Shown: positions 1-64,000 of the stretch, in pieces | Layout of the letters: each line of letters starts with the position of its first letter | Numbering within the stretch: position 1 is the first letter of the stretch | Origin: Candidatus Peribacteria bacterium | GTDB taxonomy: Bacteria; Patescibacteriota; Gracilibacteria; Peribacterales; Peribacteraceae | DNA length: 64,000 bases | Direction: 5' to 3' | NCBI GenBank assembly: GCA_041691135.1 | Contig: JBEPVF010000002.1 | Location: forward strand, 1-64,000 | Notes under the pieces: generated by a model | The model's database searches: none | Told to the model about the DNA's origin: nothing | The model's input: the letters and a program-made list of their open reading frames with translations, nothing else | Made by a program: the position numbers and the translations under genes

Positions 1-55
1 CTTGTCGCGGGGAGACAAGAAAAAGAACACCAGTGGTGACTGGGAAGGTTGGTGC
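1..55. repeat. Dispersed palindromic repeat, copy truncated by window edge
   Basis: 54/55 identical to 41710-41764. Confidence 0.9.
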
Positions 56-201
56 AGGCAAACATCTTAGAATCGCGCCAAGGCATGGCGCTCTGCGGGG
101 TGCGGCACATACTCACGATGAATCGCATAAATTCCCACCAGCCGCGAAGAAAGCGACAGCGCCCAAATCAAAAACCTGACTATTAGCTTGTTTGGACTTT
201 T

Positions 202-894
202 TCACATCCACCCCTTCACCTTCAACCCCGCCTTCGCCGCTGCCTGCTCGGCTTTTTGCTTCGAATTTCCGCTACCCAAAGCCACTTTTTCCTCGCCTAT
301 AAAAACGGCGCAGGTGAAGTTTTTATCGTGGTCGGGGCCTTCTTCTTCCACCACATCGTAATGCGGTGTGATACCCATACGCTCCTGCGATCTCTCTTGG
401 AATAAACTCTTCTCGTCACGGTGTTTGCCGCGGGCCAGCAGATCTTGCAGGTGATTCAGAATGAACCGTCCGCAGAAATCACGAGCGGCATCGAAACCCT
501 GGTCCAGATAAATGGCACCGATCAATGCCTCCAATGCATTGGCTAGCGTAGACGATTTATTGCGGCCATCACTGGCCTCTTCGCCGCGACTCATGAATAG
601 ATACTCGCCCAATTTAATTTCGCGCGAAATTTCGGCCAGGTGTTCGCCCTGCACCAACGCCGAACGCCAGTTGGTCAGTTCACCTTCGGACTTCTGCGAT
701 AAATGGAACAAGTAATCGGTCGTCGCAAGCTCCAGAACGGCGTCGCCCAAAAATTCCAACCGCTCGTTGTGGCCGAATGTATTGCGCTCCTTGACGGCAC
801 TGCGATGTACGAGCGCCTGGATCAGCAAATCTTTTTTGCGGAAATGTATGCCGATACTTTTCTCCAGAAGCGTGATGGGAGCGGGCTGAGCCAT
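202..894 (-). CDS. rnc: Ribonuclease III
   Basis: HNERLEFLGDAVLEL signature, C-terminal dsRBD (EGPDHDKNF...GSGNSKQKAEQAAA); ATG 894 is 6 nt after a TACACT -10 box. Confidence 0.97.
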   Translation of the reverse strand: MAQPAPITLLEKSIGIHFRKKDLLIQALVHRSAVKERNTFGHNERLEFLGDAVLELATTDYLFHLSQKSEGELTNWRSALVQGEHLAEISREIKLGEYLFMSRGEEASDGRNKSSTLANALEALIGAIYLDQGFDAARDFCGRFILNHLQDLLARGKHRDEKSLFQERSQERMGITPHYDVVEEEGPDHDKNFTCAVFIGEEKVALGSGNSKQKAEQAAAKAGLKVKGWM

Positions 895-985
895 GACTAA
901 AGTGTAAAGTACCACGTTGCCAGGGCCAAGTTTCAGGCAAGTGAAATTTGAGCGCTATAACCGAAGGGATTTTGCTGTTTGGCAC

Positions 986-1390
986 TCAGGTCGTGCGGTG
1001 TGCAATGGCATTCAGGACGCCATTGACGAATTTTCCGCTTTCCTCGGTGCCGTACTCTTTGGCAATCTCAATCGCCTCATTCATGACCACCGCTGCCGGT
1101 GCATCATTGCCAAACAGCAGTTCGTAGGCACCCATAAGCAGGATACAACGAGAAATGGGATCCATGCGATCGAGCGGCCACTGTGGCGCGTGCTCCTGAA
1201 CGGCAGTCTTCACATCTTCTTCGCGTTGCAATACGCCCGCGAGCAGATCGCTAGCAAAGCCGTCATCGAGTTCACCTAATTCATCGGCATCGCGGTGCAA
1301 TGTTGAAGCAGGATCCATGCCTGCACGCTTCTCACGTTCAAACAGCACCTGCATGACCGCGATTCGAGAGAGATGACGACGTCGAGCCAT
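986..1390 (-). CDS. nusB: Transcription antitermination factor NusB
   Basis: RRHLSRIAVMQVLF, WPLDRM, NEAIEIAKEYG, FVNGVL motifs. Confidence 0.95.
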   Translation of the reverse strand: MARRRHLSRIAVMQVLFEREKRAGMDPASTLHRDADELGELDDGFASDLLAGVLQREEDVKTAVQEHAPQWPLDRMDPISRCILLMGAYELLFGNDAPAAVVMNEAIEIAKEYGTEESGKFVNGVLNAIAHRTT

Positions 1391-1397
1391 GGAGACA

Positions 1398-1477
1398 GAA
1401 TGAAGAATGTAAAATTGACAATGTACAATGAAACTGGAGGCAGGAATTGTACATTTTACATTCTACATTGTACATTC
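1398..1477. repeat. Inverted 7-nt-period tandem array (AATGTAA-type)
   Basis: aatgaag aatgtaa aattgac aatgtac aatgaaa ... ttgtaca ttttaca ttctaca ttgtaca between rpmF and nusB. Confidence 0.85.
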
Positions 1478-1483
1478 CTGACT

Positions 1484-1669
1484 TTACGCCTTGATGCGCG
1501 TGATGCCTTCGAGCGCCTTATCGGTCTTGTTCTTAGGCTCGGCAGGCGCAGCGTACGGCGAATTCTGACGGTTCATCAGACGGCGCACTTCGCGCAGCTG
1601 GAAGGCGGAATGCTGTGTGCGGCCACGGGATTTTTCCCGGCGCTTCTTTGGTGTCGGCTTCTTTGACAT
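1484..1669 (-). CDS. rpmF: 50S ribosomal protein L32 (Cys-less type)
   Basis: Small basic protein PTPKKRREKSRGRTQHS; rpmF-nusB-rnc context. Confidence 0.7.
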   Translation of the reverse strand: MSKKPTPKKRREKSRGRTQHSAFQLREVRRLMNRQNSPYAAPAEPKNKTDKALEGITRIKA

Positions 1670-1744
1670 GGGACGCTAGAGTAAAGTCAAATATTGCAGC
1701 TGTAAAGGCGATTTCGACTTAAAAATCAGAAGCTCTCCCCTTAT

Positions 1745-1780
1745 TTGCCATCTGGCTTTTGGCTTCTGGCTTTTACCATT
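1745..1780. repeat. 7-nt-period array (TGGCTTT/TGGCTTC)
   Basis: tctggcttt tggcttc tggcttt abutting the stop codon at 1781. Confidence 0.65.
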
Positions 1781-2473
1781 TTATCGCCTATTCCCCGACA
1801 TCGCCGTCATGAACCGCAGCACGTACAGGAAGAGGTTGAAGATATCCAAATACAAGCTCAGCGCCAGCATAAACGGATTGGCTCCATAGCGGCTGAGGGT
1901 TTGGACACGCTGTATGTCGTAGGCAGTAAAGAGAGCAAAGATAACGATGCCGCCGCCTGAAATCAGGAGTTCCGTGGTTCCTCCGCGCAGCGACGGAAAG
2001 ATGATCTGCAGCAACCCAAGAATGATCAAGCCGATCACTCCCATAAAGAGGGCGCGTGCCATACCGGACAGGTTCCACCCCGTTGCCCGTGCAACGACAG
2101 CCGCAGCGGCAACCATCAGGGTCGTCGACAGAAGCGCATTGAACAAAATGGAAGCGCCATTGACGTAGCTCAACAGGAGCATCATCAAATAGGGCGTGAT
2201 CGTTATACCCGAGATCAGCGGGAACGCGCCGAACAGCACATAATTCCAGGGGCTGATATCTTTCCACCAGTTCGCAGAAAGGATGAGTCCCAGTTCCATG
2301 ATAACGAACAGGAACATCAGGCCGGAGCTCAGCAGTACAGGAGCGGCAAGCGCACCCAGATATACTCCGACTACTGTGAGGCCGAGAGCGAGTGCAAACA
2401 GGCCGTAGACTTGTGATTCGACCGAGGCAGACAGGACAATCGGGCGATTTGAAACAGGATAAGAAGTATTCAT
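1781..2473 (-). CDS. Bax inhibitor-1/YccA family membrane protein
   Basis: About 7 TM helices, ALSLYLDIFNLF and AYDIQ motifs. Confidence 0.9.
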   Translation of the reverse strand: MNTSYPVSNRPIVLSASVESQVYGLFALALGLTVVGVYLGALAAPVLLSSGLMFLFVIMELGLILSANWWKDISPWNYVLFGAFPLISGITITPYLMMLLLSYVNGASILFNALLSTTLMVAAAAVVARATGWNLSGMARALFMGVIGLIILGLLQIIFPSLRGGTTELLISGGGIVIFALFTAYDIQRVQTLSRYGANPFMLALSLYLDIFNLFLYVLRFMTAMSGNRR

Positions 2474-2634
2474 GGCCTCATTGTACGCTCCAGCTGATCT
2501 GCTTCAACGAACTGCGATTGATTTTTTATTGAACACTTTTTGTACTCAAAATGGAGAAAAGTGCCACTTTGGCTCTATTTTGAGCCAAATTCACATGTAA
2601 AAAGCCTTCAAATTCTGCTATACTAGAGAGATTT

Positions 2635-3498
2635 ATGCACCGATACCGTCTGTTCCTCCCCGGCCTGCTCGGCATCGTATGTTCGATGCTACCTAGTCAT
2701 GCATGGGCTTACAGCCTGAGTTCGGGTTGGAATCGGGCTATTTGTAACATCGTCAGTTGCCGAGCCCCCGGTGCAGGCGGTGCTATCGGGCTACAACTGT
2801 ATAGCAAGGCCATTGTATTCCCGGCGCTCGAATTGCTGTTCGTCGGACTGCTGGCCATCATGCTCTTCTCCTATGGAGTCCAACTCGTCTTCCGCAGCAG
2901 CGAAGAGAGTGTGATCTCGGAATCGAAAGCCGCGTACACGTACGCCATTACCGGCGCTGCGATTGTCAGCTTTGCCGGCTTCTTCGCCAACACGTTTGAT
3001 CTGGTCGGCCGAAGCGGCGTCGTGATCAATATGACGCCGGCAGAACAGGCCTTCAACAATGTATTTATCTTCCTCAAAATGCTCCTCGGTGCAGCGCTCA
3101 CGGCCAATGCCGTGCTCCAGGCGTTCCGTTTGATCACCTCGGAAGGCAATGATGAACTTATCGGCCGGGCGCGAAAACGCTTCCTCGCCGGCTTCGTCGG
3201 TGTCGCAATCGTCCTGTTGGCAAATTCGATTATTCTGGGAATCGATCCCGATCTGGGCGCGAATCCCAATGTGATCGCCACGGAAATCGTCGGCGTGGCC
3301 AACTTCCTCCTGGCGCTGGTGGCTATCGCCGGCATCAGCGGACTGATCGTCTGCGGCTTGCTGCTGGTGGTATCGGTTGACGAGCAGCTGCAGGAACGGG
3401 CCAAAAAAATCTCACGGACGACACTCATTGCCCTCACCATCATCGTGATGTCCTATGCCCTCGTGAACACATTCATCAGTAACTTCCCTCGAAATTAA
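2635..3498 (+). CDS. Membrane protein with three VirB2/TrbC-like pilin repeats
   Basis: Signal peptide (AWA) and three units of TM-[G..L...E..(K/R)AK/RK..]-TM, typical of CPR pilin-like proteins. Confidence 0.7.
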   Translation: MHRYRLFLPGLLGIVCSMLPSHAWAYSLSSGWNRAICNIVSCRAPGAGGAIGLQLYSKAIVFPALELLFVGLLAIMLFSYGVQLVFRSSEESVISESKAAYTYAITGAAIVSFAGFFANTFDLVGRSGVVINMTPAEQAFNNVFIFLKMLLGAALTANAVLQAFRLITSEGNDELIGRARKRFLAGFVGVAIVLLANSIILGIDPDLGANPNVIATEIVGVANFLLALVAIAGISGLIVCGLLLVVSVDEQLQERAKKISRTTLIALTIIVMSYALVNTFISNFPRN

Positions 3499-4395
3499 AT
3501 GTCTTTCTCTTCGATTATGCGCCGGCTTTCATTCCTACTGGGATTGCTGCTCATACCAATGCAGAGTGCCGCATTCGACTTCGTGGGAACTATCAACTCA
3601 GCCGGTTCCGTCTTGGGGGCATGGCCCATCGGTCCGGGAGGAATCAAAGAAATAACGTACAGCATCATCGATCAGATGCGGCCCTTCATCGCCTTCATCG
3701 CCGTCCTGATGATCATGATATCGGGCTACCGGATCATTGTGGCACAGGAAGACGAAATAGCCGGCAAAGCCAAAACGACGATCAGCGCCTGCGTGAGCGG
3801 CATCATTTTGCTCTACTTGTACAAGCCGTTCATCAATGCGTTCTACGGCGTATCCGGCGCGGTGTGGACGACTAACCCGGCGGCAGGAGCCGGCATCGCC
3901 GTTACCGAAGTGCAGGGATTGATCAACTGGTCCATGGCCATCGTGGCATCGTTGGCGGTTACGATCATCATTGCCAGTGCACTGCGCGCCATCGCCACCA
4001 GCGGGAGCGAAGACGGCACGGCAGCACTTCGCAGAACCGTCTACAGCGTGGCAGCCGGCATCTTCATCCTTCTCCTGCGTATCACGATCAACAGAGTGCT
4101 GGGACTGACCGATCCGCGAGACGGTATTTCGGCCGGCTTCCCGCTTCCCAACGCACTCGTTGCTGTGGAAGCAATCATCAGGGTCATCGAATTCGTCCTC
4201 AGTTTTCTGGCTCTCATCGCCGTCATTTCGGTTCTCTACTCGGGAGTCTTGCTGGTGCTCAACCTGGGTGACGTCCAAGTCGCGATCAAATCGCGCGGCA
4301 TCATCTTCCGCGCAGTCATCGGCATCATCGTCATCGGTATCAGTTTTGCGTTGGTGGAATATGTGATTCGGATCGCTCCGGCATCGACCGGTTGA
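3499..4395 (+). CDS. Membrane protein with three VirB2/TrbC-like pilin repeats
   Basis: Abuts the upstream stop (TAA-ATG); same three-unit architecture. Confidence 0.7.
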   Translation: MSFSSIMRRLSFLLGLLLIPMQSAAFDFVGTINSAGSVLGAWPIGPGGIKEITYSIIDQMRPFIAFIAVLMIMISGYRIIVAQEDEIAGKAKTTISACVSGIILLYLYKPFINAFYGVSGAVWTTNPAAGAGIAVTEVQGLINWSMAIVASLAVTIIIASALRAIATSGSEDGTAALRRTVYSVAAGIFILLLRITINRVLGLTDPRDGISAGFPLPNALVAVEAIIRVIEFVLSFLALIAVISVLYSGVLLVLNLGDVQVAIKSRGIIFRAVIGIIVIGISFALVEYVIRIAPASTG

Positions 4396-4424
4396 TAGAA
4401 GCAGGCGAATGACAGAGGATTTTT

Positions 4425-5243
4425 TTAGTGTTTTGTTTTTCCGATTACTATTCCTACTTCGCATGCTCTGCGCACCGCTTCGACGTCGTGCGTACGAATG
4501 TACGAAGCGCCGTGTAGAGCAGCGATGGCCGAAGCGGCAATCGTAGCCGGCAATCGGTCTTGCGGAGGCAATTGCTCCGATCCGGCAAGGAAAGATTTGC
4601 GTGACGGACTGAGCAACAAGGGCGACCCGAGCGTTTGGAATTCGCGCAGCCGCGCGATGATCTCGAACGAGTATTTGGCATGCGCCGATACGAACCATCC
4701 CAGTCCTGGATCGAGAATAATATTTTTTTCGGCCACGCCCGCCTGCATCGCCGCCTGTTTCCTCTCACGCAGAAACGCGCTGATATGTCCGACAACATCA
4801 TGATAATCGATGGCATCTTTGGTCGTGCGCGGCGTGGGATCTTTGGAATACATCAACACCAGCGGCACTGATGCTTTTGCCACAACCGCGAACAGATTCG
4901 GATCCATACGCCCGGCTGTTACATCGTTGATCATAGACGCGCCGGCCTCGATCGCGGCAGTCGCGACATCGGCTTTGTACGTGTCCACGGAAATAATAAT
5001 CGAGGGATGCGCGGCATGAATGGCATGAATGATTGGTATGACGCGCTGGAGTTCTTCCTCGGTCGACACATCCGACGCACCGGGTCCGGACGACTCGCCT
5101 CCTACCTCGATGACATCCGCTCCTTCGTCGAACATGATTTGAGCCTGCGCCAACGCCGCATCCTCGGATACATTATTTCCGCCGTCGTAGAACGAATCGG
5201 GAGTGACGTTGAGAACACCGATAATCTTCGGACCTGTTGTCAT
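4425..5243 (-). CDS. folP: Dihydropteroate synthase
   Basis: GVLNVTPDSFYDGG, DPGLG, SRKSF, IRTHDV; start 6 nt after TATACT. Confidence 0.95.
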   Translation of the reverse strand: MTTGPKIIGVLNVTPDSFYDGGNNVSEDAALAQAQIMFDEGADVIEVGGESSGPGASDVSTEEELQRVIPIIHAIHAAHPSIIISVDTYKADVATAAIEAGASMINDVTAGRMDPNLFAVVAKASVPLVLMYSKDPTPRTTKDAIDYHDVVGHISAFLRERKQAAMQAGVAEKNIILDPGLGWFVSAHAKYSFEIIARLREFQTLGSPLLLSPSRKSFLAGSEQLPPQDRLPATIAASAIAALHGASYIRTHDVEAVRRACEVGIVIGKTKH

Positions 5244-5434
5244 GTGACCAGTATAAGGATTCAAGAGATACAAGGGAAACAAGAGATGCAGAAGGTTTCT
5301 AAAAAAGAACGGGAACGCACGGCAGATGCCGGCGATGAACATGCTTCGGTGAAGAAGCCGCGGAGAAAGCGACAGCGCCAAGCTGAATACACTGAGAGCC
5401 AAGTCTTAATCGACTCTGCTCAGAGTATGAGGAT

Positions 5435-7093
5435 CTACACCGTCCACGCCTTCCGCACGTATTCTTCCACGCAGCGGTTGCTGTTAAAGTAGCCCATCAA
5501 TGCGATACTGCGCTTCATGCGGCGCAACCAGCGTTCGCGGCCCTGGTAGTAGTACTCGGGAATCACCTGGTACTGCAATTGGGTATACAAGTCTTCGGCA
5601 TCAATCTGACGCGTGTCGTCGGCATTCAGCGGCAGCGCCAACGGTCCGATGCGCCAGCCCGATTGCGGATCGCGTTCATAGCCTTCGATCCACCAACCGT
5701 CGAGCGTGGAAAGATTGAGGACGCCGTTGAGGCATGCCTTCATGCCCGAAGTACCCGATGCTTCGTGCAGACGCGTGGGTGTGTTTAGCCACACATCGGC
5801 GCCGGCAACCAGCAGACGCGCCAGATCCGGACTGTAGTTCGGCATGTAAACGATGCGCACGCTATCGCGCAGTTCGTGCGAACGTTCGACCATGTGGCGA
5901 ATCACTTCCTGTGAGAACGGATCGTCCGGGTGCGCGTTACCGGCATGAATGATCTGCAGACGTCCGCCGCCGACTTCTTTCAGACGCAGCAGATTGGTAT
6001 ACAGAAGTTCCGGCCGCTTGTAGGGCACCACGCGACGGGCGCTGGCAATGGTGAGTGTGTGTTCGTCAAAGGGTAGATCGGTGTGCTGTTTTACGACGCG
6101 CATCAATTCCTTTTTGTTCTCCAGATGCGCCAACCACAGGGCGTCATCGGGCACATCATCGGCATGCGCACCCAAGAGTGACGGTTGTTCGCGCCAACCG
6201 GGAATGCAGTTGTCGAACAGCGTTTGGAATGCGGGCGATGTCCATTCCAGGTGGTACACACCGTTGGTGATGTAATCGATGGCCGGATTGTTCAGAATCT
6301 CCCGCGAGACCTGACCGTGCACGCGCGAGACGCCGAATGTCTTGCGGCTCATCGTCATGGCCAGCGTCGTCATCGACAACGCATCGTCGCCGGCAATTTT
6401 TTTGATGTGCCATGGCAATTGATCGCCGGCGATGCGCCACGCCAGATCGTAGGCAAACACATCGTGACCGGCCTTGACGGGAGTGTGCGTGGTAAAGGTG
6501 CATGATCGGCGAACGTCTTCATCTTTAAAATCGCGTTCGCGGAGCAACTCAAGGGTGAGGAACGCACAGTGGCCTTCGTTCATATGAAACGTCTCCACCT
6601 GATCATGACCCAGTGCGCGGAGAAATTTTACGCCACCGATGCCCAGGACAATCTCCTGACGAATGCGCATCGCCTGGTCGCCGCCGTAGAGCTTGCGCGT
6701 GATGTCGCGATCCTCGGGAGTGTTCTCGGGAAAATTGGTGTCGAGAAAGTAAATCGGCACGCGGTGTGTTCCGTGTTCCATCATCAGCACCCATCCCCCG
6801 ACAGTCACGGTCCTTCCTTCCACCTGCACCGTCACTTTCTGCGAGAGCGGTTGCAATTCGGTGTGCGGATCCCACGTCACTTCTTCGTACTGCTGACTTC
6901 CATCGGCATGCAGGCTCTGTCGCAAGTATCCGTACCGCCATGCAACGGTGACGCACGCCGCACTGACGCCAAGATGGCAACATGACCGCATAATGTCGGC
7001 CGTGAGGATGCCAAGGCCGCCCGCGAAGGTGGGAATGGTGCTCTTGAGGCCGATTTCCATCGAGAAGTAGGCGACAGACAGTGGCTTGGACAT
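5435..7093 (-). CDS. glgP: Alpha-glucan (glycogen/maltodextrin) phosphorylase
   Basis: AYFSMEIG, GGLGIL, HMNEGH, FTTHTPV, EASGTSGMKA PLP motif. Confidence 0.95.
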   Translation of the reverse strand: MSKPLSVAYFSMEIGLKSTIPTFAGGLGILTADIMRSCCHLGVSAACVTVAWRYGYLRQSLHADGSQQYEEVTWDPHTELQPLSQKVTVQVEGRTVTVGGWVLMMEHGTHRVPIYFLDTNFPENTPEDRDITRKLYGGDQAMRIRQEIVLGIGGVKFLRALGHDQVETFHMNEGHCAFLTLELLRERDFKDEDVRRSCTFTTHTPVKAGHDVFAYDLAWRIAGDQLPWHIKKIAGDDALSMTTLAMTMSRKTFGVSRVHGQVSREILNNPAIDYITNGVYHLEWTSPAFQTLFDNCIPGWREQPSLLGAHADDVPDDALWLAHLENKKELMRVVKQHTDLPFDEHTLTIASARRVVPYKRPELLYTNLLRLKEVGGGRLQIIHAGNAHPDDPFSQEVIRHMVERSHELRDSVRIVYMPNYSPDLARLLVAGADVWLNTPTRLHEASGTSGMKACLNGVLNLSTLDGWWIEGYERDPQSGWRIGPLALPLNADDTRQIDAEDLYTQLQYQVIPEYYYQGRERWLRRMKRSIALMGYFNSNRCVEEYVRKAWTV

Positions 7094-7142
7094 ATCGGAT
7101 TATTATACCATATTTTCGTGTAGAAAGCACTACGCTTGAGGG

Positions 7143-7221
7143 CGCTAATTACGGCGTATGAACTAAGAATTACGATAGAATACGTATCATCAATATCTTG
7201 TAATTCGTGATTCAAAAATTC
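7143..7221. repeat. Degenerate inverted 7-nt-period array (ACGAATT-type)
   Basis: atgaact aagaatt acga ... ttgtaat tcgtgat tcaaaaattc. Confidence 0.5.
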
Positions 7222-7256
7222 ACTCGGTACCCTTTGCTCTTCTCACGATTCCTCCT

Positions 7257-8633
7257 ATGACTGCCGTCGACCCACGTATTTTTCGCGCTTATGACATCCG
7301 GGGCAAAGCCCACGATCAATTGACTGCCGATGTGTGCCGCTCGATCGGTCAGGCATTCGGCAGCGTCCTGGTCGAGCGATGCGAGAGCGAGTTTCCAAGC
7401 GTAGTGGTGGGAAGTGATGCGCGCACGCACAGTCCGGAATTCCTGAACGCGGTTGCCGACGGCCTTGTCGCCACCGGCTGCCGTGTGCTCCTGATGGGCG
7501 AAACGCCGAGCCCGATCAACTACTTCACCATCTGCACGCGCAAACTGGACGGCGGCGTGCAGATCACGGCGAGCCATAATCCGGCCGAAGACAACGGACT
7601 CAAATTGCAGACACGTGATGCCGAAGCCTATGCCGGCGACGATCTGCAACATCTGCGCGGTCGTGTGGAGGAAGGCGTGTTCCGACCCGGCAACGGCTGG
7701 CAGGAGCCGATTGATGCGATCGGACCGTACGTTGCATTCGTGACCAAGCTGTTCGCCGATCTCGGGCATGGCCGGACGGTGGTTGTCGATAGCGGCAATG
7801 GCGTGACAGGACCGGTCTACTGCGATGCACTGCGCAAGGTCGGCTTTACGGTGATCGAGTTATACACCGAGCCCGACGGCACATTCCCGAACCATCCGGC
7901 GGATCCGAGCAAGCACGAGACGCTCAAAGAGTTGCAGCAAAAAGTGACGGAGCATCATGCGATTGCTGGCCTCGCGTTCGATGGCGACGGTGACCGATTC
8001 GGTCTGGTCGACGAAACAGGCAAGGTGCGCACTGCCGATGAAGTACTGCTGCTTCTCGCACGCGATCACCTGAGCCGCCATGCCGGTGCACCGGTGATTT
8101 TTACAGTGAGTAATTCGAGCATGTTGGAAACCGAAGTGAAGAAATGGGGCGGCAATCCGATCATGTGCAAAGTGGGCCACTCGTTCGTCGAACATGCCAT
8201 GCGCGAACACAACGCGTTGCTTGGCGGCGAGCAATCGGGACACTTTTTCTGCGGCGAGGAATACTTTGGCTTCGATGATGCGCTGGTCGCCGCCTTGCGG
8301 ACGCTCAAAGCCATCGGTAGCGGATCGGTCACCACAGCCATGGCAGATTTTCCGCAGGTGTACCAGGCACTCGAACGCCGACCAACCTGTCCTGATGATG
8401 AGAAATGGCACGTAATCGAAGACATCACCAAACATTTTGCCGCTTCACATCCGGTGAACACGCTCGATGGCGCCCGCATCGACTTCGGTGACGGGGCGTG
8501 GGCCGGCATCCGCGCCAGCAATACGAGCCCCTGCCTGTCCATTTGCATCGAAGCACGCACACCCGAAAAGTTACAACAGGTGGAAAACGAGGTGCTGACG
8601 CAGCTACACACGTATAAAGAAGTGCTTCTGTGA
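7257..8633 (+). CDS. Phosphomannomutase/phosphoglucomutase
   Basis: IFRAYDIRG, TASHNP, FDGDGDR, GEQSGH, RASNT motifs. Confidence 0.95.
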   Translation: MTAVDPRIFRAYDIRGKAHDQLTADVCRSIGQAFGSVLVERCESEFPSVVVGSDARTHSPEFLNAVADGLVATGCRVLLMGETPSPINYFTICTRKLDGGVQITASHNPAEDNGLKLQTRDAEAYAGDDLQHLRGRVEEGVFRPGNGWQEPIDAIGPYVAFVTKLFADLGHGRTVVVDSGNGVTGPVYCDALRKVGFTVIELYTEPDGTFPNHPADPSKHETLKELQQKVTEHHAIAGLAFDGDGDRFGLVDETGKVRTADEVLLLLARDHLSRHAGAPVIFTVSNSSMLETEVKKWGGNPIMCKVGHSFVEHAMREHNALLGGEQSGHFFCGEEYFGFDDALVAALRTLKAIGSGSVTTAMADFPQVYQALERRPTCPDDEKWHVIEDITKHFAASHPVNTLDGARIDFGDGAWAGIRASNTSPCLSICIEARTPEKLQQVENEVLTQLHTYKEVLL

Positions 8634-8693
8634 GGATTCAGGAGAAATCCTTCTTTTTTCTCGTTCGAGGTTAGCATCTGCTACACTGAAATT

Positions 8694-8885
8694 ATGTGGC
8701 CTTTCCGCAGAAAGAAGAAAGATTCGCCGAAGTCCTCCAAACGTCCCAGCAAAGTGGTCAACCGACTGGTGGTCGGCTTGATCATCGGCGGTGCGATCGG
8801 TTCCATTATTGGAAAAAGCGTCGGTGAGGAGCAGGAAGAATTGAAGGAGGAAAAGAAAAAAGAGAAGGGGGAAATTGAAAATTGA
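8694..8885 (+). CDS. Small single-TM protein
   Basis: GLIIGGAIGSIIG helix; TGcTACACT 6 nt before ATG. Confidence 0.75.
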   Translation: MWPFRRKKKDSPKSSKRPSKVVNRLVVGLIIGGAIGSIIGKSVGEEQEELKEEKKKEKGEIEN

Positions 8886-8944
8886 GATTGCCGAAAATCA
8901 TTCCGATCACGGAGTCATTTCCAAAATTTTCAATTATCCATTCC

Positions 8945-9937
8945 TCATTCATCCATTTCTCCCACCAAGCTCCGCTCCATCATTTCGCGCAGTCTGCGGG
9001 ATGACTGCGTCTGGGTGAGCGCCCACATCAACTTTACCATCGCGCATTCGTAGGTCATGTTTTTGCCAGAAATGATGCCAAGTTCTTCGAGCACGAGCTG
9101 CTTACGATATTTGTGCAGATCGATGGTGCCGCGGAGCGATTGGGACGTGAAGACGACCGGAATATCTTCCTTCGCCACTTTGCGCAGCCACGGGAAGAGC
9201 TCTTCCGGAATCATACCCACGCCATATGCTCGCATGATGATGCCATGCGGGCGGATAGCCAGAACAGCGTCCAGAAAATGATTGGAAATCCCCGGCGTGA
9301 GTGTGAGGACGACGACATTAGAATCGAAAGTGGGCTGGGAAAGTAACGTGCGCTTGCGACGGACTGTGCGCCACGGGTGCAGATAGATTTCCGTACTGAA
9401 GTCGGCGAGTTCCGGAAAGCGCGGCGTATCGAACGTTTGCAGAATCGACTCGTCAACTTTCTTGGCCCGACAACCGCGCAACACGCGCGGCCCCAGCACA
9501 ATACCTACTTCGGCGATATCGAGCAGCGCCGCGCGGATGGCGAAAATTAAATTCATGCGGCCGTCACCAGTGAGTTCGTTGATGGGATGCAACGCGCCGG
9601 TAAGGATGATCGGCTTGCGCAAGTTCTGCAGCGCGAAGCTGAGGGCCGACGCGGTGTAGTTCATCGTGTTCGTGCCGTGGATGACCACGAACCCTTCGTA
9701 TTCGTTGTAGAGCGACTCGATCTTCTGCGCCAACTCCACCCATAATTCCGGCGTCACGTCGGATGAGCCGACATTGGAAACCGAAAAGAAATCGAGCGAT
9801 ACTTCCTTCTGCATTTCCGGAATAGCCCGGTGAATCATGCTGAGCGATTCAACAGGTTCGATGCGACCGGTCTTCTGATTCATCACCATACCGATCGAAC
9901 CGCCGACGTAGAGAATACCGACTTTGGGCCTGGGCAT
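8945..9937 (-). CDS. ansA: Type I L-asparaginase-family protein with altered catalytic motifs
   Basis: GGSIGM, HGTNTMNYTASALSF, KPIILTGA, MTYECAMVKLMWAL. Confidence 0.85.
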   Translation of the reverse strand: MPRPKVGILYVGGSIGMVMNQKTGRIEPVESLSMIHRAIPEMQKEVSLDFFSVSNVGSSDVTPELWVELAQKIESLYNEYEGFVVIHGTNTMNYTASALSFALQNLRKPIILTGALHPINELTGDGRMNLIFAIRAALLDIAEVGIVLGPRVLRGCRAKKVDESILQTFDTPRFPELADFSTEIYLHPWRTVRRKRTLLSQPTFDSNVVVLTLTPGISNHFLDAVLAIRPHGIIMRAYGVGMIPEELFPWLRKVAKEDIPVVFTSQSLRGTIDLHKYRKQLVLEELGIISGKNMTYECAMVKLMWALTQTQSSRRLREMMERSLVGEMDE

Positions 9938-9987
9938 GGGAAAAGGCTAGCGGAGGTCGGGTATCCGATCTAGGGCTGGGTTTGTAG

Positions 9988-10031
9988 AGGAGGACTCCGA
10001 AGATTCCGACGGCGCCGAAGAAACCGAAGAA
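9988..10031. repeat. Single arm of 9-nt-period array (AACCGAAGA-type)
   Basis: 10006-10027 is the exact reverse complement of 34290-34311. Confidence 0.8.
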
Positions 10032-10034
10032 CTG

Positions 10035-10152
10035 CCCCTACCCCGTCGCGGGGTAGGGGTGACGAGCAAAGCGAGTCGGGTGGGAGCAGAAGGCGAGCGC
10101 TCACGCTGGAGATGCTTCTCTGCAACCGCCACAAAGAAAGCGATAGCGCCCC
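10035..10152. repeat. REP-like palindrome cluster
   Basis: cccctaccccg-tcg-cggggtagggg hairpin; gccacaaagaaagcgatagcgccc resembles 141-164. Confidence 0.6.
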
Positions 10153-10206
10153 ATATGCAAATGAAGAAAGCCTAGAAATGATCACATACATCGGCGGACA
10201 CATTGG

Positions 10207-10260
10207 AAAAAACCCCGCACCGTTCTGATCTCCGTTCTTGAAGACCAGGATGGTGCGGGG
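10207..10260 (-). terminator. Intrinsic terminator of the candidate ncRNA
   Basis: Minus strand ccccgcacc...ggtgcgggg followed by TTTTTT. Confidence 0.7.
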
Positions 10261-10723
10261 AGTGTTCGCCTCGGTCGGAAGGACCAAGGTTGAACCGTTT
10301 GCAGCTCCGACGCAGCTGCTACTCCCTACCCTTGCGCGATTGGAGAGTCGCGCGCTCGTGTGTATGTGTGTGGGTAACCCGAGTGCTCGGGTATCGGCTC
10401 CCGTGATTGGCCCCACAGGAAGGGTAGTGTGTGTTTGTGTACCCTCCGACCGCTCAGAGCGAGACCACAACTCGCGAGGAGTCGTAGCCGTCCTGAGAGT
10501 CGAAGAGAGTGTCGGATCCCTCGCACCGGTAAACGGGGTCTACCAGGCGGAGGAAACCTCTAAGGGTCGCGGTGTCGTGACGCTAGAGGCAGGGAGGGAA
10601 GAGAGGCGACTGTGCGCGAAAAGCAAGCTCCAAATATGGAGTGTTCGCCGTCACCCCTCATCTCTCCCTGCCACATCGCTCGTGTGAACGACGGGAATTG
10701 AACGGTCCTGTAAATGAGCAAAT
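10207..10723 (-). ncRNA. Candidate large structured non-coding RNA of unknown family
   Basis: Extended -10 upstream, terminator downstream, at least 10 helices (several with G-U pairs on the minus strand), no credible ORF. Confidence 0.55.
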
Positions 10724-10729
10724 CCAACC

Positions 10730-10738
10730 ATAATAGCA
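10730..10738 (-). promoter_or_regulatory. Extended -10 promoter TGcTATTAT
   Basis: Reverse complement of ataatagca; not followed by a start codon. Confidence 0.55.
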
Positions 10739-10788
10739 GAAATTTTGAGAGTGCGCAAGGAGCCGTCCTCCGCTAGGATTGTGCCTCG

Positions 10789-11385
10789 ATGCCCTCAAAT
10801 CCCCCCCGTCCTGGCAAACTGGTTCTGCTGATCGGACCCAGCGGCGTCGGCAAGAGCGTGATACTGCTGGAGCTCCGAAAACGGCATCCGGAACTGCATT
10901 TCCCGCGTTCGGCCACGACGCGCGCGAAACGACCCGGCGAAGGGACCAATCTGTATCGTTTCGTCGACGATGCCACCTTTGATGATCTGATCAAAACCGA
11001 CAAATTCCTGGAGTGGGCATTCGTCCACGGCGGCACGCGGTACGGAACGCTGATCGAAGAAATCATTCCGGCCATCGAGGAAGGCAAGATCGTCATTCGC
11101 GAAGTGGATATACAGGGTTTCGATCATATTCGGGAAAATCCCCTCTTCGCCGGTCCCGCTGCTCCGTACCGTCTGCAATCGATCTTCATCCTGCCACAGA
11201 GCAAGGAGCAGCTGATCACTCACATTACTAAGCGCGCACCCATTGGAGAAGAAGAACTGGGACGGCGCCTGGAGAGCATGAAGCGCGAACTGGAACACAG
11301 CGATCTGTGCGACGTGCAGATCAAGAACGAAGAAGGTAAATTGGAAGAGACGATCAGACAGGTCGAGAACACCATTTTTAACTGA
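10789..11385 (+). CDS. gmk: Guanylate kinase
   Basis: GPSGVGKS, SATTR..RPGE, FLEWAFVHG..YGT. Confidence 0.95.
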   Translation: MPSNPPRPGKLVLLIGPSGVGKSVILLELRKRHPELHFPRSATTRAKRPGEGTNLYRFVDDATFDDLIKTDKFLEWAFVHGGTRYGTLIEEIIPAIEEGKIVIREVDIQGFDHIRENPLFAGPAAPYRLQSIFILPQSKEQLITHITKRAPIGEEELGRRLESMKRELEHSDLCDVQIKNEEGKLEETIRQVENTIFN

Positions 11386-11485
11386 CCATTCCGACACAGT
11401 GGCGCCACTTGCACAAAGCATTCTTTTTGCAGTGGGATGGCACGGGCAGTAGATTGCCAGAGTCCATATCTTTTCCTTTTTTACT

Positions 11486-12448
11486 ATGCGCTCTCTGCAA
11501 CAATCTTTCGTGCGGTCGGCATCGGCCGTCGGTGCGGTGATGATTCTGGGTTCGAGCCTGATCACTACGATCGCCACTGCCCAAGAGACCAGCACCTTGA
11601 ACACGACGTGTGCCAATCAGTGGGATTCTATTCAAAAAAATACGGCCGACGGCTCCCAGGCTCGCAAGGATGCCTTCGTTCAGTTCAATGCACAGTGTCC
11701 GAATTTCCTGCAGCGCCCAAAAACCAGCTCTTCTAGTCTGAGTTCTGTTTCCTCGCATTCTGAAGCAGGAAAACCCACTACAGCCGATTCCACCATCACT
11801 AGCGTCGACTGCGATACATTTTACCGCCAAGCCGTGGAACTTAAGCAGAAGGATCCCAACGGACCGGACTTCAAGCGCGTGACCGAGCTCTACCGTCAGA
11901 ACTGCGCCAACCGCCCGGCCACTACGACAACAACCGCTCCGCCGCCCACATGCGACGACTATCGCCGGATGCTGAAAGAAGTACAGACATATCTGCAGAG
12001 CACGACTGAGCCAGCCAAGAGAGATGTGATCCAGAAACGACTGACGGAGCTGACACCGAAAGTGCAAAGCTGTGATAACGGCATAACACCCGCAACATCT
12101 CTGACGACTAATACCAATGAACCGGGCAAGACGGAATGTTTGTACGTAAAAACGTCGGACGGTTGTCTGGTTGTCCGCTGTCCCGATCTGGGCGTGACCA
12201 TGAATTCCTGCGATGCCTACCGTTGCACGCAAGGCAACGCGAATTCCACGTCGTCAGTTGTCTTTCCCTCTGTGGATTCTTCTTCCAGTTCCAGCTCTGT
12301 TTCGTCGTCATCCGTTTCGTCCAGTAGCTCTGCACCGATCAAGAGCGTGAAAGTAGCTACCTCCAGTTCTTCCCGGGCAATCACAACCGAATACAAGGAT
12401 TACCGCGGAAAGTCGATCGTGAAGCCGCCACGGAAGACGAAGGATTAA
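11486..12448 (+). CDS. Secreted Cys- and Ser/Thr-rich hypothetical protein
   Basis: Signal peptide (ATA-Q), paired Cys helical modules, poly-Ser linkers. Confidence 0.75.
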   Translation: MRSLQQSFVRSASAVGAVMILGSSLITTIATAQETSTLNTTCANQWDSIQKNTADGSQARKDAFVQFNAQCPNFLQRPKTSSSSLSSVSSHSEAGKPTTADSTITSVDCDTFYRQAVELKQKDPNGPDFKRVTELYRQNCANRPATTTTTAPPPTCDDYRRMLKEVQTYLQSTTEPAKRDVIQKRLTELTPKVQSCDNGITPATSLTTNTNEPGKTECLYVKTSDGCLVVRCPDLGVTMNSCDAYRCTQGNANSTSSVVFPSVDSSSSSSSVSSSSVSSSSSAPIKSVKVATSSSSRAITTEYKDYRGKSIVKPPRKTKD

Positions 12449-12464
12449 GAACGAACAGTTGTAT

Positions 12465-12497
12465 AAACAGCCTGAATAGCATTTCAGGCTGTTTTTT
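12465..12497 (+). terminator. Intrinsic terminator
   Basis: aaacagcctgaa-tagcat-ttcaggctgttt plus T run. Confidence 0.8.
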
Positions 12498-12587
12498 AAG
12501 CACTGGATTGTGCATCGCATTCATCCATAAGAACTACTAAAGAGCCGGTTTTTGTTGTATACTAGTACGATACACAAAACACCCACC

Positions 12588-14798
12588 ATGCCTCCCGGTT
12601 TCTCTGTCAGCAGGCAGGCCAAACAGCGTATTGCCGCTGGTTTCGTTCTGTTTGTACTGACAGGAATCATCGTCTTAAAAATCACTGGTTCCTCGAACCA
12701 TCTGGAACGCACATCGGTTTCTCCGTTCCAAAGTTCTCTGAGCAAAGTCGGCATCTCCAAAAATGTCGATGTGATCAGCGTCGATTTTTCGGACCAGGAT
12801 AGCCAACCACTTGGAGAAAACAAAATTTACCTGGTGCACACGCCGGCTGGCTTCACTCCTCTCCCCATGGATGTGGCCCTCGGCATGAACGTCGATTACT
12901 TTGGATATAAATACTCAGACAGCAATGCGACGGAGGAAATCAAAAACAAAAATGCGCTCTTGTTCAGCCAACGGTTCCCCAGCGGAAATTTTTTCGCTTC
13001 CGGCAAATCGCGAAATCAGGATTCCACCCATGCCAACAGCCTGAGTCTGTTCGAACAGACGCGAGGCGTTCAATTACGACCGACCGGCAGCGGCGGTGTC
13101 TTGTTTGAGCCATCATCTCTTTACATCCTCATCATCAACGATCCGCAAGCAACCATCAGTCTGCATCCCGCACCTGTATGCGGTGACAACTGGAAAGCAG
13201 GCACTGAAGAATGTGATGCAGGGTCGCTCAATGGAACCGGGCCGGCCTTGTGTACAACGGAGTGCAAAATAGGTACCGCAGTCCCGTACGGAACAGGCAG
13301 CATATCCATTTCGGTACTGAACGCATCACAGATCGCGACGCAGTACAAAACGTACTTTATGAAGGGATGGGCAACAACCGGAAGAAACTGGCTTAAACAA
13401 GACTCAGGCGTCATGTACAGCTCAGGCAGCTGGATCAGAGACGATTCATGGCCCCAATCTTTTATCGATCTGACGGCACAGGAGGCATACTACGCGATGC
13501 TTGGCGCACGCATCGGCGTCGACTGGGCACTCGGCACCCAGGACATCGACATGATGGATGAACTGTCGAAGTACTACGTCAGTTTTTATCAGAACCGAGT
13601 GACGACGCTCGGCGATCTGCGCGCCATGCAAACCGGTTCCGGTGTCAGTAAAGTCCTGCTCGGCGCGAGTCAAGGAGCGGATTCTGTCCATACCATGATT
13701 TGGATTGAAAAATTGAGTGCCACCGGATCCCGATTACGTGACTGCTATCTGTGCAATGCACAGTTCTTACACCCGGCATCGCGACTGATCCGCACCATCG
13801 CTTCGTTGCCTGCGGCATCGCGCACACCGGACATGACGCAATTCGCAACGCTGTACACGCAGTGGATCGCGCGTGAACACGTTCTGCGATTTGATGCCAG
13901 CGTGGTGGCTACCTTGAAGAATCAACTGATAAAAAACGGTCAACCGGGTTTTGCCTACAGCGACGCGCATGTAATGGTCGTCGCGGCGGCAGCGGAAATG
14001 CTTGGTGCAAATCAGCGTGACCCATCTCTCGTCTCGCTCACTGCAGATGAGAAGCAACGGATGAAGGATTTGGTCGATGCAGGAATTACCTTGCTGCGAG
14101 CGAAACGGACAGTGTACCACGACACGCGTGATTTTGACGGCAACATTGTCGATAGCGCATCGTACTTCAATGGCGATTACGACGGCTATGTCGACAACGA
14201 CTATTCGGGTTACGAAGGACAGGCCTATCCGACGATCAACGAAAAATCGAATAAGCCGGGAATCAGCTGGGATGTGTCGCACTTCTTCCGTGTGCCGTTC
14301 ACCTTCCGTTCATTCATCGACAACAAAGGCGCAACCGGCACGGACTTCCCGACTGATGACGAGGTGCGACTGCTGGCCAATCAGTATATGTACCGCGTGT
14401 TCCGCGGCGATTTCCAAAAGCCGATCATCCGCAACTTCTTCGACGGCACGGATGGCTGGTATCGCGTCAGCTACCATCACACTGGCAAGGAAGATGCTAT
14501 CGCACCTTCGCTCTACTGCAGCATGTCAGATAGCGGTCGCTCCTGCCTTACCACCGCCGGCATCTATGCCTGGGGGGAACTGGCATCGCAGTACGCACCA
14601 CTTGCCACCTACGAAGCCGGACTCCTCAACCTGGCCAAGACCACTGACCCGGTGAACAATTGCTTCCAGTCGACCTGTTTCCGCGAGGTGCACTACAAGT
14701 ACGGATTGTCTTTCTCTTTCGTCGATAAAAATGGAAAGGAGCAGTATCCGTTTATGTTACTGACAATTCTGTCGGAGTTGGCGCTCGGGCAACAGTAA
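12588..14798 (+). CDS. Large membrane-anchored surface protein with a DUF4215-like Cys repeat
   Basis: N-terminal TM; CGDNWKAGTEECDAG...CTTEC; domain shared with the 19559 gene. Confidence 0.8.
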   Translation: MPPGFSVSRQAKQRIAAGFVLFVLTGIIVLKITGSSNHLERTSVSPFQSSLSKVGISKNVDVISVDFSDQDSQPLGENKIYLVHTPAGFTPLPMDVALGMNVDYFGYKYSDSNATEEIKNKNALLFSQRFPSGNFFASGKSRNQDSTHANSLSLFEQTRGVQLRPTGSGGVLFEPSSLYILIINDPQATISLHPAPVCGDNWKAGTEECDAGSLNGTGPALCTTECKIGTAVPYGTGSISISVLNASQIATQYKTYFMKGWATTGRNWLKQDSGVMYSSGSWIRDDSWPQSFIDLTAQEAYYAMLGARIGVDWALGTQDIDMMDELSKYYVSFYQNRVTTLGDLRAMQTGSGVSKVLLGASQGADSVHTMIWIEKLSATGSRLRDCYLCNAQFLHPASRLIRTIASLPAASRTPDMTQFATLYTQWIAREHVLRFDASVVATLKNQLIKNGQPGFAYSDAHVMVVAAAAEMLGANQRDPSLVSLTADEKQRMKDLVDAGITLLRAKRTVYHDTRDFDGNIVDSASYFNGDYDGYVDNDYSGYEGQAYPTINEKSNKPGISWDVSHFFRVPFTFRSFIDNKGATGTDFPTDDEVRLLANQYMYRVFRGDFQKPIIRNFFDGTDGWYRVSYHHTGKEDAIAPSLYCSMSDSGRSCLTTAGIYAWGELASQYAPLATYEAGLLNLAKTTDPVNNCFQSTCFREVHYKYGLSFSFVDKNGKEQYPFMLLTILSELALGQQ

Positions 14799-14808
14799 CA
14801 GAGGCAAT

Positions 14809-15246
14809 TTACCCGATTCGCTCCGAATAAAAGTTTCCTTTTTGGTATTCATCAATAGCTGACCGGACGTGGGCAATAGTATTTGTCGGAAGTTCTGTGA
14901 TGGGAAACCAACGGAGTTCTTCACATTTATCTGGCTCATTATTCTGTATATCTCCTTTCCAGTTGTATATCTCAAAAAACAAACCGACTCTCTCGCCATC
15001 ATCACACATTCGGTGCATGACATGCACGAAGGTGATGTCATCTTTTATAATCGTAACTCCTGCTTCTTCCTGCACTTCACGGATAAGCGCATCGATAGGC
15101 GTCTCTCCTCCATCCAAATGCCCAGCCACCAAACCGTAGTTCCCGTCTTCGTAGCCGGTATTTTTTCGCTTCAAAAGTAGAATATTCTCCTTAGCTCTAA
15201 ACAGAGCGTAGACGGCTGCCGTAAGGTGAAAACGCTGTGTGCCCAT
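14809..15246 (-). CDS. NUDIX hydrolase
   Basis: GHLDGGETPIDALIREVQEEAG Nudix box; NNEPDKCEEL.W. Confidence 0.92.
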   Translation of the reverse strand: MGTQRFHLTAAVYALFRAKENILLLKRKNTGYEDGNYGLVAGHLDGGETPIDALIREVQEEAGVTIIKDDITFVHVMHRMCDDGERVGLFFEIYNWKGDIQNNEPDKCEELRWFPITELPTNTIAHVRSAIDEYQKGNFYSERIG

Positions 15247-15251
15247 CTAAT

Positions 15252-16928
15252 TCAATAGATAGCCTTGAGATAGCACGCTTCGCAGTACACCGTCTCGGGC
15301 CTATCGGGCGCGTAAGTTGTGTGAATCTCCGTGCCGCAGTCCGCGCACTGCCGTTGCCAGAGTTTACGCGGATTGCGCAGAGCGACGAGGCGACGATGGC
15401 GCTCATCGGGATGCAATCGTGGAATAGGAAGTTTCATTTTCCTGTAGAAGGCCAGTTCCTGTTTGATGATGCGATACGGCTTGCCGGTCGCCTCACACTG
15501 GATGGCCCAGTTGAGGATGTCGTCAGGAATATCGTCAATCGTCGACGGCAATTGTGCGGCCGGAATGACTTTCTCTACTTGAAGCGTCTCATTTTTTTCG
15601 TCTCGCCACTGCCATCCTTTCGCTACTGCTTTTTCCTTCGTCGTCGGGTAGTGATCCTGGGCGATTGTCTGGTTATAGGCGAATAAGCTTGTCTCGATCG
15701 GGAAGAACTCGCCCCACTCGCCGGTCTTCTGCATATGCTCGACGATCCGCGGCACCAGCGCTTCGTACTCTTGTTTTGTGTATTGCTTGTTGAGGATGCA
15801 GTACTGATGTTTGCCATGGATGCTGTCGCAACCGAAGCCATCCGACAGATAGAAACACGATGTCAGGTACATCGACTGCGGTGAGGCGACGGTGCAGTAG
15901 CAGAACTTCGTCAGGTAGTTCTTCTCACCGGCGGTGGTCATCTCGTAGCAGAGGACAATGTCCTTATCATGCATCGATATGTCCATCGAGTCCTTCACGC
16001 CCTCGGACTCCAGAACGTATTTGGAGTCCTCAATATTGAAGCAGTCGGAACAGTTGAGCGCGTTGTGGCAATTGTACAAATAGTCGCCGGTCGAGTGTTC
16101 GCTGTTGAGCTGTATCTGTGCGCGTTTGACGATGGTCTGATTGAACGCTTGAAACTCTTTCATCAGCGCATCCGGTGACACTTTTGCATATTGCTCCAGC
16201 GTTTTTTCGTAGACCGCTTTGTCGAGCTGCTTGTTCTTGAAGCAGTACTGTTTGTTCTGGATTCCACTGCACATGAAACAGTCCTTCAAACTCGTGCAGT
16301 CACTCAGGTAACTCGATGACGAACAGTTACGGCAACTGATCAGATGATGCGATGAAAAGCAGCCATCGCAGTTAGTGCTATCGGCGACCAGTTCACACTT
16401 GTTGAGCGCATTGCTGTTCACGCAGTCACGGCAGTACTGGCTCTTGCGCACATACATGCAATCTTCCACGAAATAACTGCCAGGACACATGTAGGCATTT
16501 TTGCTGTAGGCGATCAGCTGGTTGTAATCGCAGTTCTCATTATTGAGTTGCAAGACGCACGCCTTGGGTACGTCACGTTGCAGATCGTGAAACTGCTCGA
16601 AGAACGGACGCGAGAAATCGAAATCGCGGCCATAACTGAACGCATCCCATTTGTCGGACCACCAGCACGGAATGCAGTACACGGTGTACGGACTATCCGG
16701 CGGCAGAGAGGAAATGATGGAATTGCCGCAGAGTGCGCAGACATCCTTATGCAATTTACGTTCATTGCGTTGGGCCAGCCGGCGTTGCTCCCGGCAGTCG
16801 GGGCAGTGGGTGGGTGGCGGGATCAGATATTTCTTGTCCCCGAAGACGGGCGATACCTTGTCGTAGAACTGCAGATCACTGTCGGTACTATCGAACGTTA
16901 CGGCGCACTGCTTGCAATTCTGTTGCAT
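15252..16928 (-). CDS. CPR-type Cys-rich zinc-ribbon repeat protein
   Basis: PPPTHCPDCREQRR.A.RNER, YG.DFDFSRPFFEQF, YCILNKQYTK, EWGEFFP, VYCEACY; start 6 nt after TGtTATAAT. Confidence 0.85.
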   Translation of the reverse strand: MQQNCKQCAVTFDSTDSDLQFYDKVSPVFGDKKYLIPPPTHCPDCREQRRLAQRNERKLHKDVCALCGNSIISSLPPDSPYTVYCIPCWWSDKWDAFSYGRDFDFSRPFFEQFHDLQRDVPKACVLQLNNENCDYNQLIAYSKNAYMCPGSYFVEDCMYVRKSQYCRDCVNSNALNKCELVADSTNCDGCFSSHHLISCRNCSSSSYLSDCTSLKDCFMCSGIQNKQYCFKNKQLDKAVYEKTLEQYAKVSPDALMKEFQAFNQTIVKRAQIQLNSEHSTGDYLYNCHNALNCSDCFNIEDSKYVLESEGVKDSMDISMHDKDIVLCYEMTTAGEKNYLTKFCYCTVASPQSMYLTSCFYLSDGFGCDSIHGKHQYCILNKQYTKQEYEALVPRIVEHMQKTGEWGEFFPIETSLFAYNQTIAQDHYPTTKEKAVAKGWQWRDEKNETLQVEKVIPAAQLPSTIDDIPDDILNWAIQCEATGKPYRIIKQELAFYRKMKLPIPRLHPDERHRRLVALRNPRKLWQRQCADCGTEIHTTYAPDRPETVYCEACYLKAIY

Positions 16929-16947
16929 GCTTTCATTATAACAGTCT

Positions 16948-17409
16948 TTATAGTTTGTGTGTCTCCTCCCGCAGAGTTCCATTCGATGAATTAAAATGCA
17001 GCCTCGTAAGGGTCGACTCCTCCGCCCAACGCACATCCACTGCTTCGTCTGGAAAACCATTTGTCCTTAGTATTTCTAGGAAATGAGCGCGTTGAGCATC
17101 GTGCTGCGCTCTCCACGGTCCCAGTACTTCTTTTCCCAGCAGATACGTCGCACCTCGTACGGTCATGCGAACGTCATTCCCAAAATCACAACGGACTGCG
17201 TCGATGAATTCGATGAGCTTTGGATTTGTTTCCACCTCGCCCTCTCGACCCTGCGGATCAAAGGAACGATACAAATGACTGATGTATCCGGCTGTACTGC
17301 GCGTATGGCTTGCAACAGACAGAATACAAGCATGTGCCCACTCGCCCGTATGAGCCTGTTCGCCGTTTTCAACCTTCATAAAACTATCATTGTCGGGTAG
17401 TGAACGCAT
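16948..17409 (-). CDS. Hypothetical protein
   Basis: 153-aa ORF filling the gap, no recognisable motif. Confidence 0.45.
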   Translation of the reverse strand: MRSLPDNDSFMKVENGEQAHTGEWAHACILSVASHTRSTAGYISHLYRSFDPQGREGEVETNPKLIEFIDAVRCDFGNDVRMTVRGATYLLGKEVLGPWRAQHDAQRAHFLEILRTNGFPDEAVDVRWAEESTLTRLHFNSSNGTLREETHKL

Positions 17410-17573
17410 AATTGCACTTTAAAATAATTTCACTTTTTATCAAATAACATTGTTTGAGCGCCGCTCTTTCTGGAAATAACACCAGAATGCAGGCTGTTTT
17501 TAGATTGTCTGGCTGCCTTGCCAATGCTACCTTTCCTTGGCCCCAAAGGGGTAACGCGCTCTTTTTGCTCTGT

Positions 17574-17651
17574 GCACCCGTAGTTCAGCCCGGATAGAAC
17601 GCCAGATTGCGGATCTGGAAGTCGTAGGTTCAAATCCTGCCGGGTGCACCA
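17574..17651 (+). tRNA. tRNA-Arg(GCG)
   Basis: GCACCCG/CGGGTGC acceptor stem, CCAGA-ttGCGga-TCTGG, GTTCAAATC T-loop, A20, CCA end. Confidence 0.93.
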
Positions 17652-17673
17652 TAAATATTATTGAGGCAATTTT

Positions 17674-17693
17674 GGGGCATTAGCTCAGCTGGC
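17674..17693 (+). repeat. 20-bp duplicate of the tRNA-Ala 5' end
   Basis: ggggcattagctcagctggc identical to 17774-17793. Confidence 0.85.
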
Positions 17694-17773
17694 CTAGCGG
17701 CGACAAATCGCCGCCTTAGAAAACAACCGCTTGTAGCGCGTTAGTCCGCACTATCAATCATTCACATTACCGT

Positions 17774-17850
<77 letters not shown>

Positions 17851-17856
17851 ACCTTT

Positions 17857-18258
17857 TCATAGGTTTACATAAATTTTATGATTAGGTGCATCAAGTGTGA
17901 TTGTGAGCTCCGAAAGACATTGATATTGCCCAAGAAGGATCGCATCTTGGCGTGGCGCAAAATATACAGTTCCTTTCCAACTCAACGGCCGGAAACCACT
18001 ATGTTCGAGCGTAAAAAGAATTTTCTTTTTAGAAGGAATGGCTTTAAATTTCCCTCCACCGGCGCTCCCAACATCAATAGAACGCTCGACATCCAACTCC
18101 AATTGTAAGATGTTATTTATTTCCATAGGTAAAAGTGTCATTTCTGCTCCTGTATCAATAAGTGCATGACCGACTGGGAATCCATTGAAAGAAATGGGCA
18201 ATGTTGGAATAAATACCGTACCTAAATCACATTCTTTTTTTGTATACTCAAACTCCAT
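17857..18258 (-). CDS. Retropepsin-like aspartyl protease
   Basis: ALIDTGA catalytic motif and ILLG motif. Confidence 0.8.
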   Translation of the reverse strand: MEFEYTKKECDLGTVFIPTLPISFNGFPVGHALIDTGAEMTLLPMEINNILQLELDVERSIDVGSAGGGKFKAIPSKKKILFTLEHSGFRPLSWKGTVYFAPRQDAILLGQYQCLSELTITLDAPNHKIYVNL

Positions 18259-18424
18259 AAAAGCCTACAAAGTTAGCTGGAGGCACTTTATCAAAACGGA
18301 TGCTCTTTTTGTCTTTTCTGGTATCGATTTTTCGCACAAGCACTTCTAATTTAGAAGCAGTTGCTACTACTTTGCCACTTTTACTGGCAACCCATTTACC
18401 GGCATTTTTCTTGGAGAAGACCAT
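18248..18424 (-). CDS. DUF5678-like small protein (58 aa, not in ORF track)
   Basis: MVFSKKNAGKWVASKSGKVVATASKLEVL...; leaderless start, overlaps the protease start. Confidence 0.7.
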   Translation of the reverse strand: MVFSKKNAGKWVASKSGKVVATASKLEVLVRKIDTRKDKKSIRFDKVPPANFVGFYGV

Positions 18425-18524
18425 GGAAACATCGTACTAGCGGCAACGGAAAGTGCAAACCTCTTATGAAGATTTTTGTCACATAGCCGTCGATTCCTCT
18501 GCTTTATCATGCTAAAGTCATCAT

Positions 18525-19091
18525 ATGCCCATCACCCTCGAATACCTGCAGGAAAAGCTGAGAGACTGGAAAGGATGCGAATTAGCCGAAAAGTCGCGAC
18601 CGGTGCTGGGCGAAGGGAATCCGAAAGCCGAGATCATGTTCATCGGCGAGGCACCGGGACAACGCGAGGACGAAGTGGGCCGCCCGTTCGTGGGACCGGC
18701 CGGACAGTTTTTGGATGAGCTCCTCAAATCCATCGGACTCGAACGCGGCGATGTCTATATTTCGAATGTGGTGAAGTATCGCCCGCCAAATAACCGCGAC
18801 CCGACACCGGAAGAAAAAGAACAATGCATGCCGTGGTTAATGGCCGAGATCGCGCTGATCCAACCGAAAGTGGTGGTGCCGCTGGGACGTCATGCGCTTG
18901 GACACTTCTTCACCAACATCAGCATCACCGAAGCGCACGGCAAACCACAGAAGCTGACTGATCACATGACGGTGTTCCCGATATATCACCCGGCCGCCGC
19001 GCTGCATAACGGCGGATTGCGCCAGGCGTTGTACGATGATTTCTCGGCGCTGAAGAAATTTTTAGATGAACGAAAGAGTCATTCATCTTGA
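18525..19091 (+). CDS. udg: Uracil-DNA glycosylase, family 4
   Basis: GEAPGQRED..GRPFVGPAG, RPPNNRDP, YHPAA. Confidence 0.93.
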   Translation: MPITLEYLQEKLRDWKGCELAEKSRPVLGEGNPKAEIMFIGEAPGQREDEVGRPFVGPAGQFLDELLKSIGLERGDVYISNVVKYRPPNNRDPTPEEKEQCMPWLMAEIALIQPKVVVPLGRHALGHFFTNISITEAHGKPQKLTDHMTVFPIYHPAAALHNGGLRQALYDDFSALKKFLDERKSHSS

Positions 19092-19109
19092 GAAAAGTTG
19101 TGCACTCTC

Positions 19110-19130
19110 GACTACAAACTATAGACTACA
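19110..19130. repeat. 7-nt-period array (GACTACA)
   Basis: gactaca aactata gactaca; same unit as 29216-29246. Confidence 0.55.
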
Positions 19131-19137
19131 GGCTCCG

Positions 19138-19500
19138 ATGACTTCGCTTCTTTTTGGTATATCGATTTCGGCGCTACTGTCGTTCACATCACTTTTGGTC
19201 GTGCTCCATCGCGTGAGCCCACTTGAATCACCGAACCAGGCGATTCCGGCGTTTCTCATCAGCCTTTTTTTGACGGTCGGCACGGTGATGACGCTGGTAT
19301 TCTATGCCATCTGGAGTCACTTCCCCATTCACTCATGGGATGCAGGAAAACTGCTGAGCATCTCGCTGCGACAGGGAATCCTGGTGGGCATTGCCGTCAT
19401 CAGCATCATACTGTTCTCCATACTGGGCCTCTTTACCTGGTGGATATCACTGATGGTCGTGGCGATCTGCGTGTTGATCGAAATGGCATTGAACGCATAA
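19138..19500 (+). CDS. Small multi-pass membrane protein
   Basis: Four hydrophobic segments, SLRQG motif. Confidence 0.75.
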   Translation: MTSLLFGISISALLSFTSLLVVLHRVSPLESPNQAIPAFLISLFLTVGTVMTLVFYAIWSHFPIHSWDAGKLLSISLRQGILVGIAVISIILFSILGLFTWWISLMVVAICVLIEMALNA

Positions 19501-19558
19501 TAGAGCCATCTGTCTGTATTAATGACAAAATGTATTAATTATGCTAAAATACTATGAT

Positions 19559-21832
19559 ATGTGGACACATAAAAAAACAGGCCGTGCGCTCCTCTATTGT
19601 GCCGCATTTGCTGTTCTTGTCGGATTCTTTTTATCCGGTTTTGCAGGCTCTGGATTTTTTCGCAGCGACCTTGGGTTCTCCCCGTCACCGAATAACCAGG
19701 GCCCCTCCGGTCCCGACGGACCGCCACTTACACGAGTGAATTCGAATCTAGTGTCCGACCCCGGCATCACGAATACCTCTTTCTGGACACTGACTCACGG
19801 CTCCACCTTCGACGCTTCTGTCAGCAGAGGGACAGGTGGCTCAATACGTCTGACAAACTCGGGGTCAGCTATCGCCAGCAATTTTCTGCCGGTCGAAGAG
19901 GGCAAAGCCTACACGATGTCCGCTTTCATGAAAACCGATACATGGCCGACTTATACGTACCTCATGATCGGCGTGTATCACTACGATCCCGCGACGCAGA
20001 GCTACAACTTTCTGTATAACGCTTTCATCTATCGGCAGGGCACGACGACGAGCAGATACTGGCAGGAGATCGCTGGTTTCTTCACGCCCAAAGAAGGCGA
20101 GACACATATACAACTGAAGTATTACCGCGTGGCCAGCCCGGTTGATGATGCGACTGTCTGGCTGGATGATTTCTATATGGGTGAGGGCCTAAGCCTGGAG
20201 CAACCGGCTTCTGCGAAAAATACGTTCGACGGCTCCGATACACGGGTTGATGCGCAGGGACATTTTTCGGTACGCAAAGGAACGCATTGGGAACCGTTTT
20301 TCCCTTTCTGCATTTATAACGCATCATCTGCCGACAAACTGTCCACATATTCGGCGCAGGGATTCAACTGCACGGCATGGACGTGGCCTGACTACGCAAT
20401 CTCCACCCTTCCGGCGGCCAAAAATGCCGTTTCGACCTTCAACCCGGATGGCATGCGGATCATGATCGATCTGACGGGATACCTGGCCAAATCCACTTCC
20501 GCGTCGTACGGGAATCTGTCGCAGTTGTCATCCTTCCTGACAGCCACACTCGCCTCGCCGCTCTCGGACCACGTGCTCGGATATTATTGGGACAATGAAC
20601 AGTACACCGAGTACGACATGCTGAAACAAGTAACCGACCTGGTGAAGAGTATTGATACGGATAGCACGGGAAAGAGACACTACCCGATCTCGATGCTCGC
20701 GGGACAGACAGGCTTGGCCCGGACGTATCATAACCTGACTGATATGGTGGAGATGTACCTGCGTGATGCCGCTGAAACATGGCAAGCAGATACCCTGTGG
20801 ATGAACACCGAGGAACAGGCTACGGTCCTACGCCACATCGAAGGACAGACCAGCCCGCTGGGCATCGGCGTGATTTCGGAAGAGGGAAATGCCGCAGAAG
20901 TACGTCGACTTGTGTATGAACATCTCATCACCGGTGGCACGGGCATCGCGTACTATCGTGATGGAGCGTGCTACTACTTCGCCAACGGCAATAAGGATGC
21001 AGTGGGCTGCACCGATATAAGCGCACGTCCAGTTTGGAACGAAATCCCTCTGCTTCGGCAGGAGATTGACCAGATGCTTCCGCTTCTGCGCCAGCCCTAC
21101 TGGACCGACTGGTCGGCTACACCGTCTTCGACGGACGTGATGATTGGCACCAGAAATTATGCGTCCGAAGGCTACGTGTTCCTGATCAACACATTGCCAC
21201 ACGCACAAACTGTTTCTCTCACCTTTCAGGATCTGCCCTACCAGCCGCAGGCACTCTACGATTATTTCACCGGCAATCTGATTGCTCCCGTGTCGACAGG
21301 TACGGTTACTATCACACTGCAAGCCAATCAGACGGCGGTCTACCGGCTTGCGCGTTCCATTGATGATTGCAGCAGTCAGAATCAGCAACCGCCCGTACTC
21401 ATCGGCAAGAAAGGCCAAGTGCCGGTACGTCAGGCGACTCTTCAGGGATGTATGCACTTTGATCAGAACACGCTCTACCTTCTCCATACGCCGGATACTC
21501 AGACAACGCGATCATTCGATCTTTCATTGCGGAAGGCCGACGGAAGTCCCGCAGCATTCTATCTCTATGAGTATTCCGCTCCGGATACGACTGAGGAAAT
21601 CCTCCATGCGAAAGATCAGGATTTCCGCCATCAGTTCCCCGGAAAATTTGCCGCATCCCCTGCCGCCACGAACGACACAGCTCTGTCTGATACTTTGCAG
21701 GATCTGAGCGCTGCAAACGGCGTCAGTTGGCTCGCCGCCGACGACTCCGCCGACGCCGTCAATCTCCATCCTCATACCTTCTATGTGTTGGTGGTCAAAA
21801 ACGCAGACGGCGCGACAGCGAACCTACACTAA
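19559..21832 (+). CDS. Surface protein with CBM-like and glycoside-hydrolase-like regions
   Basis: N-terminal TM, NLVSDPG...VWLDDF carbohydrate-binding-like domain, GYYWDNE barrel-like motif. Confidence 0.7.
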   Translation: MWTHKKTGRALLYCAAFAVLVGFFLSGFAGSGFFRSDLGFSPSPNNQGPSGPDGPPLTRVNSNLVSDPGITNTSFWTLTHGSTFDASVSRGTGGSIRLTNSGSAIASNFLPVEEGKAYTMSAFMKTDTWPTYTYLMIGVYHYDPATQSYNFLYNAFIYRQGTTTSRYWQEIAGFFTPKEGETHIQLKYYRVASPVDDATVWLDDFYMGEGLSLEQPASAKNTFDGSDTRVDAQGHFSVRKGTHWEPFFPFCIYNASSADKLSTYSAQGFNCTAWTWPDYAISTLPAAKNAVSTFNPDGMRIMIDLTGYLAKSTSASYGNLSQLSSFLTATLASPLSDHVLGYYWDNEQYTEYDMLKQVTDLVKSIDTDSTGKRHYPISMLAGQTGLARTYHNLTDMVEMYLRDAAETWQADTLWMNTEEQATVLRHIEGQTSPLGIGVISEEGNAAEVRRLVYEHLITGGTGIAYYRDGACYYFANGNKDAVGCTDISARPVWNEIPLLRQEIDQMLPLLRQPYWTDWSATPSSTDVMIGTRNYASEGYVFLINTLPHAQTVSLTFQDLPYQPQALYDYFTGNLIAPVSTGTVTITLQANQTAVYRLARSIDDCSSQNQQPPVLIGKKGQVPVRQATLQGCMHFDQNTLYLLHTPDTQTTRSFDLSLRKADGSPAAFYLYEYSAPDTTEEILHAKDQDFRHQFPGKFAASPAATNDTALSDTLQDLSAANGVSWLAADDSADAVNLHPHTFYVLVVKNADGATANLH

Positions 21833-21896
21833 GAGGACGATCAACCTGCCGTAGAGACTATCAACTCACGATGCCCTTGAGGTATAGTCTTGCCAC

Positions 21897-22919
21897 ATGA
21901 CCCAATCGTCACAAGACTGGCAAGGCTTCCTAGATGCCATCGCACATGCCGATACGCAGACGGCGCTCGAAGCAATGGAGCAAGACATCTTCGGCCGCAA
22001 GCAAGGAGGGATGACACTCGCGCTCAAAGCGCTGGGCACGCTGTCGCAGGAAGAACGAGTTGCCAAAGGTCAGGAGCTGAATGAATGGAAGAAAAAAATC
22101 GTGGAGGCACTGGCCGCCCGTACGAGCGCGCTCAGGCAAGCAGCACGTTCCTCTATCGCCGACACGGATCGCTTGGATGTGACGCTGGAATTACCGGCAG
22201 CGGAACGCGGACATCTTCATCTGATCCCCGAGTTCATGCGACAGGTGGAAGAAGTGTTCGGCCGCATGGGATTCGATGTCGCCTACGGCAACGAAGTGGA
22301 GTCGGAGGAATACAACTTCGACCTGCTCAACTTCCCCAAGCATCACGCCGCACGCGATATGCAGGATGTGTTCTATTTGGATCTACCGAGTGAGCCGGAT
22401 AACAAGTGGCTGCTGCGTGCACATACATCGCCGGTGCAGGTGCACTACATGCAGAATCACACGCCTCCATTCCGCATGATCTGTCCGGGCAAGGTGTACC
22501 GCAAAGATTCCGACGCCACGCACTCGCCGATGTTCCACCAGTTCGAGGGATTGATGGTGGGACCTGACATATCGCTGGCCAATATGAAAGCGGTGATGAT
22601 CACCGCCATCCGCGAACTGATTTCATCCAAAGCAGAATTCCGTTTCCGCACCGGCTACTTCCCATTCGTGGAACCGGGTCTGGAAGTGGATATAAAATGG
22701 CAGGGAGACGAGTCGCAGAGTCGCGAGGGCAAGTGGCTTGAGATTGTCGGATGCGGCATGGTGCATCCAAACGTCCTCAGAAATTGCGGCATCGATGCCG
22801 ACAAATACCAGGGCTTCGCCTTCGGCTTCGGCGTCGAACGCATGATCATGCTCAAGCATCAGATACCTGATCTAAGAGCGTTTTATGAAGGAGATTTGCG
22901 ATTCTTGAAGCAATTTTAG
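21897..22919 (+). CDS. pheS: Phenylalanine-tRNA ligase alpha subunit
   Basis: HAARDMQD, LLRAHTSPVQ, YFPFVEP, GCGMVHP, GFAFGFGVER. Confidence 0.97.
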   Translation: MTQSSQDWQGFLDAIAHADTQTALEAMEQDIFGRKQGGMTLALKALGTLSQEERVAKGQELNEWKKKIVEALAARTSALRQAARSSIADTDRLDVTLELPAAERGHLHLIPEFMRQVEEVFGRMGFDVAYGNEVESEEYNFDLLNFPKHHAARDMQDVFYLDLPSEPDNKWLLRAHTSPVQVHYMQNHTPPFRMICPGKVYRKDSDATHSPMFHQFEGLMVGPDISLANMKAVMITAIRELISSKAEFRFRTGYFPFVEPGLEVDIKWQGDESQSREGKWLEIVGCGMVHPNVLRNCGIDADKYQGFAFGFGVERMIMLKHQIPDLRAFYEGDLRFLKQF

Positions 22920-23017
22920 TAAGAAACCACACTTGAATACATAATTTGCTCATTTTAAGAGTTTTTTCATGGTGTATAGAAGCAAAACGACTTAGCGACT
23001 GGTGCAAATATCATATA

Positions 23018-23046
23018 TTGACATTTTTATATAAATGTTGTATTTT
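23018..23046 (+). promoter_or_regulatory. sigma70-type promoter TTGACA-N17-TATTTT
   Basis: Canonical -35 box with 17-nt spacer upstream of the 23201 gene. Confidence 0.55.
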
Positions 23047-23200
23047 CTGATAATCCAGCGCGCGAGTAAGTCGTAGCAATTTGATGCGCATTGGATCTCG
23101 TATGATCCTTTGCAGCAACGGCTTTCTCAAGTACTGATCAACAATACAGTTACAGTTCACCTGTTTTTCGTGTCTCCCCTTTTCTGAGAGGAATTATTCA

Positions 23201-26132
23201 ATGCTGCGTTTCCAGAATTTCTTCGCGTCCCGGACCCGCACCTTGGCTTCCCGCAAGGGTCGCGGTTTCAAACCGCAATCCCTTGAGGGCCTCGAGGACC
23301 GCCTGGTCCTGAGCGCTGTCGTCACCGACAAGTTCCTGGTCACCAGCAGCGGCCCAGCGCCGAAGCAACTGCAGACCGGAGCCGCCGGCATCACGGCGAT
23401 CTCCATCACGACCAAACTAACCAGCGGTTCTGCAGGCGCCGTCCGAGACATTGTGCTTCTGCCCACCGTGGGCAGTCGGACGCTCCGAGATTCCATCACG
23501 ACGGCCCACCCTCCTGGTGGACTATAACAACGACGGCCGAGGCGACCTCGAAATCGCCAGAGCAGTTCCGAACGGAACGGGGAAACTGGACTTCAAGGTC
23601 TACCAAACCCTGTTCAATTACCCTGGCTTCCAAAGCCTCCGCTTCGTGACCACGATTGATGTCCGCCCTGATGCAAAACCCGGTCCTTTTGGGCTGAGGT
23701 TCTCGTCGGTGCAGTTCACCGATGCGGTCGCCAAGCAGGTAAATTCGAAGAACGTCACGTTCAAGCTCGGCAACCCCACGGTCAATGCGATCGTCGGACA
23801 GGCCAGGCTCAACACAGCCACTGCTGCTCCCAGCAACTTGGTCGCCGGCGACGTGGGTACCGAGACGATCTACATTCAGAATATCGGTTCCGCACCAGCA
23901 ACGAACGTGTACGTCACCGACACTTTGCCGGCGAACTTCCAGTACGCCGGTGGAGATGGAAACACATACGCAAACGGAACTGTTACCACACCGACCTTCT
24001 CACTCGCCCCTGGCGAGCAGACGGCGGTACGTATCAGCATCCGAGCCAACCCAGATGCCAGCAACGGAACGATCGTGTCCAACACGGCGGAGGTCCATTA
24101 CGGATCGACGACGATCACGACGCCAACCACGCTGACAAGCATCGTCCAGCCGACGGTGTCGGTAGCGGCCACTGGGCCGTCCATTGTCACCGCTGGGCGC
24201 AATTTCACCGCAACGGTCACCGTTATCAATACGAGCCCCCTTGCGGTCGACGGCGTCTACATCACCGACTTGCTTCCTGGGTACATGACGTACACAGGCG
24301 GCGACGGTAACAGCTCAGACGGCGACCGCCTCGTCACGAGTCCTACCTTCTCGCTCCTCCCGGGCCAGAGGAAGGATATCCTGATTAGTCTGGCCACCGA
24401 TCCGTCCACTCCGGACGGAACAGTTCTCTCGAACACTCCTGTCGCCCACGCGGGCGTCAACGTGTTCAATGCTCCAACGGTCCGTACTTTGGTCACCAAC
24501 CCGGTGATCTACACGGCGGACATTGTCAGCAAGGCCGGTCCATCAACGGACACGGCCGTCAGCAACCAGAAAAACCTCACCCTCTATCGTTTCGAGGCTC
24601 GCGCCTCGACCGAGAACGGTGACGCCATCGACGAGCTACTCACGTCCGTCAGCTTCAGAGCGACGGCCGGCACGCTCTTCAACGGCACGAGCTATACCTT
24701 GTGGATGGATACTGACGCGGATAACCGCGTCGACACGATCGTCCAAAGAGACGTCACTCCCGAAGACGGATTCGTGACATTCAACCACATCATCGGCGGC
24801 GGCATCGTGCTGCCTGCCGACACAAGCATCCGATTCGAGGTGCACGCCGACATCGCATCTAGTGCGACGGGTCACCTCCAGATCAACCTGATTGACGCCA
24901 AGCTCGAGACCGTGGCCGACGGCAAGGCCATCGATCCGAACAACGTCACGATCATCGCAACCCCCGGCACAGACTACACGATCGCCAAGAGCGGTAGTCT
25001 GTACGTGGTCAAGGACTCAACACCGGTCCGCGGTGGGTACGCTCTTCTGGGCGAACGCACCGATCCGGTGGCGCGCTTCCTGTTCACATCGATCATCGAC
25101 GCGTCGGACGTGACCAAAATTCACCTGACCGCTGTCGGCGAAGGGGTCCGTTCGGTCGATCACTTCGAGCTGTACTTCGACGCAGCAACGACCCCGTTCG
25201 CCGTCGCGACCATCGGTGCAACTGGCACAGACGATGTCCCCCTACTGTGGCACGGCGTGCCGGCCACCACGTTCACGGCCCGCCTGAACAGTCAGCAGCT
25301 CGTCGTCCCCAAGGGGACTACTGTCACCGTTATCGTCCGTGCCCGACTGAAGTCGGATTCGGAAGGCGGCGAGTCTGGTAAATTTTTCCAGATCGTGCTG
25401 GATGGTGGCAGCGCTCTGAGCGAAGTTACTGGCGCGGGTGCTATCCATGCCCGTAGTCTCACTTCACAGAACAATCTCAACGGCAACAACGGCGATCCCC
25501 TCGCCACCGGCGAAGTGTTCATCGGGACCAATTCGGTCAGCCTCAACCAGGACATCATGTTCGGGATGTCCATGACGACGGGGTCTCTGATCACGTCCGT
25601 CACCAACGCAGACCCCAACGCCAACGGCACCTCGGTGCCTGTTGGCAGCCACAGGGCGGTCGGTCAATACAAGATTTCGACCGCCCCGACCAACAACGAC
25701 AAGGATGGCCTGAACAAGACGATCATCGACTCGCTGTCGTTCGTCGTCAACACCTCGAACGTCGCCTTCAGCGCCGGAAGCTTCCGGCTCTATAACAAGG
25801 CCAACTCGGCTCAATGGGTGAATTGCACCATCGTCAACATGGACGGAACAGCCGTCACTGGCGATACCGCAAGCGGATCGTTCCGCGTCGTCGTCACCGG
25901 GCTCGACGATAAGCCCATCGACACGCGGATCGACGGAGGCACAGATGCGACTTTCGTGCTGGAAGCCGAAGTCCTCGACACCAAGATCGACCCGGCGCGG
26001 AGTTCATCGCTTCAGGTCGCCCTCGAGACCGACAAGGTCGAGTGGACCGACCGGGACATCACCACGGCAGTCACGTTCACCGGCCTCGGCCTGTCCGACT
26101 CGCTGATCAAGTCAACCAAGTACACGGCCTGA
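23201..26132 (+). CDS. Large surface protein with LEDR export motif and two DUF11 domains; split by a +1 frameshift
   Basis: SLEGLEDRLVLS motif in ORF 23201-23527; removing one C at 23505-23507 joins it to ORF 23451-26132; NIGSAPATNVYVTDTLP DUF11 repeats. Confidence 0.8.
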
Positions 26133-26162
26133 GAGCCACTGAGAAAGCCAACGCAAAGGACC

Positions 26163-26195
26163 ACTCCCCTGCCGCAATGCGGCAGGGGAGTTTTT
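26163..26195 (+). terminator. Intrinsic terminator
   Basis: actcccctgccgca-a-tgcggcaggggagt plus TTTT. Confidence 0.85.
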
Positions 26196-26228
26196 AAAAA
26201 GAAAAAACTACAAGATATAATTCTGCAC

Positions 26229-26260
26229 GTCGAATTTCGTGCTTCGGATTTCGAATTTAT
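26229..26260. repeat. 7-nt-period array (TCGAATT)
   Basis: tcgaatt tcgtgct tcggatt tcgaatt directly after the pyrE stop. Confidence 0.7.
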
Positions 26261-26899
26261 TCACAATGTCTTCTGCCAATCCTCCGGGCTCTCCACAAAC
26301 TCCGCCACCATCCGTGCTTCACTCGGCGTGATGCGGCCATCATTCTGCGCCGCCTCGAGCAACGTGGTGATGCTTGTAAGCGGATGAAACTTCACGCTCT
26401 CGGTCTGTGCTGATTCGGTCGCTTTGAGGAATTCGTATGTGAAGATAGCGACGATATCTGTGACCGAACATTTTCCTTCTTCGCGCAGCGCTTGCACCGT
26501 CGAGACCGAACTGCCGCCGGTCGAAATCAGATCTTCGATCACCACTACGTGTCGGCCTTCGGGCAGATCGCCTTCGATACGTTTTTTGGCGCCATGCTCT
26601 TTGGCTTTGGCGCGCACGTACACAAACGGCAAATCCATGCGGTCCGCGACCAGCGCCGCCCAGCCAATAGCCGCCGTCGCCGTGCCGGCGATCACATCCG
26701 GCTCCACATGCAGCGCTTTCACGCGCGATACCAATGCATCGGCGATAAACGACCGCGCCTCGGGGTGGCTGTAGATCATCCGGTTATCACAGTAGATGGG
26801 CGATTTAATCCCGCTGGTCCACGTAAAAGGATCGTTGGGTGACAGTTTGACCGCACCGATTGAAAGCAGGAATTCCGCGACGCGTTGTCCGTGAGGCAT
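26261..26899 (-). CDS. pyrE: Orotate phosphoribosyltransferase
   Basis: FTWTSGIKSPIYCDNR, VYVR.KAKEHG, VVIEDLISTGGS. Confidence 0.96.
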   Translation of the reverse strand: MPHGQRVAEFLLSIGAVKLSPNDPFTWTSGIKSPIYCDNRMIYSHPEARSFIADALVSRVKALHVEPDVIAGTATAAIGWAALVADRMDLPFVYVRAKAKEHGAKKRIEGDLPEGRHVVVIEDLISTGGSSVSTVQALREEGKCSVTDIVAIFTYEFLKATESAQTESVKFHPLTSITTLLEAAQNDGRITPSEARMVAEFVESPEDWQKTL

Positions 26900-26980
26900 G
26901 ACTGAAGCATAGCAAAAGCCCAACAGACTTCAATATCCTTGAACTATTGATTGAATCACGAATAACGTACACTACTCCTG

Positions 26981-27664
26981 ATGCTTCCCCCTGATCACGA
27001 AGAAGAACTCCACCGGCTGACTCAGATTTTCCTGGAGGAAAATTCGAAGATAAACCTCTCGGCCCTGCGCACAGAAGAGCAATGTTGGAACGGCAACATT
27101 CTCGACTCGCTCGCGTTCCTCGATCTGCTCCCAAAGCTTTCGACCAATCAACGCGTTAAAATTCTGGACATGGGAACCGGCGGCGGCTTTCCGTTGTTGC
27201 CACTTGCCATCTGCTTGCCGGACGCACAGTTGGTCGGCCTCGACAGTACGCAGAAAAAGATCGATGCCGTGCAACGCATTATCGATCCCATGAAAATAAG
27301 AAACGCGCAGCTGATCGCAGGGCGCGCCGAAGAGATTGGTCATCATCCGCACTATCGAGAGCAGTTCGACATCGTCACCTCGCGTGCGGTGGCCGAGATC
27401 AACGTGTTGCTTGAGTACTGCAGTCCGTTCGTCAAACCGGGCGGCACTATCGTCCTCTGGAAAAGCCTGACCGTCGAACAGGAACTGGAAGAATCGAAGC
27501 AGGCGCAAGTGCAACTCTATGTACCTTTCAGCGAGAGCTACCGCTATACATTGCCCGGCGACTGGGGCGAACGTCAGTTACTCGTCTTTCGCAAAGGTTT
27601 GTCGCCACTGCCAAAAAAATTCCCGCGTGATGTGGGAGTGCCGAAGAAAGACCCGCTCAAATGA
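26981..27664 (+). CDS. rsmG: 16S rRNA m7G527 methyltransferase
   Basis: ILDSL, DMGTGGGFP, GRAEE, REQFD.VTSRAVA. Confidence 0.94.
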   Translation: MLPPDHEEELHRLTQIFLEENSKINLSALRTEEQCWNGNILDSLAFLDLLPKLSTNQRVKILDMGTGGGFPLLPLAICLPDAQLVGLDSTQKKIDAVQRIIDPMKIRNAQLIAGRAEEIGHHPHYREQFDIVTSRAVAEINVLLEYCSPFVKPGGTIVLWKSLTVEQELEESKQAQVQLYVPFSESYRYTLPGDWGERQLLVFRKGLSPLPKKFPRDVGVPKKDPLK

Positions 27665-27750
27665 ATGTAAAATGTTCAATGTATAATGAACAATGGAGGC
27701 TGTTGCCTTTTAAAGCATTGTCCATTGTCTATTCTTCATTGTACATTCAT
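27660..27750. repeat. Inverted 7-nt-period array (AATGTAA-type)
   Basis: aatgtaa aatgttc aatgtat aatgaac aatg ... cattgtc cattgtc tattctt cattgta cattc. Confidence 0.85.
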
Positions 27751-27754
27751 CCCT

Positions 27755-28348
27755 GTGCCCAAGCCCTACACCCCCAACGACAAATGGAGCCAGCGCGCCG
27801 CCGCGGAGGGCTTTCGTGCGCGATCGGTGTACAAACTGCAGGAGCTCGATGCGCGCTTCCGGCTGCTGAAGCCGGGCATGACGCTCATCGATTGCGGTGC
27901 CGCTCCCGGCAGTTGGCTGCAGTATGTTTCCATCAAGATTGGACCGAAGGGAAAAGCCGTCGGCATCGATCTGACAGAGATCGAACCGGTGGCTGATAAC
28001 GTTCATCTGTATCAAGCCGACATGACGGATATGGCGGCCATTCAGAAAATCCTTGCGAACGAAAACATCACTAGCGTTGATGTGGTGCTCTCGGATATCG
28101 CACCGTCGACCAGCGGCGTGAAAGACGTGGATCAATGGCGATCCATCGAACTCAGCCAGGCAGTACTGGCATTGGCAGGCACGGTTTTAAAACCTCATGG
28201 CAAATGCGTGATGAAGGTATTTCGCGGCGCGGACTTCGACGAGTTTCTGCGTGATATAAAACGATTATGGAAGAACGTGCGAGTCGTCACTGTCAAAGCA
28301 ACCAGAGACCGGAGCAGAGAAGTGTATGTGGTGTGTGAGAAAAATTGA
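27755..28348 (+). CDS. rlmE: 23S rRNA Um2552 methyltransferase
   Basis: FRARSVYKL.E, DCGAAPGSW, VLSDIAP, KVFRG, SREVY; GTG start. Confidence 0.94.
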   Translation: MPKPYTPNDKWSQRAAAEGFRARSVYKLQELDARFRLLKPGMTLIDCGAAPGSWLQYVSIKIGPKGKAVGIDLTEIEPVADNVHLYQADMTDMAAIQKILANENITSVDVVLSDIAPSTSGVKDVDQWRSIELSQAVLALAGTVLKPHGKCVMKVFRGADFDEFLRDIKRLWKNVRVVTVKATRDRSREVYVVCEKN

Positions 28349-28382
28349 GCAGGTTCATTTTTAATTCTCAATTCTCAATTTC
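28339..28382. repeat. 7-nt-period array (AATTCTC)
   Basis: aaaattgag ... ttttaattctcaattctcaattt. Confidence 0.6.
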
Positions 28383-28407
28383 GTCCCGGGCTGATACACT
28401 TTCGACC

Positions 28408-29166
28408 ATGCTCGAGGTGAAGAACGTATCGAAGTCATACGGCAAGACCGTCGTATTGCACGATGTGTCATTTCGGGTCGACCCGACGGAGTTCGTCTGT
28501 CTTACCGGCCCGAGTGGCGCTGGCAAATCGACGATCATCAACCTGCTTATCGGAGCCGAAGATGCGACCAGCGGAAGTATCGAGATCGACGGCGTAGAAC
28601 TGCGCAAAGTACCGCACCCGGCCATGCAGCTGTTTCGGCGCAAAGTGGGCGTGGTATTCCAGGACGTCAAGCTGCTGCGCGGAAGAACCGTTGCCGAGAA
28701 TATCGCTTTTCCTCTGGAGGCGTGCGGCGCCAGCGATGCGATTATCAAGAAACGCGTGGGCGAACTGCTCGAACAGGTAGGATTATCGAAGAAAGCCAAC
28801 ATGCTGCCGGCTGCACTGTCGGGCGGCGAAAAAACGCGCGTCGCCATCGCTCGTGCTACCGTCCACAAACCGATCATCCTGCTGGCCGATGAACCGACCG
28901 GCAATATCGATCCCGAACAGGCACTCAAAATCATGTCACTGTTCAAACAGATTCACCTGGAGAAAACCACCATCATTCTCGCCACGCACGACAGCAATCT
29001 GGTCGACTCGCTCAAAACTCGCGTGATCCGGCTGGAAGAAGGCAGGATTGTCCGCGACAGCGTCGGCGGCTATTTCGATGCCAACGGACACAAGGGCACT
29101 AAAGAACATCCGGCACATGCGGGAGACGCGGCCTCGAAAATCAAAATCACGTCGATCGGCAGCTGA
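28408..29166 (+). CDS. ftsE: Cell division ABC ATPase FtsE
   Basis: GPSGAGKST, GVVFQDVKLL, LSGGE, LLADEPTGN. Confidence 0.85.
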   Translation: MLEVKNVSKSYGKTVVLHDVSFRVDPTEFVCLTGPSGAGKSTIINLLIGAEDATSGSIEIDGVELRKVPHPAMQLFRRKVGVVFQDVKLLRGRTVAENIAFPLEACGASDAIIKKRVGELLEQVGLSKKANMLPAALSGGEKTRVAIARATVHKPIILLADEPTGNIDPEQALKIMSLFKQIHLEKTTIILATHDSNLVDSLKTRVIRLEEGRIVRDSVGGYFDANGHKGTKEHPAHAGDAASKIKITSIGS

Positions 29167-29215
29167 GACAGGCCTGTAGCGGTGAGACTGTCACTTGCTT
29201 TGCGTATTTATGTTT

Positions 29216-29246
29216 GACTAACGACTACAGACTAAAGACTATAGAC
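29216..29246. repeat. 7-nt-period array (GACTACA)
   Basis: gactaac gactaca gactaaa gactata gac. Confidence 0.75.
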
Positions 29247-29262
29247 GCATCCCCTCTCGCTC

Positions 29263-30306
29263 ATGACTCAGAAATTCACGTACTCCCAGGCCGGCGTCGA
29301 TATCGCCAATGCAGAAGCGACCAAAGAAGGATTCGCCAAAATTCTGGAAACGGCGGATGCACGCGTACTCAACAAGGTGGGCGCCTTCGCGTCGCTGTTC
29401 GATGCAAGTTTCCCGGGTTACGACGAGCCAGTTCTTGTCCTCAAGACCGAAGAACCGGGCACCAAGCAAATCCTCGCCTTTCGCAACGGTCGCGTGCAAT
29501 CGATTTGCGAAGACACGATCAACCATCTGATCAACGATATCGCCGTGATGGGCGCCACTCCCCTGTCGATACAAAACGCAATCATCTGCGGAAAAATCGA
29601 AAAGCCGGTCGTGCAGAAAATCGTCGAGTCGTTCGCCAACGCATGTAAAGCACAAGGCTGCGTGCTCACCGGTGGCGAAACATCCGAGCAACCGGGCATG
29701 ATCGAACCGGGATTGTATGTGCTCACCGCGAGCGTTGTCGGCATCGTCGACAAATCAAAAATCATCGACGGCTCCGCCATTAAGGAAGGGGACGTTGTCC
29801 TCGCACTGGCGAGCAGTGGAACGCACACCAATGGCTACACGTTGATTCGCGCACTGATGAAGGCCGATCCGACGCTTGAGAAGAAAGACGTAAATGGTCA
29901 GACATTCCTCGACGCAATACTGACACCACATCGCTGCTACTTGGCCGACATCAAGGAATTGTTCGACAACTCCGGTCTGCACGGTATGGCACACATCACC
30001 GGCGGCGGCATCGAAGGCAATTTAAACCGCGTGCTGCCGGCAGATCTGGACGCCCAGATCGATGCATCGGCTATCCGTATCTTGCCGATCTTCAAAGCCA
30101 TCCGCGATGCGGGGAACGTGGACGATGCAGAGATGCTCAAGACCTACAACATGGGCGTCGGCCTCACAATGGTCGTCGATCCACAGGCGAGCGAGACAAT
30201 TCAGAAGCATTTGCAGGGCCGCGGCGTGGACTGCTATCCCATCGGTTCGATCGTCAAAGGCGCAAAGAAAGTGCGATACGAAAACAGTCTAAATTGGGCT
30301 TCCTAA
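29263..30306 (+). CDS. purM: Phosphoribosylformylglycinamidine cyclo-ligase
   Basis: YSQAGVDI, GGETSEQPG, SSGTHTNGY, AHITGGG, YNMGVG. Confidence 0.94.
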   Translation: MTQKFTYSQAGVDIANAEATKEGFAKILETADARVLNKVGAFASLFDASFPGYDEPVLVLKTEEPGTKQILAFRNGRVQSICEDTINHLINDIAVMGATPLSIQNAIICGKIEKPVVQKIVESFANACKAQGCVLTGGETSEQPGMIEPGLYVLTASVVGIVDKSKIIDGSAIKEGDVVLALASSGTHTNGYTLIRALMKADPTLEKKDVNGQTFLDAILTPHRCYLADIKELFDNSGLHGMAHITGGGIEGNLNRVLPADLDAQIDASAIRILPIFKAIRDAGNVDDAEMLKTYNMGVGLTMVVDPQASETIQKHLQGRGVDCYPIGSIVKGAKKVRYENSLNWAS

Positions 30307-30372
30307 TAGGCTGTCTAGAGATTAGGCACTCAGAAAATTGAATAGACACTGAAAGGTGCATAGATTGAAGGG

Positions 30373-31152
30373 ATGAATCTTCGACTTCCATCTTCTGAAA
30401 CGACTGAATTATCTTGGCGAGATGTGGGGAAGAAAATCCGCACGGCACTGACATACACCGCAATAGCATACGTGAGCAACATGATGGCACACGATGCGCG
30501 ACGAGTGCTGGAGCCAGTCGTACCAAATGAAGCACAGTCGGAAAAAGTGCTCTCGTGGGATGAGCTACCAGCGGACGCTGATTTATTGAATCGTACAATT
30601 CTCATACGAATGGACCAGCAGACCATCAGGATTACCATGACACGCGTCATGAGCGGGAACAAACAAAGATTAAACCTCGCTGTGCAGAGCGACTCTGATC
30701 CCGCCAAAAAACAACTGCGCAGAAACGATGCATTTTTACTTCCTGACATCATCGTACCGCTGAGGGTGGAATCTCTAAAAATAGATAGAAAACTTTGTTT
30801 CAATCCCAATGATTTCGTTCAGGATATTATTCTTGAAACAAGGGATTCCATCTTGTTGGAGATCCATATACCTCAAAGCTGGCAAGAAGAACTGCCCAAA
30901 TGGTTGATAATACCCACGTTCAAAGTCCACACCAGTCCGGCAAATGTGGAGAAACTGGTCGCGGAGCTGCGCGTGCAGGAAAATGTAATTGAAGCTCATA
31001 AAATCAAAGGCAACGGCGATGAAGTACCTACTCTGGTTAAAAAAATCTTTCGTGAGCCGAACACCGTCGAACTTCTATTTCAGCATTGGTCTCCTGACGA
31101 AGTTAATGCCGTCGCATTACAGGCTTCAAGAACTACTTCTACTCAACCGTAA
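30373..31152 (+). CDS. Hypothetical protein
   Basis: 259-aa ORF; TAGATT 6 nt before ATG. Confidence 0.6.
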   Translation: MNLRLPSSETTELSWRDVGKKIRTALTYTAIAYVSNMMAHDARRVLEPVVPNEAQSEKVLSWDELPADADLLNRTILIRMDQQTIRITMTRVMSGNKQRLNLAVQSDSDPAKKQLRRNDAFLLPDIIVPLRVESLKIDRKLCFNPNDFVQDIILETRDSILLEIHIPQSWQEELPKWLIIPTFKVHTSPANVEKLVAELRVQENVIEAHKIKGNGDEVPTLVKKIFREPNTVELLFQHWSPDEVNAVALQASRTTSTQP

Positions 31153-31302
31153 GGCAAAAAGTAAGCACGGCCATTCATTTTCTTGCTTGAGTGATAGATT
31201 CGTTCAGAATCTGCTCCCTCAAGAGGATTTCTTCCATTCAATTCTATCTCTACGGTATCTCGCTAGCCTTTTATAGGCTATGATCCAAAATCTTCACCAT
31301 CT

Positions 31303-31617
31303 ATGAGCTCAGCCGATATTCCTCCGGAACCTCAGGCAACTGAACGCGATGAATCAGTGGCCGTACGTATTTTAGAAGATGGCACTGCAGAATTGTCGCG
31401 TATGAAAGATATACTCATCTTGATTGCCGAAAGTCTACAGAGGACTCTGGGCACTGATGTTTCCGCTAGAAATGAAGATCAAAGGCGACTTATTGCCGCC
31501 AGACACGCAGCAAGCAACGTTGCATCTGAAATTGAACGATTAGCACGGGGAGTGAATAACGCATTGCTAATCAGCAATCCAGTCGCCTTTTCGCCTAGAA
31601 GAGAGCGCAAAAAATGA
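31303..31617 (+). CDS. Hypothetical helical protein
   Basis: 104-aa ORF filling the intergenic gap. Confidence 0.55.
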   Translation: MSSADIPPEPQATERDESVAVRILEDGTAELSRMKDILILIAESLQRTLGTDVSARNEDQRRLIAARHAASNVASEIERLARGVNNALLISNPVAFSPRRERKK

Positions 31618-31751
31618 GATAGAGGTGCCCATAAATTTGGCTCTTAAAAGCCAAAAGGCATGGCCATGGCTGTTTCGGTCACTTTTCACTCGCTTTTTCC
31701 AAGAAGACGACTAATCTTCGTCCAACCATTTTTCCTGTTCCAGCTAAGGAA

Positions 31752-32162
31752 ATGCAACCAGCCCTCCAAGTAAATGTTGCGATGCCGAACGTTCCCAGCT
31801 CTCTCGCCAAGGTGTGCGATAAGCTACGTTCTTCGGACGTGAACATTACGGCCATTACCTGTACCGAAGGAAAGGAACGTACGATCATTCATTTGATCGT
31901 AAACGATCCCGAAACGGCAAAGATCGTCCTGAAGGATTTAGGAGAAGTATCGACGACCTTCGTGCTGGGATTCCAGATGAAGAACAAACCGGGCGCCATC
32001 GCGACACTCGGTCGCGCCTGCTCCGTTGCGGGCATCAACATCCATAACATCTATGCCACGACATTTGGCAAAGAAGCGATGGTGTATGTATCAGTGGAAA
32101 ACATCGAAGAAGCGGTGAAGGCGCTCAAGAAGTGGGAGGAGGTGCAGGGGAAAGTTGATTAA
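31752..32162 (+). CDS. Tandem ACT-domain protein
   Basis: NVPSSLAKV...VNI and NKPGAIA...GINI repeats. Confidence 0.85.
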   Translation: MQPALQVNVAMPNVPSSLAKVCDKLRSSDVNITAITCTEGKERTIIHLIVNDPETAKIVLKDLGEVSTTFVLGFQMKNKPGAIATLGRACSVAGINIHNIYATTFGKEAMVYVSVENIEEAVKALKKWEEVQGKVD

Positions 32163-32710
32163 GAGGGAACCGAAGCAACCGATGAAACAGAGGATACGTT
32201 CTACAGGTATCCAGAACGTTATTTTTACCATTTAGAAGCCAAAAAATCTGCTGTTATCTTTGTTACATATTCTTTTAGTCACACAAAGGAAAAAGTGTTG
32301 AGTAGGATAAGGGCATGTCAGAAAACCATCATATTCGTCCGTATGAAAAGCTAATCGTATGGCGCGAATCGCATATATTATGTCTTCGTACTTATGAACT
32401 AACTACAAAATTTCCTAAACACGAAAGATTTAGATTGGTCGATCAAATGTGCAGAAGTGCCTACAGCGCACCTATGAATATAGCCGAAGGAAATATGAAA
32501 ATTTCAAGAAAAGAAAAACGTCGCTATTTCGAAATAGCCTTGGGATCCATTGAAGAACTGCACTATCAAATGTTTCTTGCGAGGGATCTCCATTACATTA
32601 CACCTGAAGAATTCAAAAGCATTGATGACCACATCCAGCGCGTCAGTTATTTGCTCACAAAGTTGCGTTCCGCTTTTTCGTCGGTTGCCTCGGTTCCATC
32701 GGTTTCCCTC
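32163..32710 (+). mobile_element. Putative IVS-like element: four-helix-bundle gene between inverted 9-nt-period arms
   Basis: Left arm gagggaaccgaagcaaccgatgaaacagagga (32163-32194); right arm tcgtcggttgcctcggttccatcggtttccctc (32678-32710); AT-rich interior. Confidence 0.6.
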
Positions 32711-32746
32711 AACAGAACAACAAACTCCACTCAATCCACTATGTAA
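32315..32746 (+). CDS. Four helix bundle protein (23S rRNA IVS/Avd-like family)
   Basis: YEKLIVW, FPKHERF.LVDQ..RSA.S...NIAEG, IALGS..E. Confidence 0.92.
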   Translation: MSENHHIRPYEKLIVWRESHILCLRTYELTTKFPKHERFRLVDQMCRSAYSAPMNIAEGNMKISRKEKRRYFEIALGSIEELHYQMFLARDLHYITPEEFKSIDDHIQRVSYLLTKLRSAFSSVASVPSVSLNRTTNSTQSTM

Positions 32747-34136
32747 TAATCCCTTTTTCGTCGTGGCTTTCGCGGAAGAAGGCGAAGGCGATGTGGATTC
32801 TGGGTTTTTCGGCGGCGAAGCGTTCGAGGATCGATGTGGTGATACGCGAGGTGACCGAACGGCGCTCGCCGATCGGGACGAGAAAACGTAATGTGAACAG
32901 AACGCCGCGGTCACCTATTTCGAGGAATACGCGCGGACCATGGGATTCGCGGGAGAAGTAGAAATGATGCGTGCGGGCCGCCTGCTGACGCTGCGCCTTC
33001 TGGAAATAGGCATCTGTCTCTTCCTTCAAGACCTGTTCCACGATCGTCTGCCCGCGCTGCCAATCGCTCTCGATCATCACGTAAAACTGCATCTGCGTTT
33101 CCAGGAAATCGGATGTCGTATTGTAGTTGCGCACCGATTCGCGCAGCACGCACGAGTTCGGCACCAACACCGTTTTGCCGGTGCGATGAATGTCATCCTC
33201 CGCCCGCGACGCAACTTCCATCAATGTTGTCCGCAGCAATCCGATATCGATCACATCACCCGTCACATCGCCGATGGACACGCGGTGTCCCAGCGAGAAC
33301 AGGCGACGCTGCAGAATGATCGCCCATCCGACGATGTCTTTGAGCACATCCTGCAAGGCGACTGCGATACCGGCACCCACGATGGCGAAGGACGTAATGA
33401 TATCTGGATGCTCCGACGACAGTTTGATAATCAGCCACAAGCCCACCAGCACGTAGATCAGGCCGGTGTAGATCTTCATCACCGCGTAACGACGGTTACG
33501 ATTCTTGATGGCCCGGAAGAGCGTCGTGCGTCCCAGGCGTTCCAGGAAGATAATGACCACGATGACCAGCATGTACTGACCAATTGTGATGAGCAGCGAA
33601 AATTGTTCGATTTGCTGCTGTTGCGTCAGCTTCTGGAAACGTTCCTGATGAAGCTTGAGAAAGAACTCGGTCGACGCCAATCGCTCCTCCAAAATCGCCT
33701 GCTGAGCCAGGAATTCAGGGTAACTCGCAGTGATGCGTGTCGAACCCGATGCCGCCGGCCGGCTGGCATTCAAATAGTACGTGCTGTCGCCTTTCAGCAG
33801 ATCCATATCAACCTTCGCCGCTTCGTCCCGTGACTGAAGCATGGTGACGACCGCCCGTTCCTGTTCGTAGGGAGTTTGCGTCGGATTCTTCTCGCTGCTG
33901 AGCAACGCATTGATCGAGTTGTTCAGTTCGTCATCAATCAGAACGCGCAACCGTTCGCGTTCGGTTGTAATCTGCTGCTGCACATAGGTACTGGCCGGGT
34001 TGCGCTGCAACGAGCTATACAGCTGCACCAGACGTTGATCATTGATAGACGCACCTTGTGCCAGCGCCAGAGGCGAAAGAGCCATCTGTAACGCGATGAT
34101 AGAGAGAATGCCTACTTGGATCGCTTTTTGCCTCAT
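32739..34136 (-). CDS. MscS-family mechanosensitive channel with N-terminal coiled coil
   Basis: GAGIAVALQD, GHRV.IG...GDVIDIGLLRT, VPNS. Confidence 0.88.
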   Translation of the reverse strand: MRQKAIQVGILSIIALQMALSPLALAQGASINDQRLVQLYSSLQRNPASTYVQQQITTERERLRVLIDDELNNSINALLSSEKNPTQTPYEQERAVVTMLQSRDEAAKVDMDLLKGDSTYYLNASRPAASGSTRITASYPEFLAQQAILEERLASTEFFLKLHQERFQKLTQQQQIEQFSLLITIGQYMLVIVVIIFLERLGRTTLFRAIKNRNRRYAVMKIYTGLIYVLVGLWLIIKLSSEHPDIITSFAIVGAGIAVALQDVLKDIVGWAIILQRRLFSLGHRVSIGDVTGDVIDIGLLRTTLMEVASRAEDDIHRTGKTVLVPNSCVLRESVRNYNTTSDFLETQMQFYVMIESDWQRGQTIVEQVLKEETDAYFQKAQRQQAARTHHFYFSRESHGPRVFLEIGDRGVLFTLRFLVPIGERRSVTSRITTSILERFAAEKPRIHIAFAFFRESHDEKGIIT

Positions 34137-34189
34137 ACAAGGATCATAGAGTAAATGGCGACTAAGTCATTCGTCTATAGGCTTTATAT

Positions 34190-34318
34190 GAAACCGACGG
34201 AACCGAGGCAACCAAGGAAACCGACGATTTTCAGATTGAAGATGCATCAGTGCAATAGACACTTCACGAAGAAATAAAAAGAAGCGTCATCGGTTTCTTC
34301 GGCGCCGTCGGTTCCCTC
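34190..34318. repeat. Gene-less inverted 9-nt-period array, same family as the arms at 32163/32678
   Basis: aaccgacgg aaccgaggc aaccaagga aaccgacga - ~58 bp spacer - tcatcggtt tcttcggcg ccgtcggtt ccctc. Confidence 0.88.
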
Positions 34319-35252
34319 AATCCAATGCCGCCTTACTCGCCGACAATTCCGCCAGCTCAGCCGTAATATTTGCCTGACGGGTCGAGTTGTAGACCAGTGT
34401 CAGATCATCCAACAGTGATGATGCATTGTCGGTGGCGTTGCGCATGGCGATCATACGAGCCGAGTGCTCGGAGGCGACGGCCTCGAGTACCGCCTGGTAC
34501 ACCTGCACTTCCGTCAGCTGCGGCATGACGATATCGAGCACTTCCGTCGGCGACGGCTCGAATCTGTATTCCAGAATTTTGTCATGTGGCTGGGCCAGCA
34601 ATTCCTGTTCTTCGCGCGACAGACGGCGCTGTTGCTGCAGACCTTCGGTCATGTCGCGCATTTCGCTGCGCGAGAACGGCAGTAATACTTTAACGGTCGG
34701 TTCCTGAATTAAGGGAGAAATAAAATCGGTATAAATGAGCACGACATGATCGTATTCACCAGAAATGAAGCTATCGATGGCCAGGCGCGTGATGGGTAGT
34801 ACGTCGCGGAAAGACGGATTGTTCGAGAGTGCCGGGAAATTGGCGATGATGGGATGGCCCTGACGCTGCATGGCCTGATTCCCGCGTCTGCCGACGGTGA
34901 TGAAATCGATTTTCTCGAAGGTCGACAGTTCTTGTACGCCGCGCAGGTACTGTTGCGTGGCTCGCAGGAGAAGCGCATTCAAGCTGCCGCACATGCCACG
35001 ATCGGACGTGAAGATGATGCCGAGCACTTTCTGCACGGCCCGCGGCCGCAAAAATACATGCTCTTCGGCGTGCACTTTACCGATGGACAGGAGGATCTCC
35101 CACGCATTCAGCGCATAGCGACGCAGTGATTGCGCATTCTGCACGGCTTTCCGCATTTTGGATGCGGAGATCAGTTCCATCGCCTTGGTGACCTGGCGCG
35201 TGGACTTGTAGCCTTTCATTTTCTGCCGAATCTCGCGGAGACCTTTGGCCAT
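34317..35252 (-). CDS. atpG: ATP synthase F1 gamma subunit
   Basis: QVTKAMELISASK, SDRGMCG, SEHSARMIAM.NATDNA, RQANITAEL. Confidence 0.97.
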   Translation of the reverse strand: MAKGLREIRQKMKGYKSTRQVTKAMELISASKMRKAVQNAQSLRRYALNAWEILLSIGKVHAEEHVFLRPRAVQKVLGIIFTSDRGMCGSLNALLLRATQQYLRGVQELSTFEKIDFITVGRRGNQAMQRQGHPIIANFPALSNNPSFRDVLPITRLAIDSFISGEYDHVVLIYTDFISPLIQEPTVKVLLPFSRSEMRDMTEGLQQQRRLSREEQELLAQPHDKILEYRFEPSPTEVLDIVMPQLTEVQVYQAVLEAVASEHSARMIAMRNATDNASSLLDDLTLVYNSTRQANITAELAELSASKAALD

Positions 35253-35254
35253 GA

Positions 35255-35290
35255 GTGAATGGAAAATTGAGAATTGAAAATTAACAATTA
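35255..35290. repeat. 7-nt-period array (AATTGAG/AATTGAA)
   Basis: aatggaa aattgag aattgaa aattaac aatta between atpA and atpG. Confidence 0.75.
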
Positions 35291-36877
35291 TTTCTTGCTC
35301 TTCTTTTTATCGTGCTTGGGTTCTTCCTTTGGCGCGACGTGTGCCGCTGGAGCCGGTGCATCGGCGCGGGCGAGTTCCTCTTTGAAAGATTCGAACAGAC
35401 GCTTGAGTTGGTCTTCGGCCTCGGGTTTGATTTCGAGATCGAGTACCGACAGAAGATCGTAATGACGCGTGCGGAGCGTTTCCAGGAAACGATCCATGGC
35501 CGCGCGCAATTGAGCTACCGGTATATCGTCGATGTAACCGTTGATCGCCACGTAGAGCATCGCCACCTGTTCACCCACGGACAACGGGTGATACTGGTTT
35601 TGCTTCAGAAGTTCGGTGAGTCGAATGCCGCGGTCGAGCTGCTTCTTGGTGGCGGCATCCAGATCGGATCCGAACTGGGCGAACACGGCGAGTTCACGGT
35701 ACTGGGCCAAGTCCAGGCGCAGGCGGCCGGCGACTTTCTTCATCGATTTGCGCTGGGCGGCGGATCCCACGCGGGACACCGACGTACCGACGTTGACCGC
35801 CGGGCGGATGCCTTTGTAGAACAGATCGCCTTCCAGGAAGATCTGACCGTCAGTGATGGAAATAACGTTCGTCGGGATGTAGGCCGAAATATCTCCGGCT
35901 TGGGTTTCGATGATCGGCAGAGCCGTGAGCGAACCGCCGCCGTGCTTCTCATCCAAACATACCGCGCGCTCGAGCAACCGGGAGTGCAAATAGAAGACGT
36001 CGCCCGGATAGGCTTCGCGTCCCGGCGGACGGCGCAAGAGCAGCGAGATCTGACGGTAGGCCCATGCCTGGCGCGAGAGATCGTCGTACACAATAAGAAC
36101 GTCTTTGCCCTGGTCGACGAAGTACTCGCCCATCGCGCAACCGGCGAATGGCGCGATGTACCACAAGGCCGCCGGTTCGGAAGCCGAAGCGCTGACGACG
36201 ATGGTGTATTCCATGGCGCCGTGCTTCTCCAGATCTTTGACGATCTTGGCCACGCGCGACTCCTTCTGCCCCACGGCAACATAAATACAAATGACGGGTC
36301 GGTCGGTCTGCTGTGTCTTCTTCTGGTTGATGATGGCGTCGATAGCCACGGCTGTTTTGCCGGTCTGGCGATCGCCGATTATAAGCTCACGCTGGCCGCG
36401 CCCGACGGGAATCATGGCATCGATGGCAGTGATGCCGGTCTGGAGCGGTACAGTAACCGATTTGCGTTCGATAACGCCCGGCGCGATCTTCTCGATCGGA
36501 TACAGCGTCTTGAGGTTGAGCGGTGATCCGCCGTCTTTGGCTTCGCCGAGGGCGGAGACGACACGACCGATCATGGCATCGCCTACCGGTACCGAAAGTG
36601 TGCGGCCGGTGGCCTTTACCTGATCGCCTTCTTTGACCAGGGTGTAATCACCGAACACGATGGCGCCAACCGAATCCTCTCCCAAGTTGAGAGCGCTGCC
36701 GAAGACACCGTTGCCGAAGTCGATCATTTCGGACGCACCGATACTCGAGAGGCCGGAAATTTTGGCGATACCGTCGCCGATCTGGATGACCGTCCCGACG
36801 TGCTCGTGCTGCACCTTCGGCGTGAAGTGTTTGATACGATCTTCGAGGGTCTTCATGAGGGTGTCACTGAGAGTCAT
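35288..36877 (-). CDS. atpA: ATP synthase F1 alpha subunit
   Basis: [30 protein letters not shown]. Confidence 0.98.
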
Positions 36878-36898
36878 AAACGGAGGAAGAAAAAGACA

Positions 36899-37321
36899 TC
36901 AGACGGATAAAGAGGAGGACAGGAGCGTGAAACACTCCTTAAGATAAGCAAGGGAGGATGGAATACTGTTTTCAAACCGCTCATCGCCCACGCACAGAAC
37001 AACACCGCCCTTCAGCGAAGAGTGTGCTTGTTGTTCCAGCGTCACGGCAGTTCCCAAAGCGGACTCGATAATGTGTGCAATCTCGCCGACTGTTTTCTCT
37101 CCCGCTTGTCCGGAGGGAGTAATGAGCGCGGCACTGACAGACATTTTTCGACGGCGTGCGGTGCGTTGTACGATCTGCAAGAACGAACGCGGCGAGGTGG
37201 CCGGATGCTCTTTTTTCAGCAACTGTAAGGCAAGATCGCATATTGCCGACAATTGGTCGGGAGGGAGCTGTCCGCTCACATCCACCAATGCGGCCGCCAA
37301 TGCTTCGGGTTTCAGAATCAT
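36899..37321 (-). CDS. atpH: ATP synthase delta subunit (short form)
   Basis: SSLKGGVVLCVGDERFENSI C-terminal motif; position between atpF and atpA. Confidence 0.8.
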   Translation of the reverse strand: MILKPEALAAALVDVSGQLPPDQLSAICDLALQLLKKEHPATSPRSFLQIVQRTARRRKMSVSAALITPSGQAGEKTVGEIAHIIESALGTAVTLEQQAHSSLKGGVVLCVGDERFENSIPSSLAYLKECFTLLSSSLSV

Positions 37322-37824
37322 GACAGGAGTTGCGGGAGGTTCTTCTGAAGATCAGCCAAAATGCGCTTCTGGTCGGCTTCGGTGAATTCACGGTCAAGAA
37401 TTTTTTCAGTCGCCTTCATGACGACAGTAGCGACTTTTTCCTGCACTTCGATCAGCGCATGCTGACGTTCGTCATCGAGCTGCTTTCGTCCCTTCTGCAG
37501 GATCTGATCAGCCTGATGCTGAGCTGTCTCGGTAAGTTGTCCGCGCATGGCTTCGGCATCTTTGCGGGCACGACTGAGGAGTTCGCCGGCTTCTTCATCG
37601 GCTTTGCGAAGGACGTCGGCACGCGACCGTTCCATCTCTTCTTTCAGGCGATCGGCCTCGCGCGCGTTTTCAATCGTCTTCTTCACCATCATCCGCCTGG
37701 TCTCGATCAGATTCAGGAGCGGGCGGTACAGGAATTTTTTCAGGATAAACAAGATGATGCCGAAGTTGACCACTTGCGCGAGCAGGAGCGACCAATCGAT
37801 GCCTAGAGTGTGCAGAATTTCCAT
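37318..37824 (-). CDS. atpF: ATP synthase F0 b subunit
   Basis: LGIDW.LLLAQVVNF..LF.ILKKFLYRP followed by coiled coil. Confidence 0.95.
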   Translation of the reverse strand: MEILHTLGIDWSLLLAQVVNFGIILFILKKFLYRPLLNLIETRRMMVKKTIENAREADRLKEEMERSRADVLRKADEEAGELLSRARKDAEAMRGQLTETAQHQADQILQKGRKQLDDERQHALIEVQEKVATVVMKATEKILDREFTEADQKRILADLQKNLPQLLS

Positions 37825-37852
37825 GGAGGAAGAGTGGGATGAATCAAAACGC

Positions 37853-38167
<315 letters not shown>

Positions 38168-38989
38168 TCAGAGCGCCTCCGCCATATCCTGCGCGTGTCC
38201 TTCGTGCATCTGTTCATTATCATCATGCTCATGATGCGGCGTCACGGCCATTTTAAGGAAGACGAGGGTGAGGAGCGAGAATACCAATCCCTGGATGACT
38301 CCGACGAATAACTCCATCGCCAGGAACGGCACTGGAGCCAAATACGGAACAAGATATGAGATGACTGTGAGCAGCACTTCACCGGCAAAAATGTTGCCGA
38401 ACAAACGAAAGGTGAACGAGATGATGCGCGAGAATTCGCTGATGATCTCGAGCAGTCCGACGAACGTGCCGATCGGCGATTTCCAAGGCGCGACGATGAA
38501 CTTTCCGGCGTAATGGCTGAATCCCAGTTCGAACATGCCGTACACCTGCACCGAGAAGATGGAGATGATGGCGATGGCCAGGGTCATGTTCACGTCGGCG
38601 TTCATGGAACGAAACAGCGGAACTTTTACCGCATGTCCTTCGTGCATCATGTTCAGCACGATACTGCCCACGCCCGGTAGAATACCCATCCAGTTGCCGA
38701 GGACGATGAAGATCAGGATGGTCGCCACGAACGGGAAGAACCGCTTTGCCTGCTGCGCGTTCTGGATCACCGATGCGAAGAAGTCGTACAGGCCTTCAAC
38801 CAGAATTTCCATTAACGCTTGAAATCGTCCGGGCATCAGCTTGTAACCGGTGGCGCGCAACGACAGACAGATAAGAATCAACATGGCCATGGCCAGCCAG
38901 GCCATGAGCATCGTATTGCGCACTTCAAAGTTTCCGATCATGAAGATCGTTTCGGAAGCCAGTGTGGGAGCGTTAAAATTGGCAGCCAT
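38168..38989 (-). CDS. atpB: ATP synthase F0 a subunit
   Basis: SFTFRLFGNIFAGE, ELFVGVIQ..VF. Confidence 0.96.
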   Translation of the reverse strand: MAANFNAPTLASETIFMIGNFEVRNTMLMAWLAMAMLILICLSLRATGYKLMPGRFQALMEILVEGLYDFFASVIQNAQQAKRFFPFVATILIFIVLGNWMGILPGVGSIVLNMMHEGHAVKVPLFRSMNADVNMTLAIAIISIFSVQVYGMFELGFSHYAGKFIVAPWKSPIGTFVGLLEIISEFSRIISFTFRLFGNIFAGEVLLTVISYLVPYLAPVPFLAMELFVGVIQGLVFSLLTLVFLKMAVTPHHEHDDNEQMHEGHAQDMAEAL

Positions 38990-38995
38990 GGGAAC

Positions 38996-39352
38996 TTATG
39001 GTTTAAATTTGAAAGAATCGTGGAATTCCTCACTCTCGGCATGATGTTCCGCATCCACATCGGGCGGTTTGGGCATGTACTTAGGAAGGCGGCGAGTGAT
39101 TTGTCGGATCTTGCTGGCAATCGACAGGAACGAGATGGCGAAGGCCAAGACTATTCCGAGGAGGAGGAAAATCGGCGACGTGTGCAACCAGCGGTCGGTA
39201 TACGCACCACCCAGCGAGAAGATAACGGCCGGAATGGCGATCGTGTAACCCATTTCCCATGCCAAGCCGAGGCCGATCCACGTACTTTCGTTGGGAGGCG
39301 TTTCGCGCACTTCGGGAGCAGGGGCCGGTGTTTGAGGAGTATCGGGTGTCAT
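38996..39352 (-). CDS. AtpZ/AtpI-family F0 accessory protein
   Basis: WEMGYTIAIP..GAY.D.WL.TSP.FLLLG. Confidence 0.85.
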   Translation of the reverse strand: MTPDTPQTPAPAPEVRETPPNESTWIGLGLAWEMGYTIAIPAVIFSLGGAYTDRWLHTSPIFLLLGIVLAFAISFLSIASKIRQITRRLPKYMPKPPDVDAEHHAESEEFHDSFKFKP

Positions 39353-39358
39353 GGGCGA

Positions 39359-39778
39359 TTAAATCGAACGGCGACGGCGCGCACGGAAGCGGCGGACACT
39401 GAGCAGACGGGCGAGTTCGCGGTCGAGCAGAGCGGTCGCCTCGGCAAAATCCTCCGAATCTTCGCGACGCTGTTCGCGCAGTTCTTCGGCACGCTTCTTG
39501 GCGATCTCGATGGCCGTTTCCTCCATCGTTTCGGGACGGTCGGCAATGTCAGACAACACGCGAACCATGCCGCCTTCGACCTGCACCACGCCACGCGCGA
39601 CGGCAAAGTACTGTTCATCGGCACCGTTGCGGATGATCACCGTGCCCGGCTCCACCGTACTGATAATCGGAATATGATGCGGCAGCACCGTGATTTCGCC
39701 AAGGCCGGTCGGCAACGTGACGGAATCCGTCTCGCCGCTGAATGCGGAACCCTCTGGTGTGATCAGTTCAATATGCAT
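39359..39778 (-). CDS. atpC: ATP synthase F1 epsilon subunit
   Basis: LITPEG, GEITVLPHHIP. Confidence 0.95.
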   Translation of the reverse strand: MHIELITPEGSAFSGETDSVTLPTGLGEITVLPHHIPIISTVEPGTVIIRNGADEQYFAVARGVVQVEGGMVRVLSDIADRPETMEETAIEIAKKRAEELREQRREDSEDFAEATALLDRELARLLSVRRFRARRRRSI

Positions 39779-39801
39779 TGATACGAATTGCTAGTTGAGA
39801 A

Positions 39802-41235
<1,434 letters not shown>

Positions 41236-41389
41236 TCATATACAGGATATACAAGAGGGATACAAGGCTCTAAGAGGCGACTTTGCTGAGAATTATCGAT
41301 GTCTGAGCGACATGCGTTGAGAGAAAATTTGCAGCATGGCGCTGCCGCTTTCTGCGCGGTTGGTGGAAGCTGGTCGATTCATCGCTGAG

Positions 41390-41800
41390 GGGTGCTCCCT
41401 CACCCCGGCCCTCTCCCTCCTTGCCCACGCCGCAAAGGGAGTTATGACAGTTCGCGCATTACTCAGCAACAGAAACCTGCCGGGAGAGGGAGGTGTGTGC
41501 TCTATGTGTGTTGTGCCTAACGAAGCTCTCTCAAATAGTTCTAGGCGGCTACAGCCGCCGAGCCTCTTCGCACGTTCGCTATTCCAGGGAACAGTCCCTC
41601 CACCTATGTGGTGGGGATAGGTGGTTACGAACTGTGTCACAGCAAGCCGTTAGGCGCTGTGAGACAGTGAGGTGGGTCATAGGCGGTGCGCTTCTTTTTG
41701 GTTCTTTTTCTTGTCGCGGGGAGACAAGAAAAAGAACACCAGTGGTGATTGGGAAGGTTGGTGCTGAGGAATACCTCAGACACCGCAGCCGGGGACGGCT
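41390..41800. repeat. Composite REP-like palindrome cluster
   Basis: ccctcaccccggccctctccc...gggagaggga, ccacctat/ataggtgg, perfect 15-bp stem gttctttttcttgtc/gacaagaaaaagaac, ctgagg/cctcag, gcagccg/cggctgc. Confidence 0.75.
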
Positions 41801-41839
41801 GCTGCTGCAGAAATAGAAACAATTGAAGCGCTTGAATCC

Positions 41840-42469
41840 TTATCCTCGCCTTCTCTGTCTCCACCATTCAATCACCGGCGGCAAAAGGGAAAGGAAGATG
41901 ATCGCAAAGATGACGAGTGTAAAATTGTGTTCGACCGCCGGAATCGTTCCGAAGTAGAACCCGGCGAAGACAAAGAGGCCAACCCAGGCCAGACCGCCGA
42001 CAATGTTATAGAAGGAGAACGTCTGCCACGACATCGATCCGATGCCGGCGACGAAGGGAGCGAAAGTGCGAATGATGGGCATGAAGCGCGTGATGATAAT
42101 CGTCTTGGCGCCGTACTTCTGGTAAAAGGCATGCGCCTTCAAAAGATAATCTTTGCGGAGCCAGCGGTGCTGCTCACTGAAGACGCGCGGACCGATGTAC
42201 GCGCCAATACCGTAGTTGACGGTGTTCCCGGCGATCGCGGCGATGCTGAGAAGAAGAAACAGAAGCGCGGGATGGAACGAACCTTTGGCGGCGAACGTAC
42301 CGGCTGCGAAAATAAGCGAATCACCGGGCAGGAAGGGCGTGACCACAAAGCCAGTTTCGGCGAAGATGATCAGAAAGAGAAATGCATACGTGAGCGCCCC
42401 GTACTGGGCGATAACACCGGCAAGATGCGTATCGAGATGCAGAAACAGATCAATGAGAGAGTGCAGCAT
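41840..42469 (-). CDS. dedA: DedA family protein
   Basis: FAETG...PFLPGDSL, RFMPIIRTFAPFVAG. Confidence 0.95.
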   Translation of the reverse strand: MLHSLIDLFLHLDTHLAGVIAQYGALTYAFLFLIIFAETGFVVTPFLPGDSLIFAAGTFAAKGSFHPALLFLLLSIAAIAGNTVNYGIGAYIGPRVFSEQHRWLRKDYLLKAHAFYQKYGAKTIIITRFMPIIRTFAPFVAGIGSMSWQTFSFYNIVGGLAWVGLFVFAGFYFGTIPAVEHNFTLVIFAIIFLSLLPPVIEWWRQRRRG

Positions 42470-42478
42470 GGAAAAATG

Positions 42479-43474
42479 TTACGAAACGGCGGACCGCGAT
42501 TGGGCCAGTGCCCGACAGTGCGTGCGGTGCAGACAAAAGAAGGATTTATGACCGCGATGATGCGCATGATACTCGTTGATACCGAGGATGATCGTCGCAA
42601 GGCCGAGCGGCAGAAAATAATACATCACGCGGTAGGCGATCAGGATGCCGAGCAACGTCGCACTCGGATAGACATGCGCGAGCAGGAGCAGCATCACCGC
42701 TTCGAATACGCCGATACCGGCCGGCGCCTGACTCGCCTGCCCGGCCAATTGGGCCAGCAGATAAAAACCGACGAAACCGACATAGCCCAGTACCGGTGAA
42801 GCAGGCAACAGCAGATACAAGGCGGTGCTCGCTAAAATCCATTCGAGTGATGACAGAAGAATCTGTTGCACTGATAGCCGGAGAGACGTGCGTGGCAGCG
42901 CGTGTCCCAGAACATGAAGCGGCTCTTTGCGGACAATGTTCCACAGCAGGTAACCGGCGATGAGGACCAGGAACATGAGACCAAGCGGCCGTACCGAGCC
43001 GAACGGAATATGCAGAATAGCCGGTATCTCCAGCGGCTCGATACTAAAGATGACGCCCGCAAGCATCATGTAGCCCAGAACGAATGTGAGATTGCAGAAC
43101 AGGACCATCGTCGTCACTTCCATTGCGGTGAGTCCCCATGTTGCGTACACCCGATAGCGGATTGCCGAGCCGGTGAGGAGGTTAATATTCGCGCTGTACG
43201 TATGACCTATAAAGGAGGCGACGGCGGTTTTGGTGTACGACAGATGTTTGCCAATATACTTAAGTGACAGTATTTCGAAGCCGGTCAGAACCACGTAATC
43301 GACTGCGATGACAAACAGGCTGAACAGAAAGCGATGCGGCGGAATCAACTGCAGATCGGCCAGCACATCGACCAGATGATAGTTGCGCAACTGGTACCAA
43401 ATAATCCACAGCGCCACCGCGAAGATCAGAAAGCCGAACACCGAACTGAGGACATGAACGAAGCGCTTCGCCAT
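42479..43474 (-). CDS. Lysylphosphatidylglycerol synthase TM (MprF flippase-like) domain protein
   Basis: IRYRVY..WG, PAGIGVFEA, YRVMYYFLP; no synthase domain. Confidence 0.85.
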   Translation of the reverse strand: MAKRFVHVLSSVFGFLIFAVALWIIWYQLRNYHLVDVLADLQLIPPHRFLFSLFVIAVDYVVLTGFEILSLKYIGKHLSYTKTAVASFIGHTYSANINLLTGSAIRYRVYATWGLTAMEVTTMVLFCNLTFVLGYMMLAGVIFSIEPLEIPAILHIPFGSVRPLGLMFLVLIAGYLLWNIVRKEPLHVLGHALPRTSLRLSVQQILLSSLEWILASTALYLLLPASPVLGYVGFVGFYLLAQLAGQASQAPAGIGVFEAVMLLLLAHVYPSATLLGILIAYRVMYYFLPLGLATIILGINEYHAHHRGHKSFFCLHRTHCRALAQSRSAVS

Positions 43475-43619
43475 AGGAGAGTGGAGAGCACAGTATAAGA
43501 AATGTGTTCTATCCTCAAGAATGATGGAAGCCACAAACCCGTATTTTCGCTTTCAAAATGGTTTTACGGCGATAGCGCCTCAAAGAATCGAATTGACTCT
43601 TAGTCCATTGTGATTCGTA

Positions 43620-44240
43620 TCAGATGCCGAGCAACTGTCCCGGCTCGTCGACGATCACATCCGGCTTCTTGCGCTCAAGTGCCGAACGAGAATTGAGTCC
43701 CCAGGTGACGGCCACCGATACGATGCCGATCTTCTTGGCAGCGATCACATCGCGCAGTTCGTCGCCCATGTACAGCGTGGTCGCCGGCTCGAGACGGTGA
43801 AGACGCAACATACCTCGCAAGATGCGATGCTTGCCCAGCAGCCCATCGGCACTGCGGATGTCCTCGAAGATGAGCAGATCATGCCGATGCAAAAATGCTT
43901 CGACGTTCTCGAGTGAGTTCGATGTGAGAATCATGAGTCGATCCCCGCGACGGTGTAATTCCACCAGCACCTCGCGCATCGCCGGCACCACGCCGAGTGA
44001 ATCGATATTGGCATGCAGGAGAGATCGGCCCTTGACCAACAGGAACGGTAAACGTCGGAACGGAATGCCAAGATCGCGCATGATGCCGCGGGTCGTCTTG
44101 CCGCGTAATCGCTCCTCGTCACCCGGCTCAATCGGGCGACCGCCGAGCTGCGGCGCGAAACGGTTATACAGCGCGATAATCTCGGGGAGACTGTCGGCGA
44201 TCGTGCCGTCGAAGTCGAAAATAAAAGTACGACGTGGCAT
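43620..44240 (-). CDS. HAD-superfamily hydrolase
   Basis: FDFDGTIADS, ILTSN, YMGDELRD, VTWG. Confidence 0.92.
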   Translation of the reverse strand: MPRRTFIFDFDGTIADSLPEIIALYNRFAPQLGGRPIEPGDEERLRGKTTRGIMRDLGIPFRRLPFLLVKGRSLLHANIDSLGVVPAMREVLVELHRRGDRLMILTSNSLENVEAFLHRHDLLIFEDIRSADGLLGKHRILRGMLRLHRLEPATTLYMGDELRDVIAAKKIGIVSVAVTWGLNSRSALERKKPDVIVDEPGQLLGI

Positions 44241-44262
44241 GGGTCGAGAGTAACAGAAAAAA

Positions 44263-44392
44263 AGGAAGTGACCGAGGTGGCAGAGGTGACAAAGGTGACC
44301 GACGATTGGAACGCAGAAGATGAAAGAGGAGTACTCCTCATAATCCCATCCTCTGCTTCCTCTGCCACCTCGGTCACCTCTGAATCTTCAGT
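44263..44392. repeat. Gene-less inverted 9-nt-period array (GTGACCGAG-type)
   Basis: gtgaccgag gtggcagag gtgacaaag gtgaccgac ... tctgcttcc tctgccacc tcggtcacc tctgaatct. Confidence 0.85.
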
Positions 44393-45515
44393 GGTGATGC
44401 CCTCCAACCGCCACTACCGGCCTCGTCCCCTCTTTCGTCTTCAGAAGCAGTGCAGCGAACCAAGTGGAAATAGGAACAGCAAGGAGCAGCGTTGCGCTGC
44501 CGACGAGCGTGCGAATGACTTCTTCGGCGATCGCTTCGCCGTTGAGGATCACCCATAGCGGAGAATCGGTATCCGTACTGAACAGGAGCAGCAACGGCAA
44601 TGATGCGCCAACGTACGCCAGAGCGAGGGTATTGATCAGAGACGCAATATGTTCGCGACCCACCGACATACCCGACCGAAAGAGCGCATGCCGGGTGAGT
44701 GTCGGATTGGCCTTGCTGATTTCGTCAACCGACGCCGTCTGCGCCGTCGTCACATCGTCGAGCACACCCAGACAACCGATGATGATGCCACCGAGCAACA
44801 GACCGCGGAAGTTGAGATGGGAAAACTGGCCGAGCTGAAGATATAACGTCTGTTCACTGCCCATGCCGAACAGCCGTCCGAGCGAGACAAAGAGAAGCGC
44901 CACAACAATGGCCAGAACGAGCGTGAGTAACGTACTCAGTAACGCTACCGATGTGCGACGATTGAATCCGTGTGCCAGATACAGCGAGCTGGTGGCAATC
45001 AGACACGAGCCGACAATACTGACGAGCAGCGGACTGTAGCCGGCGATAATCAGCGGAATAATAAGCTTGGCCAATAGCAGGATGCTCACGACGAGACCCA
45101 GAATTGACGAGATACCACGCAATCCACCAAGCACGACCGTCAGACCAAGAAAGAGAAGCAAGGCCCAGCCCATTCCCGGCAACCGGTAGCGCTCTTTGGC
45201 CATGTATTCCACGCTGCCATCGGCGCGGGTGAGCGTATCGACAACGAGCATCTCTCCTTTTTTATACAGCAAATCTTCGCGGTCGCTGATGGCATCGTTT
45301 TCCACGCTGATCGACTTGCCGGCATCCGGCCCGCTCGTCAGGCGAATCGTGAGTTTCTGTACGATACTGGTTTCGCCATCTGCCTCCTGCTGTGTTTGGG
45401 TCGCATCAATCACCTGACCGGTTTGGAATTCTTCCTTTGTCGTCTGCGCCCCAACTGAAAGAGGTATCAGCAGAACAGTGCCCAGCAAAACAGATCCAAC
45501 GATGAATCGACGCAT
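44388..45515 (-). CDS. YibE/F family membrane protein
   Basis: LGVLDDVT, GM.VGREHIAS.INTL.LAY.GASLP, EEVIRTLVGS. Confidence 0.9.
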   Translation of the reverse strand: MRRFIVGSVLLGTVLLIPLSVGAQTTKEEFQTGQVIDATQTQQEADGETSIVQKLTIRLTSGPDAGKSISVENDAISDREDLLYKKGEMLVVDTLTRADGSVEYMAKERYRLPGMGWALLLFLGLTVVLGGLRGISSILGLVVSILLLAKLIIPLIIAGYSPLLVSIVGSCLIATSSLYLAHGFNRRTSVALLSTLLTLVLAIVVALLFVSLGRLFGMGSEQTLYLQLGQFSHLNFRGLLLGGIIIGCLGVLDDVTTAQTASVDEISKANPTLTRHALFRSGMSVGREHIASLINTLALAYVGASLPLLLLFSTDTDSPLWVILNGEAIAEEVIRTLVGSATLLLAVPISTWFAALLLKTKEGTRPVVAVGGHHH

Positions 45516-45684
45516 GAAAGCATCATACTCTCCCTTGATCCTGGCACCACATTTCTTGTGCGTTCTGCGAGGTATCAAAACTGCATTTTTGGTGTAAAAG
45601 GAAAAAGGGAGCCTGTCGTTGTTCCTTATTCTTTTTCTCGCCAACTCAGTCGCATCAATCGCTCCGGCATCGTATGATCCAAGT

Positions 45685-47868
45685 ATGTCCGTCGACACAC
45701 TGGAACTCTCCGGCCTGCTGCACACCCATTTCGGGTACGGGGAATTTCGTCCGCTGCAGGAAGACATTATTCAGCATGTGCTGAGCGGCCACGACAGCCT
45801 GGTGCTGATGCCGACCGGCGGCGGTAAATCGCTGTGCTATCAGCTTCCCGCACTGTGCCTGGATGGCCTCACGCTTGTCGTATCACCGCTTATTTCGCTG
45901 ATGAAGGACCAAGTCGACAGCTTGCGCGCCAACGGGATCGCGGCGGCGTTTCTCAATAGTTCGCTCACCATGATTGAGCAGGCGCATATTCAACAAGAGG
46001 CGGCAAACGGTCAGATTAAGATCCTGTACATCGCACCGGAACGACTGGCGGTGCCGGCATTCCAATCTTTCCTGCAAGACGTGACAGTGAGTCTGATCGC
46101 CATCGACGAAGCGCACTGTATTTCGCAATGGGGACATGATTTTCGTCCCGATTACCGGTTGCTCTCGGGTCTGCGAGCGCACTTCGCCGGCGTGCCCATC
46201 ATCGCCCTTACAGCCACGGCCACCGATCGCGTGCGCACGGATATTTGTGAGCAGCTGAGATTGCAAGCGCCCAAGGTTTTCCTGTCGAGTTTCAACCGGC
46301 CGAACCTCACATACCACGTGGCACCGAAGAAAAATTCGTTCGACACATTGCTCACGCTGCTGCGCAAGCACCCGGATGCATCGGCCATCGTGTACTGCTT
46401 TTCGCGCAAGGACACCGAGTCGCTGGCCGCCGATCTGGTGGCCGAAGGATTCAAGGCCTCGCCCTATCATGCCGGACTCAATGCCGACGTACGCCGTGAG
46501 ACACAGGAGAAGTTCATCCGCGACGAAGTCCCGATCATCACCGCCACCATCGCCTTCGGCATGGGTATCGACAAGCCGGACGTGCGTCTGGTGGTGCACA
46601 TGGACATGCCGGCCACGGTGGAAGGCTATTACCAAGAAACGGGACGCGCCGGCCGCGACGGACTGCCCAGCGATTGCGTCCTCTTGTATTCGGCATGGGA
46701 TCGCAAGAAACACGAATTCTTTATCGGAAGAATCACCGACGACGCAGAACGGGCAAATGCGACCCAGAAGCTCGATCGCATCATGGCCTACTGTGATCAT
46801 CGCCGCTGTCGCCGGCAATTCCTACTGACCTATTTTGATGAGGAATGGACAGATGACAATTGCGAAAGTTGCGATCGTTGTCTGGAAAAAACCGAAGCGT
46901 TCGACGCCACCGAAGTGACGCAGAAAATTCTGTCGGGCGTCCTCAAAACCGGCGGGCGCTTCGGCGCGCAGTACGTGTGTTCCGTCCTGCTCGGCCGCAA
47001 TGAGAAGGCGGTGCGCGAGCGCGGCCACGATCAACTGTCCGTCTTCGGCATCGTGCGCGATTTTTCCGACGCGCAGCTCAAGTTGCTCATGGGATCGCTG
47101 ATTGAACAAGGATTGCTGATGCGCACCGAAGGACAGTATCCCGTCCTACAGGTGACTGAATACGGCATGCAATGGATGCAGGAAGGCAAAGCGATTCAAT
47201 TGGCCCGACCAACGACGAACACCGCATTTTCCAAAACGGATGACCGGCAGATTGTATCGTTCGATCAGGGCTTATTCGGTGAGCTGCGCGCGTTGCGCAA
47301 ATCGCTGGCCGACGAGCGGGGCGTACCGCCGTTCATCATCTTCGGCGATCGTACGTTGCAGGAAATGGCGACGTACATTCCACAGTCACGCGAGAGCATG
47401 GCGCGCATCAGCGGCGTGGGAGACAAGAAGCTGCAGGAATTCGGTACGTTGTTCGCGAATGTAATCAGGCAGTACGCAGCGGATCATCAGCTGTCGGAAA
47501 AACCGATGCCCGCCGGCCTGGTACGGCAGGAACGGCGGCGCGAACGTACGGTAGGCCAGAAAGGCTCCACTTACGACGAGACGAAAAAACTTCTGCAGCA
47601 GAAGGTGCCGCTGGCCGAGATCATGCGGCAACGACAGCTCAGTGAAGGAACGATCGTGCAGCATATCGAACGCCTGGTGCAAGCCGACGAAGAACTTGAT
47701 ATTCACTATCTTCGCCCATCCGACGACGACTACCGCACCATCGTCGATGCATTTCACCTGAAAGGAAGCGGCATTTTGTCGCCCGTATTCTCGCATTTCA
47801 ACGGCCGCTACTCCTACGACATGCTGCGTCTGGTTCGCGCACTCCTGGTATCAGATACCTCAGCATGA
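45685..47868 (+). CDS. recQ: ATP-dependent DNA helicase RecQ
   Basis: MPTGGGKSLCYQLP, DEAHCISQWGHDFRP, QETGRAGRDG; RQC, HRDC and C-terminal HTH. Confidence 0.97.
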   Translation: MSVDTLELSGLLHTHFGYGEFRPLQEDIIQHVLSGHDSLVLMPTGGGKSLCYQLPALCLDGLTLVVSPLISLMKDQVDSLRANGIAAAFLNSSLTMIEQAHIQQEAANGQIKILYIAPERLAVPAFQSFLQDVTVSLIAIDEAHCISQWGHDFRPDYRLLSGLRAHFAGVPIIALTATATDRVRTDICEQLRLQAPKVFLSSFNRPNLTYHVAPKKNSFDTLLTLLRKHPDASAIVYCFSRKDTESLAADLVAEGFKASPYHAGLNADVRRETQEKFIRDEVPIITATIAFGMGIDKPDVRLVVHMDMPATVEGYYQETGRAGRDGLPSDCVLLYSAWDRKKHEFFIGRITDDAERANATQKLDRIMAYCDHRRCRRQFLLTYFDEEWTDDNCESCDRCLEKTEAFDATEVTQKILSGVLKTGGRFGAQYVCSVLLGRNEKAVRERGHDQLSVFGIVRDFSDAQLKLLMGSLIEQGLLMRTEGQYPVLQVTEYGMQWMQEGKAIQLARPTTNTAFSKTDDRQIVSFDQGLFGELRALRKSLADERGVPPFIIFGDRTLQEMATYIPQSRESMARISGVGDKKLQEFGTLFANVIRQYAADHQLSEKPMPAGLVRQERRRERTVGQKGSTYDETKKLLQQKVPLAEIMRQRQLSEGTIVQHIERLVQADEELDIHYLRPSDDDYRTIVDAFHLKGSGILSPVFSHFNGRYSYDMLRLVRALLVSDTSA

Positions 47869-47869
47869 A

Positions 47870-47959
47870 TTAACCGGCCAGAAACATGAAGAGTGCGGCA
47901 ATGACCGCAAAGATGCCGAATGGCCCGCTGAACGAAGTTCGATGTCGATACACGTACAT
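47870..47959 (-). CDS. Possible 29-aa membrane peptide
   Basis: MYVYRHRTSFSGPFGIFAVIAALFMFLAG with a pyrimidine-rich leader. Confidence 0.3.
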   Translation of the reverse strand: MYVYRHRTSFSGPFGIFAVIAALFMFLAG

Positions 47960-48041
47960 ACAAAAGGAGAAGGGATACCTCCTATAACGAACAACCTCAC
48001 TCTGGCTTACGGATTGGAGATGACAATGTTTTAGAAACGAT

Positions 48042-48791
48042 CTACAACTCGATTTTCGAGAACAGGTAACTGCCGAGCGCCAGGAATAAAATCGTGAGCA
48101 CGACAAGGATGCCGCCATCGATGAATATGCCGAAATGACTCTGCCCGAGCAACGCAGCCCGGAGTCCGTCGATGCCGTAACTGAGCGGATCGAGTTTGGC
48201 GATAAACAACAACGTGGGCGGAGCCGTATCCAGCGGGAACAGTGCGCCGGACAAGAAGAATAACGGCATGACGACGAAGTTCATGATCAGCTGGAAGCCC
48301 TGCATGTCCTGCAATTTCGAGGCGATTGCCGTACCGAGCGCCGTGAAGAGCAGCGAGATTAGGAACATAAAAATGATCGCTACTGGCACCATCGCCCAAT
48401 TCTCTGGACGAAATCCGGCGATGAGCGCGATGAGGAACACGATGCCTCCCTGCAGAACCGCAACCGTCGCGCCGCCCAGCGTCCGGCCCAGCATGATGTT
48501 CCAGCGGGAAATGGGAGCGACCAGCATTTCCTTGAGGAAACCGAACTGGCGGTCCCAGATGATTTCGATGCCCGAGAAAATCGCCGTAAACAGAATTGAC
48601 ATCGAGATGATGCCCGGTGCCAGGAACTGCAGGTAGTTACCGCCACCCGCCCGCTCGTAAATGGGTCCCATGCCGAAACCAAGCGCGAACAAGAACAACA
48701 GCGGCTGGCCAAGAGAGCCGACAATTCGCGCACGCGACCGGCCATAGCGCTTGAGTTGCCGGAGCCACAAAATGTAGAGAGTATTCAGCAT
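48042..48791 (-). CDS. ABC-2 type transporter permease
   Basis: FLAPGI, DRQFGFLKEMLVAP, FLSGALFP. Confidence 0.92.
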   Translation of the reverse strand: MLNTLYILWLRQLKRYGRSRARIVGSLGQPLLFLFALGFGMGPIYERAGGGNYLQFLAPGIISMSILFTAIFSGIEIIWDRQFGFLKEMLVAPISRWNIMLGRTLGGATVAVLQGGIVFLIALIAGFRPENWAMVPVAIIFMFLISLLFTALGTAIASKLQDMQGFQLIMNFVVMPLFFLSGALFPLDTAPPTLLFIAKLDPLSYGIDGLRAALLGQSHFGIFIDGGILVVLTILFLALGSYLFSKIEL

Positions 48792-48797
48792 AGAGAA

Positions 48798-49610
48798 TCA
48801 GGAGCGGCGTCCCCACATGCGGCTCATCGTCCGCATATGATCGGTGGCGCTGACTTCTTCGGGACGAATGGCTTTGCCGGTAAGGGTGAGGAATGCGTCT
48901 TCGAGTGACTGCGCATTCGTTTCTTGTTTAAGCGATGCGGGCGTTCCTTGAGCGATGATCTGTCCGTGATCAATGATGGCAACCCGATCGGCAACGCGAT
49001 CCGCTTCTTCCATATAGTGCGTGGTGAAGAAGACGGTAATCCCCTCTTCTTTATTCAGTTTTTTGATGTAGTCCCAAATGTGATTGCGCGTCTGCGGATC
49101 GAGACCGATGGTCGGCTCATCGAGGAAAAAGATTTTCGGATGGTGCAGCAAACCGCGCGCGATCTCGAGTCGGCGCTTCATACCGCCCGAAAATTGCTTC
49201 ACCAGATCGTCGCGTCGGTCATCGAGTTCCACGAACTTGAGCATTTCATCGATGCGCTTGCGCCGCGTGGCCTTGTCGACGCCGTACAAAACGCCATGGA
49301 ATTCCAAATTCTCCCACGCCGTCAGTTCGTCATCGGAACTGGGATCCTGAAACACGATGCCGAACGAACGCCGGGCGCCGGCTTGATCATGCACCGGATC
49401 ATGGCCGTCGAGTTGCATCGTTCCACTGGACGGATGCAACAGCGTCGTGAGCATTTTGATCGTCGTCGTTTTGCCGGCGCCATTGGGCCCCAGAAACGCG
49501 AAGATTTCACCACGCTGCACCGAAAATGACACATCATTCACGGCGGTCAGTTTTCCAAACTGGCGTACCAGATGGTCGACATGGATGATGGGATCAGAAG
49601 CAGCGGACAC
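48798..49610 (-). CDS. ABC transporter ATP-binding protein (DrrA-like)
   Basis: GPNGAGKTT, FSGGMKRRLEIARG, LDEPT.GLDPQ; GTG start 6 nt after TACACT. Confidence 0.92.
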   Translation of the reverse strand: MSAASDPIIHVDHLVRQFGKLTAVNDVSFSVQRGEIFAFLGPNGAGKTTTIKMLTTLLHPSSGTMQLDGHDPVHDQAGARRSFGIVFQDPSSDDELTAWENLEFHGVLYGVDKATRRKRIDEMLKFVELDDRRDDLVKQFSGGMKRRLEIARGLLHHPKIFFLDEPTIGLDPQTRNHIWDYIKKLNKEEGITVFFTTHYMEEADRVADRVAIIDHGQIIAQGTPASLKQETNAQSLEDAFLTLTGKAIRPEEVSATDHMRTMSRMWGRRS

Positions 49611-49713
49611 GAAGAGAGTGTAAAACAGAAACATGGCATGCCGCCATGGAAAGTACTGGATAATTCCTCTAGTCTTTCGACTGCACAGTTTACTCTCTTT
49701 TCCTTCTCTACTT

Positions 49714-50211
49714 ATGAAGCACACTCCCCTGATCATCTCGTTGAGTATGTCGCTCCTACTCCTGACTGCCTGTGGCTCATCGAACACCAATGTCACCCCT
49801 GCAACATCGGACACAGCCGCAAACCCGCCTCTGACCAATACGGCAAATCCTCCGCCGACCAACAACGCACCCCTCACGCCCGGCGCAACAGTGAACGCCT
49901 TTTACGCCGCATGGCTGACATATTCCGGTAACCCACTCACGGACCACATCTACAGTGTAAGTCCGTACATTACCGCATCGCTTAGACAATCACTGGATGC
50001 CCAAGCGCAATCACCATCAGGCCTTGATCCAGTCCTCTGCGCGCAGACCAAACCATCCGCGTTGACCACCTCGCTCGTCTCCGGAACGGACGGCGGCCTC
50101 GATAGCATAGACGTCACCGAAATTTTCGGCGCCTCCACCACCGTCGTACGAGTCGGCGGAGCATTGGAAGGCGACGTGTGGAAGATCAATACGATTGAGT
50201 GCGCGAAGTAA
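49714..50211 (+). CDS. Putative lipoprotein
   Basis: LLLTAC lipobox, Pro/Thr/Asn linker, DPVLCAQ...WKI..IEC. Confidence 0.75.
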   Translation: MKHTPLIISLSMSLLLLTACGSSNTNVTPATSDTAANPPLTNTANPPPTNNAPLTPGATVNAFYAAWLTYSGNPLTDHIYSVSPYITASLRQSLDAQAQSPSGLDPVLCAQTKPSALTTSLVSGTDGGLDSIDVTEIFGASTTVVRVGGALEGDVWKINTIECAK

Positions 50212-50332
50212 GATTCTGTTTCGTATTTTCGCATCAAATAGATCTAAATTTGAGCTGCGTTGTAGCAGGTTTTGTCGGTGGAACTGATGAGGACTTTGCA
50301 GTGGGGGCATTTCATAATAGAAATAGAAAAAA

Positions 50333-50722
50333 TTACTTAAGAGGTAATTCGGGGAAAACTTTAAGTAAATCTGCCACGTACTTTTGAAGTTCTTCATCAC
50401 CTATATAACCAAATTCACCACCTCTATTGAGTTCGTTTGATTCATACATGGACAACCATGAAATAAATGCATCACATTCATTTGCAGATTTAGGTGAAAG
50501 AGCAAGATAATCTAAAGAAAGAGAATCGGTATTTACGAAAATATCTCTCTTTATTTTTTTTAAATCTGTCCCAGTAATTTTACCATCGATATGTTGTTTC
50601 AGTTGATCCTTAAATAATTGAAGATCGCTAGTTAATTTTTTTTCGAAATAAATTTTTTGTTCATTAAGGAGACTTCCCTCAAGATATTTTTTTAGCGCCA
50701 AATCATCATAATTATTAATCAT
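50333..50722 (-). CDS. Putative immunity protein
   Basis: Small AT-rich ORF overlapping the toxin stop by 4 nt (ATGA). Confidence 0.65.
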   Translation of the reverse strand: MINNYDDLALKKYLEGSLLNEQKIYFEKKLTSDLQLFKDQLKQHIDGKITGTDLKKIKRDIFVNTDSLSLDYLALSPKSANECDAFISWLSMYESNELNRGGEFGYIGDEELQKYVADLLKVFPELPLK

Positions 50723-53700
50723 GATTGTTTTTTGAAAACAGTTACTGTGATAATTCTACCAGTATATCCATCTACAACTACTCTTAAATTTTTGACAGTA
50801 GAAGTCCCATTTTTTCTATAAAACGAAAAATTTGAAATCTCAAATCTATATCTCAACTCATCTGTGGTAGTATCTATAGACTTTACTCCATTTTTCAAGA
50901 CATCTTCCACAAAAGATGGATAAACACCATCGTCTTTCATTGAAAGAATCGCATGTTTTGAATATTGGTAATTACCTATTGTCACTTCATTTGTTGAATA
51001 GTTTGTAATTTTTTTAGCAATGGTTGAACGAACATCCTCGATAGTATCAACTTCCACAGCTAGGCTTTCTACCGCACCTTTACCCGCTTTAGGAACCGTA
51101 GACATTTCATCTTTAATCAGTACTTCTGCCGCATCTTTCCCTCCTGTTTTTAAAGCCGCAGCAATCTTAGTAATAAAAGGAATGGCAGAAGCTTCACCTT
51201 TTGTAAGAACAACAGCCAAAGTTTTAACAACTATCGGACTCAAAACTTCCGCAGTTGCAACACTTATAAGAAGTTGACTTGTATTTTCAGGTGTCATTAG
51301 TTTCACACCAGCTACAAAACTCTGCATGCTCGAATAGAGTGCAAACTCCGCAAAATGAGCTGTACGCTCTACTGCTGAAAGTTTGTCGTTATTCACTGCC
51401 TGCCTCTCTTTGTCCATTCTAGTTTGCAGGAATGTAATCATATTATTTAATGTTTTGTTCACTGGATCAAAAATATCGGTCTGCCAACTGTTTGGCATAG
51501 TGACAATTACATCAATCAAACGTTTACCAACTTCATACGGCAGGCTTGAAATGCCCAAAGTTGATGACAACTGGATGGCTGCTTGAACTCCAATAATGGC
51601 GGACGTTGGACTCGATTCAGCACATTTATTCAGTAGGTCTTGCTGCGACTTATATTGATTTACTGCGTTAGTATAACCCAAAGGAGCTGCTTGATTATCT
51701 TCTAAGCTATATGTCTTTCCCGCATTCATAACAATCTTGAGATCCAACGATTTCTCGGGCCCTCCAATATTCAGCCCACTTCCCGCTACGGCCGCACGGC
51801 TATTGATGCCCTGTTTCGCCAACATCGATCGTAGATCGAGTGACGCATATTGCGGATCAAAATCTTGTTGTCCCGCCATCGGATACACCACATTCATATG
51901 CATTTCAGCAGTCATTGTCCCACCGACTTTTCCGACTTGGCCGACTGAATCGCCAGCAGCTATCTGGCGTCCCAAAATATCTGGATTGATCGATTGAAGA
52001 TGAACGAACTCCACAAAGAATACGATTGTGTCTTTCGAAACTGGATCTGGAATTTCGTGTCGCATAACCACCCTACCTTCGGCTTCATCAATATCGACGA
52101 CGATGCCGTCGAGCATGGCACGCACTGTCTTGCCTTTGTCGACATTGAGCCCGCCTTGCAGATTTATATCAACCGCATTGCTCTCAATTCCCACATGCCC
52201 TGGCGATCCCTCTTGAATGAACCATGTGCCATCAGCTTTATCCACTGGCAAATGACCCTGAAGTGCAGCCACGATAAGCGCCTGAATCCGTCCATTTTCG
52301 CTCGCCACTTGCTCGATTGAATCCGGTCCTGTTTCGGCCTTTACCAATGAAGCCACCAACTTTGGCGTCTCCACCACTGTCTCCAGCGGCAGGTTCATCA
52401 GTCGCGCATACAGGGCGCGTTGCTTCTCCTGCGTATCGGCCATCACCAGATCCAAGGCGAGTTGGCGCAATTCGGCGTTATCGGTGTAGCGGCCGATCTT
52501 GTCGTACAGGCGTGCTGTATTGATCTGTTGCTCGCGTGTGACGGGCGTCACTATATCTTTCATCACCAAGTTGCCATCTTTATCCACCACGCGGAGCTGC
52601 TTTGGCTGCGGCTGTGTAGTGCGACTTGTGTAGAGGAACGGCTGACCGGATGCCGGGACCACTTCGATGCTCACGCTGTCGCCAATCTGGCCGATGGTCA
52701 CAATTGCCCTGAGCGCTTGTTTTTGCATGCCACTCATCACGCCAGTGAATGTCTTTTGAACCGGATCGCTGGCCGTACCTGTGGGTCCGACGTGGACGCG
52801 CACCATCACGGACGTACCTTGCAGGCCGTCGTTTTTGATCGAGAACAACGCACCGAGTGTGGTACCGGCAACCGCGGCGACCGGACGCGTGCTCACCATT
52901 GCGGGCACATCCGTCCAGCCTTCCTGACCACCCGACGAAGCGATCTGCCACTGCAGAAAATCGGCCGATAATTTGGATGCGTCTGACGGCATCACATCGG
53001 CTTCGCTGGGGCCTTGGGCAGTGAACGTTGGCATCTCGATCGGCGCTTTGCCGTTCATGCCCACTACCAAGTGCCGCGGCGCGCCCGGGAAAATGACAAC
53101 AGTCTGCGCTGTGAGCTGGCGATACCATTCTTTCGGCAACGGCTGCAAATCGCCGCTCATCGTATTTTGATTCACGTAATACAGCTGATTGATGTTGACT
53201 GATCCGCTGCCGCGCATGTTCACCCGCAACAGCTGGTACTGCGACGGATCCGGATTTTCGACGCCTTCAAGCAAACTGCCGTTGACCCACACATCTTGTC
53301 CGCCTGTACGATACAGCACGCCTTTTTTACGACCGGATTCGATGTAGTTGTAGTCGCCTTGTTCCCACTGTGGAGCACTGACAATGCCTACATCGCGGCT
53401 TGTTTCGGGACTCAGCACCGCAAAAGGTGCTGCGATTTGCGTGCCGTTGCTTTCGAGCGACAGACCGCCGACAAACAGCGCCCCTGATTTCTGACTGTGT
53501 GTGAACACAACTCCCGACAGACCCGCCGGCTGCTTCAGATCGAACACGCCACTCGACGGAATCGCGACCGATGATATTTCTTTGCCACCGCAATACACAT
53601 GCGCGGTGATGACATCGCCGGCACGGTCCGATGCGATGCGGCCCTGCACACGCGTGACGAGCGTTTGCGTAGTGGCAAAATCCAACGTGGCCGCCGATCC

Positions 53701-55767
53701 TTCCATGCGCTGCACGTCGGCGATATTGCTCCACGTACCGGCAGGTGTGATCGGTCGCGTATCGATACGCTCGATGCCGTAGGCGGCGCCCGGATCGGTG
53801 TACACATCAATGCGCGTGATATTGGCATCGATGTGCACCAATCCTGATCCGTCCACCGGAATGAGTCGATTGTTACCGCTGCTGTCGAGTGCGTATACAC
53901 GCGCCGTTCCCTGATTGCTCAGTCGTGTCACCGATACGGCAGACACGTACCGCGCACCGGTCCAGAACATCGAGATACGTCCTTCACCTTTCTTGGTCGT
54001 CTTGAAAACGCCATGGTCGTAGCCTGTTTCGGTCGAGATCACCGCACCACCCTGCTCGGCCAGAAAGCGATACGGCGCGTAGCTGGAGTACGCAAAGTCG
54101 CGTATGCCGTTGTCAGCTTCCACCGTCACGGTTCCGAATCCGGGTATCTGCACTGTCCGACTCATATCGCTCGTTACCTGATTCGGCGCCAATCCAATGG
54201 ATTTTTCGAGCGCGGGCAGCGCGGCTGCCGACGTATTGATCGTGCCGAGTGCCCGGGCGGCAGCGGAACCCGTCACATGCTGCTCCACTGCATCGGAGGT
54301 GAGTGTGCCGCGGAGCGCAGAGAGCGATAGAGAGCCGCCGAGATGATTCAGCGGTTGGGATAGCAGGCGCTGTGATGCACTGCCCGATACCGGACCGGCA
54401 AGCGTGACTGTCTCGTACCGGTCGACATCCGCTTCCAGAGACTCGAGCACTTGTTCCTGTTGCAGTACCGTTTCGTATTTCACCGTGAGCGATCCCTGCA
54501 CCGAAGCGAGCACATCATGATCTTTGGGTACAGCCTTGAAGAATGCGGTGTTCGTTGTTTCAAGATCGCCAGTCGCCGTCCGCATCATCATTAATGCGGT
54601 GCGCGCCGGTGTTCCGGTTGCGTAGCGGTTCAACATGCCATCGGATGTGTGCACCTTGGCACGCACCAACAGTGCGGCGATATCGTTCTGCAGAGATGCC
54701 AGCGCCAACCCGATCACCTGGTCCTGCTCGGAAGAAGCGGGTACCGGCACATCCGCCGCCGGTACCGCGCCCCATAGTCTCTGCGGTACGGTAAGCGTGA
54801 AGAGTTTGCCCGTCTGATCACCGCCGACCGCGCCTATGAGTAGGTGATTTTTAGGCGAGGGGTGGATGACTGACGCGAACTGCGGCGCCTGAAGCGTTTC
54901 GGGCTGTTGCTTCATCGGACTCTGCCCCATCGTCGTTGCATCAAAAAGGGTGATTTTGCCCTCGCGATCGGTGACATATAGGACATCGCCGATTGGCGAA
55001 AAAGTGACATCATTGATCTGCGCACCGGGGAGCGGTTGCACGACGCAGGCGCCGCTCTGTACGTTGATGACGCCGACATTCCCTACCTGATCGCCATACA
55101 CTATGAACTTGCCGCGCGGATCGACTGCGAACGAGACGACATGCTGTTGAACGGAGAAGCTCTGGCTGGCACCGGTGCCCTTGTCATAGACATTGATCGT
55201 CCGGTCGAGATAGGAAGCAACTTTCTTGCCATCGGGGAAGAAATACACGCCGTCTCCCGCTGAGGCAGTGACAGTCTGGCTCCCCGTGTCGAGGTCGAGC
55301 AGGAGAACCTGAGAACTGGCCAAGGCGAAGGCGACGGTCTTGCCATCCGGAGAAACTTCCATGCGTGCGCCCCAGTCGGGCAGGGAGAATTGTTTGAGCT
55401 GCTTACCGGAAACGGCATCCCATACGCGGCAAGTGCCGTCCTGAGCAAAGGAGATAATTTTGGTACCGGTAGGATCGTAGCTGCAGCGCCAGACTTGGGC
55501 AGTGTGGCCAGAGAGAGTGGTAAGAGGAGCGCCGGTTTTCCCATCGCGAATAATGATCGTATTCTGACCATAGGTAGTGGTAGCCAAATGCTGACCATCG
55601 GGACTGAGCGCAAGATCGACGAAGGATTCGGGCCCACGGTTGATATCCGCGTCATCCTGGGGTGTGAGATGCGGAATGGCAGCCAGCGTCGCATCAAAGG
55701 AGGCCAAGGAAGGCAGCTGTCTGTCCTCTAAGTACTCGACGCGTGGACCAGTAGAAAAACGAGGCAT
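50719..55767 (-). CDS. Polymorphic-toxin-like protein: LEDR motif, WD40 propeller, M23-like domain, C-terminal DUF4258/BECR-like RNase tip
   Basis: VEYLEDRQLPS; LSGHTAQV...DGTCRVWD; VRAMLDG.V...FVHL...GDSVGQVG; YSKHAI.SM...GV....VEDVLKNG...LRVVVD...GRIITV. Confidence 0.8.
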   Translation of the reverse strand: MPRFSTGPRVEYLEDRQLPSLASFDATLAAIPHLTPQDDADINRGPESFVDLALSPDGQHLATTTYGQNTIIIRDGKTGAPLTTLSGHTAQVWRCSYDPTGTKIISFAQDGTCRVWDAVSGKQLKQFSLPDWGARMEVSPDGKTVAFALASSQVLLLDLDTGSQTVTASAGDGVYFFPDGKKVASYLDRTINVYDKGTGASQSFSVQQHVVSFAVDPRGKFIVYGDQVGNVGVINVQSGACVVQPLPGAQINDVTFSPIGDVLYVTDREGKITLFDATTMGQSPMKQQPETLQAPQFASVIHPSPKNHLLIGAVGGDQTGKLFTLTVPQRLWGAVPAADVPVPASSEQDQVIGLALASLQNDIAALLVRAKVHTSDGMLNRYATGTPARTALMMMRTATGDLETTNTAFFKAVPKDHDVLASVQGSLTVKYETVLQQEQVLESLEADVDRYETVTLAGPVSGSASQRLLSQPLNHLGGSLSLSALRGTLTSDAVEQHVTGSAAARALGTINTSAAALPALEKSIGLAPNQVTSDMSRTVQIPGFGTVTVEADNGIRDFAYSSYAPYRFLAEQGGAVISTETGYDHGVFKTTKKGEGRISMFWTGARYVSAVSVTRLSNQGTARVYALDSSGNNRLIPVDGSGLVHIDANITRIDVYTDPGAAYGIERIDTRPITPAGTWSNIADVQRMEGSAATLDFATTQTLVTRVQGRIASDRAGDVITAHVYCGGKEISSVAIPSSGVFDLKQPAGLSGVVFTHSQKSGALFVGGLSLESNGTQIAAPFAVLSPETSRDVGIVSAPQWEQGDYNYIESGRKKGVLYRTGGQDVWVNGSLLEGVENPDPSQYQLLRVNMRGSGSVNINQLYYVNQNTMSGDLQPLPKEWYRQLTAQTVVIFPGAPRHLVVGMNGKAPIEMPTFTAQGPSEADVMPSDASKLSADFLQWQIASSGGQEGWTDVPAMVSTRPVAAVAGTTLGALFSIKNDGLQGTSVMVRVHVGPTGTASDPVQKTFTGVMSGMQKQALRAIVTIGQIGDSVSIEVVPASGQPFLYTSRTTQPQPKQLRVVDKDGNLVMKDIVTPVTREQQINTARLYDKIGRYTDNAELRQLALDLVMADTQEKQRALYARLMNLPLETVVETPKLVASLVKAETGPDSIEQVASENGRIQALIVAALQGHLPVDKADGTWFIQEGSPGHVGIESNAVDINLQGGLNVDKGKTVRAMLDGIVVDIDEAEGRVVMRHEIPDPVSKDTIVFFVEFVHLQSINPDILGRQIAAGDSVGQVGKVGGTMTAEMHMNVVYPMAGQQDFDPQYASLDLRSMLAKQGINSRAAVAGSGLNIGGPEKSLDLKIVMNAGKTYSLEDNQAAPLGYTNAVNQYKSQQDLLNKCAESSPTSAIIGVQAAIQLSSTLGISSLPYEVGKRLIDVIVTMPNSWQTDIFDPVNKTLNNMITFLQTRMDKERQAVNNDKLSAVERTAHFAEFALYSSMQSFVAGVKLMTPENTSQLLISVATAEVLSPIVVKTLAVVLTKGEASAIPFITKIAAALKTGGKDAAEVLIKDEMSTVPKAGKGAVESLAVEVDTIEDVRSTIAKKITNYSTNEVTIGNYQYSKHAILSMKDDGVYPSFVEDVLKNGVKSIDTTTDELRYRFEISNFSFYRKNGTSTVKNLRVVVDGYTGRIITVTVFKKQS

Positions 55768-55958
55768 GGAGGGAGGTAAAACTGAACAACACCATGAAAC
55801 CAGACATCCGACCAGAGAGTGAGGCATTCTAGGAAAACCAAAAAGCTGATAACCGACTTTTTGGCTTTAAAAAGCCATGATTGGCGTTCTATGCCACCGT
55901 AGAACACCCCGCACTCACCCTCAAAAATACTCCTTCATCTGCCTTCTCCACTGCTTTA

Positions 55959-55987
55959 TTGACTATTTTAATATTATATTGTATTTT
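55959..55987 (+). promoter_or_regulatory. sigma70-type promoter TTGACT-N17-TATTTT
   Basis: Same layout as 23018-23046. Confidence 0.45.
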
Positions 55988-55998
55988 ATCATTTACAT

Positions 55999-56784
55999 AT
56001 GGTCCCCGCCTTACAATTCTCGGTCAGCGTGGCTTCGATGCTCATGGTGTTTTGGGTGTTCTTTGGAGCCCAACACACCGAAGAAACATCGGACAACAGC
56101 ACACCGGACAGATCGGGTGCAGCGGCCTTGTCCTATCTTCTTTTTGTTCCCTTCATTGCTCTCGGTGCAATGGTCGTGGGTATGTGGAAACTGGCCGAAT
56201 TTTTATGGAAAGGAGCATCGGATCTATGGGAATCGTCGGAGGACCACCGGCACCACGTACGGGATGCGATGCAACAGACAGCTACGACCATCAAGCACAA
56301 CCGTTTATTGCGTATCGGTATAGGTAAGCAGACATCAGACCCCACGGGAAACAAACACAGTCCGCGTCATGCGCCCGTCGGTGACGATAATAAAGAAGGT
56401 GCGGCCTTCGATGACGAAGAGGAAGAATTGCTCTCATCTGCACACAAACGACGCGACATCCGTCCCACTTACTGGCAACGACAAAAGATATGGTTCAATA
56501 CGCAACTTGAAAAAGATCCATGCATGGAAGAGGAAAAATCTTCCTCCAAGTATTCTTTGCCTGAAGAAGATTTACCGTCATTGATTCAACATACGACATC
56601 TTCATCGCTGCCGCCTTCCATCGAACAGATTGCGATGCGCACAATAGAGGAAAGAGAAGCGCCTCCTCGCACCCGCGAATCGCGCCGCGTACGCCTGCAT
56701 GCAGGCCCCGCCGATCACGAGGAATCACTCGTGCGTCTGCGACCAATCGGATGGCATATGCGGCAACGTATGCGGGCCATCTAA
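55999..56784 (+). CDS. Hypothetical protein, two N-terminal TM segments and a charged tail
   Basis: 261-aa ORF with an upstream promoter. Confidence 0.6.
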   Translation: MVPALQFSVSVASMLMVFWVFFGAQHTEETSDNSTPDRSGAAALSYLLFVPFIALGAMVVGMWKLAEFLWKGASDLWESSEDHRHHVRDAMQQTATTIKHNRLLRIGIGKQTSDPTGNKHSPRHAPVGDDNKEGAAFDDEEEELLSSAHKRRDIRPTYWQRQKIWFNTQLEKDPCMEEEKSSSKYSLPEEDLPSLIQHTTSSSLPPSIEQIAMRTIEEREAPPRTRESRRVRLHAGPADHEESLVRLRPIGWHMRQRMRAI

Positions 56785-56918
56785 AAAATCTTGTCCTCCG
56801 AATCAACACTTAGACCTTCGTCGTAAATATCGGTACCGACTTCTTCATCAAACAATTCGTCGACATCATAGTCGAGCGATTCGTCTTCCTCATGTAGAAA
56901 AGACAAAGAGTGTGTCAT
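56781..56918 (-). CDS. Small, highly acidic protein (45 aa, not in ORF track)
   Basis: MTHSLSFLHEEDESLDYDVDELFDEEVGTDIYDEGLSVDSEDKIF; pyrimidine-rich leader like other genes here. Confidence 0.5.
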   Translation of the reverse strand: MTHSLSFLHEEDESLDYDVDELFDEEVGTDIYDEGLSVDSEDKIF

Positions 56919-57002
56919 AGGGAGCAGGGAAAAAGATAGAATGAGACTACCTATGACGCGACTTCTCTCGCGTCCTTACCAAATCCCGCACTTAGTGCGG
57001 AT

Positions 57003-57260
57003 TTACGGAAAGCGGAAATGGACGACCAAGCGGCCATGATTCTTCTCGTCGATTTCGATGCGATGGTATTTGTCGCGGATGCGCGGCTCGTGCAGAAAGC
57101 GAATTACGCGCCGCCGCAATTGTCCGCTCCCCTTCCCCGGAATAATTTCCACCAGCCGGATTTTCTTGGCCACCGCCAGATCGATCACACGGCCGAGCTC
57201 TTCGGCGATCGATTTGCCGTTATCGAAAATATCGTGGAGATCCAGAGTGAGCGTAGACAT
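57003..57260 (-). CDS. Stand-alone Smr/MutS2 domain protein
   Basis: LDLH, EIIPGKGSGQLR, NHG; leaderless start. Confidence 0.9.
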   Translation of the reverse strand: MSTLTLDLHDIFDNGKSIAEELGRVIDLAVAKKIRLVEIIPGKGSGQLRRRVIRFLHEPRIRDKYHRIEIDEKNHGRLVVHFRFP

Positions 57261-57327
57261 AGCGTCAGTATATCAAGCGACGAATATTAATCGCGCCTTA
57301 ACCTGCTCTGTCTATACTCGTGATGCC

Positions 57328-57504
57328 ATGAACGAAATCCCACGCTCTCAACCGCTATTCAAACACTACACGCTCCAGGAACTCGATACGATTCTGGAGG
57401 AAGTCAATCGGTCCGTGGAATTCACGCCGGTGGCGATACCGGTACGACAACGAATCAAAGAGCGGCGAGAGCGGCGGAAACATTTGCCTGGTAACGCCGA
57501 CTGA
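57328..57504 (+). CDS. Small hypothetical protein
   Basis: 58-aa ORF after TATACT. Confidence 0.5.
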   Translation: MNEIPRSQPLFKHYTLQELDTILEEVNRSVEFTPVAIPVRQRIKERRERRKHLPGNAD

Positions 57505-57521
57505 TGAAGTGGCCTTCTTGC

Positions 57522-59801
57522 CTACACACGTAAAGCTGTCGGCAAATGAATGACCTTTGGTATGGATGAAGTCGACCTGAGAGGAAGACGGTCCTTGGCC
57601 CTGGCGACGAGGATGAAGAGACTATGATCAAAAGTATGGACACCCTTGCCGCCCCTGTCGCGTATATACGAATCAATATAATGATCGATTGCTTCCGGAT
57701 TGTTCCTCGCATTCTCTGGCAACAGATACATCATCATTTCGCGCAGGGCCGACAAACCTTCGTTCGTGTTTGTCGTGAGCGTAACAGTGGGGCGTGTCAC
57801 TTGTGTAGAATAGCCTTGGCGCTCAAGATGCTCGACATACCGTTGTGCAGAAGAATTTACTTCGCTACCTGCAAGAGTTTTTCGCAGGTGTGCCCGTGAT
57901 CCCGGCTCGCCTACCAAATCATTCAAGACACTGATCGATATGCCGTCTCTGTTCAAGTTGTCCTGAGTCCACTCCAGAACCTCTTTGTCTGTATCTCTGT
58001 CTCTCTCTTTAAGGAAATACAGTACGTGGCTCAGCAAAGCAACATCGGGTTGGGGCTCGAATTCCAAAGAATCAATAAGTTCGCCGATATTTCCGAATAC
58101 AGTTTCGAACGTCGGTGATTTCTTCTTTTCGAGCTGATGGTAACGCGTCATGCTCGCTTCCACTGCCACCGTATAACTAAACAGGTCTTCCAGGTATTCA
58201 GCGGTATGCCCATCCCATGCACCAATATCCAATAAGCGGCGCTCCGAAGGCGGCTTTGGACAGCGCTCAAAATGGGTCTCGATGATGGCACGAAGATTCG
58301 GATACAACAATCGATGCCTTTCAATTCTGCGCAGGGTTCCCGGATGAACGTACTGCCTCTGTACTTCTTTTTTATTACTCACGTGCGAAACTAAATGCTG
58401 TAATTTTTTAATAGAAGCCGGCGGGTCTTTGGCCAAGGAAATCGATGCTCTTTGAATGGAGCGAGCGGCACTGTGTTTGGTGTCTTCAAAAAATCGTAGG
58501 AAGAACGTCCCTAATTCATCAGCATCAGGATAGGTCCCAAGAAAATTGATCAACTGCGCGGCCTGAGCTTCACTTAACATTTTTATACATTCAGGTTCGT
58601 TCTCTATCTCCTTCTCAACATCAGTACCAAACAACCTGTCGGCCAGGGACTCTCCGCTCAACCGTTTATCTATGTTCTTTCCATCGCCTTCCGTATGCGT
58701 ACGAGCGACAATTTCTGCATCAATATCAAACTCTGCATTATAGCTTGGAAAAGGATCCAGCTGTGTCTGGACAGGCCTGTGCAAGATCTCAGACGACATG
58801 CCGCTCAATGGTAAATGACGAGAAACAGCCCCTTCATTCTCTGCAATCAGATCTGGAAGCACGGCACGGCGACGCGACGCCGATACAGTCTGCCTCAACT
58901 GCACATCCGACGGGGCAATCGAGGTATGCAACACCGAGCTTGGAACATCCGCTGTTCCATTTGTTACTTTTTGGTTTTGGTTCCGTTCGACGAGACCCCT
59001 GCCGTTGCCGCCGGGGTGATGGCCGTTTGCCTCAAATTCCGACGACGATTCGTCTGGCATCGGTTGCTCATCGTGTTCAATTTCCACTGGCAATACTCCA
59101 ATAGCTTCTTTACCAGCTCTCTCTTCCGCCAATAATAATTCCAACTCCACTGTGTCCGTAAGATGGGCACCAAAATCTCCGGAGGTATAAGTAGCGACGA
59201 CAAGATCAAAAGCATCTTCTACGTCTTGTGGCTGGATCTTGATTCCCTGCCCCTGCATACTTGCCACAAGCGCCGTGAGCTCACTGTCAAAAAGTTCACG
59301 AATTTCCTGCTTGGCTTGTACGCCAAAACCAATCATTTTTTCTTTGGTCGCAATGGAATCCTGTAAAGCGGGTGTCGCCAGCTCCTTCGCCAGTGGCATA
59401 AGTAAATCATCCACTCTGCGCGCCACATCCAAACACACCATCAATCGGGCGATATTTTCCGGAGATGCATCGCGTGCAATAGTCCGAATTTCTCCCTCGC
59501 GCGCTTTGAGCTGGAGTGCCGTGCGGATAGCAATCCGGATGGACGGCGAGGCGTGATCGGCAATATCCCATTCAACGGGAAATAAATTGACCGGCAGGTG
59601 AGTCGTTTCTTGCATCAAACAAGAAACCCGGTCTGTCATTTCGCTCTTATCCGTATTCCCGAGCAGAACCGTCTTTAATGACTCGAGAAGCTTGGCACGG
59701 TTTTCCCGAGCTGCACCGAGCCACGTGGCATACATTTCCATCTTTACAGACCTGTCATCTGCAGTGGATGGGCCGACCGATGACGAGAGGGATTCGGACA
59801 T
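57522..59801 (-). CDS. Large protein with C-terminal class I SAM-dependent methyltransferase domain
   Basis: LLDIGAWDG, AVEAS, LLSHVLYF motifs; unknown N-terminal ~500 aa. Confidence 0.75.
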   Translation of the reverse strand: MSESLSSSVGPSTADDRSVKMEMYATWLGAARENRAKLLESLKTVLLGNTDKSEMTDRVSCLMQETTHLPVNLFPVEWDIADHASPSIRIAIRTALQLKAREGEIRTIARDASPENIARLMVCLDVARRVDDLLMPLAKELATPALQDSIATKEKMIGFGVQAKQEIRELFDSELTALVASMQGQGIKIQPQDVEDAFDLVVATYTSGDFGAHLTDTVELELLLAEERAGKEAIGVLPVEIEHDEQPMPDESSSEFEANGHHPGGNGRGLVERNQNQKVTNGTADVPSSVLHTSIAPSDVQLRQTVSASRRRAVLPDLIAENEGAVSRHLPLSGMSSEILHRPVQTQLDPFPSYNAEFDIDAEIVARTHTEGDGKNIDKRLSGESLADRLFGTDVEKEIENEPECIKMLSEAQAAQLINFLGTYPDADELGTFFLRFFEDTKHSAARSIQRASISLAKDPPASIKKLQHLVSHVSNKKEVQRQYVHPGTLRRIERHRLLYPNLRAIIETHFERCPKPPSERRLLDIGAWDGHTAEYLEDLFSYTVAVEASMTRYHQLEKKKSPTFETVFGNIGELIDSLEFEPQPDVALLSHVLYFLKERDRDTDKEVLEWTQDNLNRDGISISVLNDLVGEPGSRAHLRKTLAGSEVNSSAQRYVEHLERQGYSTQVTRPTVTLTTNTNEGLSALREMMMYLLPENARNNPEAIDHYIDSYIRDRGGKGVHTFDHSLFILVARAKDRLPLRSTSSIPKVIHLPTALRV

Positions 59802-59900
59802 GAATGAGAAACGCAATGTACATCTTCTTGCCTCCCCGACAAGTAGCAACTGTCTCCGTAGCCTGCCTTTGGCAGGAGTAAGCAATAATTATCCACAGTC

Positions 59901-59926
59901 AAAGGGGCTTCTTGCGAAGCCCCTTT
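59901..59926 (-). terminator. Terminator-like hairpin
   Basis: aaggggcttc-gcaa-gaagcccctt on the minus strand after the 59958 gene. Confidence 0.6.
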
Positions 59927-59957
59927 GCCCTTTGACAACGGTGAGTCGGCGCCACCC

Positions 59958-60761
59958 TCACTGGGCAGCAAACCGTTCGTACAGGATCTGTGCGACCACC
60001 TCCGGCGGAATGCGGAGGACGTAGCCGTCGCCATCCCGCTCGAGCAGCAGATCATGCTCGGCCAACAGCAAGAGTTCGTCTTCGGTCAAGGTGAAGGCCG
60101 GCTGAGGGCGAGTTGACTGTTTCGATGACGTTTTCACGGGCAGCTTCCCTTGAGAACCAGACAGGAGAGTACTGAGAGCCGACTTTGTTGCAGTGGTTGC
60201 AGGTGCCTTTTTGGGCGCCGCAGGAGTCCTCCTCACGTAGGATCGCTTGGAGGGCTTTCCCCCAGCTTGCGTTCCCAATGCCTTGGCAATCCGCTCGGCC
60301 AACTTCGCATCAAGTTCCTCTTCGTCGGCTCGGATCCCGGCGATCTTCGCGGCGAGGTCGGCCGCCTTGAATTCGGTATCCTCGAGCATCGATGCGAGCT
60401 TCTTGGCATCCAGCTTCCGCTCTGTCATCACCCGATCGAGGTCGGCAGCAGATTTGATGACGAGCGCCTTGCCCTTACCTTCCAGCTCTTCGAGCACCTC
60501 CCCGGGAGCAAGTTCGATGTAGAGAACCTTGGGGTCCTTAAGATCGAAGACCTTCAACAGGTGAGGAATCAGGCTGAGAGGGAGCTTGGACCCCCCAGTC
60601 CTGTACTGATTGATTCGGGATTGCAACTGCAAGGCGGTCGAACCGTCGTTGAGCAATTCTGCAATCCTCTTTGCCAGTTCGAAGACAGACAGCGCTGCAT
60701 CCGTGGTGAGCTTTTTCAAAGCTGCACCACGGGCCTTCTTCAAGGCCATGATATCCATCAT
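59958..60761 (-). CDS. Putative DNA-binding protein with two XRE-like HTH units and a Lys/Ala/Pro-rich linker
   Basis: LSVFELAKRI...RINQYRTG...LLKVFD and LDAKKLASML...LAERIAKALG. Confidence 0.6.
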   Translation of the reverse strand: MMDIMALKKARGAALKKLTTDAALSVFELAKRIAELLNDGSTALQLQSRINQYRTGGSKLPLSLIPHLLKVFDLKDPKVLYIELAPGEVLEELEGKGKALVIKSAADLDRVMTERKLDAKKLASMLEDTEFKAADLAAKIAGIRADEEELDAKLAERIAKALGTQAGGKPSKRSYVRRTPAAPKKAPATTATKSALSTLLSGSQGKLPVKTSSKQSTRPQPAFTLTEDELLLLAEHDLLLERDGDGYVLRIPPEVVAQILYERFAAQ

Positions 60762-60943
60762 GATCTCTCCTCAGACCTCCAAACGCCTTTGCCCGGCGTT
60801 GTAGGCAGCCTCTCGAATGAGTGGCTTTTTTTACACGTTCTTGACGCACAAGAAAAGCCACTCATCTAACCGTTTTTATCAAAGAGCACTCAGATCGACA
60901 GGTCGACCTGAGTTGCGCATCTTCATGGAATGTTTTGCAGTAG

Positions 60944-63559
60944 TCAAATATTTGCTGACTTCGACTGAACTTTGGCCCATGCCGCTGATAAATGTTCGAT
61001 AGCCTCATCAATTTCCCGAAGCAGAACAGGCCCGATATTCTCAATTAATCCCCGTTCCTGGGAAGTCAGGGAAAGATAGTCTCCCACCGTATAGATAGCC
61101 TCGCTTTCAAAAGTATTGATCGCCCGGAGAGGAACAGCTAATTCGGTGAGGGCAGTGTCGTGGAATGGATGATGGTAGCCACTTGCCAATGTACGAACTG
61201 TCGACAAGGTATTCTGTTCATCTTCATCCGCGCGATCTCTTTCATACATTCCAAGAGCATAGCGAAGCGGGTGATCGGATATTTGTAATTTCGCCAATGC
61301 TTTAGCTTCGATCTGTCTCACGCGTTCACGTGTCACTTTCAAAACTTTCGCACATTCCTCCAGAGTGTTCGCTCTTCCATAGAGGGCAGGATCGAAGGTG
61401 AGCTGAAGTGGTGGCACCTTGGTTGGATCTATATGTTCGGTAAAACCCAGACCATAGCGCAGGTTAAGAACAAGACGTTCGCGACTGGGTAATGACCGAA
61501 GCGCGAGTTGCATTGCGTCGCGCCGCTGTATGTCATATGCGTTGTCCTCAGGTGCGCATTCTCTCCCCTCAGCAATAAAATACATTCTCGCCGTTTCACC
61601 TTCTCCCAACGGATTATCCAAACTTATGAGCGACCTATCCATATCGAGCGCATGACTGACGTCAGCCTCTGCGAGATCCAAGGCGTCTGCGATTTGCTTG
61701 CAACTCGGCTTTTCAAAATATGTTTGCTGATAATCACCGATGTATCGGTGAATATGTATCAGCCTTTCGTTTATGTGAACGGGTAAACGGATTTCTCGCT
61801 TGTCGTTTGCAATGGACCGCGTGATGCGCTGCCTGATCCAGTGCGTCGCATACGTAGAAAATTTCAATCCACGGCTAGGATCCCACAAATCAACCGCACG
61901 CATTGCACCCAGTATTCCCTCTTTGATCACGTCCATGAAGGGAATGCCTTTGTTTCTATAGTTTTTTGCAATCGATACGCACAGCCTGGTATTTGCCAAT
62001 ACAAGTTTTTGCCGGCGTGTATTCAGGCCTGCATGCAAGGCACCTATCTCTTCGAGTATCCCATCGAATGCACTCGGTGTTTCTCCCGTCTCCCGAACAA
62101 GTTCCTGCCGAAGCGAGTCTCGATTCTCGTCAGTCGCTTTGGCAAGTCGAGACTGCAAATCCACACCAGACTGCAAAAGCTCAGAGAATATTTCATCACG
62201 AAAAGGCATTACTGTGAGCATCCGTTCCAGCACGGCAATGCCTTCGGGCGAAGGTGTTTCGGTTGTTTCATCCGATTGTCTGTCCTCCACCTCCAGGGCA
62301 TTGAGCGTATTGAGTATGAGCATCTTATTGACCGATGGGCTTAGGCCAGGGGCAAACTGCGTCTCTGTTGTGTGTTTCGGTACATTGAAATATGTGGTGA
62401 TCCGAAGGCTTTCTTCGGAATCAAACAATGACCGGTATATTGCAACAGCCTTTGTTTGGAAGAAATGATGTGACAGCATTGTATGTCGCAAATCCGTTCG
62501 CAAGTCCACGATCAAATACCCCAAGTCAGACTCTTGTTGTTTGGAAAGCAAAGGAGCCCTGGTGACACTGGCAAAGAAATGATTGATGTCATCCAAAATG
62601 ATTTTTCGCGTTTTCGCATCACTATCTTCCACTTCCCGAAGTTGCAGCAGCTCTGTCGGCTGAATTTCCCAATCTGCCGCATCCGCCGATATATCGTCTT
62701 CAAGCGTATCTGTGGTCCCCACATCTATGACGTCAATGGTTTCGGCCGTTTCAATATGCAAGTCGCGCGCGCCAATATGATAGCGTTTAACAAACAGCTG
62801 AAATGCCGCACGGCGCTCGACCAGTTTCGCAAGTACCGTGCAAAGCGCAGCCGATACTTCCGGCGAAAAGATATCACCATTGATGCGTTGAAATACATTT
62901 GCAGTAAGACGAGCTTCTTTCAACACTTCGGCAATGATTGCTTCTTCCTGATCTGCTTTTTCAGGCTGTCTGTCCTGCTGCAAATTGGATGCCGGGGTCT
63001 GCTGCGGCACTTGCTTTCTCCACTCGCTGACCGCCGGACCGTACAATTTAAAACGCTCAAGAAAGGCTTTTTTCGCGCCTGACACCTTGCGGATCGCGTC
63101 AAGCATACGAAGAATGTCTGCTTTCTGCTCAGGGTTGTAGATTCCCACATGTCTTGCAAGGGTGTCGGGAGTGAAGTGCGTCGAGGTTTCGAACGCTTTA
63201 TGGATGGCGTCATCGAGTGTAATACCCTTCGGCAAAAGCTGTGGGGATAGTTCCTGTGCAACAGGCACCTCATGTTCATCGGAGGACGTGGAAGAACTGC
63301 CAGAGGCACGTTGCTGCATGACAGATTCAATGTCAGCACGTATCTGTAAAAACGCCTGCCATGCCTGCCGTGGCATCAATACCGGTTTTTTTCCGGACTG
63401 CAAAAGAGCGTGAATTTTATCGAGCGTAATATCCTGTTGGACCCATGGATCGCGCATGTGCACCCTCTTTATTGCGTTAACAGCATCTTCGACGCGCTCA
63501 GCATCTATCGTGCCGATTGATGGCAAAACACCTAGTTTCATGAAAAGGTATTGATTCAA
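60944..63559 (-). CDS. Divergent RpoD-like sigma70 with C-terminal RNAP alpha-CTD-like domain
   Basis: PLLSKQQE (1.2), NTRLCVSIAKNY...KFSTYATHWIRQ (2), TLEECAKVLKVTRERVRQIEAKAL (4), LTELAVPLRAINTFESEAIYTVGD...NIG (alpha-CTD). Confidence 0.88.
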   Translation of the reverse strand: MNQYLFMKLGVLPSIGTIDAERVEDAVNAIKRVHMRDPWVQQDITLDKIHALLQSGKKPVLMPRQAWQAFLQIRADIESVMQQRASGSSSTSSDEHEVPVAQELSPQLLPKGITLDDAIHKAFETSTHFTPDTLARHVGIYNPEQKADILRMLDAIRKVSGAKKAFLERFKLYGPAVSEWRKQVPQQTPASNLQQDRQPEKADQEEAIIAEVLKEARLTANVFQRINGDIFSPEVSAALCTVLAKLVERRAAFQLFVKRYHIGARDLHIETAETIDVIDVGTTDTLEDDISADAADWEIQPTELLQLREVEDSDAKTRKIILDDINHFFASVTRAPLLSKQQESDLGYLIVDLRTDLRHTMLSHHFFQTKAVAIYRSLFDSEESLRITTYFNVPKHTTETQFAPGLSPSVNKMLILNTLNALEVEDRQSDETTETPSPEGIAVLERMLTVMPFRDEIFSELLQSGVDLQSRLAKATDENRDSLRQELVRETGETPSAFDGILEEIGALHAGLNTRRQKLVLANTRLCVSIAKNYRNKGIPFMDVIKEGILGAMRAVDLWDPSRGLKFSTYATHWIRQRITRSIANDKREIRLPVHINERLIHIHRYIGDYQQTYFEKPSCKQIADALDLAEADVSHALDMDRSLISLDNPLGEGETARMYFIAEGRECAPEDNAYDIQRRDAMQLALRSLPSRERLVLNLRYGLGFTEHIDPTKVPPLQLTFDPALYGRANTLEECAKVLKVTRERVRQIEAKALAKLQISDHPLRYALGMYERDRADEDEQNTLSTVRTLASGYHHPFHDTALTELAVPLRAINTFESEAIYTVGDYLSLTSQERGLIENIGPVLLREIDEAIEHLSAAWAKVQSKSANI

Positions 63560-63713
63560 TCATAAGACCTCTCTTTGTCCAAACAATTCACTGCCGCTGT
63601 GGGAGTTCACAAGGAGACAATGCACGTAATGTCTTGTTTTAGTTTTCAATCGTCCATGTAGAGTCGGCACAGTAAAAGCAGACAGCCTATCGTAGTGCGA
63701 TCATGAACATCGT

Positions 63714-64000
63714 TTATTTTCTCATTGCTATGGATAATTTTCTTTCAGCTGCCTGTTGGATTATTCTGATGCCTTCACGCGACATACCCATGGCTTCACC
63801 CAACTCTCGAAGTGTTTTTGGTTTACCGGTATCAAGACCATATCGCTCTGTAACGACGTCTCTTTCCGTGTCACTCAACAAATCCAGCTGCTCAAATAAC
63901 CGGTTCATATTTTCTCGAGATATACAGCTGTCTTCCGTTCCCGGCGCGCTATCCTCCACTTCATCTATTGGAAGCAAGTCCGACGAAGGATCAGTTATCA
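63714..64000 (-). CDS. C-terminus (region 4) of a second sigma70-family factor, truncated by window edge
   Basis: LSDTERDVV.ERYGL...KTLRELGEAMGMSREGIR.IQ..AE.KL. Confidence 0.85.
   Translation of the reverse strand, partial: ITDPSSDLLPIDEVEDSAPGTEDSCISRENMNRLFEQLDLLSDTERDVVTERYGLDTGKPKTLRELGEAMGMSREGIRIIQQAAERKLSIAMRK

What the first reader, a model, noticed from the sequence alone, without database searches (positions are those of the whole stretch)
10207..10738. Orphan ~515-nt highly structured RNA candidate with its own promoter and terminator
Seen on the minus strand: an extended -10 (TGcTATTAT) with no start codon after it, then many helices, ending in a GC stem plus U6. Examples: ggcagggag..gaggggtgac/gtcgcctctc..ctccctgcc, ggtagac/gtttacc, ctacgactc/gagttgtgg, acccgag/ctcgggt, gcagct/agctgc, ccttggtc/gaccgagg. 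Five helices close with G-U pairs only on the minus strand; a few others favour the plus strand. It has two CA-rich tracts likely single-stranded (acacaaacacacac, acacacatacacac) and a 12-nt direct repeat GGCGAACACTCC (10259-10270, 10638-10649). It lacks RNase P, tmRNA and group II domain V signatures. Inference: an undescribed large ncRNA whose CA tracts could be protein-binding or template sites.
Basis: partly seen in the sequence, partly recalled or inferred. Interest (0 to 1): 0.75.

Follow-up and report, generated by a model that had tools for sequence, protein, structure and literature searches.

The report
New large structured RNA in Peribacteria
This stretch encodes a real, previously undescribed, roughly 520-base folded RNA with its own promoter and terminator, found once per genome in one family of tiny groundwater bacteria (Peribacteraceae); its job is still unknown.

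Summary
On the minus strand, window 10725 to 10207, lies a 519-nt RNA gene with a conserved promoter and a hairpin-plus-U6 terminator. It sits between divergent gmk and ansA.

No Rfam 15 family matches it or 12 homologues. RNase P RNA, tmRNA and 6S RNA lie elsewhere in the genome.

A covariance model of its 3' core finds it in 118 of 151 genomes of the same family, nearly always once, and in 0 of 135 genomes from 33 other families of the class. All 25 named hits are Candidatus Peribacteria or Peregrinibacteria.

Covariation supports hairpins C1, C2, F, I and K, plus parts of B and G. It also supports a long-range helix P1 and a loop-loop contact.

The gene is inverted in 4 of 39 loci, so it is not a leader of ansA.

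Two CA-rich tracts are conserved and predicted unpaired. Function is not shown. My best guess is a trans-acting protein-binding scaffold; a ribozyme or self-assembling RNA remains possible. It is a new family of the rare kind "large ornate bacterial RNA".

The parts
10753..10758 (-). -35 element TTGCGC, 17 nt upstream of the -10
   Evidence: TTG at this position is part of the family consensus caTTGc (36 homologues).
10730..10738 (-). Extended -10, TGcTATTAT
   Evidence: Family consensus is TGcTAtAaT. In 30 of 36 homologues the -10 ends 5 nt before the base that precedes the conserved 5' motif.
10713..10725 (-). Conserved 5' leader GGAUUUGCUCAUU. The inferred transcript start is about 10725-10723.
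   Evidence: The motif GAUUUGCUC was found in 36 of 39 homologues. No pairing partner was established.
10693..10699 (-). P1 5' strand (AAUUCCC). It pairs with GGGAGU of J.
   Evidence: 34 of 36 homologues form a duplex of -9 kcal/mol or better between this segment and J. Native partners beat swapped ones (-16.5 against -14.8; 0 of 5000 permutations).
10589..10672 (-). Hairpin B. The basal stem GGCAGGGAG/CUCCCUGC is nearly invariant; the upper stem covaries.
   Evidence: In one search, 16 B pairs were predicted on 11 sequences, 6 of them with changes on both sides.
10557..10588 (-). Hairpin C: outer helix C1, inner helix C2, and a loop carrying CGAC (10571-10579)
   Evidence: On 36 distinct sequences, 4 of 5 C1 pairs and 6 of 6 C2 pairs changed on both sides.
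10514..10556 (-). Hairpin D (UCCUCC.../...GAGGGA), carrying a genus-specific insertion in its loop, then the conserved AUCC
   Evidence: 98.1% of cells are paired, but the sequence is almost invariant; only the closing pair covaries.
10441..10513 (-). Conserved linker GAC followed by the variable hairpin E, which is long in this genus
   Evidence: E is absent or short in many homologues.
10427..10440 (-). CA tract 1, ACACAAACACACAC (A at every second base)
   Evidence: consensus ACAaACAcAc in 32 sequences. Mean predicted unpaired probability is 0.88, against 0.38 for the whole RNA (24 sequences).
10398..10422 (-). Hairpin F
   Evidence: helix 2: 6 of 6 pairs changed on both sides.
10377..10398 (-). 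Conserved single-stranded GCCGAU, then hairpin G (ACCCGAG CA CUCGGGU)
   Evidence: helix 4: the stem is nearly invariant, and the closing pair varies (GC 16, AU 7, UA 4, CG 1).
10354..10375 (-). CA tract 2 followed by conserved GAGC
   Evidence: Mean predicted unpaired probability is 0.78.
10334..10353 (-). Hairpin I, with a CUC-rich loop
   Evidence: By my count, about 28 of 39 parsed segments give a clean hairpin, and the stem sequences differ widely.
10321..10333 (-). J = P1 3' strand, AAGGGUAGGGAGU. GGUAGGGAG is nearly invariant.
10301..10319 (-). Hairpin K. Its loop GCGUCGG (10307-10313) is complementary to the C2 loop.
   Evidence: helix 6: 6 of 6 pairs covary. Loop-loop contact.
10269..10289 (-). 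Variable hairpin L
   Evidence: A hairpin is present here, but its sequence is not conserved.
10207..10260 (-). Intrinsic terminator: nested hairpin CCCCGCACC...GGUGCGGGG followed by U6
   Evidence: One search gives -31.9 kcal/mol here and comparable hairpin-plus-U runs in 31 of 39 homologues.

Best explanation
**Shown**
- Window 10725-10207 (minus strand) is an independent gene for a structured, non-coding RNA.
- Homologues are 345-573 nt long, median 437.
- The family is restricted to Peribacteraceae, a family of CPR/Patescibacteria, among the genomes searched.
- It is normally present once per genome.
- A long-range helix, P1, pairs nt ~15-35 with the nearly invariant AAGGGUAGGGAGU. P1 closes a core that holds hairpins B, C1/C2, D, (E), F, G and I.
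- Hairpins K and L and the terminator follow P1.
- The C2 loop (N-GAC-N) pairs with the K loop (N-GUC-N).
- Two near-identical CA tracts, with A at every second base, are conserved and predicted unpaired. GCCGAU and AUCCGAC are also conserved outside the modelled helices.
- Three helices keep their exact sequence (GGCAGGGAG/CUCCCUGC, CCCUCC/GGAGGG, and J) instead of covarying.

**Inferred**
- The RNA acts in trans as a folded particle.
- Most likely it is a scaffold or sequestering partner for one or more proteins. These would read the paired CA tracts and the invariant GGGAG-type helices.
- This would resemble OLE, 6S or CrcZ in working as RNA-protein complexes.
- Which protein binds, and what cellular process is affected, are unknown.

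**My odds**
- About 0.9 that it is a genuine trans-acting structured RNA gene.
- About 0.4 for the protein-scaffold mechanism specifically.
For: **Structure in this genome.** The minus strand folds with z = -8.68.

**Conservation and distribution.**
- BLAST finds it in 10 of 41 relatives.
- Model R1 finds it in 101 of 151 family genomes.
- Model R3 finds it in 118 of 151: 98 of 122 high-quality genomes and 68 of 84 genera.
- Four of these genomes have a weak second match; the rest have one.
- Outside the family, R1 and R3 each find 0 of 135 genomes in 33 other families of the class.
- All 25 pattern hits in the genome collection are titled Peribacteria, Peribacteraceae, Peregrinibacteria or Patescibacteria.
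- There were 0 hits in viral contigs.

**Covariation, 3' core (31 distinct sequences).**
- 90.9% of cells are paired.
- 17 pairs and 100 cells changed on both sides.
- 0 of 500 shuffles reached this.
- Slid controls gave 36-46% paired.

**Covariation, C-D region (36 distinct sequences).**
- 90.2% of cells are paired.
- 11 pairs and 37 cells changed on both sides.
- 0 of 500 shuffles reached this.

**P1.** Native partners beat swapped ones in 0 of 5000 permutations.

**Loop-loop contact.**
- The base after GAC against the base before GUC gave 18 Watson-Crick pairs (UA 8, CG 7, AU 3) and 4 wobble pairs, out of 28.
- On an uncurated alignment, 72.4% of cells are paired, against 22-41% for slid controls. 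The covariation score is 0.256 against 0.159, reached by 1 of 500 shuffles.

**Independence from neighbours.**
- gmk lies upstream and divergent in 31 of 39 loci.
- The RNA is inverted between the same two genes in 4 of 39.
- ansA lies elsewhere or is inverted in others.

**Strand.**
- Promoter and terminator are conserved on this strand.
- By my tally, about 28 G-U cells sit in supported helices. These would be mismatches on the other strand.

**CA tracts.** They are predicted unpaired, at 0.88 and 0.78 against 0.38 overall.
Against: - No expression data exist. No RNA run holds this sequence, so transcript ends are inferred only.
- No partner protein was found.
- Only gmk, ansA and a phosphoglucomutase are conserved neighbours.
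- A motif scan found no Hfq or CsrA. This is a weak test that uses recalled short motifs.
- The helices RNAalifold proposed between J and internal CCC/UACCC segments have no compensatory support (helices 1 and 5). The multi-helix core is therefore only partly resolved.
- 33 of 151 family genomes gave no R3 match at E <= 0.001.
- In 3 of 5 such genomes that I inspected, only weak matches lay within the ~1.5-kb flanks fetched around gmk (E 0.0011-0.013).
- Related genomes are not independent, so the shuffle statistics overstate significance.
Confidence: 0.6

Rival explanations
1. The RNA works without protein, either as a ribozyme or as a self-assembling particle in the manner reported for ROOL, GOLLD and OLE. 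The GAC/GUC loop-loop pairing, and the interchangeable GGGAG/CUCCC strands, would then make contacts between molecules.
For: - Size and complexity: 345-573 nt, at least 10 helices and a long-range loop-loop contact.
- Many conserved nucleotides lie outside the modelled helices.
- Covariation cannot distinguish pairing within one molecule from pairing between copies.
- J differs from the B 5' strand by a single base, so strand exchange is possible on paper.
Against: There is no direct evidence for it. No self-cleavage signature or known ribozyme family was matched. The partner-exchange idea rests on invariant sequences, which covariation cannot test.
Confidence: 0.2
2. The RNA is a trans-acting base-pairing regulator. 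Its CA tracts act as seed regions that pair with GU-rich sites in mRNAs or other RNAs.
For: Two conserved tracts are predicted accessible. CA-rich seeds are known in some small RNAs (recalled, not checked).
Against: - Perfect 9-mer complements of the tracts are not enriched in the genome. I found 121 and 122 hits, against about 146 (tract 1) and 186 (tract 2) expected by my own arithmetic on genome size.
- The RNA is far larger and more ornate than seed-type small RNAs.
- No Hfq motif was found.
Confidence: 0.1
3. It is a cis-acting leader or riboswitch that controls ansA, or gmk.
For: It lies upstream of ansA on the same strand in 24 of 39 loci. It ends in a terminator, as attenuators do.
Against: - It is inverted relative to both neighbours in 4 of 39 loci.
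- ansA is convergent in 1 locus, upstream in 4 more, and not found in the fetched flanks of 6.
- In this window, 270 nt separate the terminator from the ansA start.
- It is larger than any riboswitch I know of (recalled, not checked).
Confidence: 0.03
4. It is protein-coding, or a chance GC-rich fold.
For: There are ORFs of 149 aa (plus strand, 10238-10687) and 166 aa (minus strand, 9970-10470).
Against: - Pfam finds nothing in either ORF.
- The longest open frames in homologues vary in strand and length (77-152 codons).
- Insertions and deletions fall in hairpin loops, and substitutions are compensatory.
Confidence: 0.02

Closest known systems
OLE RNA (ornate, large, extremophilic; Bacillota).
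   Same: - Several hundred nucleotides long, with many covarying helices and highly conserved unpaired nucleotides.
- One copy per genome and restricted to one lineage.
- Thought to act as an RNA-protein complex.
   Different: There is no sequence or structure match (Rfam scans). The phylum differs. OLE has dedicated partner genes next to it; here only gmk, ansA and pgm are conserved neighbours.
ROOL and GOLLD RNAs. I saw only the start of the abstract of 10.1101/2024.12.08.627333 in the listing; the rest is recalled.
   Same: Large ornate bacterial RNAs of unknown function. [quoted passage not shown] A loop-loop contact like C2-K could serve the same purpose.
   Different: Those RNAs are often associated with phages or tRNA genes and are patchily distributed (recalled). 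This one is a vertically inherited chromosomal gene in a fixed neighbourhood, with 0 hits in viral contigs.
raiA motif RNA (recalled)
   Same: A structured RNA of unknown function, with its own promoter and terminator, held in a conserved intergenic position.
   Different: raiA is about 200 nt and occurs in Bacillota and Actinomycetota. Rfam finds no match here.
Protein-sequestering RNAs: CrcZ, CsrB and 6S (recalled)
   Same: Stand-alone transcripts that display repeated single-stranded motifs. CrcZ uses A-rich 'CA motifs'.
   Different: - There are only two tracts here, set in a large and rigidly conserved fold.
- No Hfq or CsrA motif was found.
- A 6S RNA is already present elsewhere in the genome (C10, 47.2 bits against a cut-off of 46.4).
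SRP RNA
   Same: SRP RNA is a universal structured RNA (recalled). No SRP RNA was detected in this genome, which raised the question of whether this RNA is it.
   Different: - RF00169 and RF01854 match nothing in the genome or in this locus.
- The proteins it would bind are missing too.
- SRP RNA and the Ffh M domain were not found in 41 sampled genomes of the class, whereas this RNA is confined to one family.

Membership tests
Any Rfam 15 family (including OLE, ROOL, GOLLD, HEARO, raiA, 6S, RNase P, tmRNA, SRP, group II intron) | A covariance-model match at or above the family's gathering score | tested here: not met
   - only two tRNAs in the whole window.
- at E <= 10 the locus gives only hairpin-type miRNA-precursor matches far below their cut-offs, plus weak CRISPR-repeat and viral-pseudoknot matches.
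- across 12 homologous loci, no family covers the RNA.
RNase P RNA, tmRNA, 6S RNA | This locus is the genome's copy of that RNA | tested here: not met
   These RNAs were found elsewhere: RNase P at C4:50140-50536 (159 bits), tmRNA at C2:121023-121434 (103.6 bits), 6S at C10:26530-26683 (47.2 bits).
SRP RNA | A match to an SRP RNA model, and presence of Ffh with its RNA-binding M domain | tested here: not met
   - RF00169 and RF01854 found nothing in this genome.
- PF02978 found nothing in this genome, and nothing over its cut-off in 41 genomes of the class.
- PF00448 scored at most 19.7 bits, below its cut-off.
- No long ORF carries the DTAGR motif, a recalled motif.
Cis-regulatory leader or riboswitch | A fixed position and orientation upstream of the regulated gene | tested here: not met
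   the RNA is inverted in 4 of 39 loci. ansA is convergent in 1, upstream in 4 more, and not found in the flanks of 6.
Large ornate bacterial ncRNAs (a kind, not a homologous family) | Longer than 300 nt, with many helices supported by compensatory changes, conserved unpaired nucleotides, and no coding capacity | tested here: met
Protein-sponge RNAs (CrcZ or CsrB type) | Repeated single-stranded binding motifs, and the cognate protein encoded in the genome | tested here: inconclusive
   Two conserved unpaired CA tracts are present. No Hfq or CsrA signature motif was found by a crude six-frame regex. Other RNA-binding proteins were not surveyed.
Intrinsically terminated, sigma-70-type transcription unit | -35 and extended -10 elements at the right spacing, and a GC hairpin followed by a U run | tested here: met
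   By sequence and conservation. The simple scanner did not call either element. Transcription itself was not testable.

The most novel reading that the evidence does not exclude
This is a new class of large ornate RNA, special to one family of the Candidate Phyla Radiation, that works as RNA. It would be either a new ribozyme or a self-assembling multimer.

In that reading, the covarying GAC/GUC loop-loop pairs, and the interchangeable GGGAG/CUCCC strands, form contacts between molecules. The two CA tracts would line the grooves of the sequence-invariant G-rich helices.

It would be an essential-like, lineage-defining particle in ultra-small bacteria that have lost the signal recognition particle.
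Probability: 0.2. Interest if true: 0.9.

Novelty: new member of a known kind. Interest (0 to 1): 0.7.

Why it matters
Bacterial RNAs of this size and structural complexity are rare (recalled). Those whose roles are known are ribozymes or cores of RNA-protein machines: RNase P, tmRNA, group I and II introns, SRP. The orphan classes (OLE, ROOL, GOLLD, raiA) have each become research topics of their own.

This one comes from the Candidate Phyla Radiation. My searches found no paper describing a lineage-specific structured RNA in this group.

It is single-copy, vertically inherited and found in most genera of Peribacteraceae. That pattern points to a basic cellular role rather than a mobile-element function.

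The work here yields three things that make experiments possible now:
- short natural versions (345-370 nt), which make probing, cryo-EM and pull-downs practical
- a secondary-structure model with a testable long-range helix and a testable loop-loop contact
- two covariance models

It is also a good genetic marker for the family.

Tried and rejected
**Known RNA families.** Rfam scans at gathering and at E-value thresholds, on the window and on 12 homologous loci, found nothing that covers the RNA.

**SRP RNA idea.** I raised this because RF00169 and RF01854 found nothing in the genome. I dropped it for three reasons.
- Ffh and FtsY are missing too.
- The loss spans the class.
- One passage of PMC8080830 says two SRP subunits are absent in many CPR bacteria.

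**Internal partners for J.** RNAalifold proposed helices 1 and 5. I rejected them because they show no compensatory changes and 8-19% unpaired cells. The 5' partner (P1) is supported instead.

**5' leader pairing with GAGC.** By inspection there is no convincing covariation, so this is left open.

**Antisense targets of the CA tracts.** There is no enrichment of 9-mer complements.

**Partner protein by synteny.** Only gmk, ansA and pgm are conserved neighbours.

**Hfq and CsrA.** A regex scan found none. This is a weak test.

**Second copy in G015 (C7:13560-13701, 29.5 bits).** On reading it, it is a CA-rich stretch with G/C hairpins. It lacks the GCCGAU-G hairpin and K. I do not count it as a homologue.

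**Promoter comparison with other stable RNA genes of this genome.** Uninformative.

**Hairpin I permutation test.** It was spoilt by empty segments and is not used. Only the individual folds are cited.

**Expression.** No RNA holder was listed for this sequence.

**MAFFT alignments.** The full-length alignment A1 and A5 were too poorly aligned to score and were not used for counts.

**Supplements.** Supplementary files of papers were not consulted. They could hold RNA lists that I could not see.
Full report
**Setting.** gmk lies on the plus strand (10789-11385) and ansA on the minus strand (9937-8945); both were identified by translation and Pfam. The finding sits in the 851-nt divergent gap between them. 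Read on the minus strand, the gap contains in order:
- TTGCGC (10758-10753)
- 17 nt of spacer
- TGcTATTAT (10738-10730)
- the motif GGAUUUGCUC, starting at 10725
- about 500 nt of GC-rich sequence
- a nested hairpin followed by U6, ending at 10207
- a further 270 nt before the ansA start

**Is it more than chance?** The minus strand folds to -245.9 kcal/mol (z = -8.68). The plus strand reaches z = -4.88. The consensus scanner called no promoter and missed the terminator. Both elements therefore rest on conservation, described below.

**Is it a known RNA?** No.
- Rfam 15 at gathering thresholds finds only two tRNAs in the window.
- At E <= 10 the locus gives mainly hairpin-type miRNA-precursor matches, all far below their cut-offs.
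- Twelve homologous loci give nothing over the RNA either.
- The genome's RNase P RNA, tmRNA and 6S RNA are elsewhere.

No SRP RNA was found, so I asked whether this could be a deviant one. It is not.
- The Ffh M domain and the SRP GTPase domain are missing from this genome.
- SRP RNA and the M domain were not found in 41 sampled genomes of the class.
- A passage in PMC8080830 states that two SRP subunits are absent in many CPR bacteria.
- The RNA described here is confined to one family.

**Relatives.**
- BLAST with the 541-nt query hit 10 of 41 relatives, all in the same family and all next to gmk and/or ansA.
- A covariance model of the well-aligned 3' core (R1, from 9 sequences) found one match in each of 101 of 151 family genomes.
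- A second model built from 32 diverse matches (R3) found 118 of 151. That is 98 of 122 genomes of high quality and 68 of 84 genera. Four genomes had a weak second match.
- In the class sample, the family scored 13 of 15 (R1) and 14 of 15 (R3). The 33 other families scored 0 of 135 with either model.
- I inspected five family genomes without a match, with filters off. Three have weak matches within the ~1.5-kb flanks fetched around gmk (E 0.0011, 0.0071, 0.013). These retain CA tracts and a GUAGGGAG-like motif. The family counts are therefore lower bounds.
- An exact-pattern scan of one genome per species gave 25 loci. All are titled Candidatus Peribacteria, Peribacteraceae, Peregrinibacteria or Patescibacteria.
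- The same pattern gave 0 hits in viral contigs.

**Independent gene (39 distinct loci).**
- gmk is upstream and divergent in 31 loci.
- ansA is downstream on the same strand in 24 loci.
- In 4 loci the RNA is inverted between the same two genes.
- In 1 locus ansA is convergent. In 4 more, ansA lies upstream beyond gmk.
- This excludes a leader or attenuator of ansA.
- The promoter is conserved: consensus caTTGc-17-TGcTAtAaT, with the -10 exactly 5 nt before the 5' motif in 30 of 36.
- A hairpin abutting a U4+ run follows in 31 of 39. By my reading, 28 of these lie within 100 nt.
- Lengths from the 5' motif to the U run are 345-573 nt, median 437, for 34 sequences.
- No reading frame is conserved.

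**Secondary structure, 3' core.** On 31 distinct sequences, 90.9% of cells are paired, and 17 pairs and 100 cells changed on both sides. None of 500 shuffles reached this. Slid controls gave 36-46% paired.
- Hairpins F and K covary at all six pairs each.
- Hairpin G is nearly invariant except for its closing pair.
- The two helices RNAalifold drew between the GGGUAGGGAG element (J) and internal C-rich segments have no compensatory support. I drop them.

**Long-range helix P1.** J instead pairs with a segment near the 5' end.
- 34 of 36 sequences form a duplex of -9 kcal/mol or better.
- Many show compensatory variants, for example CUACCUUU/AAAGGUAG, CUACCGUUU/AAACGGUAG, CACUCU/AGAGUG and GCUCCC/GGGAGC.
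- Native partners are more stable than swapped ones: -16.5 against -14.8 kcal/mol, reached in 0 of 5000 permutations.

**C-D region.** A small model (R2) aligned 37 sequences. Of the cells, 90.2% are paired, and 11 pairs and 37 cells changed on both sides. None of 500 shuffles reached this.
- C1 and C2 covary.
- D is paired in 98.1% of cells but hardly varies.

**Hairpins B and I.**
- B is supported on 11 sequences, with 6 pairs changed on both sides.
- I folds cleanly in about 28 of 39 parsed segments, with very different stems (the count is my own).

**Tertiary contact.** The C2 loop carries N-GAC-N and the K loop carries N-GUC-N.
- I chose the GAC by its unpaired probability alone, without reference to the K loop.
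- The base after GAC and the base before GUC form 18 Watson-Crick pairs of three kinds (UA 8, CG 7, AU 3), plus 4 wobble pairs, out of 28.
- The flanking pair on the other side gives 18 Watson-Crick and 3 wobble pairs out of 28.
- On an uncurated MAFFT alignment of 26 sequences, the six-pair helix is 72.4% paired, against 22-41% when slid. Its covariation score is 0.256, against 0.159 for shuffles, and 1 of 500 shuffles reached it.
- A duplex-energy permutation gave 13 of 5000.
- This pairing may be within one molecule or between copies. Covariation cannot tell which.

**Conserved unpaired elements.**
- The two CA tracts (consensus ACAAACACACAC, A at every second base) are conserved.
- They are predicted unpaired, at 0.88 and 0.78, against 0.38 for the whole RNA, over 24 sequences.
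- GCCGAU before G, AUCCGAC after D, GAGC after CA tract 2 and the 5' leader are also conserved.
- Three helices keep their sequence instead of covarying: GGCAGGGAG/CUCCCUGC, CCCUCC/GGAGGG, and J with its partner.
- J differs from the B 5' strand by one base. This hints at sequence-specific recognition or at partner exchange. It is an idea only.

**Function.** Nothing shows it directly.
- No RNA run was listed.
- No partner gene is syntenic.
- No Hfq or CsrA motif was found.
- Complements of the CA tracts are not enriched.

By elimination and by analogy, I favour a trans-acting folded RNA that serves as a protein-binding scaffold or sequestering partner (about 0.4). Next come an RNA-only ribozyme or self-assembling particle (about 0.2) and a base-pairing regulator (about 0.1). 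Cis-regulation, coding and chance together come to at most 0.05.

**Novelty.**
- Three searches returned no papers: Peribacteria with noncoding RNA, Peregrinibacteria with ncRNA, and Candidate Phyla Radiation with structured noncoding RNA.
- A search for Patescibacteria, covariation and ncRNA listed nothing relevant.
- A 2026 preprint on mapping noncoding space does not mention these taxa (term look-up only).
- The 2016 Peribacteria genome paper has no occurrence of noncoding, intergenic or tmRNA (term look-up only).
- Subscription journals and supplements were not searchable.

I file it as a new family within the known kind "large ornate bacterial ncRNA".

Noticed in passing
whole genome G000 and 40 relatives of the class: The signal recognition particle appears to be missing.
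- No SRP RNA was found in this genome (RF00169, RF01854) or in any of 41 genomes of the class (RF00169).
- No Ffh M domain scored over its cut-off in any of 41 genomes.
- This genome has no SRP54-type GTPase and no long ORF with DTAGR.

A passage in PMC8080830 says two SRP subunits are absent in many CPR bacteria, so this is probably known.
   Followed up: partly
window 10035-10059: A perfect palindrome, CCCCTACCCCGTCGCGGGGTAGGGG, lies between the RNA terminator and ansA. It is the only copy in the genome. A similar hairpin with a compensating change (CCCCTCCCCC...GGGGGAGGGG) lies downstream of the RNA in the same-genus genome G002. It weakly resembled a CRISPR repeat model (E = 4). Its role is unknown.
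   Followed up: partly
G015:C7:13560-13701 (L092 2061-2202, minus strand): A weak second match to the RNA models (29.5-29.8 bits). It is a CA-rich stretch flanked by CCCC/GGGG hairpins. It lacks the G and K elements and is probably not a homologue.
   Followed up: yes
L002 (G004) and L004 (G002), downstream of the RNA: A short ORF, seen by eye in the printed intergenic DNA, appears to encode a lysine-rich N-terminus followed by a glycine-zipper-like hydrophobic stretch. It lies next to the RNA in two same-genus genomes but is not visible in this window (translated by eye, not by a tool).
   Followed up: no
window 11378-12232 (-) and 12552-14798 (+): ORFs of 284 aa and 748 aa have no Pfam match. 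A frame overlapping the first was found beside the RNA in only 2 of the 25 named loci, and no frame matching the second appeared at all.
   Followed up: partly
window 17574-17648 and 17774-17847 (+): Two tRNA genes. tRNA genes also lie within the fetched flanks of several homologous loci, in L028, L030, L039 and L055.
   Followed up: no
G000:C10:26530-26683 (-): The 6S RNA match only just passes its gathering score (47.2 against 46.4 bits). The assignment is tentative.
   Followed up: no

Follow-up and report, generated by a model that had tools for sequence, protein, structure and literature searches.

Many of the largest bacterial proteins are headed by an N-terminal tag known as Planc_extracel or LEPR-XLL, the Planctomycetes signal peptide being reportedly the subject of Studholme et al. 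2004, as cited by a later paper. Conserved N-terminal motifs are also a feature of the YSIRK, ESPR and KxYKxGKxW (accessory Sec) signals, where they precede a normal hydrophobic core, and the polymorphic toxins (LXG, Rhs, CDI) combine a conserved N-terminal trafficking part with an exchangeable C-terminal toxin and an immunity gene. Planc_extracel (PF07595) has been called a "Planctomycetes-specific signal peptide", with the consensus strings RRLxxExLExRxLLA in Rhodopirellula and LxLExLExRxxP in Tuwongella (T. immobilis); as far as the accessible part of that source goes, Tuwongella has 52 motif proteins, among them 8 of its 10 longest, 8 of the 20 motif proteins detected were found in the SDS fraction only, and the export role of the motif is put forward as a proposal (PMC8567305). 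Our searches of the freely accessible literature, supplementary tables aside, brought up no description of the tag from Peribacteria or any other CPR bacterium.

Here we describe two peptides of this kind in a window of 64,000 nucleotides, the whole stretch of DNA that was analysed. Its source, a 1.74 Mb assembly (92% complete), is a Candidatus Peribacteria bacterium of the CPR and not a Planctomycete: the AtpD of the contig is 84-78% identical to that of Candidatus Peribacteria/Peribacterales MAGs, and gene families typical of the Peribacteraceae are present on the contig, which bears out the non-Planctomycete assignment made by the sequence-only reading. The nearby sigma factor of 871 aa, which the sequence-only reading called Planctomycete-like, is one of the sigma-70 paralogues and has a few closer homologues within the Peribacteraceae. 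Synteny with a genome of the same genus (G105) was uninformative, with just three short matches (68-72% identity) on different contigs. Both peptides are present where they had been placed, at the heads of what we call gene 1 and gene 2 (Table 1). We read them, with moderate confidence, as divergent forms of the Planc_extracel/LEPR-XLL tag, that is, as a putative export or sorting label which would replace the signal peptide and has probably been inherited within the Peribacteraceae.

Table 1. Coordinates of gene 1, gene 2 and the adjoining ORF in the window
Feature	Position	Strand	Description
Gene 1, N-terminal ORF	23201..23527	+	108 aa; in translation, basic stretch followed by the tag
Gene 1, tag	23252..23314	+	21-residue string, residues 18-38
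Gene 1, tag core	23285..23314	+	E29-S38
Gene 1, body	23421..26132	+	903-codon open frame; frame differs from that of the tag ORF
Gene 1, frameshift	within 23421-23527		
Gene 2	50719..55767	-	1682 aa from ATG at 55767; modular, tag at head
Gene 2, tag	55708..55746	-	13-residue string, residues 8-20 (core 11-19); ExLExRxxP variant
Gene 2, WD40 beta-propeller	54919..55629	-	PF00400, 56.7 bits; also matches many beta-propeller families
Gene 2, middle region	52348..54414	-	Residues 452-1140; common to large tag-bearing proteins of other Peribacteraceae genera
Gene 2, M23 peptidase-like segment	51886..52146	-	PF01551, 21.4-23.7 bits, below the cut-off of 28.7
Gene 2, C-terminal ~75 residues	50737..50964	-	Weakly DUF4258-like; candidate toxin module
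129-aa ORF	50333..50722	-	Start overlaps gene 2 stop; candidate immunity protein by position

The resemblance to the Planc_extracel/LEPR-XLL motif claimed from the sequence holds for the core and for the N-terminal position of both peptides, although the curated cut-offs are not reached. On NF012209 (LEPR-XLL) gene 1 scored 11.4 bits, and 12.8 bits as an excised N-terminal piece of 47 residues, the cut-off being 17, and it did not match PF07595 at E<=10; gene 2 matched neither model at the same threshold. Neither copy of the window thus passes the curated HMMs, an outcome that the sequence-only reading had itself held to speak, formally, against its proposal. A leave-out profile of 35 N-termini, taken from other genomes only, was run on the six-frame translation of this genome (all 33,650 segments) and ranked highest a third copy (E 4.5e-6), gene 2 (E 2.1e-4) and gene 1 (E 1.2e-3), the next match having an E of 2 and the best on reversed sequences an E of 0.37. 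The match of these three copies exceeds chance. The third copy lies outside the window, on the minus strand of contig C2 (222704-226462), and heads a paralogue of gene 2; its score on PF07595 was 10.9 bits in the scan of its own genome and 12.7 bits when excised, against a gathering cut-off of 25.5. A weaker fourth copy, also outside the window (C2 240501-244739), was not recovered by the leave-out profile.

Like Planc_extracel, the tag of the Peribacteraceae follows basic residues at the very start of the protein, has an ExLExR core, heads the largest predicted surface proteins and lacks a classical hydrophobic core. It differs in its bearer, a CPR bacterium in which no TolC-type gene was found, in its number of 1-4 copies per genome as against the 52 given in the accessible part of the Tuwongella source, and in that the two copies of the window fall below the 25.5-bit cut-off or give no match at all. 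With LEPR-XLL it shares an N-terminal element of about 24 residues with an LE.R..LL core, this being the sole curated-model signal of gene 1; the Vibrio, Limnohabitans and Chlorochromatium proteins have about 5000-36,000 residues and are linked to type I secretion by their authors, according to those portions of the reports that were available, whereas the proteins of the Peribacteraceae mostly have about 300-2000. The YSIRK, ESPR and KxYKxGKxW motifs likewise mark a subset of large surface proteins from the N-terminus, but the Peribacteraceae tag comes without their hydrophobic core.

In a sample with one genome per genus, 37 of the 60 other Peribacteraceae genomes matched a 39-row profile (alignment A3) at E<=0.01, copy numbers ranging from 1 to 4; 24 of these 37 had given training rows and match by construction, and 13 had not. 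A 10-row profile matched 29/60 genomes at E<=0.1, and of the 26 new loci that were read 21 have a long ORF with the motif close to its start, two more have variants and three were left unconfirmed. The open frames of the 37 strongest matches to the 39-row profile range from 128 to 2123 aa. Across A3 the residues E, L, E and R are each found in at least 90% of the 39 rows, and the general layout is a basic stretch followed by the core [RK]xLx[FVL]ExLE[DEPKS]Rx[LVM][LPM][STA], often with a proline some five residues downstream. PF07595 was matched at E<=1 by 23 of the 39 collected N-termini (best 8.2e-7) and NF012209 by 8 (best 1.6e-6); one member of the gene 1 family (G451) passes the PF07595 cut-off of 25.5 with 25.7 bits, and another CPR copy (G335) reaches 26 bits. 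Within about 1.5 kb of 37 tag loci no conserved neighbour gene was found, only tag proteins resembling each other.

Within the CPR the tag is rare beyond the Peribacteraceae. Outside this family the phylum sample had matches at E<=0.01 in 4 of 389 genomes, and a search of 33 other families of the class (135 genomes) gave none at E<=0.001; the tag is also present in another CPR family, the AtpD of which comes nearest to that of Saccharimonadales loci. A CPR-derived profile found N-terminal copies in 5/201 Pseudomonadota genomes; the open frames that bear two of these copies measure 7672 and 5224 aa, and the Pseudomonadota N-termini retrieved include the continuation LLSADP. A3 gave no match in five genomes of other phyla. 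In a collection of 5.8 billion proteins it gave 15 matches among the 8000 word-sharing candidates scored (10 to genomes already included or to named Peribacteria/Peregrinibacteria, one to a named Planctomycetota and four without taxon name), a search whose taxonomic spread is unusable. The tag is a trait of the Peribacteraceae and, judging by the 135 genomes from other families of the class, not common across the CPR as a whole, a point raised along with the original proposal.

The comparison of paralogues lends indirect support to an export role of the tag. The body family of gene 1 is present in 58 of the 60 Peribacteraceae genomes, mostly at 30-45% identity, and has 10 matches in this genome. 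Among its paralogues with a readable N-terminus, 17 start with a classical signal peptide and 6 with the tag (gene 1, G444, G422, G418, G451 and G439), four further N-termini being unreadable because of contig ends or unclear starts. One of the signal-peptide paralogues has an SLH domain (35.9 bits), and the tag-bearing homologues have DUF11. Since paralogues start with either a signal peptide or the tag, the latter seems to be a substitute for the export signal, and this alternation suggests that the tag replaces it. Hydropathy is lower in the tag proteins: the median is 1.19 (0.54-2.14) for 40 tag proteins versus 2.34 (1.91-3.26) for the 17 signal-peptide paralogues. The maximum 12-residue Kyte-Doolittle means of gene 1 (1.68) and gene 2 (1.36) fall below the range of these paralogues, so that the absence of a hydrophobic Sec signal noticed at first sight is confirmed, both genes lacking the core of a classical Sec (type I) signal peptide by hydropathy. 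The occurrence of the tag in a CPR family whose paralogues use either a signal peptide or the tag is new, and provides comparative evidence for a stand-in for the export signal. Domains identified on 36 tag proteins are DUF11 (3/36), Laminin_G_3 (2), lipase (2) and WD40 (5), to which this genome adds LysM and M23.

Gene 1 had been regarded as a large protein starting at 23201; the ORF with the motif itself is short, and the protein is large only when read across a frameshift. Its ATG is preceded, 8 nt upstream, by a GAGAGGA box resembling a Shine-Dalgarno sequence. The body contains DUF11 repeats (41.5 bits; TIGR01451, 33.8 bits), and its C-terminal domain of about 530 aa (residues ~365-903) belongs to a surface-protein family of the Peribacteraceae. 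Tag and body are joined in a single ORF in the homologues of G444 and G422. The identical frameshifted sequence was found in a Logan contig at a depth of 18.8, a second assembly, made from the run from which this DNA probably stems and hence not an independent one; the match excludes an error of a single assembler and leaves a consensus artefact possible. Since the frameshift is reproduced by a second assembly, gene 1 may be a pseudogene.

Only four ORFs of the genome exceed gene 2 in length. The start of gene 2 is that of the stored gene call (P0002) and agrees with the start of the paralogue elsewhere on the contig; an alternative ATG upstream, at 55827, would add 20 residues, and no clear ribosome-binding site precedes either start. 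Residues 1-336, comprising the tag and the WD40 head, are 66% identical to the C2 222704-226462 paralogue, and the C-terminal parts of the two proteins are unrelated. A homologue search with the first 420 residues returned as close matches only gene 2 itself and this paralogue, the rest being generic WD40 proteins; the best other matches to the head, in proteins of 936-2979 residues, have 22-40% identity, and the few with a taxon name come from several phyla. The middle region is 34% identical over 698 aa to a protein of G426 and 27% over 621 aa to one of G229, with weaker matches to proteins of G425 and G438. At the C-terminus the match to PF14076 (DUF4258) covers profile positions 1-69 of 71 with 15.7 bits (E 0.019; cut-off 25), and GC content drops to 0.399 in 50001-52000, at the 3' end of the gene, against about 0.55 on both sides. 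One other protein, a distant one (E 3.2e-4), shares this module among 1.84 billion representatives, and atlas look-alikes, with scores of at most 0.86, serve as leads only. The 129-aa ORF downstream gave no family match.

Gene 2 thus recalls the polymorphic toxins in that it shares its head with a paralogue and differs from it at the C-terminus, as well as in its low-GC 3' end, weak DUF4258 similarity and overlapping ORF. It differs from them in that no known trafficking domain or matching secretion system was found for it, and in that the labels of toxin and immunity protein are sub-threshold or positional. Gene 2 may be a polymorphic-toxin-like effector, a designation drawn from the sub-threshold DUF4258 match and from the gene order. 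Bacterial WD40 propellers are usually cytoplasmic, which counts against export.

It had been tempting to take the motif as acquired from a Planctomycete host, or as mimicking it so that the host machinery would handle symbiont proteins, and thus as pointing to such a host. The peptides do fit the consensus strings published for Planctomycetes in the accessible part of PMC8567305, PF07595 is the only Pfam family matched by more than one of the 39 N-termini, and a patchy occurrence in the CPR, in one family of the class and rarely elsewhere, would fit an old transfer of the system. Nonetheless, the tag is widespread in the bacterium's own family and sits there on lineage-native protein families, among proteins of 936-2979 residues nothing outside this genome is closely related to the WD40 head of gene 2, and a Saccharimonadales-like CPR family has the tag too. 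Because it is also found in Pseudomonadota, and has been reported in Vibrio, Limnohabitans and Chlorochromatium in those parts of the sources that were available (PMC10868602, PMC9611531, bioRxiv 10.64898/2026.03.19.712371), the inference of a Planctomycete host or of host mimicry is unsupported; we consider it very improbable and have removed it. The tag looks like the Peribacteraceae's own export label and says nothing on a Planctomycete host. Chance resemblance, that is, leucine- and glutamate-rich short strings devoid of function, deserves hardly any credence: the bare six-residue pattern E.LE.R is indeed unspecific in this genome (21 matches, of which 9 lie within 80 residues of an ORF start and 12 in other places), and whole-genome scans with the curated models gave only weak scores, those of the window copies being at the level of control genomes, but the leave-out profile sets three copies apart from the rest of the genome, and the tag is always N-terminal, on long ORFs, and conserved over dozens of genera.

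Two further alternatives concern what the peptide does. It could be an N-terminal element for processing, retention or anchoring (a cleavage site, plug or anchor), translocation depending on another feature of the protein. Giant proteins of Pseudomonadota and Chlorochromatium are headed by the tag and have been connected by those who described them with type I secretion, whose signal is C-terminal, in the available portions of PMC10868602 and bioRxiv 10.64898/2026.03.19.712371; a 300-aa tag protein of G443 has RTX repeats in a precomputed Pfam list, and the conserved proline after the core could mark a processing site. We regard this alternative as rather unlikely, given that the tag takes the exact place of the signal peptide in paralogues, that tag proteins have no other recognisable signal, that neither a TolC-type nor a C39-type gene was found in this genome and that the end of gene 2 is toxin-like (DUF4258, sub-threshold) and not of RTX type. 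The tag could also extend the n-region of an ordinary Sec signal peptide in the manner of YSIRK or ESPR, with the weakly hydrophobic residues after the arginine as a short core. Some copies have 7-9 mostly hydrophobic residues at that position, and one paper, in its accessible part, groups Planc_extracel with YSIRK, TAT and ESPR under signal peptides; only 1 of the 40 tag proteins, however, reaches the lowest hydropathy of the 17 signal-peptide paralogues, and in many copies the residues that follow are polar or acidic, making this possibility improbable.

In this genome the tag heads proteins whose other domains are predicted to act outside the cell. These are the DUF11 surface protein of an S-layer-related family (gene 1, frameshifted in this assembly), gene 2 and its paralogue as two modular proteins with a WD40 head, of which one has an M23-like peptidoglycan-hydrolase segment, a swapped toxin-like C-terminus and a small ORF behind it, and possibly a LysM protein. 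If the tag is an export label of the Peribacteraceae, as we favour, it would direct their export, presumably by a route other than ordinary Sec recognition of a hydrophobic core. HlyD_3-like segments occur in four ORFs of this genome, in which, at 92% completeness, neither PF02321 (OEP/TolC) nor PF03412 (Peptidase_C39) had a match. The lack of any such match makes a classical type I system for the tag proteins unlikely. It can be speculated, as a tentative idea that we would not yet call probable, that the LE.R tag serves the Peribacteraceae, which would have no outer-membrane factor, as the address of an export route of its own. Independent of a hydrophobic signal core, this route would deliver surface proteins as well as cell-wall-attacking and toxin-like effectors, possibly onto or into host cells. 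If so, the recogniser of a tag that crosses phyla would lie within a very small gene set and could be found by comparing tag-positive with tag-negative genera. The system as we find it here is new in being small and phylogenetically patchy, with 37 of the 60 other genera having the tag and 23 lacking it, and with genome sizes of about 0.7-1.7 Mb; for this reason the machinery could be identified by co-occurrence analysis.

The two N-terminal peptides which the sequence-only reading had taken for a Planctomycete-type export motif are both present in the translated frames, the second with the proposed toxin start at 55767. We call this motif, which resembles Planc_extracel (Pfam PF07595) and LEPR-XLL (NCBIfam NF012209), the tag; its copies and their neighbours are listed in the table. 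The gene 1 start has an SD-like box, GAGAGGA, 8 nt ahead of it, and tag and body of this gene are in different frames, the switch falling somewhere within 23421-23527; in the gene 1 homologues of two relatives (G444 and G422) they form a single ORF. The gene 1 stretch is identical in a Logan contig (depth 18.8) from the only run holding it, and since this run may be the source of the DNA the contig is not an independent check of the frameshift. The start chosen for gene 2 matches the equivalent start in its paralogue, an alternative ATG at 55827 makes the protein 20 residues longer, and no clear ribosome-binding site was found at either start.

Tag-bearing genes and neighbouring features (C2, contig JBEPVF010000002.1)
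Feature	Position on C2	Strand	Description
Gene 1 tag ORF	23201-23527	+	108 codons; basic stretch, then the peptide (residues 18-38)
Gene 1 body	23421-26132	+	903-codon open frame; reading frame differs from tag ORF
Gene 2	50719-55767	-	1682 aa, stored gene call P0002; peptide at residues 8-20
Third tag copy	222704-226462		1252-aa gene 2 paralogue; loose pattern scan of genome
Weaker, possible tag copy	240501-244739		1412-aa LysM protein; loose pattern scan of genome
ABC transporter ATPase	48042-49877	-	PF00005, 124.5 bits; just downstream of gene 2 cassette
Sigma-70 paralogue	60944-63559	-	871 aa
L084	226662-227696	-	directly upstream of gene 2 paralogue, same strand; by eye resembles a PilT-type ATPase
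ORF after gene 2 paralogue	222177-222704		directly downstream; lipoprotein signal LPAM_1, 23.3 bits

Curated models do not place the window copies within either known family: PF07595 gave no match on gene 1 or gene 2, excised N-termini included, at E<=10, and NF012209 reached only 11.4-12.8 bits on gene 1 (cut-off 17) with no match on gene 2, scores as weak as these also arising in whole-genome scans of control genomes. A leave-out profile of 35 N-terminus rows, none from this genome, was run across all 33,650 of its six-frame segments, and its best three matches were the gene 2 paralogue (E 4.5e-6), gene 2 (E 2.1e-4) and gene 1 (E 1.2e-3), followed by a fourth at E 2, the best match on reversed sequences being E 0.37. 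The LysM protein was not recovered in this search and is therefore only a possible tag bearer.

Likeness to the known motif emerges from the wider set. In a 39-row alignment built from full ORFs (A3), conservation reaches at least 90% in each of the columns E, L, E and R, basic residues and a leucine precede this core and LL[SA]xxP often follows. When 36 full-length proteins with no other relationship were aligned globally, the consensus was RxLxxExLExRxLL, the same string as that quoted for Rhodopirellula in the available text of PMC8567305. Scanned singly, 23 of the 39 N-termini match PF07595 at E<=1 (best 8.2e-7), the sole Pfam family matched by more than one of them, and eight match NF012209; a 996-aa protein of the gene 1 family in G451 slightly exceeds the PF07595 cut-off (25.7 bits). 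Among the matches listed from a large protein collection, five are neither named as Peribacteria-type organisms nor derived from the compared genomes; all begin with the same kind of string, and one is named Planctomycetota. A proline about five residues past the conserved arginine (LL[SA]xxP, often LLSADP or LLAANP) recurs in Peribacteraceae and Pseudomonadota copies, as seen in A3 (L182-L216, L107, L116) and in loci L232, L234 and L235, and could be a processing site.

Run on 400 other genomes from the phylum, PF07595 passed its cut-off once (G335, 26 bits); in Peribacteraceae, the family of the window itself, it gave sub-threshold matches where long ORFs begin. With a 10-row alignment from those loci (A1), 29 of 60 further genomes from the family gave a match at E<=0.1; when 26 new loci were read, the motif stood near the start of a long ORF in 21 and as a variant in two, three being unconfirmed. 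In the phylum sample A1 matched 2/11 family genomes and 4/389 others at E<=0.01, the latter comprising two training rows from another CPR family (f30), one genome (G254) and one match in a 36-codon frame. For G049, a member of f30, the nearest AtpD matches (76-78%) are in loci with Saccharimonadales or Saccharibacteria in their titles. A3 extended the count to 37/60 family genomes at E<=0.01, with one to four copies each (24 of these genomes had contributed rows to A3 and 13 had not), and at E<=0.001, in a sample of the same class, it matched 6/15 genomes of the family and none of the 135 that represent 33 other families. No tag was found with A3 in G105, a genome of the same genus. Judged by these profiles, one family within the CPR has the tag as a trait, and cases elsewhere are rare.

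The best evidence on its function comes from the relatives of the gene 1 body (DUF11, 41.5 bits; TIGR01451, 33.8 bits), whose family is present in 58/60 other Peribacteraceae genomes, residues ~365-903 having several paralogues per genome in nearly all of them. The C-terminal domain of ~530 aa is strongly expanded in Peribacteraceae, being matched 10 times in this genome and as many as 14 times in relatives. Many members of ~1450 aa have a signal peptide and run on into an SLH region (35.9 bits in the single one scanned), so that this family probably supplies the S-layer or surface proteins of the lineage. Among the N-termini reachable for comparison (a further four were unreadable), 17 paralogues begin with a classical signal peptide and six members with the tag (gene 1, G444:C13, G422:C39, G418:C7, G451:C12 and G439:C4). 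Maximum 12-residue hydropathy has a median of 2.34 (range 1.91-3.26) in the 17 signal-peptide paralogues and of 1.19 (0.54-2.14) in 40 tag proteins. Judged by their N-termini, homologous surface proteins have one of two elements in the same place, a signal peptide or the tag, and because the two alternate among paralogues we lean towards the tag being an export or sorting label that would replace the signal peptide. In the main rival explanation, which we rate as rather improbable, the tag would instead be an N-terminal processing or retention element. Tag proteins are large, with DUF11, Laminin_G_3, lipase and WD40 modules, to which those of this genome add LysM and an M23-like segment. As for the route such an export label would serve, neither TolC-type nor C39-type genes were found in this genome, making a classical type I route unlikely, and no conserved neighbour gene was found beside tag genes. 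For P0127, a 300-aa Peribacteraceae tag protein (L211, G443:C8), the precomputed Pfam column lists PF00353, the RTX calcium-binding repeats, which one would not expect in a lineage lacking TolC-type genes. The accessible text of the 2016 Peribacteria genome paper describes large extracellular proteins, most of them with signal peptides, together with S-layer genes, a sortase and type IV pili; we found no literature report of the tag in Peribacteria or other CPR.

Gene 2, the fifth-longest ORF in the genome, joins a WD40 propeller (66% identity to the paralogue across residues 1-336), a middle region (residues 452-1140) common to tag proteins of G426, G229, G425 and G438, an M23-like segment (21-24 bits, under the cut-off of 28.7) and a last ~75 residues weakly matching almost the whole length of DUF4258 (15.7 bits). 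GC falls to 0.40 at its 3' end, the C-terminal end has one distant relative only in a search of 1.84 billion representatives, and a 129-aa ORF overlaps the stop codon. This layout is that of a polymorphic toxin, gene 2 and the overlapping ORF being candidate toxin and putative immunity gene. Beside the ABC transporter ATPase, a 249-aa ORF resembles its permease by eye; the ATPase stretch is the sole long nucleotide match (69% identity) of 44000-62000 in the same-genus genome.

The window makes up the initial 64 kb of a contig 274.7 kb long, which belongs to an assembly of 1.74 Mb (35 contigs, completeness 92%, contamination 3.8%). The AtpD of this contig matches MAGs with Candidatus Peribacteria, Peribacterales or Peribacteraceae in their titles at 84-78% identity, further matches being more distant Patescibacteria. 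This kinship, together with the distribution of the gene 1 body, confirms the assignment to a non-Planctomycete CPR organism and gives no sign of a chimeric contig. The same-genus representative G105 measures ~1.0 Mb, and this size gap may be partly contamination, since some long ORFs on other contigs (e.g. C6) have N-termini that by eye resemble proteins of other phyla.

The Planctomycete host deduced from the motif did not hold up. The CPR-derived profile found N-terminal copies in 5/201 Pseudomonadota genomes; two of these copies head frames that stay open for 7672 and 5224 aa, and several share the LLSADP continuation. According to the available portions of three papers, giant proteins with LEPR-XLL also occur in Vibrio, in Limnohabitans and in Chlorochromatium, an epibiont. 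As far as these sources go, the tag thus crosses phylum boundaries; in CPR it is one family's trait plus rare cases. It cannot point to a Planctomycete host. The nearby sigma factor, previously called Planctomycete-like, is a sigma-70 paralogue whose N-terminus is extended by roughly 500 residues and whose C-terminus weakly resembles the RNA polymerase alpha-CTD (18.4 bits). Closer homologues, covering residues ~320-857, are present in only a few family genomes, and most other matches are the ~500-aa housekeeping sigma at ~40% identity.

What the first reader, a model, noticed from the sequence alone, without database searches (positions are those of the whole stretch)
32163..34318. Four-helix-bundle gene inside inverted 9-mer repeat arms, with empty copies of the same arms: candidate autonomous and non-autonomous intervening element in mRNA spacers
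Seen: an AT-rich four-helix-bundle gene lies between mutually complementary 9-nt-period arms, GAGGG(AACCGANGN)n and (NCNTCGGTT)nTCCCTC. The same arms occur with only a ~58-bp spacer at 34190-34318 and as a lone arm at 9988-10031 (22-nt exact match to 34290-34311). A variant unit occurs at 44263-44392. The three two-armed copies start at or within the stop codon of the upstream gene (ACT gene, atpG, yibE/F), purine-rich arm first. Known: this protein family was first found in Leptospira 23S rRNA intervening sequences, which RNase III excises, and is related to the DGR accessory protein Avd; its function is unknown. Inference: gene plus arms form an RNA-hairpin-bounded mobile or processing unit with no transposase, and the empty copies are MITE-like derivatives.
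Basis: partly seen in the sequence, partly recalled or inferred. Interest (0 to 1): 0.82.

Follow-up and report, generated by a model that had tools for sequence, protein, structure and literature searches.

The report
rRNA-type intervening element in mRNA spacers
A small four-helix-bundle gene sits inside a long hairpin whose arms are short tandem repeats, the same build as the gene-carrying inserts known from 23S rRNA, but here it lies between ordinary genes, and gene-less copies of the hairpin occur only in genomes that also carry such genes.

Summary
At 32163-32710 a PF05635 (23S_rRNA_IVP) gene lies between complementary arms built of 9-nt units. The same arm family forms a gene-less hairpin at 34190-34318, directly after the atpG stop codon.

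The pattern is general. All 4 non-DGR PF05635 genes of this genome are bracketed this way. So are 26 of 29 and 21 of 28 loci in related small genomes, 24 of 29 in Bacteroidia and 10 of 10 on plasmids, mostly cyanobacterial. Shifted controls gave 1 of 169, and small GIY-YIG genes 4 of 23. One plasmid locus is a true 23S rRNA insert with the same arms. The published Coxiella rRNA insert has tandem heptamers at its RNase III site.

Arm sequence tracks protein similarity across phyla. Gene-less hairpins were almost absent (1 in 1.19 Mb) from five genomes without the gene, against 1.8-14 per 100 kb in six genomes with it. They abut stop codons. Between co-directional genes the gene is sense in 33 of 37 cases.

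Best reading: an rRNA-IVS-type selfish cassette living in mRNA spacers, with non-autonomous derivatives that resemble cyanobacterial STRR repeats. RNA cleavage, protein-repeat binding and the mode of spread are inferred, not shown.

The parts
31752..32162 (+). Upstream host gene (ACT domain). Its TAA stop codon directly precedes the left arm.
   Evidence: ORF; PF01842 at E 1.5e-14. The ortholog in G001 has the same C-terminal length.
32163..32195 (+). Left (5') arm: GAGGG plus three 9-nt units (AACCGANGN), rich in G and poor in C.
   Evidence: Bracket alignment 32163-32194, score 39. Paired with the right arm in the RNA fold.
32196..32314 (+). AT-rich 119-nt leader between the left arm and the start codon. 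Its role is unknown (possibly the gene's own promoter or ribosome-binding site; inference only).
   Evidence: Read. In most relatives the arm ends 17-45 nt before the Pfam match instead.
32315..32746 (+). Four-helix-bundle gene, 143 aa. The domain covers residues 11-115; the C-terminal tail is encoded by the right arm.
   Evidence: PF05635 at E 7.6e-34. PDB 2gsc (5 chains) at E 2.2e-17. pI 9.1 for residues 1-118.
32669..32710 (+). Right (3') arm: (NCNTCGGTT)n TCCCTC, complementary to the left arm.
32739..34136 (-). Convergent host gene (MscS-like channel).
   Evidence: ORF; PF00924.
34190..34318 (-). Gene-less hairpin of the same arm family. Arms 34190-34227 and 34284-34318, loop about 56 nt. 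It begins within the atpG stop codon.
   Evidence: The fold is -58.9 kcal/mol on the atpG sense strand and -47.9 on the other.
44265..44382 (-). Gene-less hairpin of the related 9-nt family (GTGACNGAG). It lies 6 nt after the TGA of a 459-aa minus-strand ORF and is followed by a U-run.
   Evidence: The family's gene-less copies share loop architecture.
9988..10031 (.). Lone arm of the AACCGA family, followed by an unrelated G+C-rich hairpin.
27661..27750 (+). Gene-less hairpin of the 7-nt AATGTAN family. Its first unit contains the stop codon of ORF 26981-27664. The family matches the arms of the four-helix-bundle gene on contig C1.
1398..1476 (.). Gene-less hairpin of the 7-nt AATGTAN family, 8 nt upstream of the start of minus-strand ORF 986-1390.
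202..915 (-). RNase III gene (rnc), the candidate trans-acting nuclease for the stems.
   Evidence: PF14622 at E 1.8e-41 over 451-834; ORF.

Best explanation
The region is an intervening-sequence-type selfish cassette living outside rRNA. Its unit is a 5' arm of tandem 7-9-nt units (rich in G, poor in C), a PF05635 four-helix-bundle gene, and a complementary 3' arm.

Shown here:
- This is the same build as the ORF-bearing inserts of 23S rRNA.
- The arms are inherited and transferred together with the gene.
- The unit sits in transcribed spacers, at or within a few bases of the stop codon of a host gene, usually in the sense direction.
- Gene-less hairpins of the same arm families occur only where such genes occur.

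Inferred:
- The unit is transcribed as part of the host mRNA.
- The 25-45-bp stem is cut by RNase III, as shown experimentally for rRNA inserts. That would release the four-helix-bundle mRNA and split the host transcript with little harm.
- The (probably pentameric) protein recognises the repeated unit of its own arms, and in some way maintains or spreads both full and gene-less copies. On this view the gene-less copies are non-autonomous derivatives, equivalent to cyanobacterial STRR hairpins.
For: Anatomy:
- PF05635 gene between complementary tandem-unit arms.
- All 4 non-DGR copies in this genome score 39-53 in the bracket test. The DGR-linked Avd copy scores 15.

Generality (bracket score 29 or more):
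- 26 of 29 loci in relatives, controls 0 of 58.
- 21 of 28 across the phylum, controls 1 of 53.
- 24 of 29 in Bacteroidia, controls 0 of 58.
- 10 of 10 plasmid loci: 8 cyanobacterial, 1 Gemmatimonadota, 1 Azospirillum.
- Small GIY-YIG genes in the same genomes: 4 of 23.

Arm properties:
- Period 7 in 31, 9 in 9 and 8 in 4 of 45 loci.
- The 5' arm has more G than C in 43 of 45.

Link to rRNA IVS:
- The Azospirillum locus lies in LSU rRNA.
- The RNase III gene rnc is present in this genome.

The unit is inherited as a whole:
- Arm 6-mer sharing correlates with protein similarity: Mantel r 0.19, with 0 of 2000 permutations reaching it, and also among cross-group pairs.
- In the orthologous G000/G002 element the arms are 71-76% identical, against 56-62% for the interior non-coding DNA.

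Position:
- A host stop codon lies next to the left arm in 33 and the right arm in 30 of 45 loci.
- 18 of 32 gene-less hairpins have a stop codon within -30..+15 nt, against 4% of random and 17% of random non-genic placements.
- The gene is sense in 19 of 22 and 14 of 15 co-directional contexts.

Dependence on the gene:
- Five genomes with no copy hold 1 hairpin in 1,194 kb.
- Six genomes with copies hold 1.8-14 per 100 kb.
- This includes two within-family contrasts.
Against: - No RNA data exist for this organism, so transcription through the stem and cleavage are untested.
- Arm mismatches show no excess of G.U on the gene-sense strand: 80 against 62 in total, and 15 against 17 loci. Arms are only about 79% Watson-Crick. 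This fits decaying DNA repeats as well as RNA stems.
- Some copies are antisense to their neighbours: the C12 copy here, 4 of 37 co-directional cases, and 3 of 8 cyanobacterial plasmid loci.
- The C1 copy lies between divergent obg and dnaK, and a dnaK promoter-like and CIRCE-like site sits inside its arms.
- For Coxiella the authors concluded that the protein is probably not made and that the ORF is decaying.
- Y1-type transposase genes co-occur with PF05635 in 27 of 31 relatives.
- The copy-number contrast rests on 11 genomes that are not independent.
- The score cut-off of 29 was set after seeing the first control set.
Confidence: 0.6

Rival explanations
1. The hairpins are REPIN-like single-stranded-DNA elements moved in trans by Y1 (IS200/IS605 or RAYT-like) transposases. 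The four-helix-bundle gene is cargo or an accessory.
For: - PF01797 is present in 23 of 31 relatives. This agrees with PF05635 presence or absence in 27 of 31 (21 with both, 6 with neither).
- Two of the four Y1-like matches in this genome, about 150 aa each (C1 and C11), lie between inverted repeats themselves.
- There is no strand-specific G.U signal in the arms.
Against: - G047 has a Y1 gene but no hairpins and no PF05635.
- G020 and G028 carry PF05635 without a Y1 match. G212 has an armed locus and no Y1 match.
- In Bacteroidia there is no association: 21 of 25 against 12 of 16.
- The repeats that flank the Y1 genes are not tandem-unit arms.
- A dozen or more unit families per genome are hard to serve with a few transposases.
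Confidence: 0.15
2. The hairpins and their proteins form a host regulon, not a selfish element. Each four-helix-bundle paralog binds its own repeat family placed after stop codons, and so sets mRNA stability, termination or translational coupling.
For: - Hairpins start 0-6 nt after stop codons, and some span the whole spacer up to the next start codon.
- Each of the 4 genes here matches one hairpin family.
- Arm sequence is conserved along with the protein.
- STRR hairpins have been proposed to affect transcript stability or coupling (PMC2670836, passage).
Against: - At one orthologous junction three species carry three unrelated unit families, one of them with a gene.
- Other junctions are empty or hold other inserts.
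- Copy number runs from 0 to 24 among close relatives.
- The same element sits inside rRNA and inside cas, nrd and ABC-transporter operons.
Confidence: 0.1
3. The hairpins are ordinary host repeats (REP-like terminators or stabilisers). The gene merely lands in, or survives in, their loops.
For: - Gene-less hairpins outnumber filled ones about 8 to 1 here.
- Some are followed by U-runs.
- Orthologous sites keep a hairpin while its sequence changes.
Against: - Hairpins are essentially missing from five genomes without the gene.
- Arm type follows protein similarity between genomes and phyla, which host-owned hairpins would not do.
- Small GIY-YIG genes in the same genomes are rarely bracketed.
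Confidence: 0.1
4. The element is a retroelement. The protein acts as an Avd-like cofactor of a reverse transcriptase that copies the hairpin RNA back into DNA.
For: - PF05635 is related to the DGR cofactor Avd (weak bAvd match).
- This genome has a DGR-type reverse transcriptase on contig C8.
Against: - RVT_1 was found in only 7 of 31 relatives.
- 17 of the 23 PF05635-positive genomes lack it. Among them is G014, with 8 copies and 30 hairpins in 300 kb.
- The DGR-linked Avd copy has no arms.
Confidence: 0.05

Closest known systems
ORF-bearing intervening sequences of 23S rRNA (Leptospira, Coxiella, Xanthomonas and Brucella type)
   Same: - PF05635 (S23p) ORF in the loop of a long stem made of inverted repeats.
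- Tandem heptamers in the 5' arm next to the start codon.
- ORF sense to the host transcript.
- Patchy distribution.
- My own Azospirillum 23S locus shows identical anatomy.
   Different: - This element lies between protein-coding genes, directly after a stop codon, not in an rRNA helix.
- The unit period here is 9 nt.
- A 119-nt leader separates the arm from the start codon.
- Cleavage by RNase III is untested here.
- None of the PF05635 matches in the 11 relatives with an assembled LSU gene lies inside that gene.
STRR (short tandemly repeated repetitive) sequences of heterocystous cyanobacteria
   Same: - 7-bp tandem units forming hairpins in intergenic spacers of operons, with unknown function (PMC2670836, passage).
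- The arms around cyanobacterial plasmid PF05635 genes are such heptamer arrays.
   Different: - STRRs are described as gene-less repeats of one cyanobacterial group.
- I found no paper that links them to PF05635 genes or to rRNA IVS. The primary STRR papers were not held.
- The host here is not a cyanobacterium.
MITEs, and REP/REPIN elements with RAYT transposases
   Same: - Many short gene-less inverted-repeat copies, plus a few gene-bearing copies that share their ends.
- Extragenic location.
   Different: - The gene-bearing copy encodes no recognisable transposase.
- The arms are tandem arrays of short units, not a unique terminal repeat.
- Target-site duplications were not examined.
Avd, the accessory protein of diversity-generating retroelements
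   Same: - Related small, basic four-helix-bundle fold. The close homolog 2gsc has 5 chains in its entry.
- Nucleic-acid-linked role.
   Different: - No adjacent reverse transcriptase or template/variable repeat pair.
- The genome's DGR-linked copy lacks arms.
- Most carrier genomes lack RVT_1.

Membership tests
PF05635 / 23S_rRNA_IVP protein family | Match to the family profile above Pfam's gathering score | tested here: met
   116.6 bits against a cut-off of 33.8, E 7.6e-34, residues 11-115.
PF05635 / 23S_rRNA_IVP protein family | Conserved motif GxxRxxxSxxxNxxE, reported by Zhang and Ye 2014 (passage) | tested here: inconclusive
   By reading the translation, RxxxSxxxNxxE is present (R-SAY-S-APM-N-IA-E). 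The leading G position is Q.
ORF-bearing rRNA intervening sequence (IVS) | ORF enclosed by a long stem of inverted repeats | tested here: met
   Bracket score 39. The arms pair in the minimum-energy fold of 32155-32720.
ORF-bearing rRNA intervening sequence (IVS) | Tandem short (heptameric) repeats in the 5' arm, as described for Coxiella | tested here: met
   Three tandem units, but of 9 nt. The period is 7 nt in 31 of 45 related elements.
ORF-bearing rRNA intervening sequence (IVS) | Inserted in a helix of 23S (or 16S) rRNA | tested here: not met
   The flanks are ACT-domain and MscS-like genes. Rfam finds only two tRNAs in the window.
ORF-bearing rRNA intervening sequence (IVS) | Excised from the transcript by RNase III without re-ligation | not testable with these tools
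   No RNA run holds this DNA. The rnc gene is present.
DGR accessory protein Avd | Encoded next to a DGR reverse transcriptase with template and variable repeats | tested here: not met
   The only RVT_1 match in the genome is on contig C8, beside a different and arm-less copy. The bAvd profile scores 22.5, below its cut-off of 40.
MITE (non-autonomous transposon) for the gene-less copies | Terminal inverted repeats shared with an autonomous, transposase-encoding element | tested here: not met
   The arms are shared with the gene-bearing copy. The only ORF of that copy is the four-helix-bundle protein, which has no transposase domain.
MITE (non-autonomous transposon) for the gene-less copies | Target-site duplications | not tested
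   The arm boundaries are too fuzzy in these alignments, so I did not attempt it.
REP/REPIN with cognate RAYT | Repeat family flanks its own Y1 transposase gene | tested here: not met
   The Y1-like genes on C1 and C11 are flanked by other, non-tandem inverted repeats.
Cyanobacterial STRR | Tandem heptamer arrays that form intergenic hairpins | tested here: met
   The anatomy matches. The window itself holds 7-nt-unit hairpins at 1398-1476 and 27661-27750. The definition's restriction to cyanobacteria is not met.
Intrinsic (Rho-independent) terminator | G+C-rich stem followed by a U-run | tested here: inconclusive
   By reading, the 44265-44382 hairpin is followed by a U-run on the minus strand. 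The hairpin at 34190-34318 and the filled element are not. The scan tool was not run.

The most novel reading that the evidence does not exclude
PF05635 proteins are sequence-specific readers of tandem 7-9-nt repeats, with about one subunit of the ring per unit. Together with their hairpins they would form a transposase-less class of mobile element bounded by an RNA or DNA hairpin. That class would span at least five phyla. It would explain three puzzles at once:
- the ORF-bearing intervening sequences of rRNA;
- the STRR repeats of cyanobacteria;
- the 'cas-associated' 23S_rRNA_IVP genes found inside CRISPR and other operons.
Probability: 0.3. Interest if true: 0.9.

Novelty: new variant of a known kind. 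Interest (0 to 1): 0.8.

Why it matters
PF05635 is a large family of unknown function, and its name comes from a handful of rRNA inserts. STRR repeats have had no explanation since they were first described. 23S_rRNA_IVP genes inside cas operons have been read as CRISPR-associated.

If all three are one kind of element, several things follow:
- A single experiment becomes decisive: does the protein bind its own repeat, and does RNase III cut the stem?
- Annotation changes. These genes would be insertions in operon spacers, not operon members.
- A mobile unit that carries no recognisable recombinase would be added to the catalogue.
- It would also give a natural, portable RNA-excision cassette.

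Tried and rejected
- RNA evidence: no RNA holder is listed for window:31700-34400. Laying the one DNA run's contigs (X1, probably the source of this DNA) showed no variant, joint or empty-site form.
- Strand test: I expected G.U-biased mismatches on the gene-sense strand if the stem is selected as RNA. None was found.
- Translational insulation idea (arms carry stops in all three frames): only 43 of 90 arms read inward, against 20 of 90 read outward. The 9-nt families fail it. I kept it as a side note only.
- Exact-seed inverted-repeat scan and a self-complement window scan: both missed most tandem-unit hairpins because the arms are imperfect. I replaced them with a Tandem Repeats Finder (TRF)-seeded partner search.
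- rRNA context: this assembly has no LSU rRNA match. In the 11 of 31 relatives with an LSU match, no PF05635 match lies inside it.
- Rfam finds nothing at the arms.
- PADLOC scan: not obtained. My second query had wrong coordinates and the call failed; I did not repeat it.
- Literature: nine searches found no paper that describes PF05635 genes outside rRNA as hairpin-bounded, or that links them to STRR. Elhai 2008, Vioque 1997 and Ralph and McClelland 1993 were not held, and neither was Mazel 1990. What I say of them is recalled or taken from citations. They, and the closed supplements, may bear on the novelty claim.
- I spent the single genome-contig scan on one protein instead of an alignment, and it returned only 5 loci.

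Rows dropped before counts:
- L003 (short contig).
- L003, L067 and loci under 3,200 nt.
- 7 of 30 GIY-YIG loci under 3,190 nt.
- 3 of 32 Bacteroidia loci under 3,250 nt.
- L009 is this genome's own C12 copy.
- The plasmid loci had no shifted controls, because their flanks were only 700 nt.
Full report
**What is in the window.**
- The ACT-domain gene ends with TAA at 32160-32162.
- GAGGG and three 9-nt units (AACCGANGN) follow at once, at 32163-32194.
- A 119-nt AT-rich leader comes next, then a 143-aa ORF at 32315-32746. The ORF matches PF05635 (23S_rRNA_IVP) at E 7.6e-34 over residues 11-115. It also matches the solved homolog 2gsc, five chains, at E 2.2e-17.
- The complementary arm lies at about 32669-32710, inside the ORF's 3' tail.
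- The motif is far above chance: 8 matches against 0.33 expected. The arms pair in the fold of the whole 566-nt RNA.
- The same arm family forms a gene-less hairpin at 34190-34318, starting within the atpG stop codon. A related 9-nt family forms one at 44265-44382, 6 nt after another stop codon. Both fold better on the strand of the upstream gene.
- The window also holds two hairpins of a 7-nt family, at 1398-1476 and 27661-27750, a lone arm at 9988-10031, and the RNase III gene.

**This genome.**
- The assembly is 1.74 Mb in 35 contigs. It has five PF05635 matches.
- The four that are not beside a reverse transcriptase all lie between inverted arms of short tandem units, each of a different family:
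  - 9-nt AACCGA on C2;
  - 9-nt GTGACCGAG on C12;
  - 7-nt AATGTAN on C1;
  - 7-nt CGAAATT/GCACGAA on C11.
- Their bracket scores are 39-53. The DGR-linked Avd copy on C8 scores 15.
- Each of the four families also has gene-less hairpins elsewhere in the genome.
- A TRF-seeded search found 32 gene-less tandem-unit hairpins, with 0 in its shuffle null.
- 18 of the 32 have a crude-called gene's stop codon within -30..+15 nt, mostly 0-6 nt. The figure is 4% for random placements and 17% for random non-genic placements.

**Generality.** I scored the best local alignment of 330 nt upstream of each PF05635 match against the reverse complement of 330 nt downstream. The cut-off of 29 was chosen after seeing that the first control set peaked at 28, and was then kept unchanged.

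| Set | Loci at 29 or more | Shifted controls |
|---|---|---|
| Relatives of the same class | 26 of 29 | 0 of 58 |
| Across the phylum | 21 of 28 | 1 of 53 |
| Bacteroidia, reached through a Leeuwenhoekiella genome | 24 of 29 | 0 of 58 |
| Plasmid loci (8 cyanobacterial, Gemmatirosa, Azospirillum) | 10 of 10 | none run |
| Chloroflexi-type loci | 0 of 3 | none run |
| Small multi-copy GIY-YIG genes of the same relatives | 4 of 23, with long non-tandem arms | 0 of 46 |

- In 45 armed loci the period is 7 nt in 31, 9 nt in 9 and 8 nt in 4. The 5' arm has more G than C in 43 of 45.
- Because an inverted repeat reads alike on both strands, this means the G-rich arm comes first on either transcript.

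**Link to rRNA inserts.**
- The Azospirillum plasmid locus lies in LSU rRNA, model positions 575-1962. It has the same tandem-heptamer arms.
- Warrier et al. 2016 (passages read) report that the Coxiella 23S insert carries the S23p ORF in the loop of an inverted-repeat stem. Two or three tandem heptamers lie just upstream of the start codon. [quoted passage not shown] Repeat number varies among strains.
- So the window element has the anatomy of an ORF-bearing rRNA IVS but sits between protein genes.
- In the 11 of 31 relatives with an assembled LSU gene, none of the PF05635 matches lies inside it.
- Tsurumaki et al. 2024 (passages) found a few 23S_rRNA_IVP ORFs in CPR rRNA inserts. The words hairpin and inverted repeat do not occur in that text.

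**The arms belong to the gene.**
- Across 77 armed elements, arm 6-mer sharing rises with protein similarity: Mantel r 0.19, with 0 of 2000 permutations reaching it. Cross-group pairs give r 0.12, which was not separately tested.
- Elements in different families, and even different phyla, share both unit type and protein subfamily.
- In the one orthologous pair I could align (G000 and G002, obg-dnaK), the arms are 71-76% identical. The interior non-coding DNA is 56-62% identical and the gene 67%.
- I take this as constraint on the arm sequence itself. A plausible cause is recognition by the element's own protein. That step is inference.

**Where the elements sit.**
- In 45 armed loci, a host ORF of at least 100 aa ends next to the left arm in 33 and next to the right arm in 30. 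The distances cluster from about -20 to +25 nt.
- Between co-directional host genes the four-helix-bundle gene is sense in 19 of 22 (Patescibacteria) and 14 of 15 (Bacteroidia) cases. Convergent contexts number 13 and 4, divergent ones 3 and 0.
- On cyanobacterial plasmids the gene lies between nrdB and nrdA, between cas6 and cas4 (in two genera), between cmr2 and cmr3, and between transporter genes. It is sense in 5 and antisense in 3 of these.
- Zhang and Ye 2014 (passage) noted 18 such genes in cas loci and read them as cas-associated. Insertion of a selfish cassette into operon spacers explains the same data.

**Dependence of gene-less hairpins on the gene.** The same census pipeline was run on every sample.

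| Genome | PF05635 copies | Hairpins found |
|---|---|---|
| G005 | 0 | 1 in 299 kb |
| G021 | 0 | 0 in 295 kb |
| G061 | 0 | 0 in 200 kb |
| G052 | 0 | 0 in 200 kb |
| G047 | 0 | 0 in 200 kb |
| G014 | 8 | 30 in 300 kb |
| G008 | 9 | 32 in 300 kb |
| G088 | 7 | 28 in 200 kb (null 5) |
| G033 | 4 | 10 in 200 kb (null 3) |
| G053 | 3 | 10 in 200 kb |
| G000 | 4 | 32 in 1,740 kb |

- G+C ranges overlap between the two groups.
- There are two within-family contrasts: G005 against G000, G008 and G014, and G061 against G033 and G088.
- This speaks against host-owned terminator repeats and for a coupled system.
- It rests on eleven related genomes, and I could not fetch more.

**Turnover.**
- At the junction upstream of proS, G000 has the filled (GAGGTGACC)n element. 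G004 has a gene-less (GATTGCAA)n hairpin directly after the TGA. G002 has a gene-less (AAAGGGN)n hairpin.
- At ACT-mscS, G001 has neither the gene nor these arms.
- At obg-dnaK, G002 keeps the element. G004 has a GIY-YIG gene between inverted arrays of about 21-nt period. G003 has two unrelated ORFs.

**How it might move.**
- Reverse transcription is unlikely: 17 of the 23 PF05635-positive relatives lack RVT_1.
- Y1-type transposase genes agree with PF05635 presence or absence in 27 of 31 relatives. But:
  - G047 has one without hairpins;
  - G020, G028 and G212 have PF05635 genes without one;
  - Bacteroidia show no association.
- I keep Y1 help in trans as the main rival.
- Mismatches in the arms are not biased to G.U on the sense strand. 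So nothing here proves selection at the RNA level.

**Unexplained.** A promoter-like and CIRCE-like site for dnaK lies inside the arms of the C1 element, conserved in G002.

**Verdict.**
- The finding is real, and I found no description of it in the searchable literature.
- It is an rRNA-IVS-type cassette in mRNA spacers, with gene-less relatives that look like STRRs.
Its RNA-processing, protein-binding and mobility steps remain to be shown.

**What I read of each paper.**
- Passages only: Warrier 2016, Tsurumaki 2024, PMC2670836, Zhang and Ye 2014, PMC10053308, PMC5524665, PMC11637426 and PMC5861425.
- Seen only as citations: Vioque 1997 and Elhai 2008.
- Recalled, not seen in any call: Ralph and McClelland 1993 beyond its citation in Warrier 2016, and Mazel 1990.

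Noticed in passing
window 41701-41737, and 14 other places in G000: An identical 37-nt palindrome occurs 15 times across contigs, in either orientation, plus close variants (for example window-contig C2 103529 and 114672). It is a separate, non-tandem dispersed hairpin family.
   Followed up: no
G000 C1:260888, C2:114602, C11:55368, C16:39, C7:60: A second 38-nt palindrome family lies several times at contig ends, so it probably breaks the assembly.
   Followed up: no
G000 C8:9837-13289: A diversity-generating retroelement: an arm-less Avd-like gene, an RVT_1 reverse transcriptase, and a canonical Y1 transposase gene about 2 kb further on.
   Followed up: partly
G000 C1:268227-268832 and C11:30423-30953: Y1_Tnp-like genes of about 150 aa, each enclosed by its own 22-28-nt non-tandem inverted repeats. 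The layout resembles RAYT/REP.
   Followed up: partly
L080 (G004:C10) 1440-2190: At the obg-dnaK spacer of a congener, a small GIY-YIG gene lies between inverted arrays of about 21-nt period, with the C-rich arm first. This is opposite to the polarity of the four-helix-bundle elements.
   Followed up: partly
G000 C1:219410-219488 (L072): A TTGACC...TAAAAT promoter-like site and a CIRCE-like inverted repeat for dnaK lie inside the arms of the C1 element. Both are conserved in G002. How a host operator came to lie inside the unit is unexplained.
   Followed up: no
G018:C7:35995-40580 and G007:C29:19818-24735: The LSU rRNA genes of two relatives span 4.6-4.9 kb against a 2.9-kb model, so they carry large inserts. 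None of those genomes' PF05635 matches lies in them. A GIY-YIG match (G007:C29:21824-22039) does lie inside one.
   Followed up: no
L153, L154, L155, L151 (cyanobacterial plasmids): Four-helix-bundle genes sit between cas6 and cas4 in two genera, between cmr2 and cmr3, and between nrdB and nrdA.
   Followed up: partly
L012 (G029:C4): The flanks of this four-helix-bundle gene align as an unusually long inverted repeat, with 136 Watson-Crick positions under the looser scoring.
   Followed up: no
window 32660-32746, and L008, L017, L025: Open reading frames of the four-helix-bundle genes often run on through the C-rich 3' arm, which is poor in stop codons. This adds Ser/Val/Pro/Thr-rich tails that are not part of the domain.
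   Followed up: no

Follow-up and report, generated by a model that had tools for sequence, protein, structure and literature searches.

Sigma factors read the -10 and -35 elements of bacterial promoters, and the two C-terminal domains of the RNA polymerase alpha subunit (alpha-CTDs) separately reach upstream DNA and activators. In a 64,000-nucleotide stretch of DNA from Candidatus Peribacteria bacterium (contig JBEPVF010000002.1, positions 1 to 64,000; hereafter the window), a gene was found in which a sigma factor is followed by a domain resembling an alpha-CTD, which raises the question of whether the two have been joined in one protein and what such a protein would do. The open frame had been described in an earlier note made from the letters of the DNA, and its limits were reproduced exactly, as one intact frame of 871 aa with a TTG start. 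The encoded protein (hereafter the sigma-CTD protein) comprises an orphan N-terminus, a region-1.2-like segment, a non-conserved region of about 150 aa, sigma regions 2 to 4, a flexible linker of about 30 aa and the alpha-CTD-like domain (Table 1).

Table 1. Positions in the window of the sigma-CTD gene, the parts of its product and its flanking signals.
Feature	Residues	Position	Strand	Basis or remark
Whole sigma-CTD gene		60944..63559	(-)	871 aa + stop codon, single open frame
Orphan N-terminal region	1-320	62600..63559	(-)	No paralogue or relative; predicted helical with disordered linkers, low confidence
Region-1.2-like segment	322-352	62504..62596	(-)	Alignment to RpoD region 1.2; pLDDT 80-92
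Non-conserved region between regions 1.2 and 2.1	353-510	62030..62503	(-)	Alignment
Sigma region 2	519-588	61796..62005	(-)	Pfam Sigma70_r2, E 1e-15
H573-W574 replacing the region 2.3 W-W dyad	573-574	61838..61843	(-)	Alignment
Sigma region 3	599-672	61544..61765	(-)	Pfam r3, E 1.1e-7
Sigma region 4 with -35-reading motif VTRERVRQIEAKAL	686-759	61283..61504	(-)	Pfam r4, E 1.8e-14
21-aa region-4 insertion, predicted beta-hairpin	706-726	61382..61444	(-)	Alignment and structure model
HPLR motif	763-766	61262..61273	(-)	Alignment to RpoD C-terminal motif (PSR, PIR or HPR)
Acidic linker	768-797	61169..61258	(-)	Predicted short helix 767-777, then low-confidence stretch
Alpha-CTD-like domain		60947..61168	(-)	Pfam match 798-855; last helix to about residue 870
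Shine-Dalgarno-like GAGAGG (63573-63568), 8-nt spacer, TTG start codon (63559-63557)		63557..63573	(-)	Read from sequence
Terminator-like hairpin, 11-bp stem, 31 nt past the stop codon		60888..60913	(-)	Consensus scan only

The copy of the protein held in the database is 865 aa long and begins at M7, the ATG of which (63541) is an alternative start. In the consensus scan, terminator-like sites were no more numerous in the region than in shuffled sequences, and a promoter-consensus scan of the locus gave no excess of sites either (5 found versus 6.5 expected). The stretch was present in one DNA sequencing run, possibly that of the source sample, and no RNA run containing it was listed in the sequencing-run search.

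Membership of the sigma-70 family was clear, with a TIGR02937 score of 107 bits at a cut-off of 42.9, and the three regions that the earlier note had recognized as 2, 3 and 4 all scored above their Pfam cut-offs. Region 1.2, named there too, stood on its alignment with RpoD region 1.2, but Pfam Sigma70_r1_2 was not called in this protein (it was matched in 10 of 20 family members); region 1.1 was not detected by Pfam. Alignment showed the -35-reading motif of region 4.2 to be intact. The reported change of the W-W dyad was recovered as well, with TYATHWIRQ standing where RpoDs have TYATWWIRQ, and a histidine at the first dyad position was read from the sequences of 3 of the 20 family members; this substitution (W433H at the fork-junction dyad) could alter or impair promoter melting. 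The insertion in region 4 consists of 21 extra residues between LRYGLG and TLEE, at a place where all six comparison sigmas have a gap, and was modelled with strands at 706-710 and 718-722 (block pLDDT 83-93). Its loop is 23-29 residues long in 20 of the 23 alignment rows that bear the C-terminal domain and 2-7 residues long in 43 of the 48 other rows, and the insertion thus co-occurs with the alpha-CTD tail across the family. Past region 4, the arginine of the HPLR motif is kept in the closer family members; we take the counterpart in E. coli sigma-70 to be HPSR, the arginine of which (R603) is presumably an alpha-CTD contact. In the linker model, pLDDT falls below 50 at 778-786 and block means are 47-63 over 781-800; this low confidence between the short helix and the tail fits a flexible tether.

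The tail is a homologue of the alpha-CTD by both sequence and fold, as had been proposed from an alignment by eye, and the homology is shown by PDB matches, Pfam matches across the family, a family profile and a fold model. RNA_pol_A_CTD (PF03118) was matched in the sigma-CTD protein at E 0.0019 with 18.4 bits (23.3 bits in a whole-genome scan), so that the tail alone lies below the gathering score of 23.8 bits; in the family, the same domain was matched at E<=0.01 in 14 of 20 members, with a best value of 8.3e-12. When the tail alone was searched against the PDB, all 28 sequences matched at E<=10 were RNA polymerase alpha subunits, every one aligned on its CTD. A profile built from 20 family tails retrieved solved alpha-CTDs at E=5e-14, and alpha subunits made up 55 of the 60 sequences listed, the next family being the helix-hairpin-helix (HhH) of DNA ligase (1.8e-5). 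The AF2 model of the tail (pLDDT 87.1) was used in a Foldseek search, in which entries for RNA polymerase or an alpha-CTD occurred as far down as rank 47, with rmsd 1.0-1.9 A over 54-65 columns and target TM 0.68-0.88 against isolated alpha-CTD chains; among the matches was 3n97, which holds an alpha-CTD and sigma region 4 on UP/-35 DNA. A search of the tail alone in 41 genomes (G000 and 40 relatives) gave the self match only, five others at E 0.02-0.13 being judged noise.

The same architecture, a sigma factor with this tail, was found in 22 of the best 149 non-self database representatives, 19 of which align through the tail and 3 more of which were recognized by the tail profile. It is encoded in the independent genomes G042, G529 and G585 and in three named Peregrinibacteria or Peribacteria records, and the closest named relatives, Candidatus Peregrinibacteria and Peribacteria, agree with the CPR lineage that the earlier note had supposed. 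Among 401 sampled genomes of the class, five carry the type, all in one family (f1, which includes a genome labelled Candidatus Peregrinibacteria); apart from the source genome, 64 f1 genomes were sampled and 4 of them have it, compared with none of the 336 outside f1. The sigma-CTD family is small and patchily distributed, and it is real and not an assembly artefact. The sub-threshold Pfam score of the tail alone and the single sequencing run might be read as signs of a chimeric assembly, or of a paralogue in decay whose tail resembles a helix-hairpin-helix by chance; the probability of such an artefact is negligible, given the occurrence of one architecture in 22 representative clusters and several independent genomes, the intact frame and the strong profile and fold matches to alpha-CTD, and it is effectively refuted by the family occurrence, the profile E value and the fold match together.

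A homologue search by tail profile that allowed longer lengths gave only 8 proteins, and candidates were crowded out, so this number is a weak measure of family size. One Myxococcota record (L054) was rejected as a false positive, since its matched peptide comes from another reading frame across genes of the pyruvate-dehydrogenase type. One short pattern gave 21 matches in viral contigs and 110 in JGI metagenome contigs, none of which was confirmed as a relative in either set. No sigma/alpha-CTD fusion was described in a full-text literature search, although the supplementary domain-architecture tables of sigma surveys could list it; the terms searched for did not occur in 10.64898/2026.10.08.757525, and the passages returned from PMC11119718 were irrelevant.

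The sigma-CTD protein had been called too divergent to be the housekeeping sigma, and this was borne out, since a canonical RpoD is encoded separately on contig C5 and the sigma-CTD type is limited to the five genomes mentioned. The C5 RpoD falls in a clade of support 100 with the RpoDs of relatives, and in the core tree a branch of support 97 parts the sigma-CTD protein, which has a long branch, from housekeeping RpoDs; the best RpoD equivalog model gave it 216 bits, short of the cut-off of 555. Grouping with the CPR RpoD clade was absent from the maximum-likelihood tree, in line with the earlier note, but the AU test cannot reject such a grouping (p 0.215). The likeness to Planctomycete RpoD that had been suggested for the non-conserved region held in part. 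The best matches outside the family were indeed RpoDs of Planctomycetota and Omnitrophota, covering 50-63% of the query, and the RpoD of the same genome lacks such a region; but the segment alone (366-505) had no significant similarity among 280 fetched proteins (none with phmmer at default, best E 0.025 with --max and 0.09 with BLASTP) and therefore holds no significant Planctomycete-specific signal, and in the core tree the protein groups with the sigma-CTD family and not with Planctomycete RpoDs. In the same CPR family, the housekeeping RpoD has a Cys4 zinc-ribbon-like tail appended after region 4.

The N-terminus of about 300 aa proved as novel as had been claimed, residues 1-330 being without a paralogue in the genome and without any relative but self among 6805 scored candidates. 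For these residues, Pfam gave sub-threshold noise only, a PDB search gave two designed proteins, neither of them with a matched stretch, and the best ESM Atlas score (0.79) fell on a Mor/HTH-type cluster, which is taken as a lead only. Block mean pLDDT in the N-terminal region was 28-69.

What the tail does was approached through the residues by which an alpha-CTD contacts DNA, with conservation counted over 20 family tails and E. coli numbering assigned by the PDB-search alignment. We take the alpha-CTD '265 determinant' to consist of R265, N268, G296, K298 and S299. At the Arg265 equivalent (R812), 18 of 20 tails have R or K, and at the Asn268 equivalent (N815), the best-conserved column of the tail, 18 have N; the Gly296 equivalent is G843 (G in 13 of 20), and the Asp259 position is acidic in 15 of 20. 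The equivalents of Lys297, Lys298 and Ser299 are P, V and L in the sigma-CTD protein, with K at the Lys298 position in 0 of 20 tails and E at the Lys297 position in 7 of 20, and the 51 aligned tail residues include 3 K/R and 9 D/E versus 7 and 9 in the E. coli stretch. Judged from these residues, a built-in UP-element-like DNA contact by the tail is plausible. A complex prediction for region 4 (672-772) with the tail scored 0.00 relative to a mark of 0.32 and was counted neither for nor against.

The reading that we prefer, at about an even chance, is that the protein is an accessory group-1/2-like sigma of Peregrinibacteria-type CPR bacteria, with a tethered alpha-CTD-like tail that sits next to region 4 on the promoter DNA upstream. 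The sigma-CTD protein would bind core polymerase and recognize -10 and -35 elements as other sigma factors do, and the tethered domain would lie immediately upstream of region 4, touching the DNA there at its backbone or in its minor groove in the manner of a free alpha-CTD at the proximal UP-element subsite. Such a holoenzyme would gain a third promoter contact independent of activators and, in effect, a third alpha-CTD. Several observations weigh on the other side of a DNA-contact reading, namely the lost Lys297, Lys298 and Ser299 equivalents, the net acidic tail, the sub-threshold Pfam score, the want of any excess of promoter sites and W433H.

Near the sigma-CTD gene lie genes for a second large sigma, a STAS (anti-sigma-antagonist-like) protein and a methyltransferase-like protein, in a stretch (about 49.9-67.5 kb) that has no DNA match in 4 genomes of the same genus apart from small pieces; the gene cluster is strain-specific. 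A methyltransferase-like protein is encoded adjacent to or within two genes of the sigma-CTD gene in 3 of 6 loci (G000, G585 and G529); the G042 and L051 loci showed none, and that of L052 is too short to tell. A methyltransferase-like domain was also read from sequence as fused to the sigma-CTD proteins P0148, P0169 and P0216, and Pfam methyltransferase families were matched in 1 of 20 family members. These fused relatives suggest joint regulation of the sigma-CTD protein and the methyltransferase-like protein. The methyltransferase-like domain of the 787-aa neighbour gave weak, non-significant matches only (DREV/Methyltransf_23; FkbM, E 0.082; METTL9-type, E 0.18; mad2, 24.6 bits).

The association with methyltransferase-like proteins, at loci and as fusions, together with the loss of basic residues in the second helix-hairpin-helix and the acidity of the tail, would fit a protein-docking module in place of a DNA binder, one that recruits a transcription factor or a neighbouring protein (that of 267 aa, or the methyltransferase-like one of 787 aa), or that decoys alpha-CTD-binding regulators. 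We rate this alternative as unlikely, though to be taken seriously; the most conserved residues of the tail are the equivalents of the DNA contacts Arg265 and Asn268. The same conservation would be left unexplained if the tail were an autoinhibitory or switch domain that, like region 1.1, folds onto the DNA-binding surfaces of sigma until released by core binding or a signal; an acidic tail on a flexible linker and the presence of the STAS gene and a second sigma in the locus are consistent with such a switch, which we consider improbable.

The earlier note had also raised delivery of the protein to a host bacterium, where it would redirect the host RNA polymerase. The lifestyle of CPR bacteria is a circumstantial pointer in that direction, as are the strain-specific accessory DNA and the long tree branch. 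However, nothing beside the gene pointed to secretion or delivery, either as a signal or as an apparatus, its neighbours are of the sigma-regulation type, and the single pattern searched in viral contigs led to no confirmed relative, so that a host effector seems very improbable. Taken as a whole, the sequence observation of that note was confirmed and its interpretation upheld in part: the non-housekeeping status and the alpha-CTD stood, the Planctomycete likeness partly so, and the host effector did not.

If the preferred reading of a tethered upstream contact is right, that contact is hard-wired in a naturally occurring sigma factor by the fusion of an alpha-CTD homologue beside its region 4. 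Such a protein would bear on how much the arrangement of alpha-CTD, region 4 and DNA contributes to promoter strength and specificity, on the diversity of promoter recognition in genome-reduced CPR bacteria with few regulators and on the reuse of polymerase-subunit domains. A wider proposal, possible but doubtful in our view, is that the sigma-CTD proteins form a distinct sigma class that brings its own alpha-CTD, giving three alpha-CTD-type modules and an activator-free promoter of three parts (-10, -35 and upstream), and that add-ons at the end of sigma, coupled to a methyltransferase-like partner, replace a rich set of transcription factors. As the RpoD bears a zinc-ribbon-like tail and the sigma-CTD protein an alpha-CTD-like one, the addition of modules at the sigma end may be a lineage-wide substitute.

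Compared with known systems, the sigma-CTD protein shares with group 1/2 sigma-70 factors (RpoD/SigA) the region-1.2-like segment, the non-conserved region, regions 2-4 and the intact -35-reading motif, at 30-43% identity to RpoD-type sigmas over 30-63% of the query. It differs from them in the added 320-aa orphan N-terminus, the histidine of the dyad, the 21-aa region-4 hairpin and the alpha-CTD, in lacking a detected region 1.1, and in being patchy and not essential-looking, unlike RpoD. MzaA, the sigma of the MZA anti-phage system, scored about as the RpoD models do (215.5 bits; 113 bits in a second scan); a defence reading on this basis was rejected, as the match is limited to the generic sigma core (profile 433-657 of 683) and lies far below the cut-off of 800, and none of the other Mza proteins (MzaB-E) was found among the 8 locus proteins scanned. 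Like the sigma-CTD protein, ECF41 sigmas, reportedly ECF sigmas with SnoaL-like regulatory domains, have an extra domain after region 4, but the protein described here is a group-1-like sigma with a polymerase-subunit domain.

The alpha subunit itself offers the closest comparison for the tail, which is not especially close to the RpoA tails of its own family: six f1 RpoA tails gave E 3e-7 to 5.5e-6, whereas the best of those from other families reached 1e-13 to 1e-15 (the accompanying tally, 335/401, includes the unpublished genome G191, on which no specific claim rests). The true RpoA of the source genome is encoded on contig C14. Profile and fold are alike in the two domains, and the equivalents of Arg265, Asn268, Asn294 and Gly296 are present in the tail, whereas the tail has lost those of Lys297, Lys298 and Ser299 and is the more acidic of the two. 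In RpoA the alpha-CTD is tethered to the alpha N-terminal (dimerisation) domain; in the sigma-CTD protein it follows sigma region 4 instead.

The 871-aa product of the gene, here called the sigma-CTD protein, contains Pfam matches to Sigma70_r2 (residues 519-588), Sigma70_r3 (599-672) and Sigma70_r4 (686-759). Its alignment against RpoDs of Planctomycetota and Omnitrophota, the genome's own RpoD and a neighbouring sigma factor revealed a region-1.2-like segment, a non-conserved region of about 150 aa, recognition motifs preserved in regions 2.4 and 4.2, and about 100 residues beyond the RpoD end point. Two departures described in the earlier note were seen again: TYATHWIRQ stands where RpoDs read TYATWWIRQ, HW replacing the region 2.3 WW dyad, and region 4 has 21 additional residues (706-726). 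The novel N-terminus of about 300 aa also held, with no paralogue in the genome and no relative in sequence, ESM Atlas and PDB searches.

The C-terminal domain, or tail, had been read as an RNA polymerase alpha subunit C-terminal domain (alpha-CTD). The Pfam search supported this in part: RNA_pol_A_CTD was matched at residues 798-855, but at 18.4 bits (E 0.0019) for the single protein and 23.3 bits when the whole genome was scanned, under the cut-off of 23.8. With residues 765-871 as query, all 28 PDB sequences at E<=10 were RNA polymerase alpha subunits (best E 0.0036), and the part aligned, in register, was in each case the C-terminal domain. The whole protein was used as HMMER query against 1.84 billion representatives, and the best 150 proteins were taken; among the 149 non-self proteins, 19 gave a single aligned stretch reaching query residue 853-863, i.e. 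through the tail, and three further tail carriers (representatives P0140, P0145 and P0203) were picked up by a tail profile. Pfam detected RNA_pol_A_CTD at E<=0.01 in 14 of 20 proteins, the query and these 19 (best 8.3e-12). A profile of the 20 tails matched solved alpha-CTDs in PDB at 5e-14; among the matches listed, alpha subunits made up 55 of 60 PDB sequences and the nearest other family was the DNA ligase helix-hairpin-helix region (1.8e-5). An AlphaFold2 model of residues 783-866, with the 20 tails only as alignment input, had a mean pLDDT of 87.1; Foldseek returned RNA polymerase or alpha-CTD entries as far as rank 47, and isolated alpha-CTD chains superposed with rmsd 1.0-1.9 A over 54-65 columns (target TM 0.68-0.88). 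From the PDB matches, family architecture, profile and fold match together, the tail is a true, divergent alpha-CTD homologue, as claimed, and its fusion to a sigma factor is a family trait, not an assembly accident. Among the representatives, P0139 has two alpha-CTD-like domains in tandem (502-579 and 581-640), and P0133 (1118 aa) has an apparent extra sigma module N-terminal to its sigma-CTD part.

Of 23 tail-bearing rows, 20 have an insertion-bearing region-4 loop of 23-29 residues, and the remaining three have loops of 10, 13 and 17. Where no tail was detected, the loop is 2-7 residues long in 43 of 48 rows, and of the five exceptions three fall with the sigma-CTD proteins in the sigma-core tree described below; since relatives are not independent, this co-occurrence is a description, not a test. 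A model of the whole protein, with a mean pLDDT of 65.3, shows the insertion as a beta-hairpin (block pLDDT 83-93) and has the tail at block pLDDT 85-89. The linker is modelled as a helix at 767-777, with pLDDT <50 at 778-786 and block means of 47-63 over 781-800, and the N-terminal 320 residues as helical, at low confidence.

The claim that this is not the housekeeping sigma was upheld. Eight region-2 matches of the sigma-70 family were found in the genome, and the copy at C5:6126-7679 (-) is a canonical RpoD, in a clade labelled 100 with the RpoDs of relatives in the sigma-core tree described next. The comparison with CPR and Planctomycete RpoDs proved less decisive. In a maximum-likelihood sigma-core tree (71 rows, 287 columns, quick search), a branch labelled 97 parts 44 housekeeping-type rows, including CPR, Planctomycetota and Omnitrophota, from 27 rows comprising 22 sigma-CTD proteins (ours included), four other representatives and the neighbouring 706-aa sigma. 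However, forcing the long-branched sigma-CTD protein beside the CPR RpoD clade was not rejected by the AU test (delta lnL 19.1, p 0.215), and the tree alone therefore leaves its origin unsettled. The hairpin insertion and tail in common do place it within the sigma-CTD family. As a side observation, a zinc-ribbon-like tail of about 45 aa (CxxC...CxxC) follows region 4 in six of six inspected housekeeping RpoDs of the GTDB family of this genome, f1 (the C5 copy, L020, L022, L023, L025 and L026), and is absent from five of five RpoDs of other families in the class. A 701-aa second sigma of a same-family genome (L017, G024:C40) falls among Planctomycete-type RpoDs in the sigma-core tree, not in the CPR RpoD clade.

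The genome (1.74 Mb, 35 contigs, 92% complete), whose contig C2 carries the window, lies among sampled relatives of 0.4-2.1 Mb; its same-genus relatives have 1.0-1.4 Mb. Close family members occur in three genome records of Candidatus Peregrinibacteria or Candidatus Peribacteria, one with a sigma sequence identical to that of an f1 genome. NCBI assigns the name Candidatus Peregrinibacteria to candidate phylum Peregrinibacteriota, and PMC6744442 treats Peregrinibacteria among CPR lineages. In 40 relatives searched with the sigma-CTD protein, no match extended beyond residues 445-783. Among 401 sampled genomes of the phylum, RpoA-sized frames scored up to 56.5 bits against the tail profile, and only this genome and G042 exceeded 85 bits. 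Tail matches at E<=1e-16 were found in five of 401 sampled class genomes, all in f1 (four of 64 other f1 genomes, 0 of 336 outside it). One of the five, G591, has a free-standing 99-aa frame (L046 1426-1725 (+), equal to L050 9926-10225) with a canonical-looking alpha-CTD-like domain, motif NFGEKS, which scores 69 bits against the tail profile. Four same-genus genomes gave DNA matches at window 44014-49534 and on contig C2 from 67532 on, and only small pieces over the intervening ~17.6 kb (~49.9-67.5 kb). The sigma-CTD gene is an accessory gene inside strain-specific DNA. GC drops to 0.399 at window 50001-52000.

Features of the sigma-CTD locus and related sites on contig C2
Feature	Position	Strand	Remark
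sigma-CTD gene	window 60944..63559	(-)	single unbroken frame, 871 codons
GAGAGG motif	8 nt ahead of sigma-CTD TTG start codon	(-)	read from sequence
Terminator-like hairpin	31 nt past sigma-CTD stop codon	(-)	consensus scan only
706-aa group-1-like sigma	C2:63714-65834 (window from 63714)	(-)	directly upstream of sigma-CTD gene
STAS-domain protein	C2:66017-66376 (L027 2017-2376)	(-)	beyond second sigma; anti-sigma-antagonist-like, under NCBIfam cut-offs
267-aa protein	downstream of sigma-CTD gene		no matches
787-aa protein	window 57522-59885	(-)	downstream; weak class-I methyltransferase signature
1702-aa protein	window 50719-55827	(-)	N-terminal WD40 repeats, weak Peptidase_M23 match 1228-1314
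Methyltransferase-like domain fused to ECF sigma	C2:184752-186635	(+)
Further methyltransferase-like domain	C2:228946-229635

The neighbouring 706-aa sigma has regions 1.2, 2, 3 and 4. Its N-terminus (6-208) aligns over 205 residues, at 35% identity, with the N-terminus (39-241) of the 787-aa protein, whose methyltransferase-like domain has a DIGAWDG motif and weak Pfam and NCBIfam matches only. Relatives of this domain adjoin the sigma-CTD gene in genome G585 and lie one gene off in G529; none was seen beside it at the G042 or L051 loci. In G585 a short stretch at the N-terminus is common to the two neighbours, with 35% identity across 62 residues (E 2e-5). As a fusion partner within sigma-CTD proteins, the domain stands C-terminally in P0148 and N-terminally in P0169 and P0216. 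The 147-aa ORF adjoining the STAS gene had no match. The methyltransferase-like recurrence, second sigma and STAS neighbour point to a regulated sigma module. A defence system is not favoured by a defence-gene scan of eight locus proteins, nor a phage origin by a search with one short pattern, which confirmed no sigma-CTD relatives in viral contigs. At the G042 locus (L049), paralogues of about 1400 aa, 89% identical, lie either side of the sigma-CTD gene (1788-6041 (-) and 11925-16121 (-)).

A sigma factor with a tethered alpha-CTD homologue is the established architecture. The tail begins about 30 residues past the end of region 4, and it would therefore sit, in holoenzyme on a promoter, on or near the DNA immediately upstream of the -35 element, as in the geometry of 3n97, where a free alpha-CTD occupies the proximal UP subsite beside region 4. 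In the tail/E. coli alignment, numbered with the Arg of VRSANCL taken as 265, the equivalents of Arg265, Asn268, Gly296 and Asp259 are R812 (R or K in 18 of 20 tails), N815 (N in 18), G843 (G in 13) and E806 (acidic in 15). The HPLR motif aligns with the C-terminal RpoD motif, whose Arg (R603 in E. coli) contacts alpha-CTD. Against simple UP binding, Lys297, Lys298 and Ser299 are replaced by P, V and L in this protein, no tail of the 20 has Lys at the Lys298 position, acidic character is stronger in the aligned part of the tail than in its E. coli counterpart, and a consensus promoter scan of the locus gave no promoter support. Weighing the conserved Arg265 and Asn268 equivalents against these points, we consider contact of the tail with upstream promoter DNA an evenly balanced proposition. 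That the tail is instead a protein-docking or decoy module appears rather unlikely, an autoinhibitory role more unlikely still, and action of the whole protein as an effector on a host polymerase, as the earlier note had suggested, very improbable.

No description of a sigma/alpha-CTD fusion was found in the main text of papers covered by full-text searches. Unnamed proteins of this architecture are already in public databases, where the two Pfam labels have been precomputed for them. The sigma-CTD protein would work like a sigma-70-family factor, yet is not an RpoD orthologue; its tail belongs to the alpha-CTD superfamily, yet the protein is not an alpha subunit.
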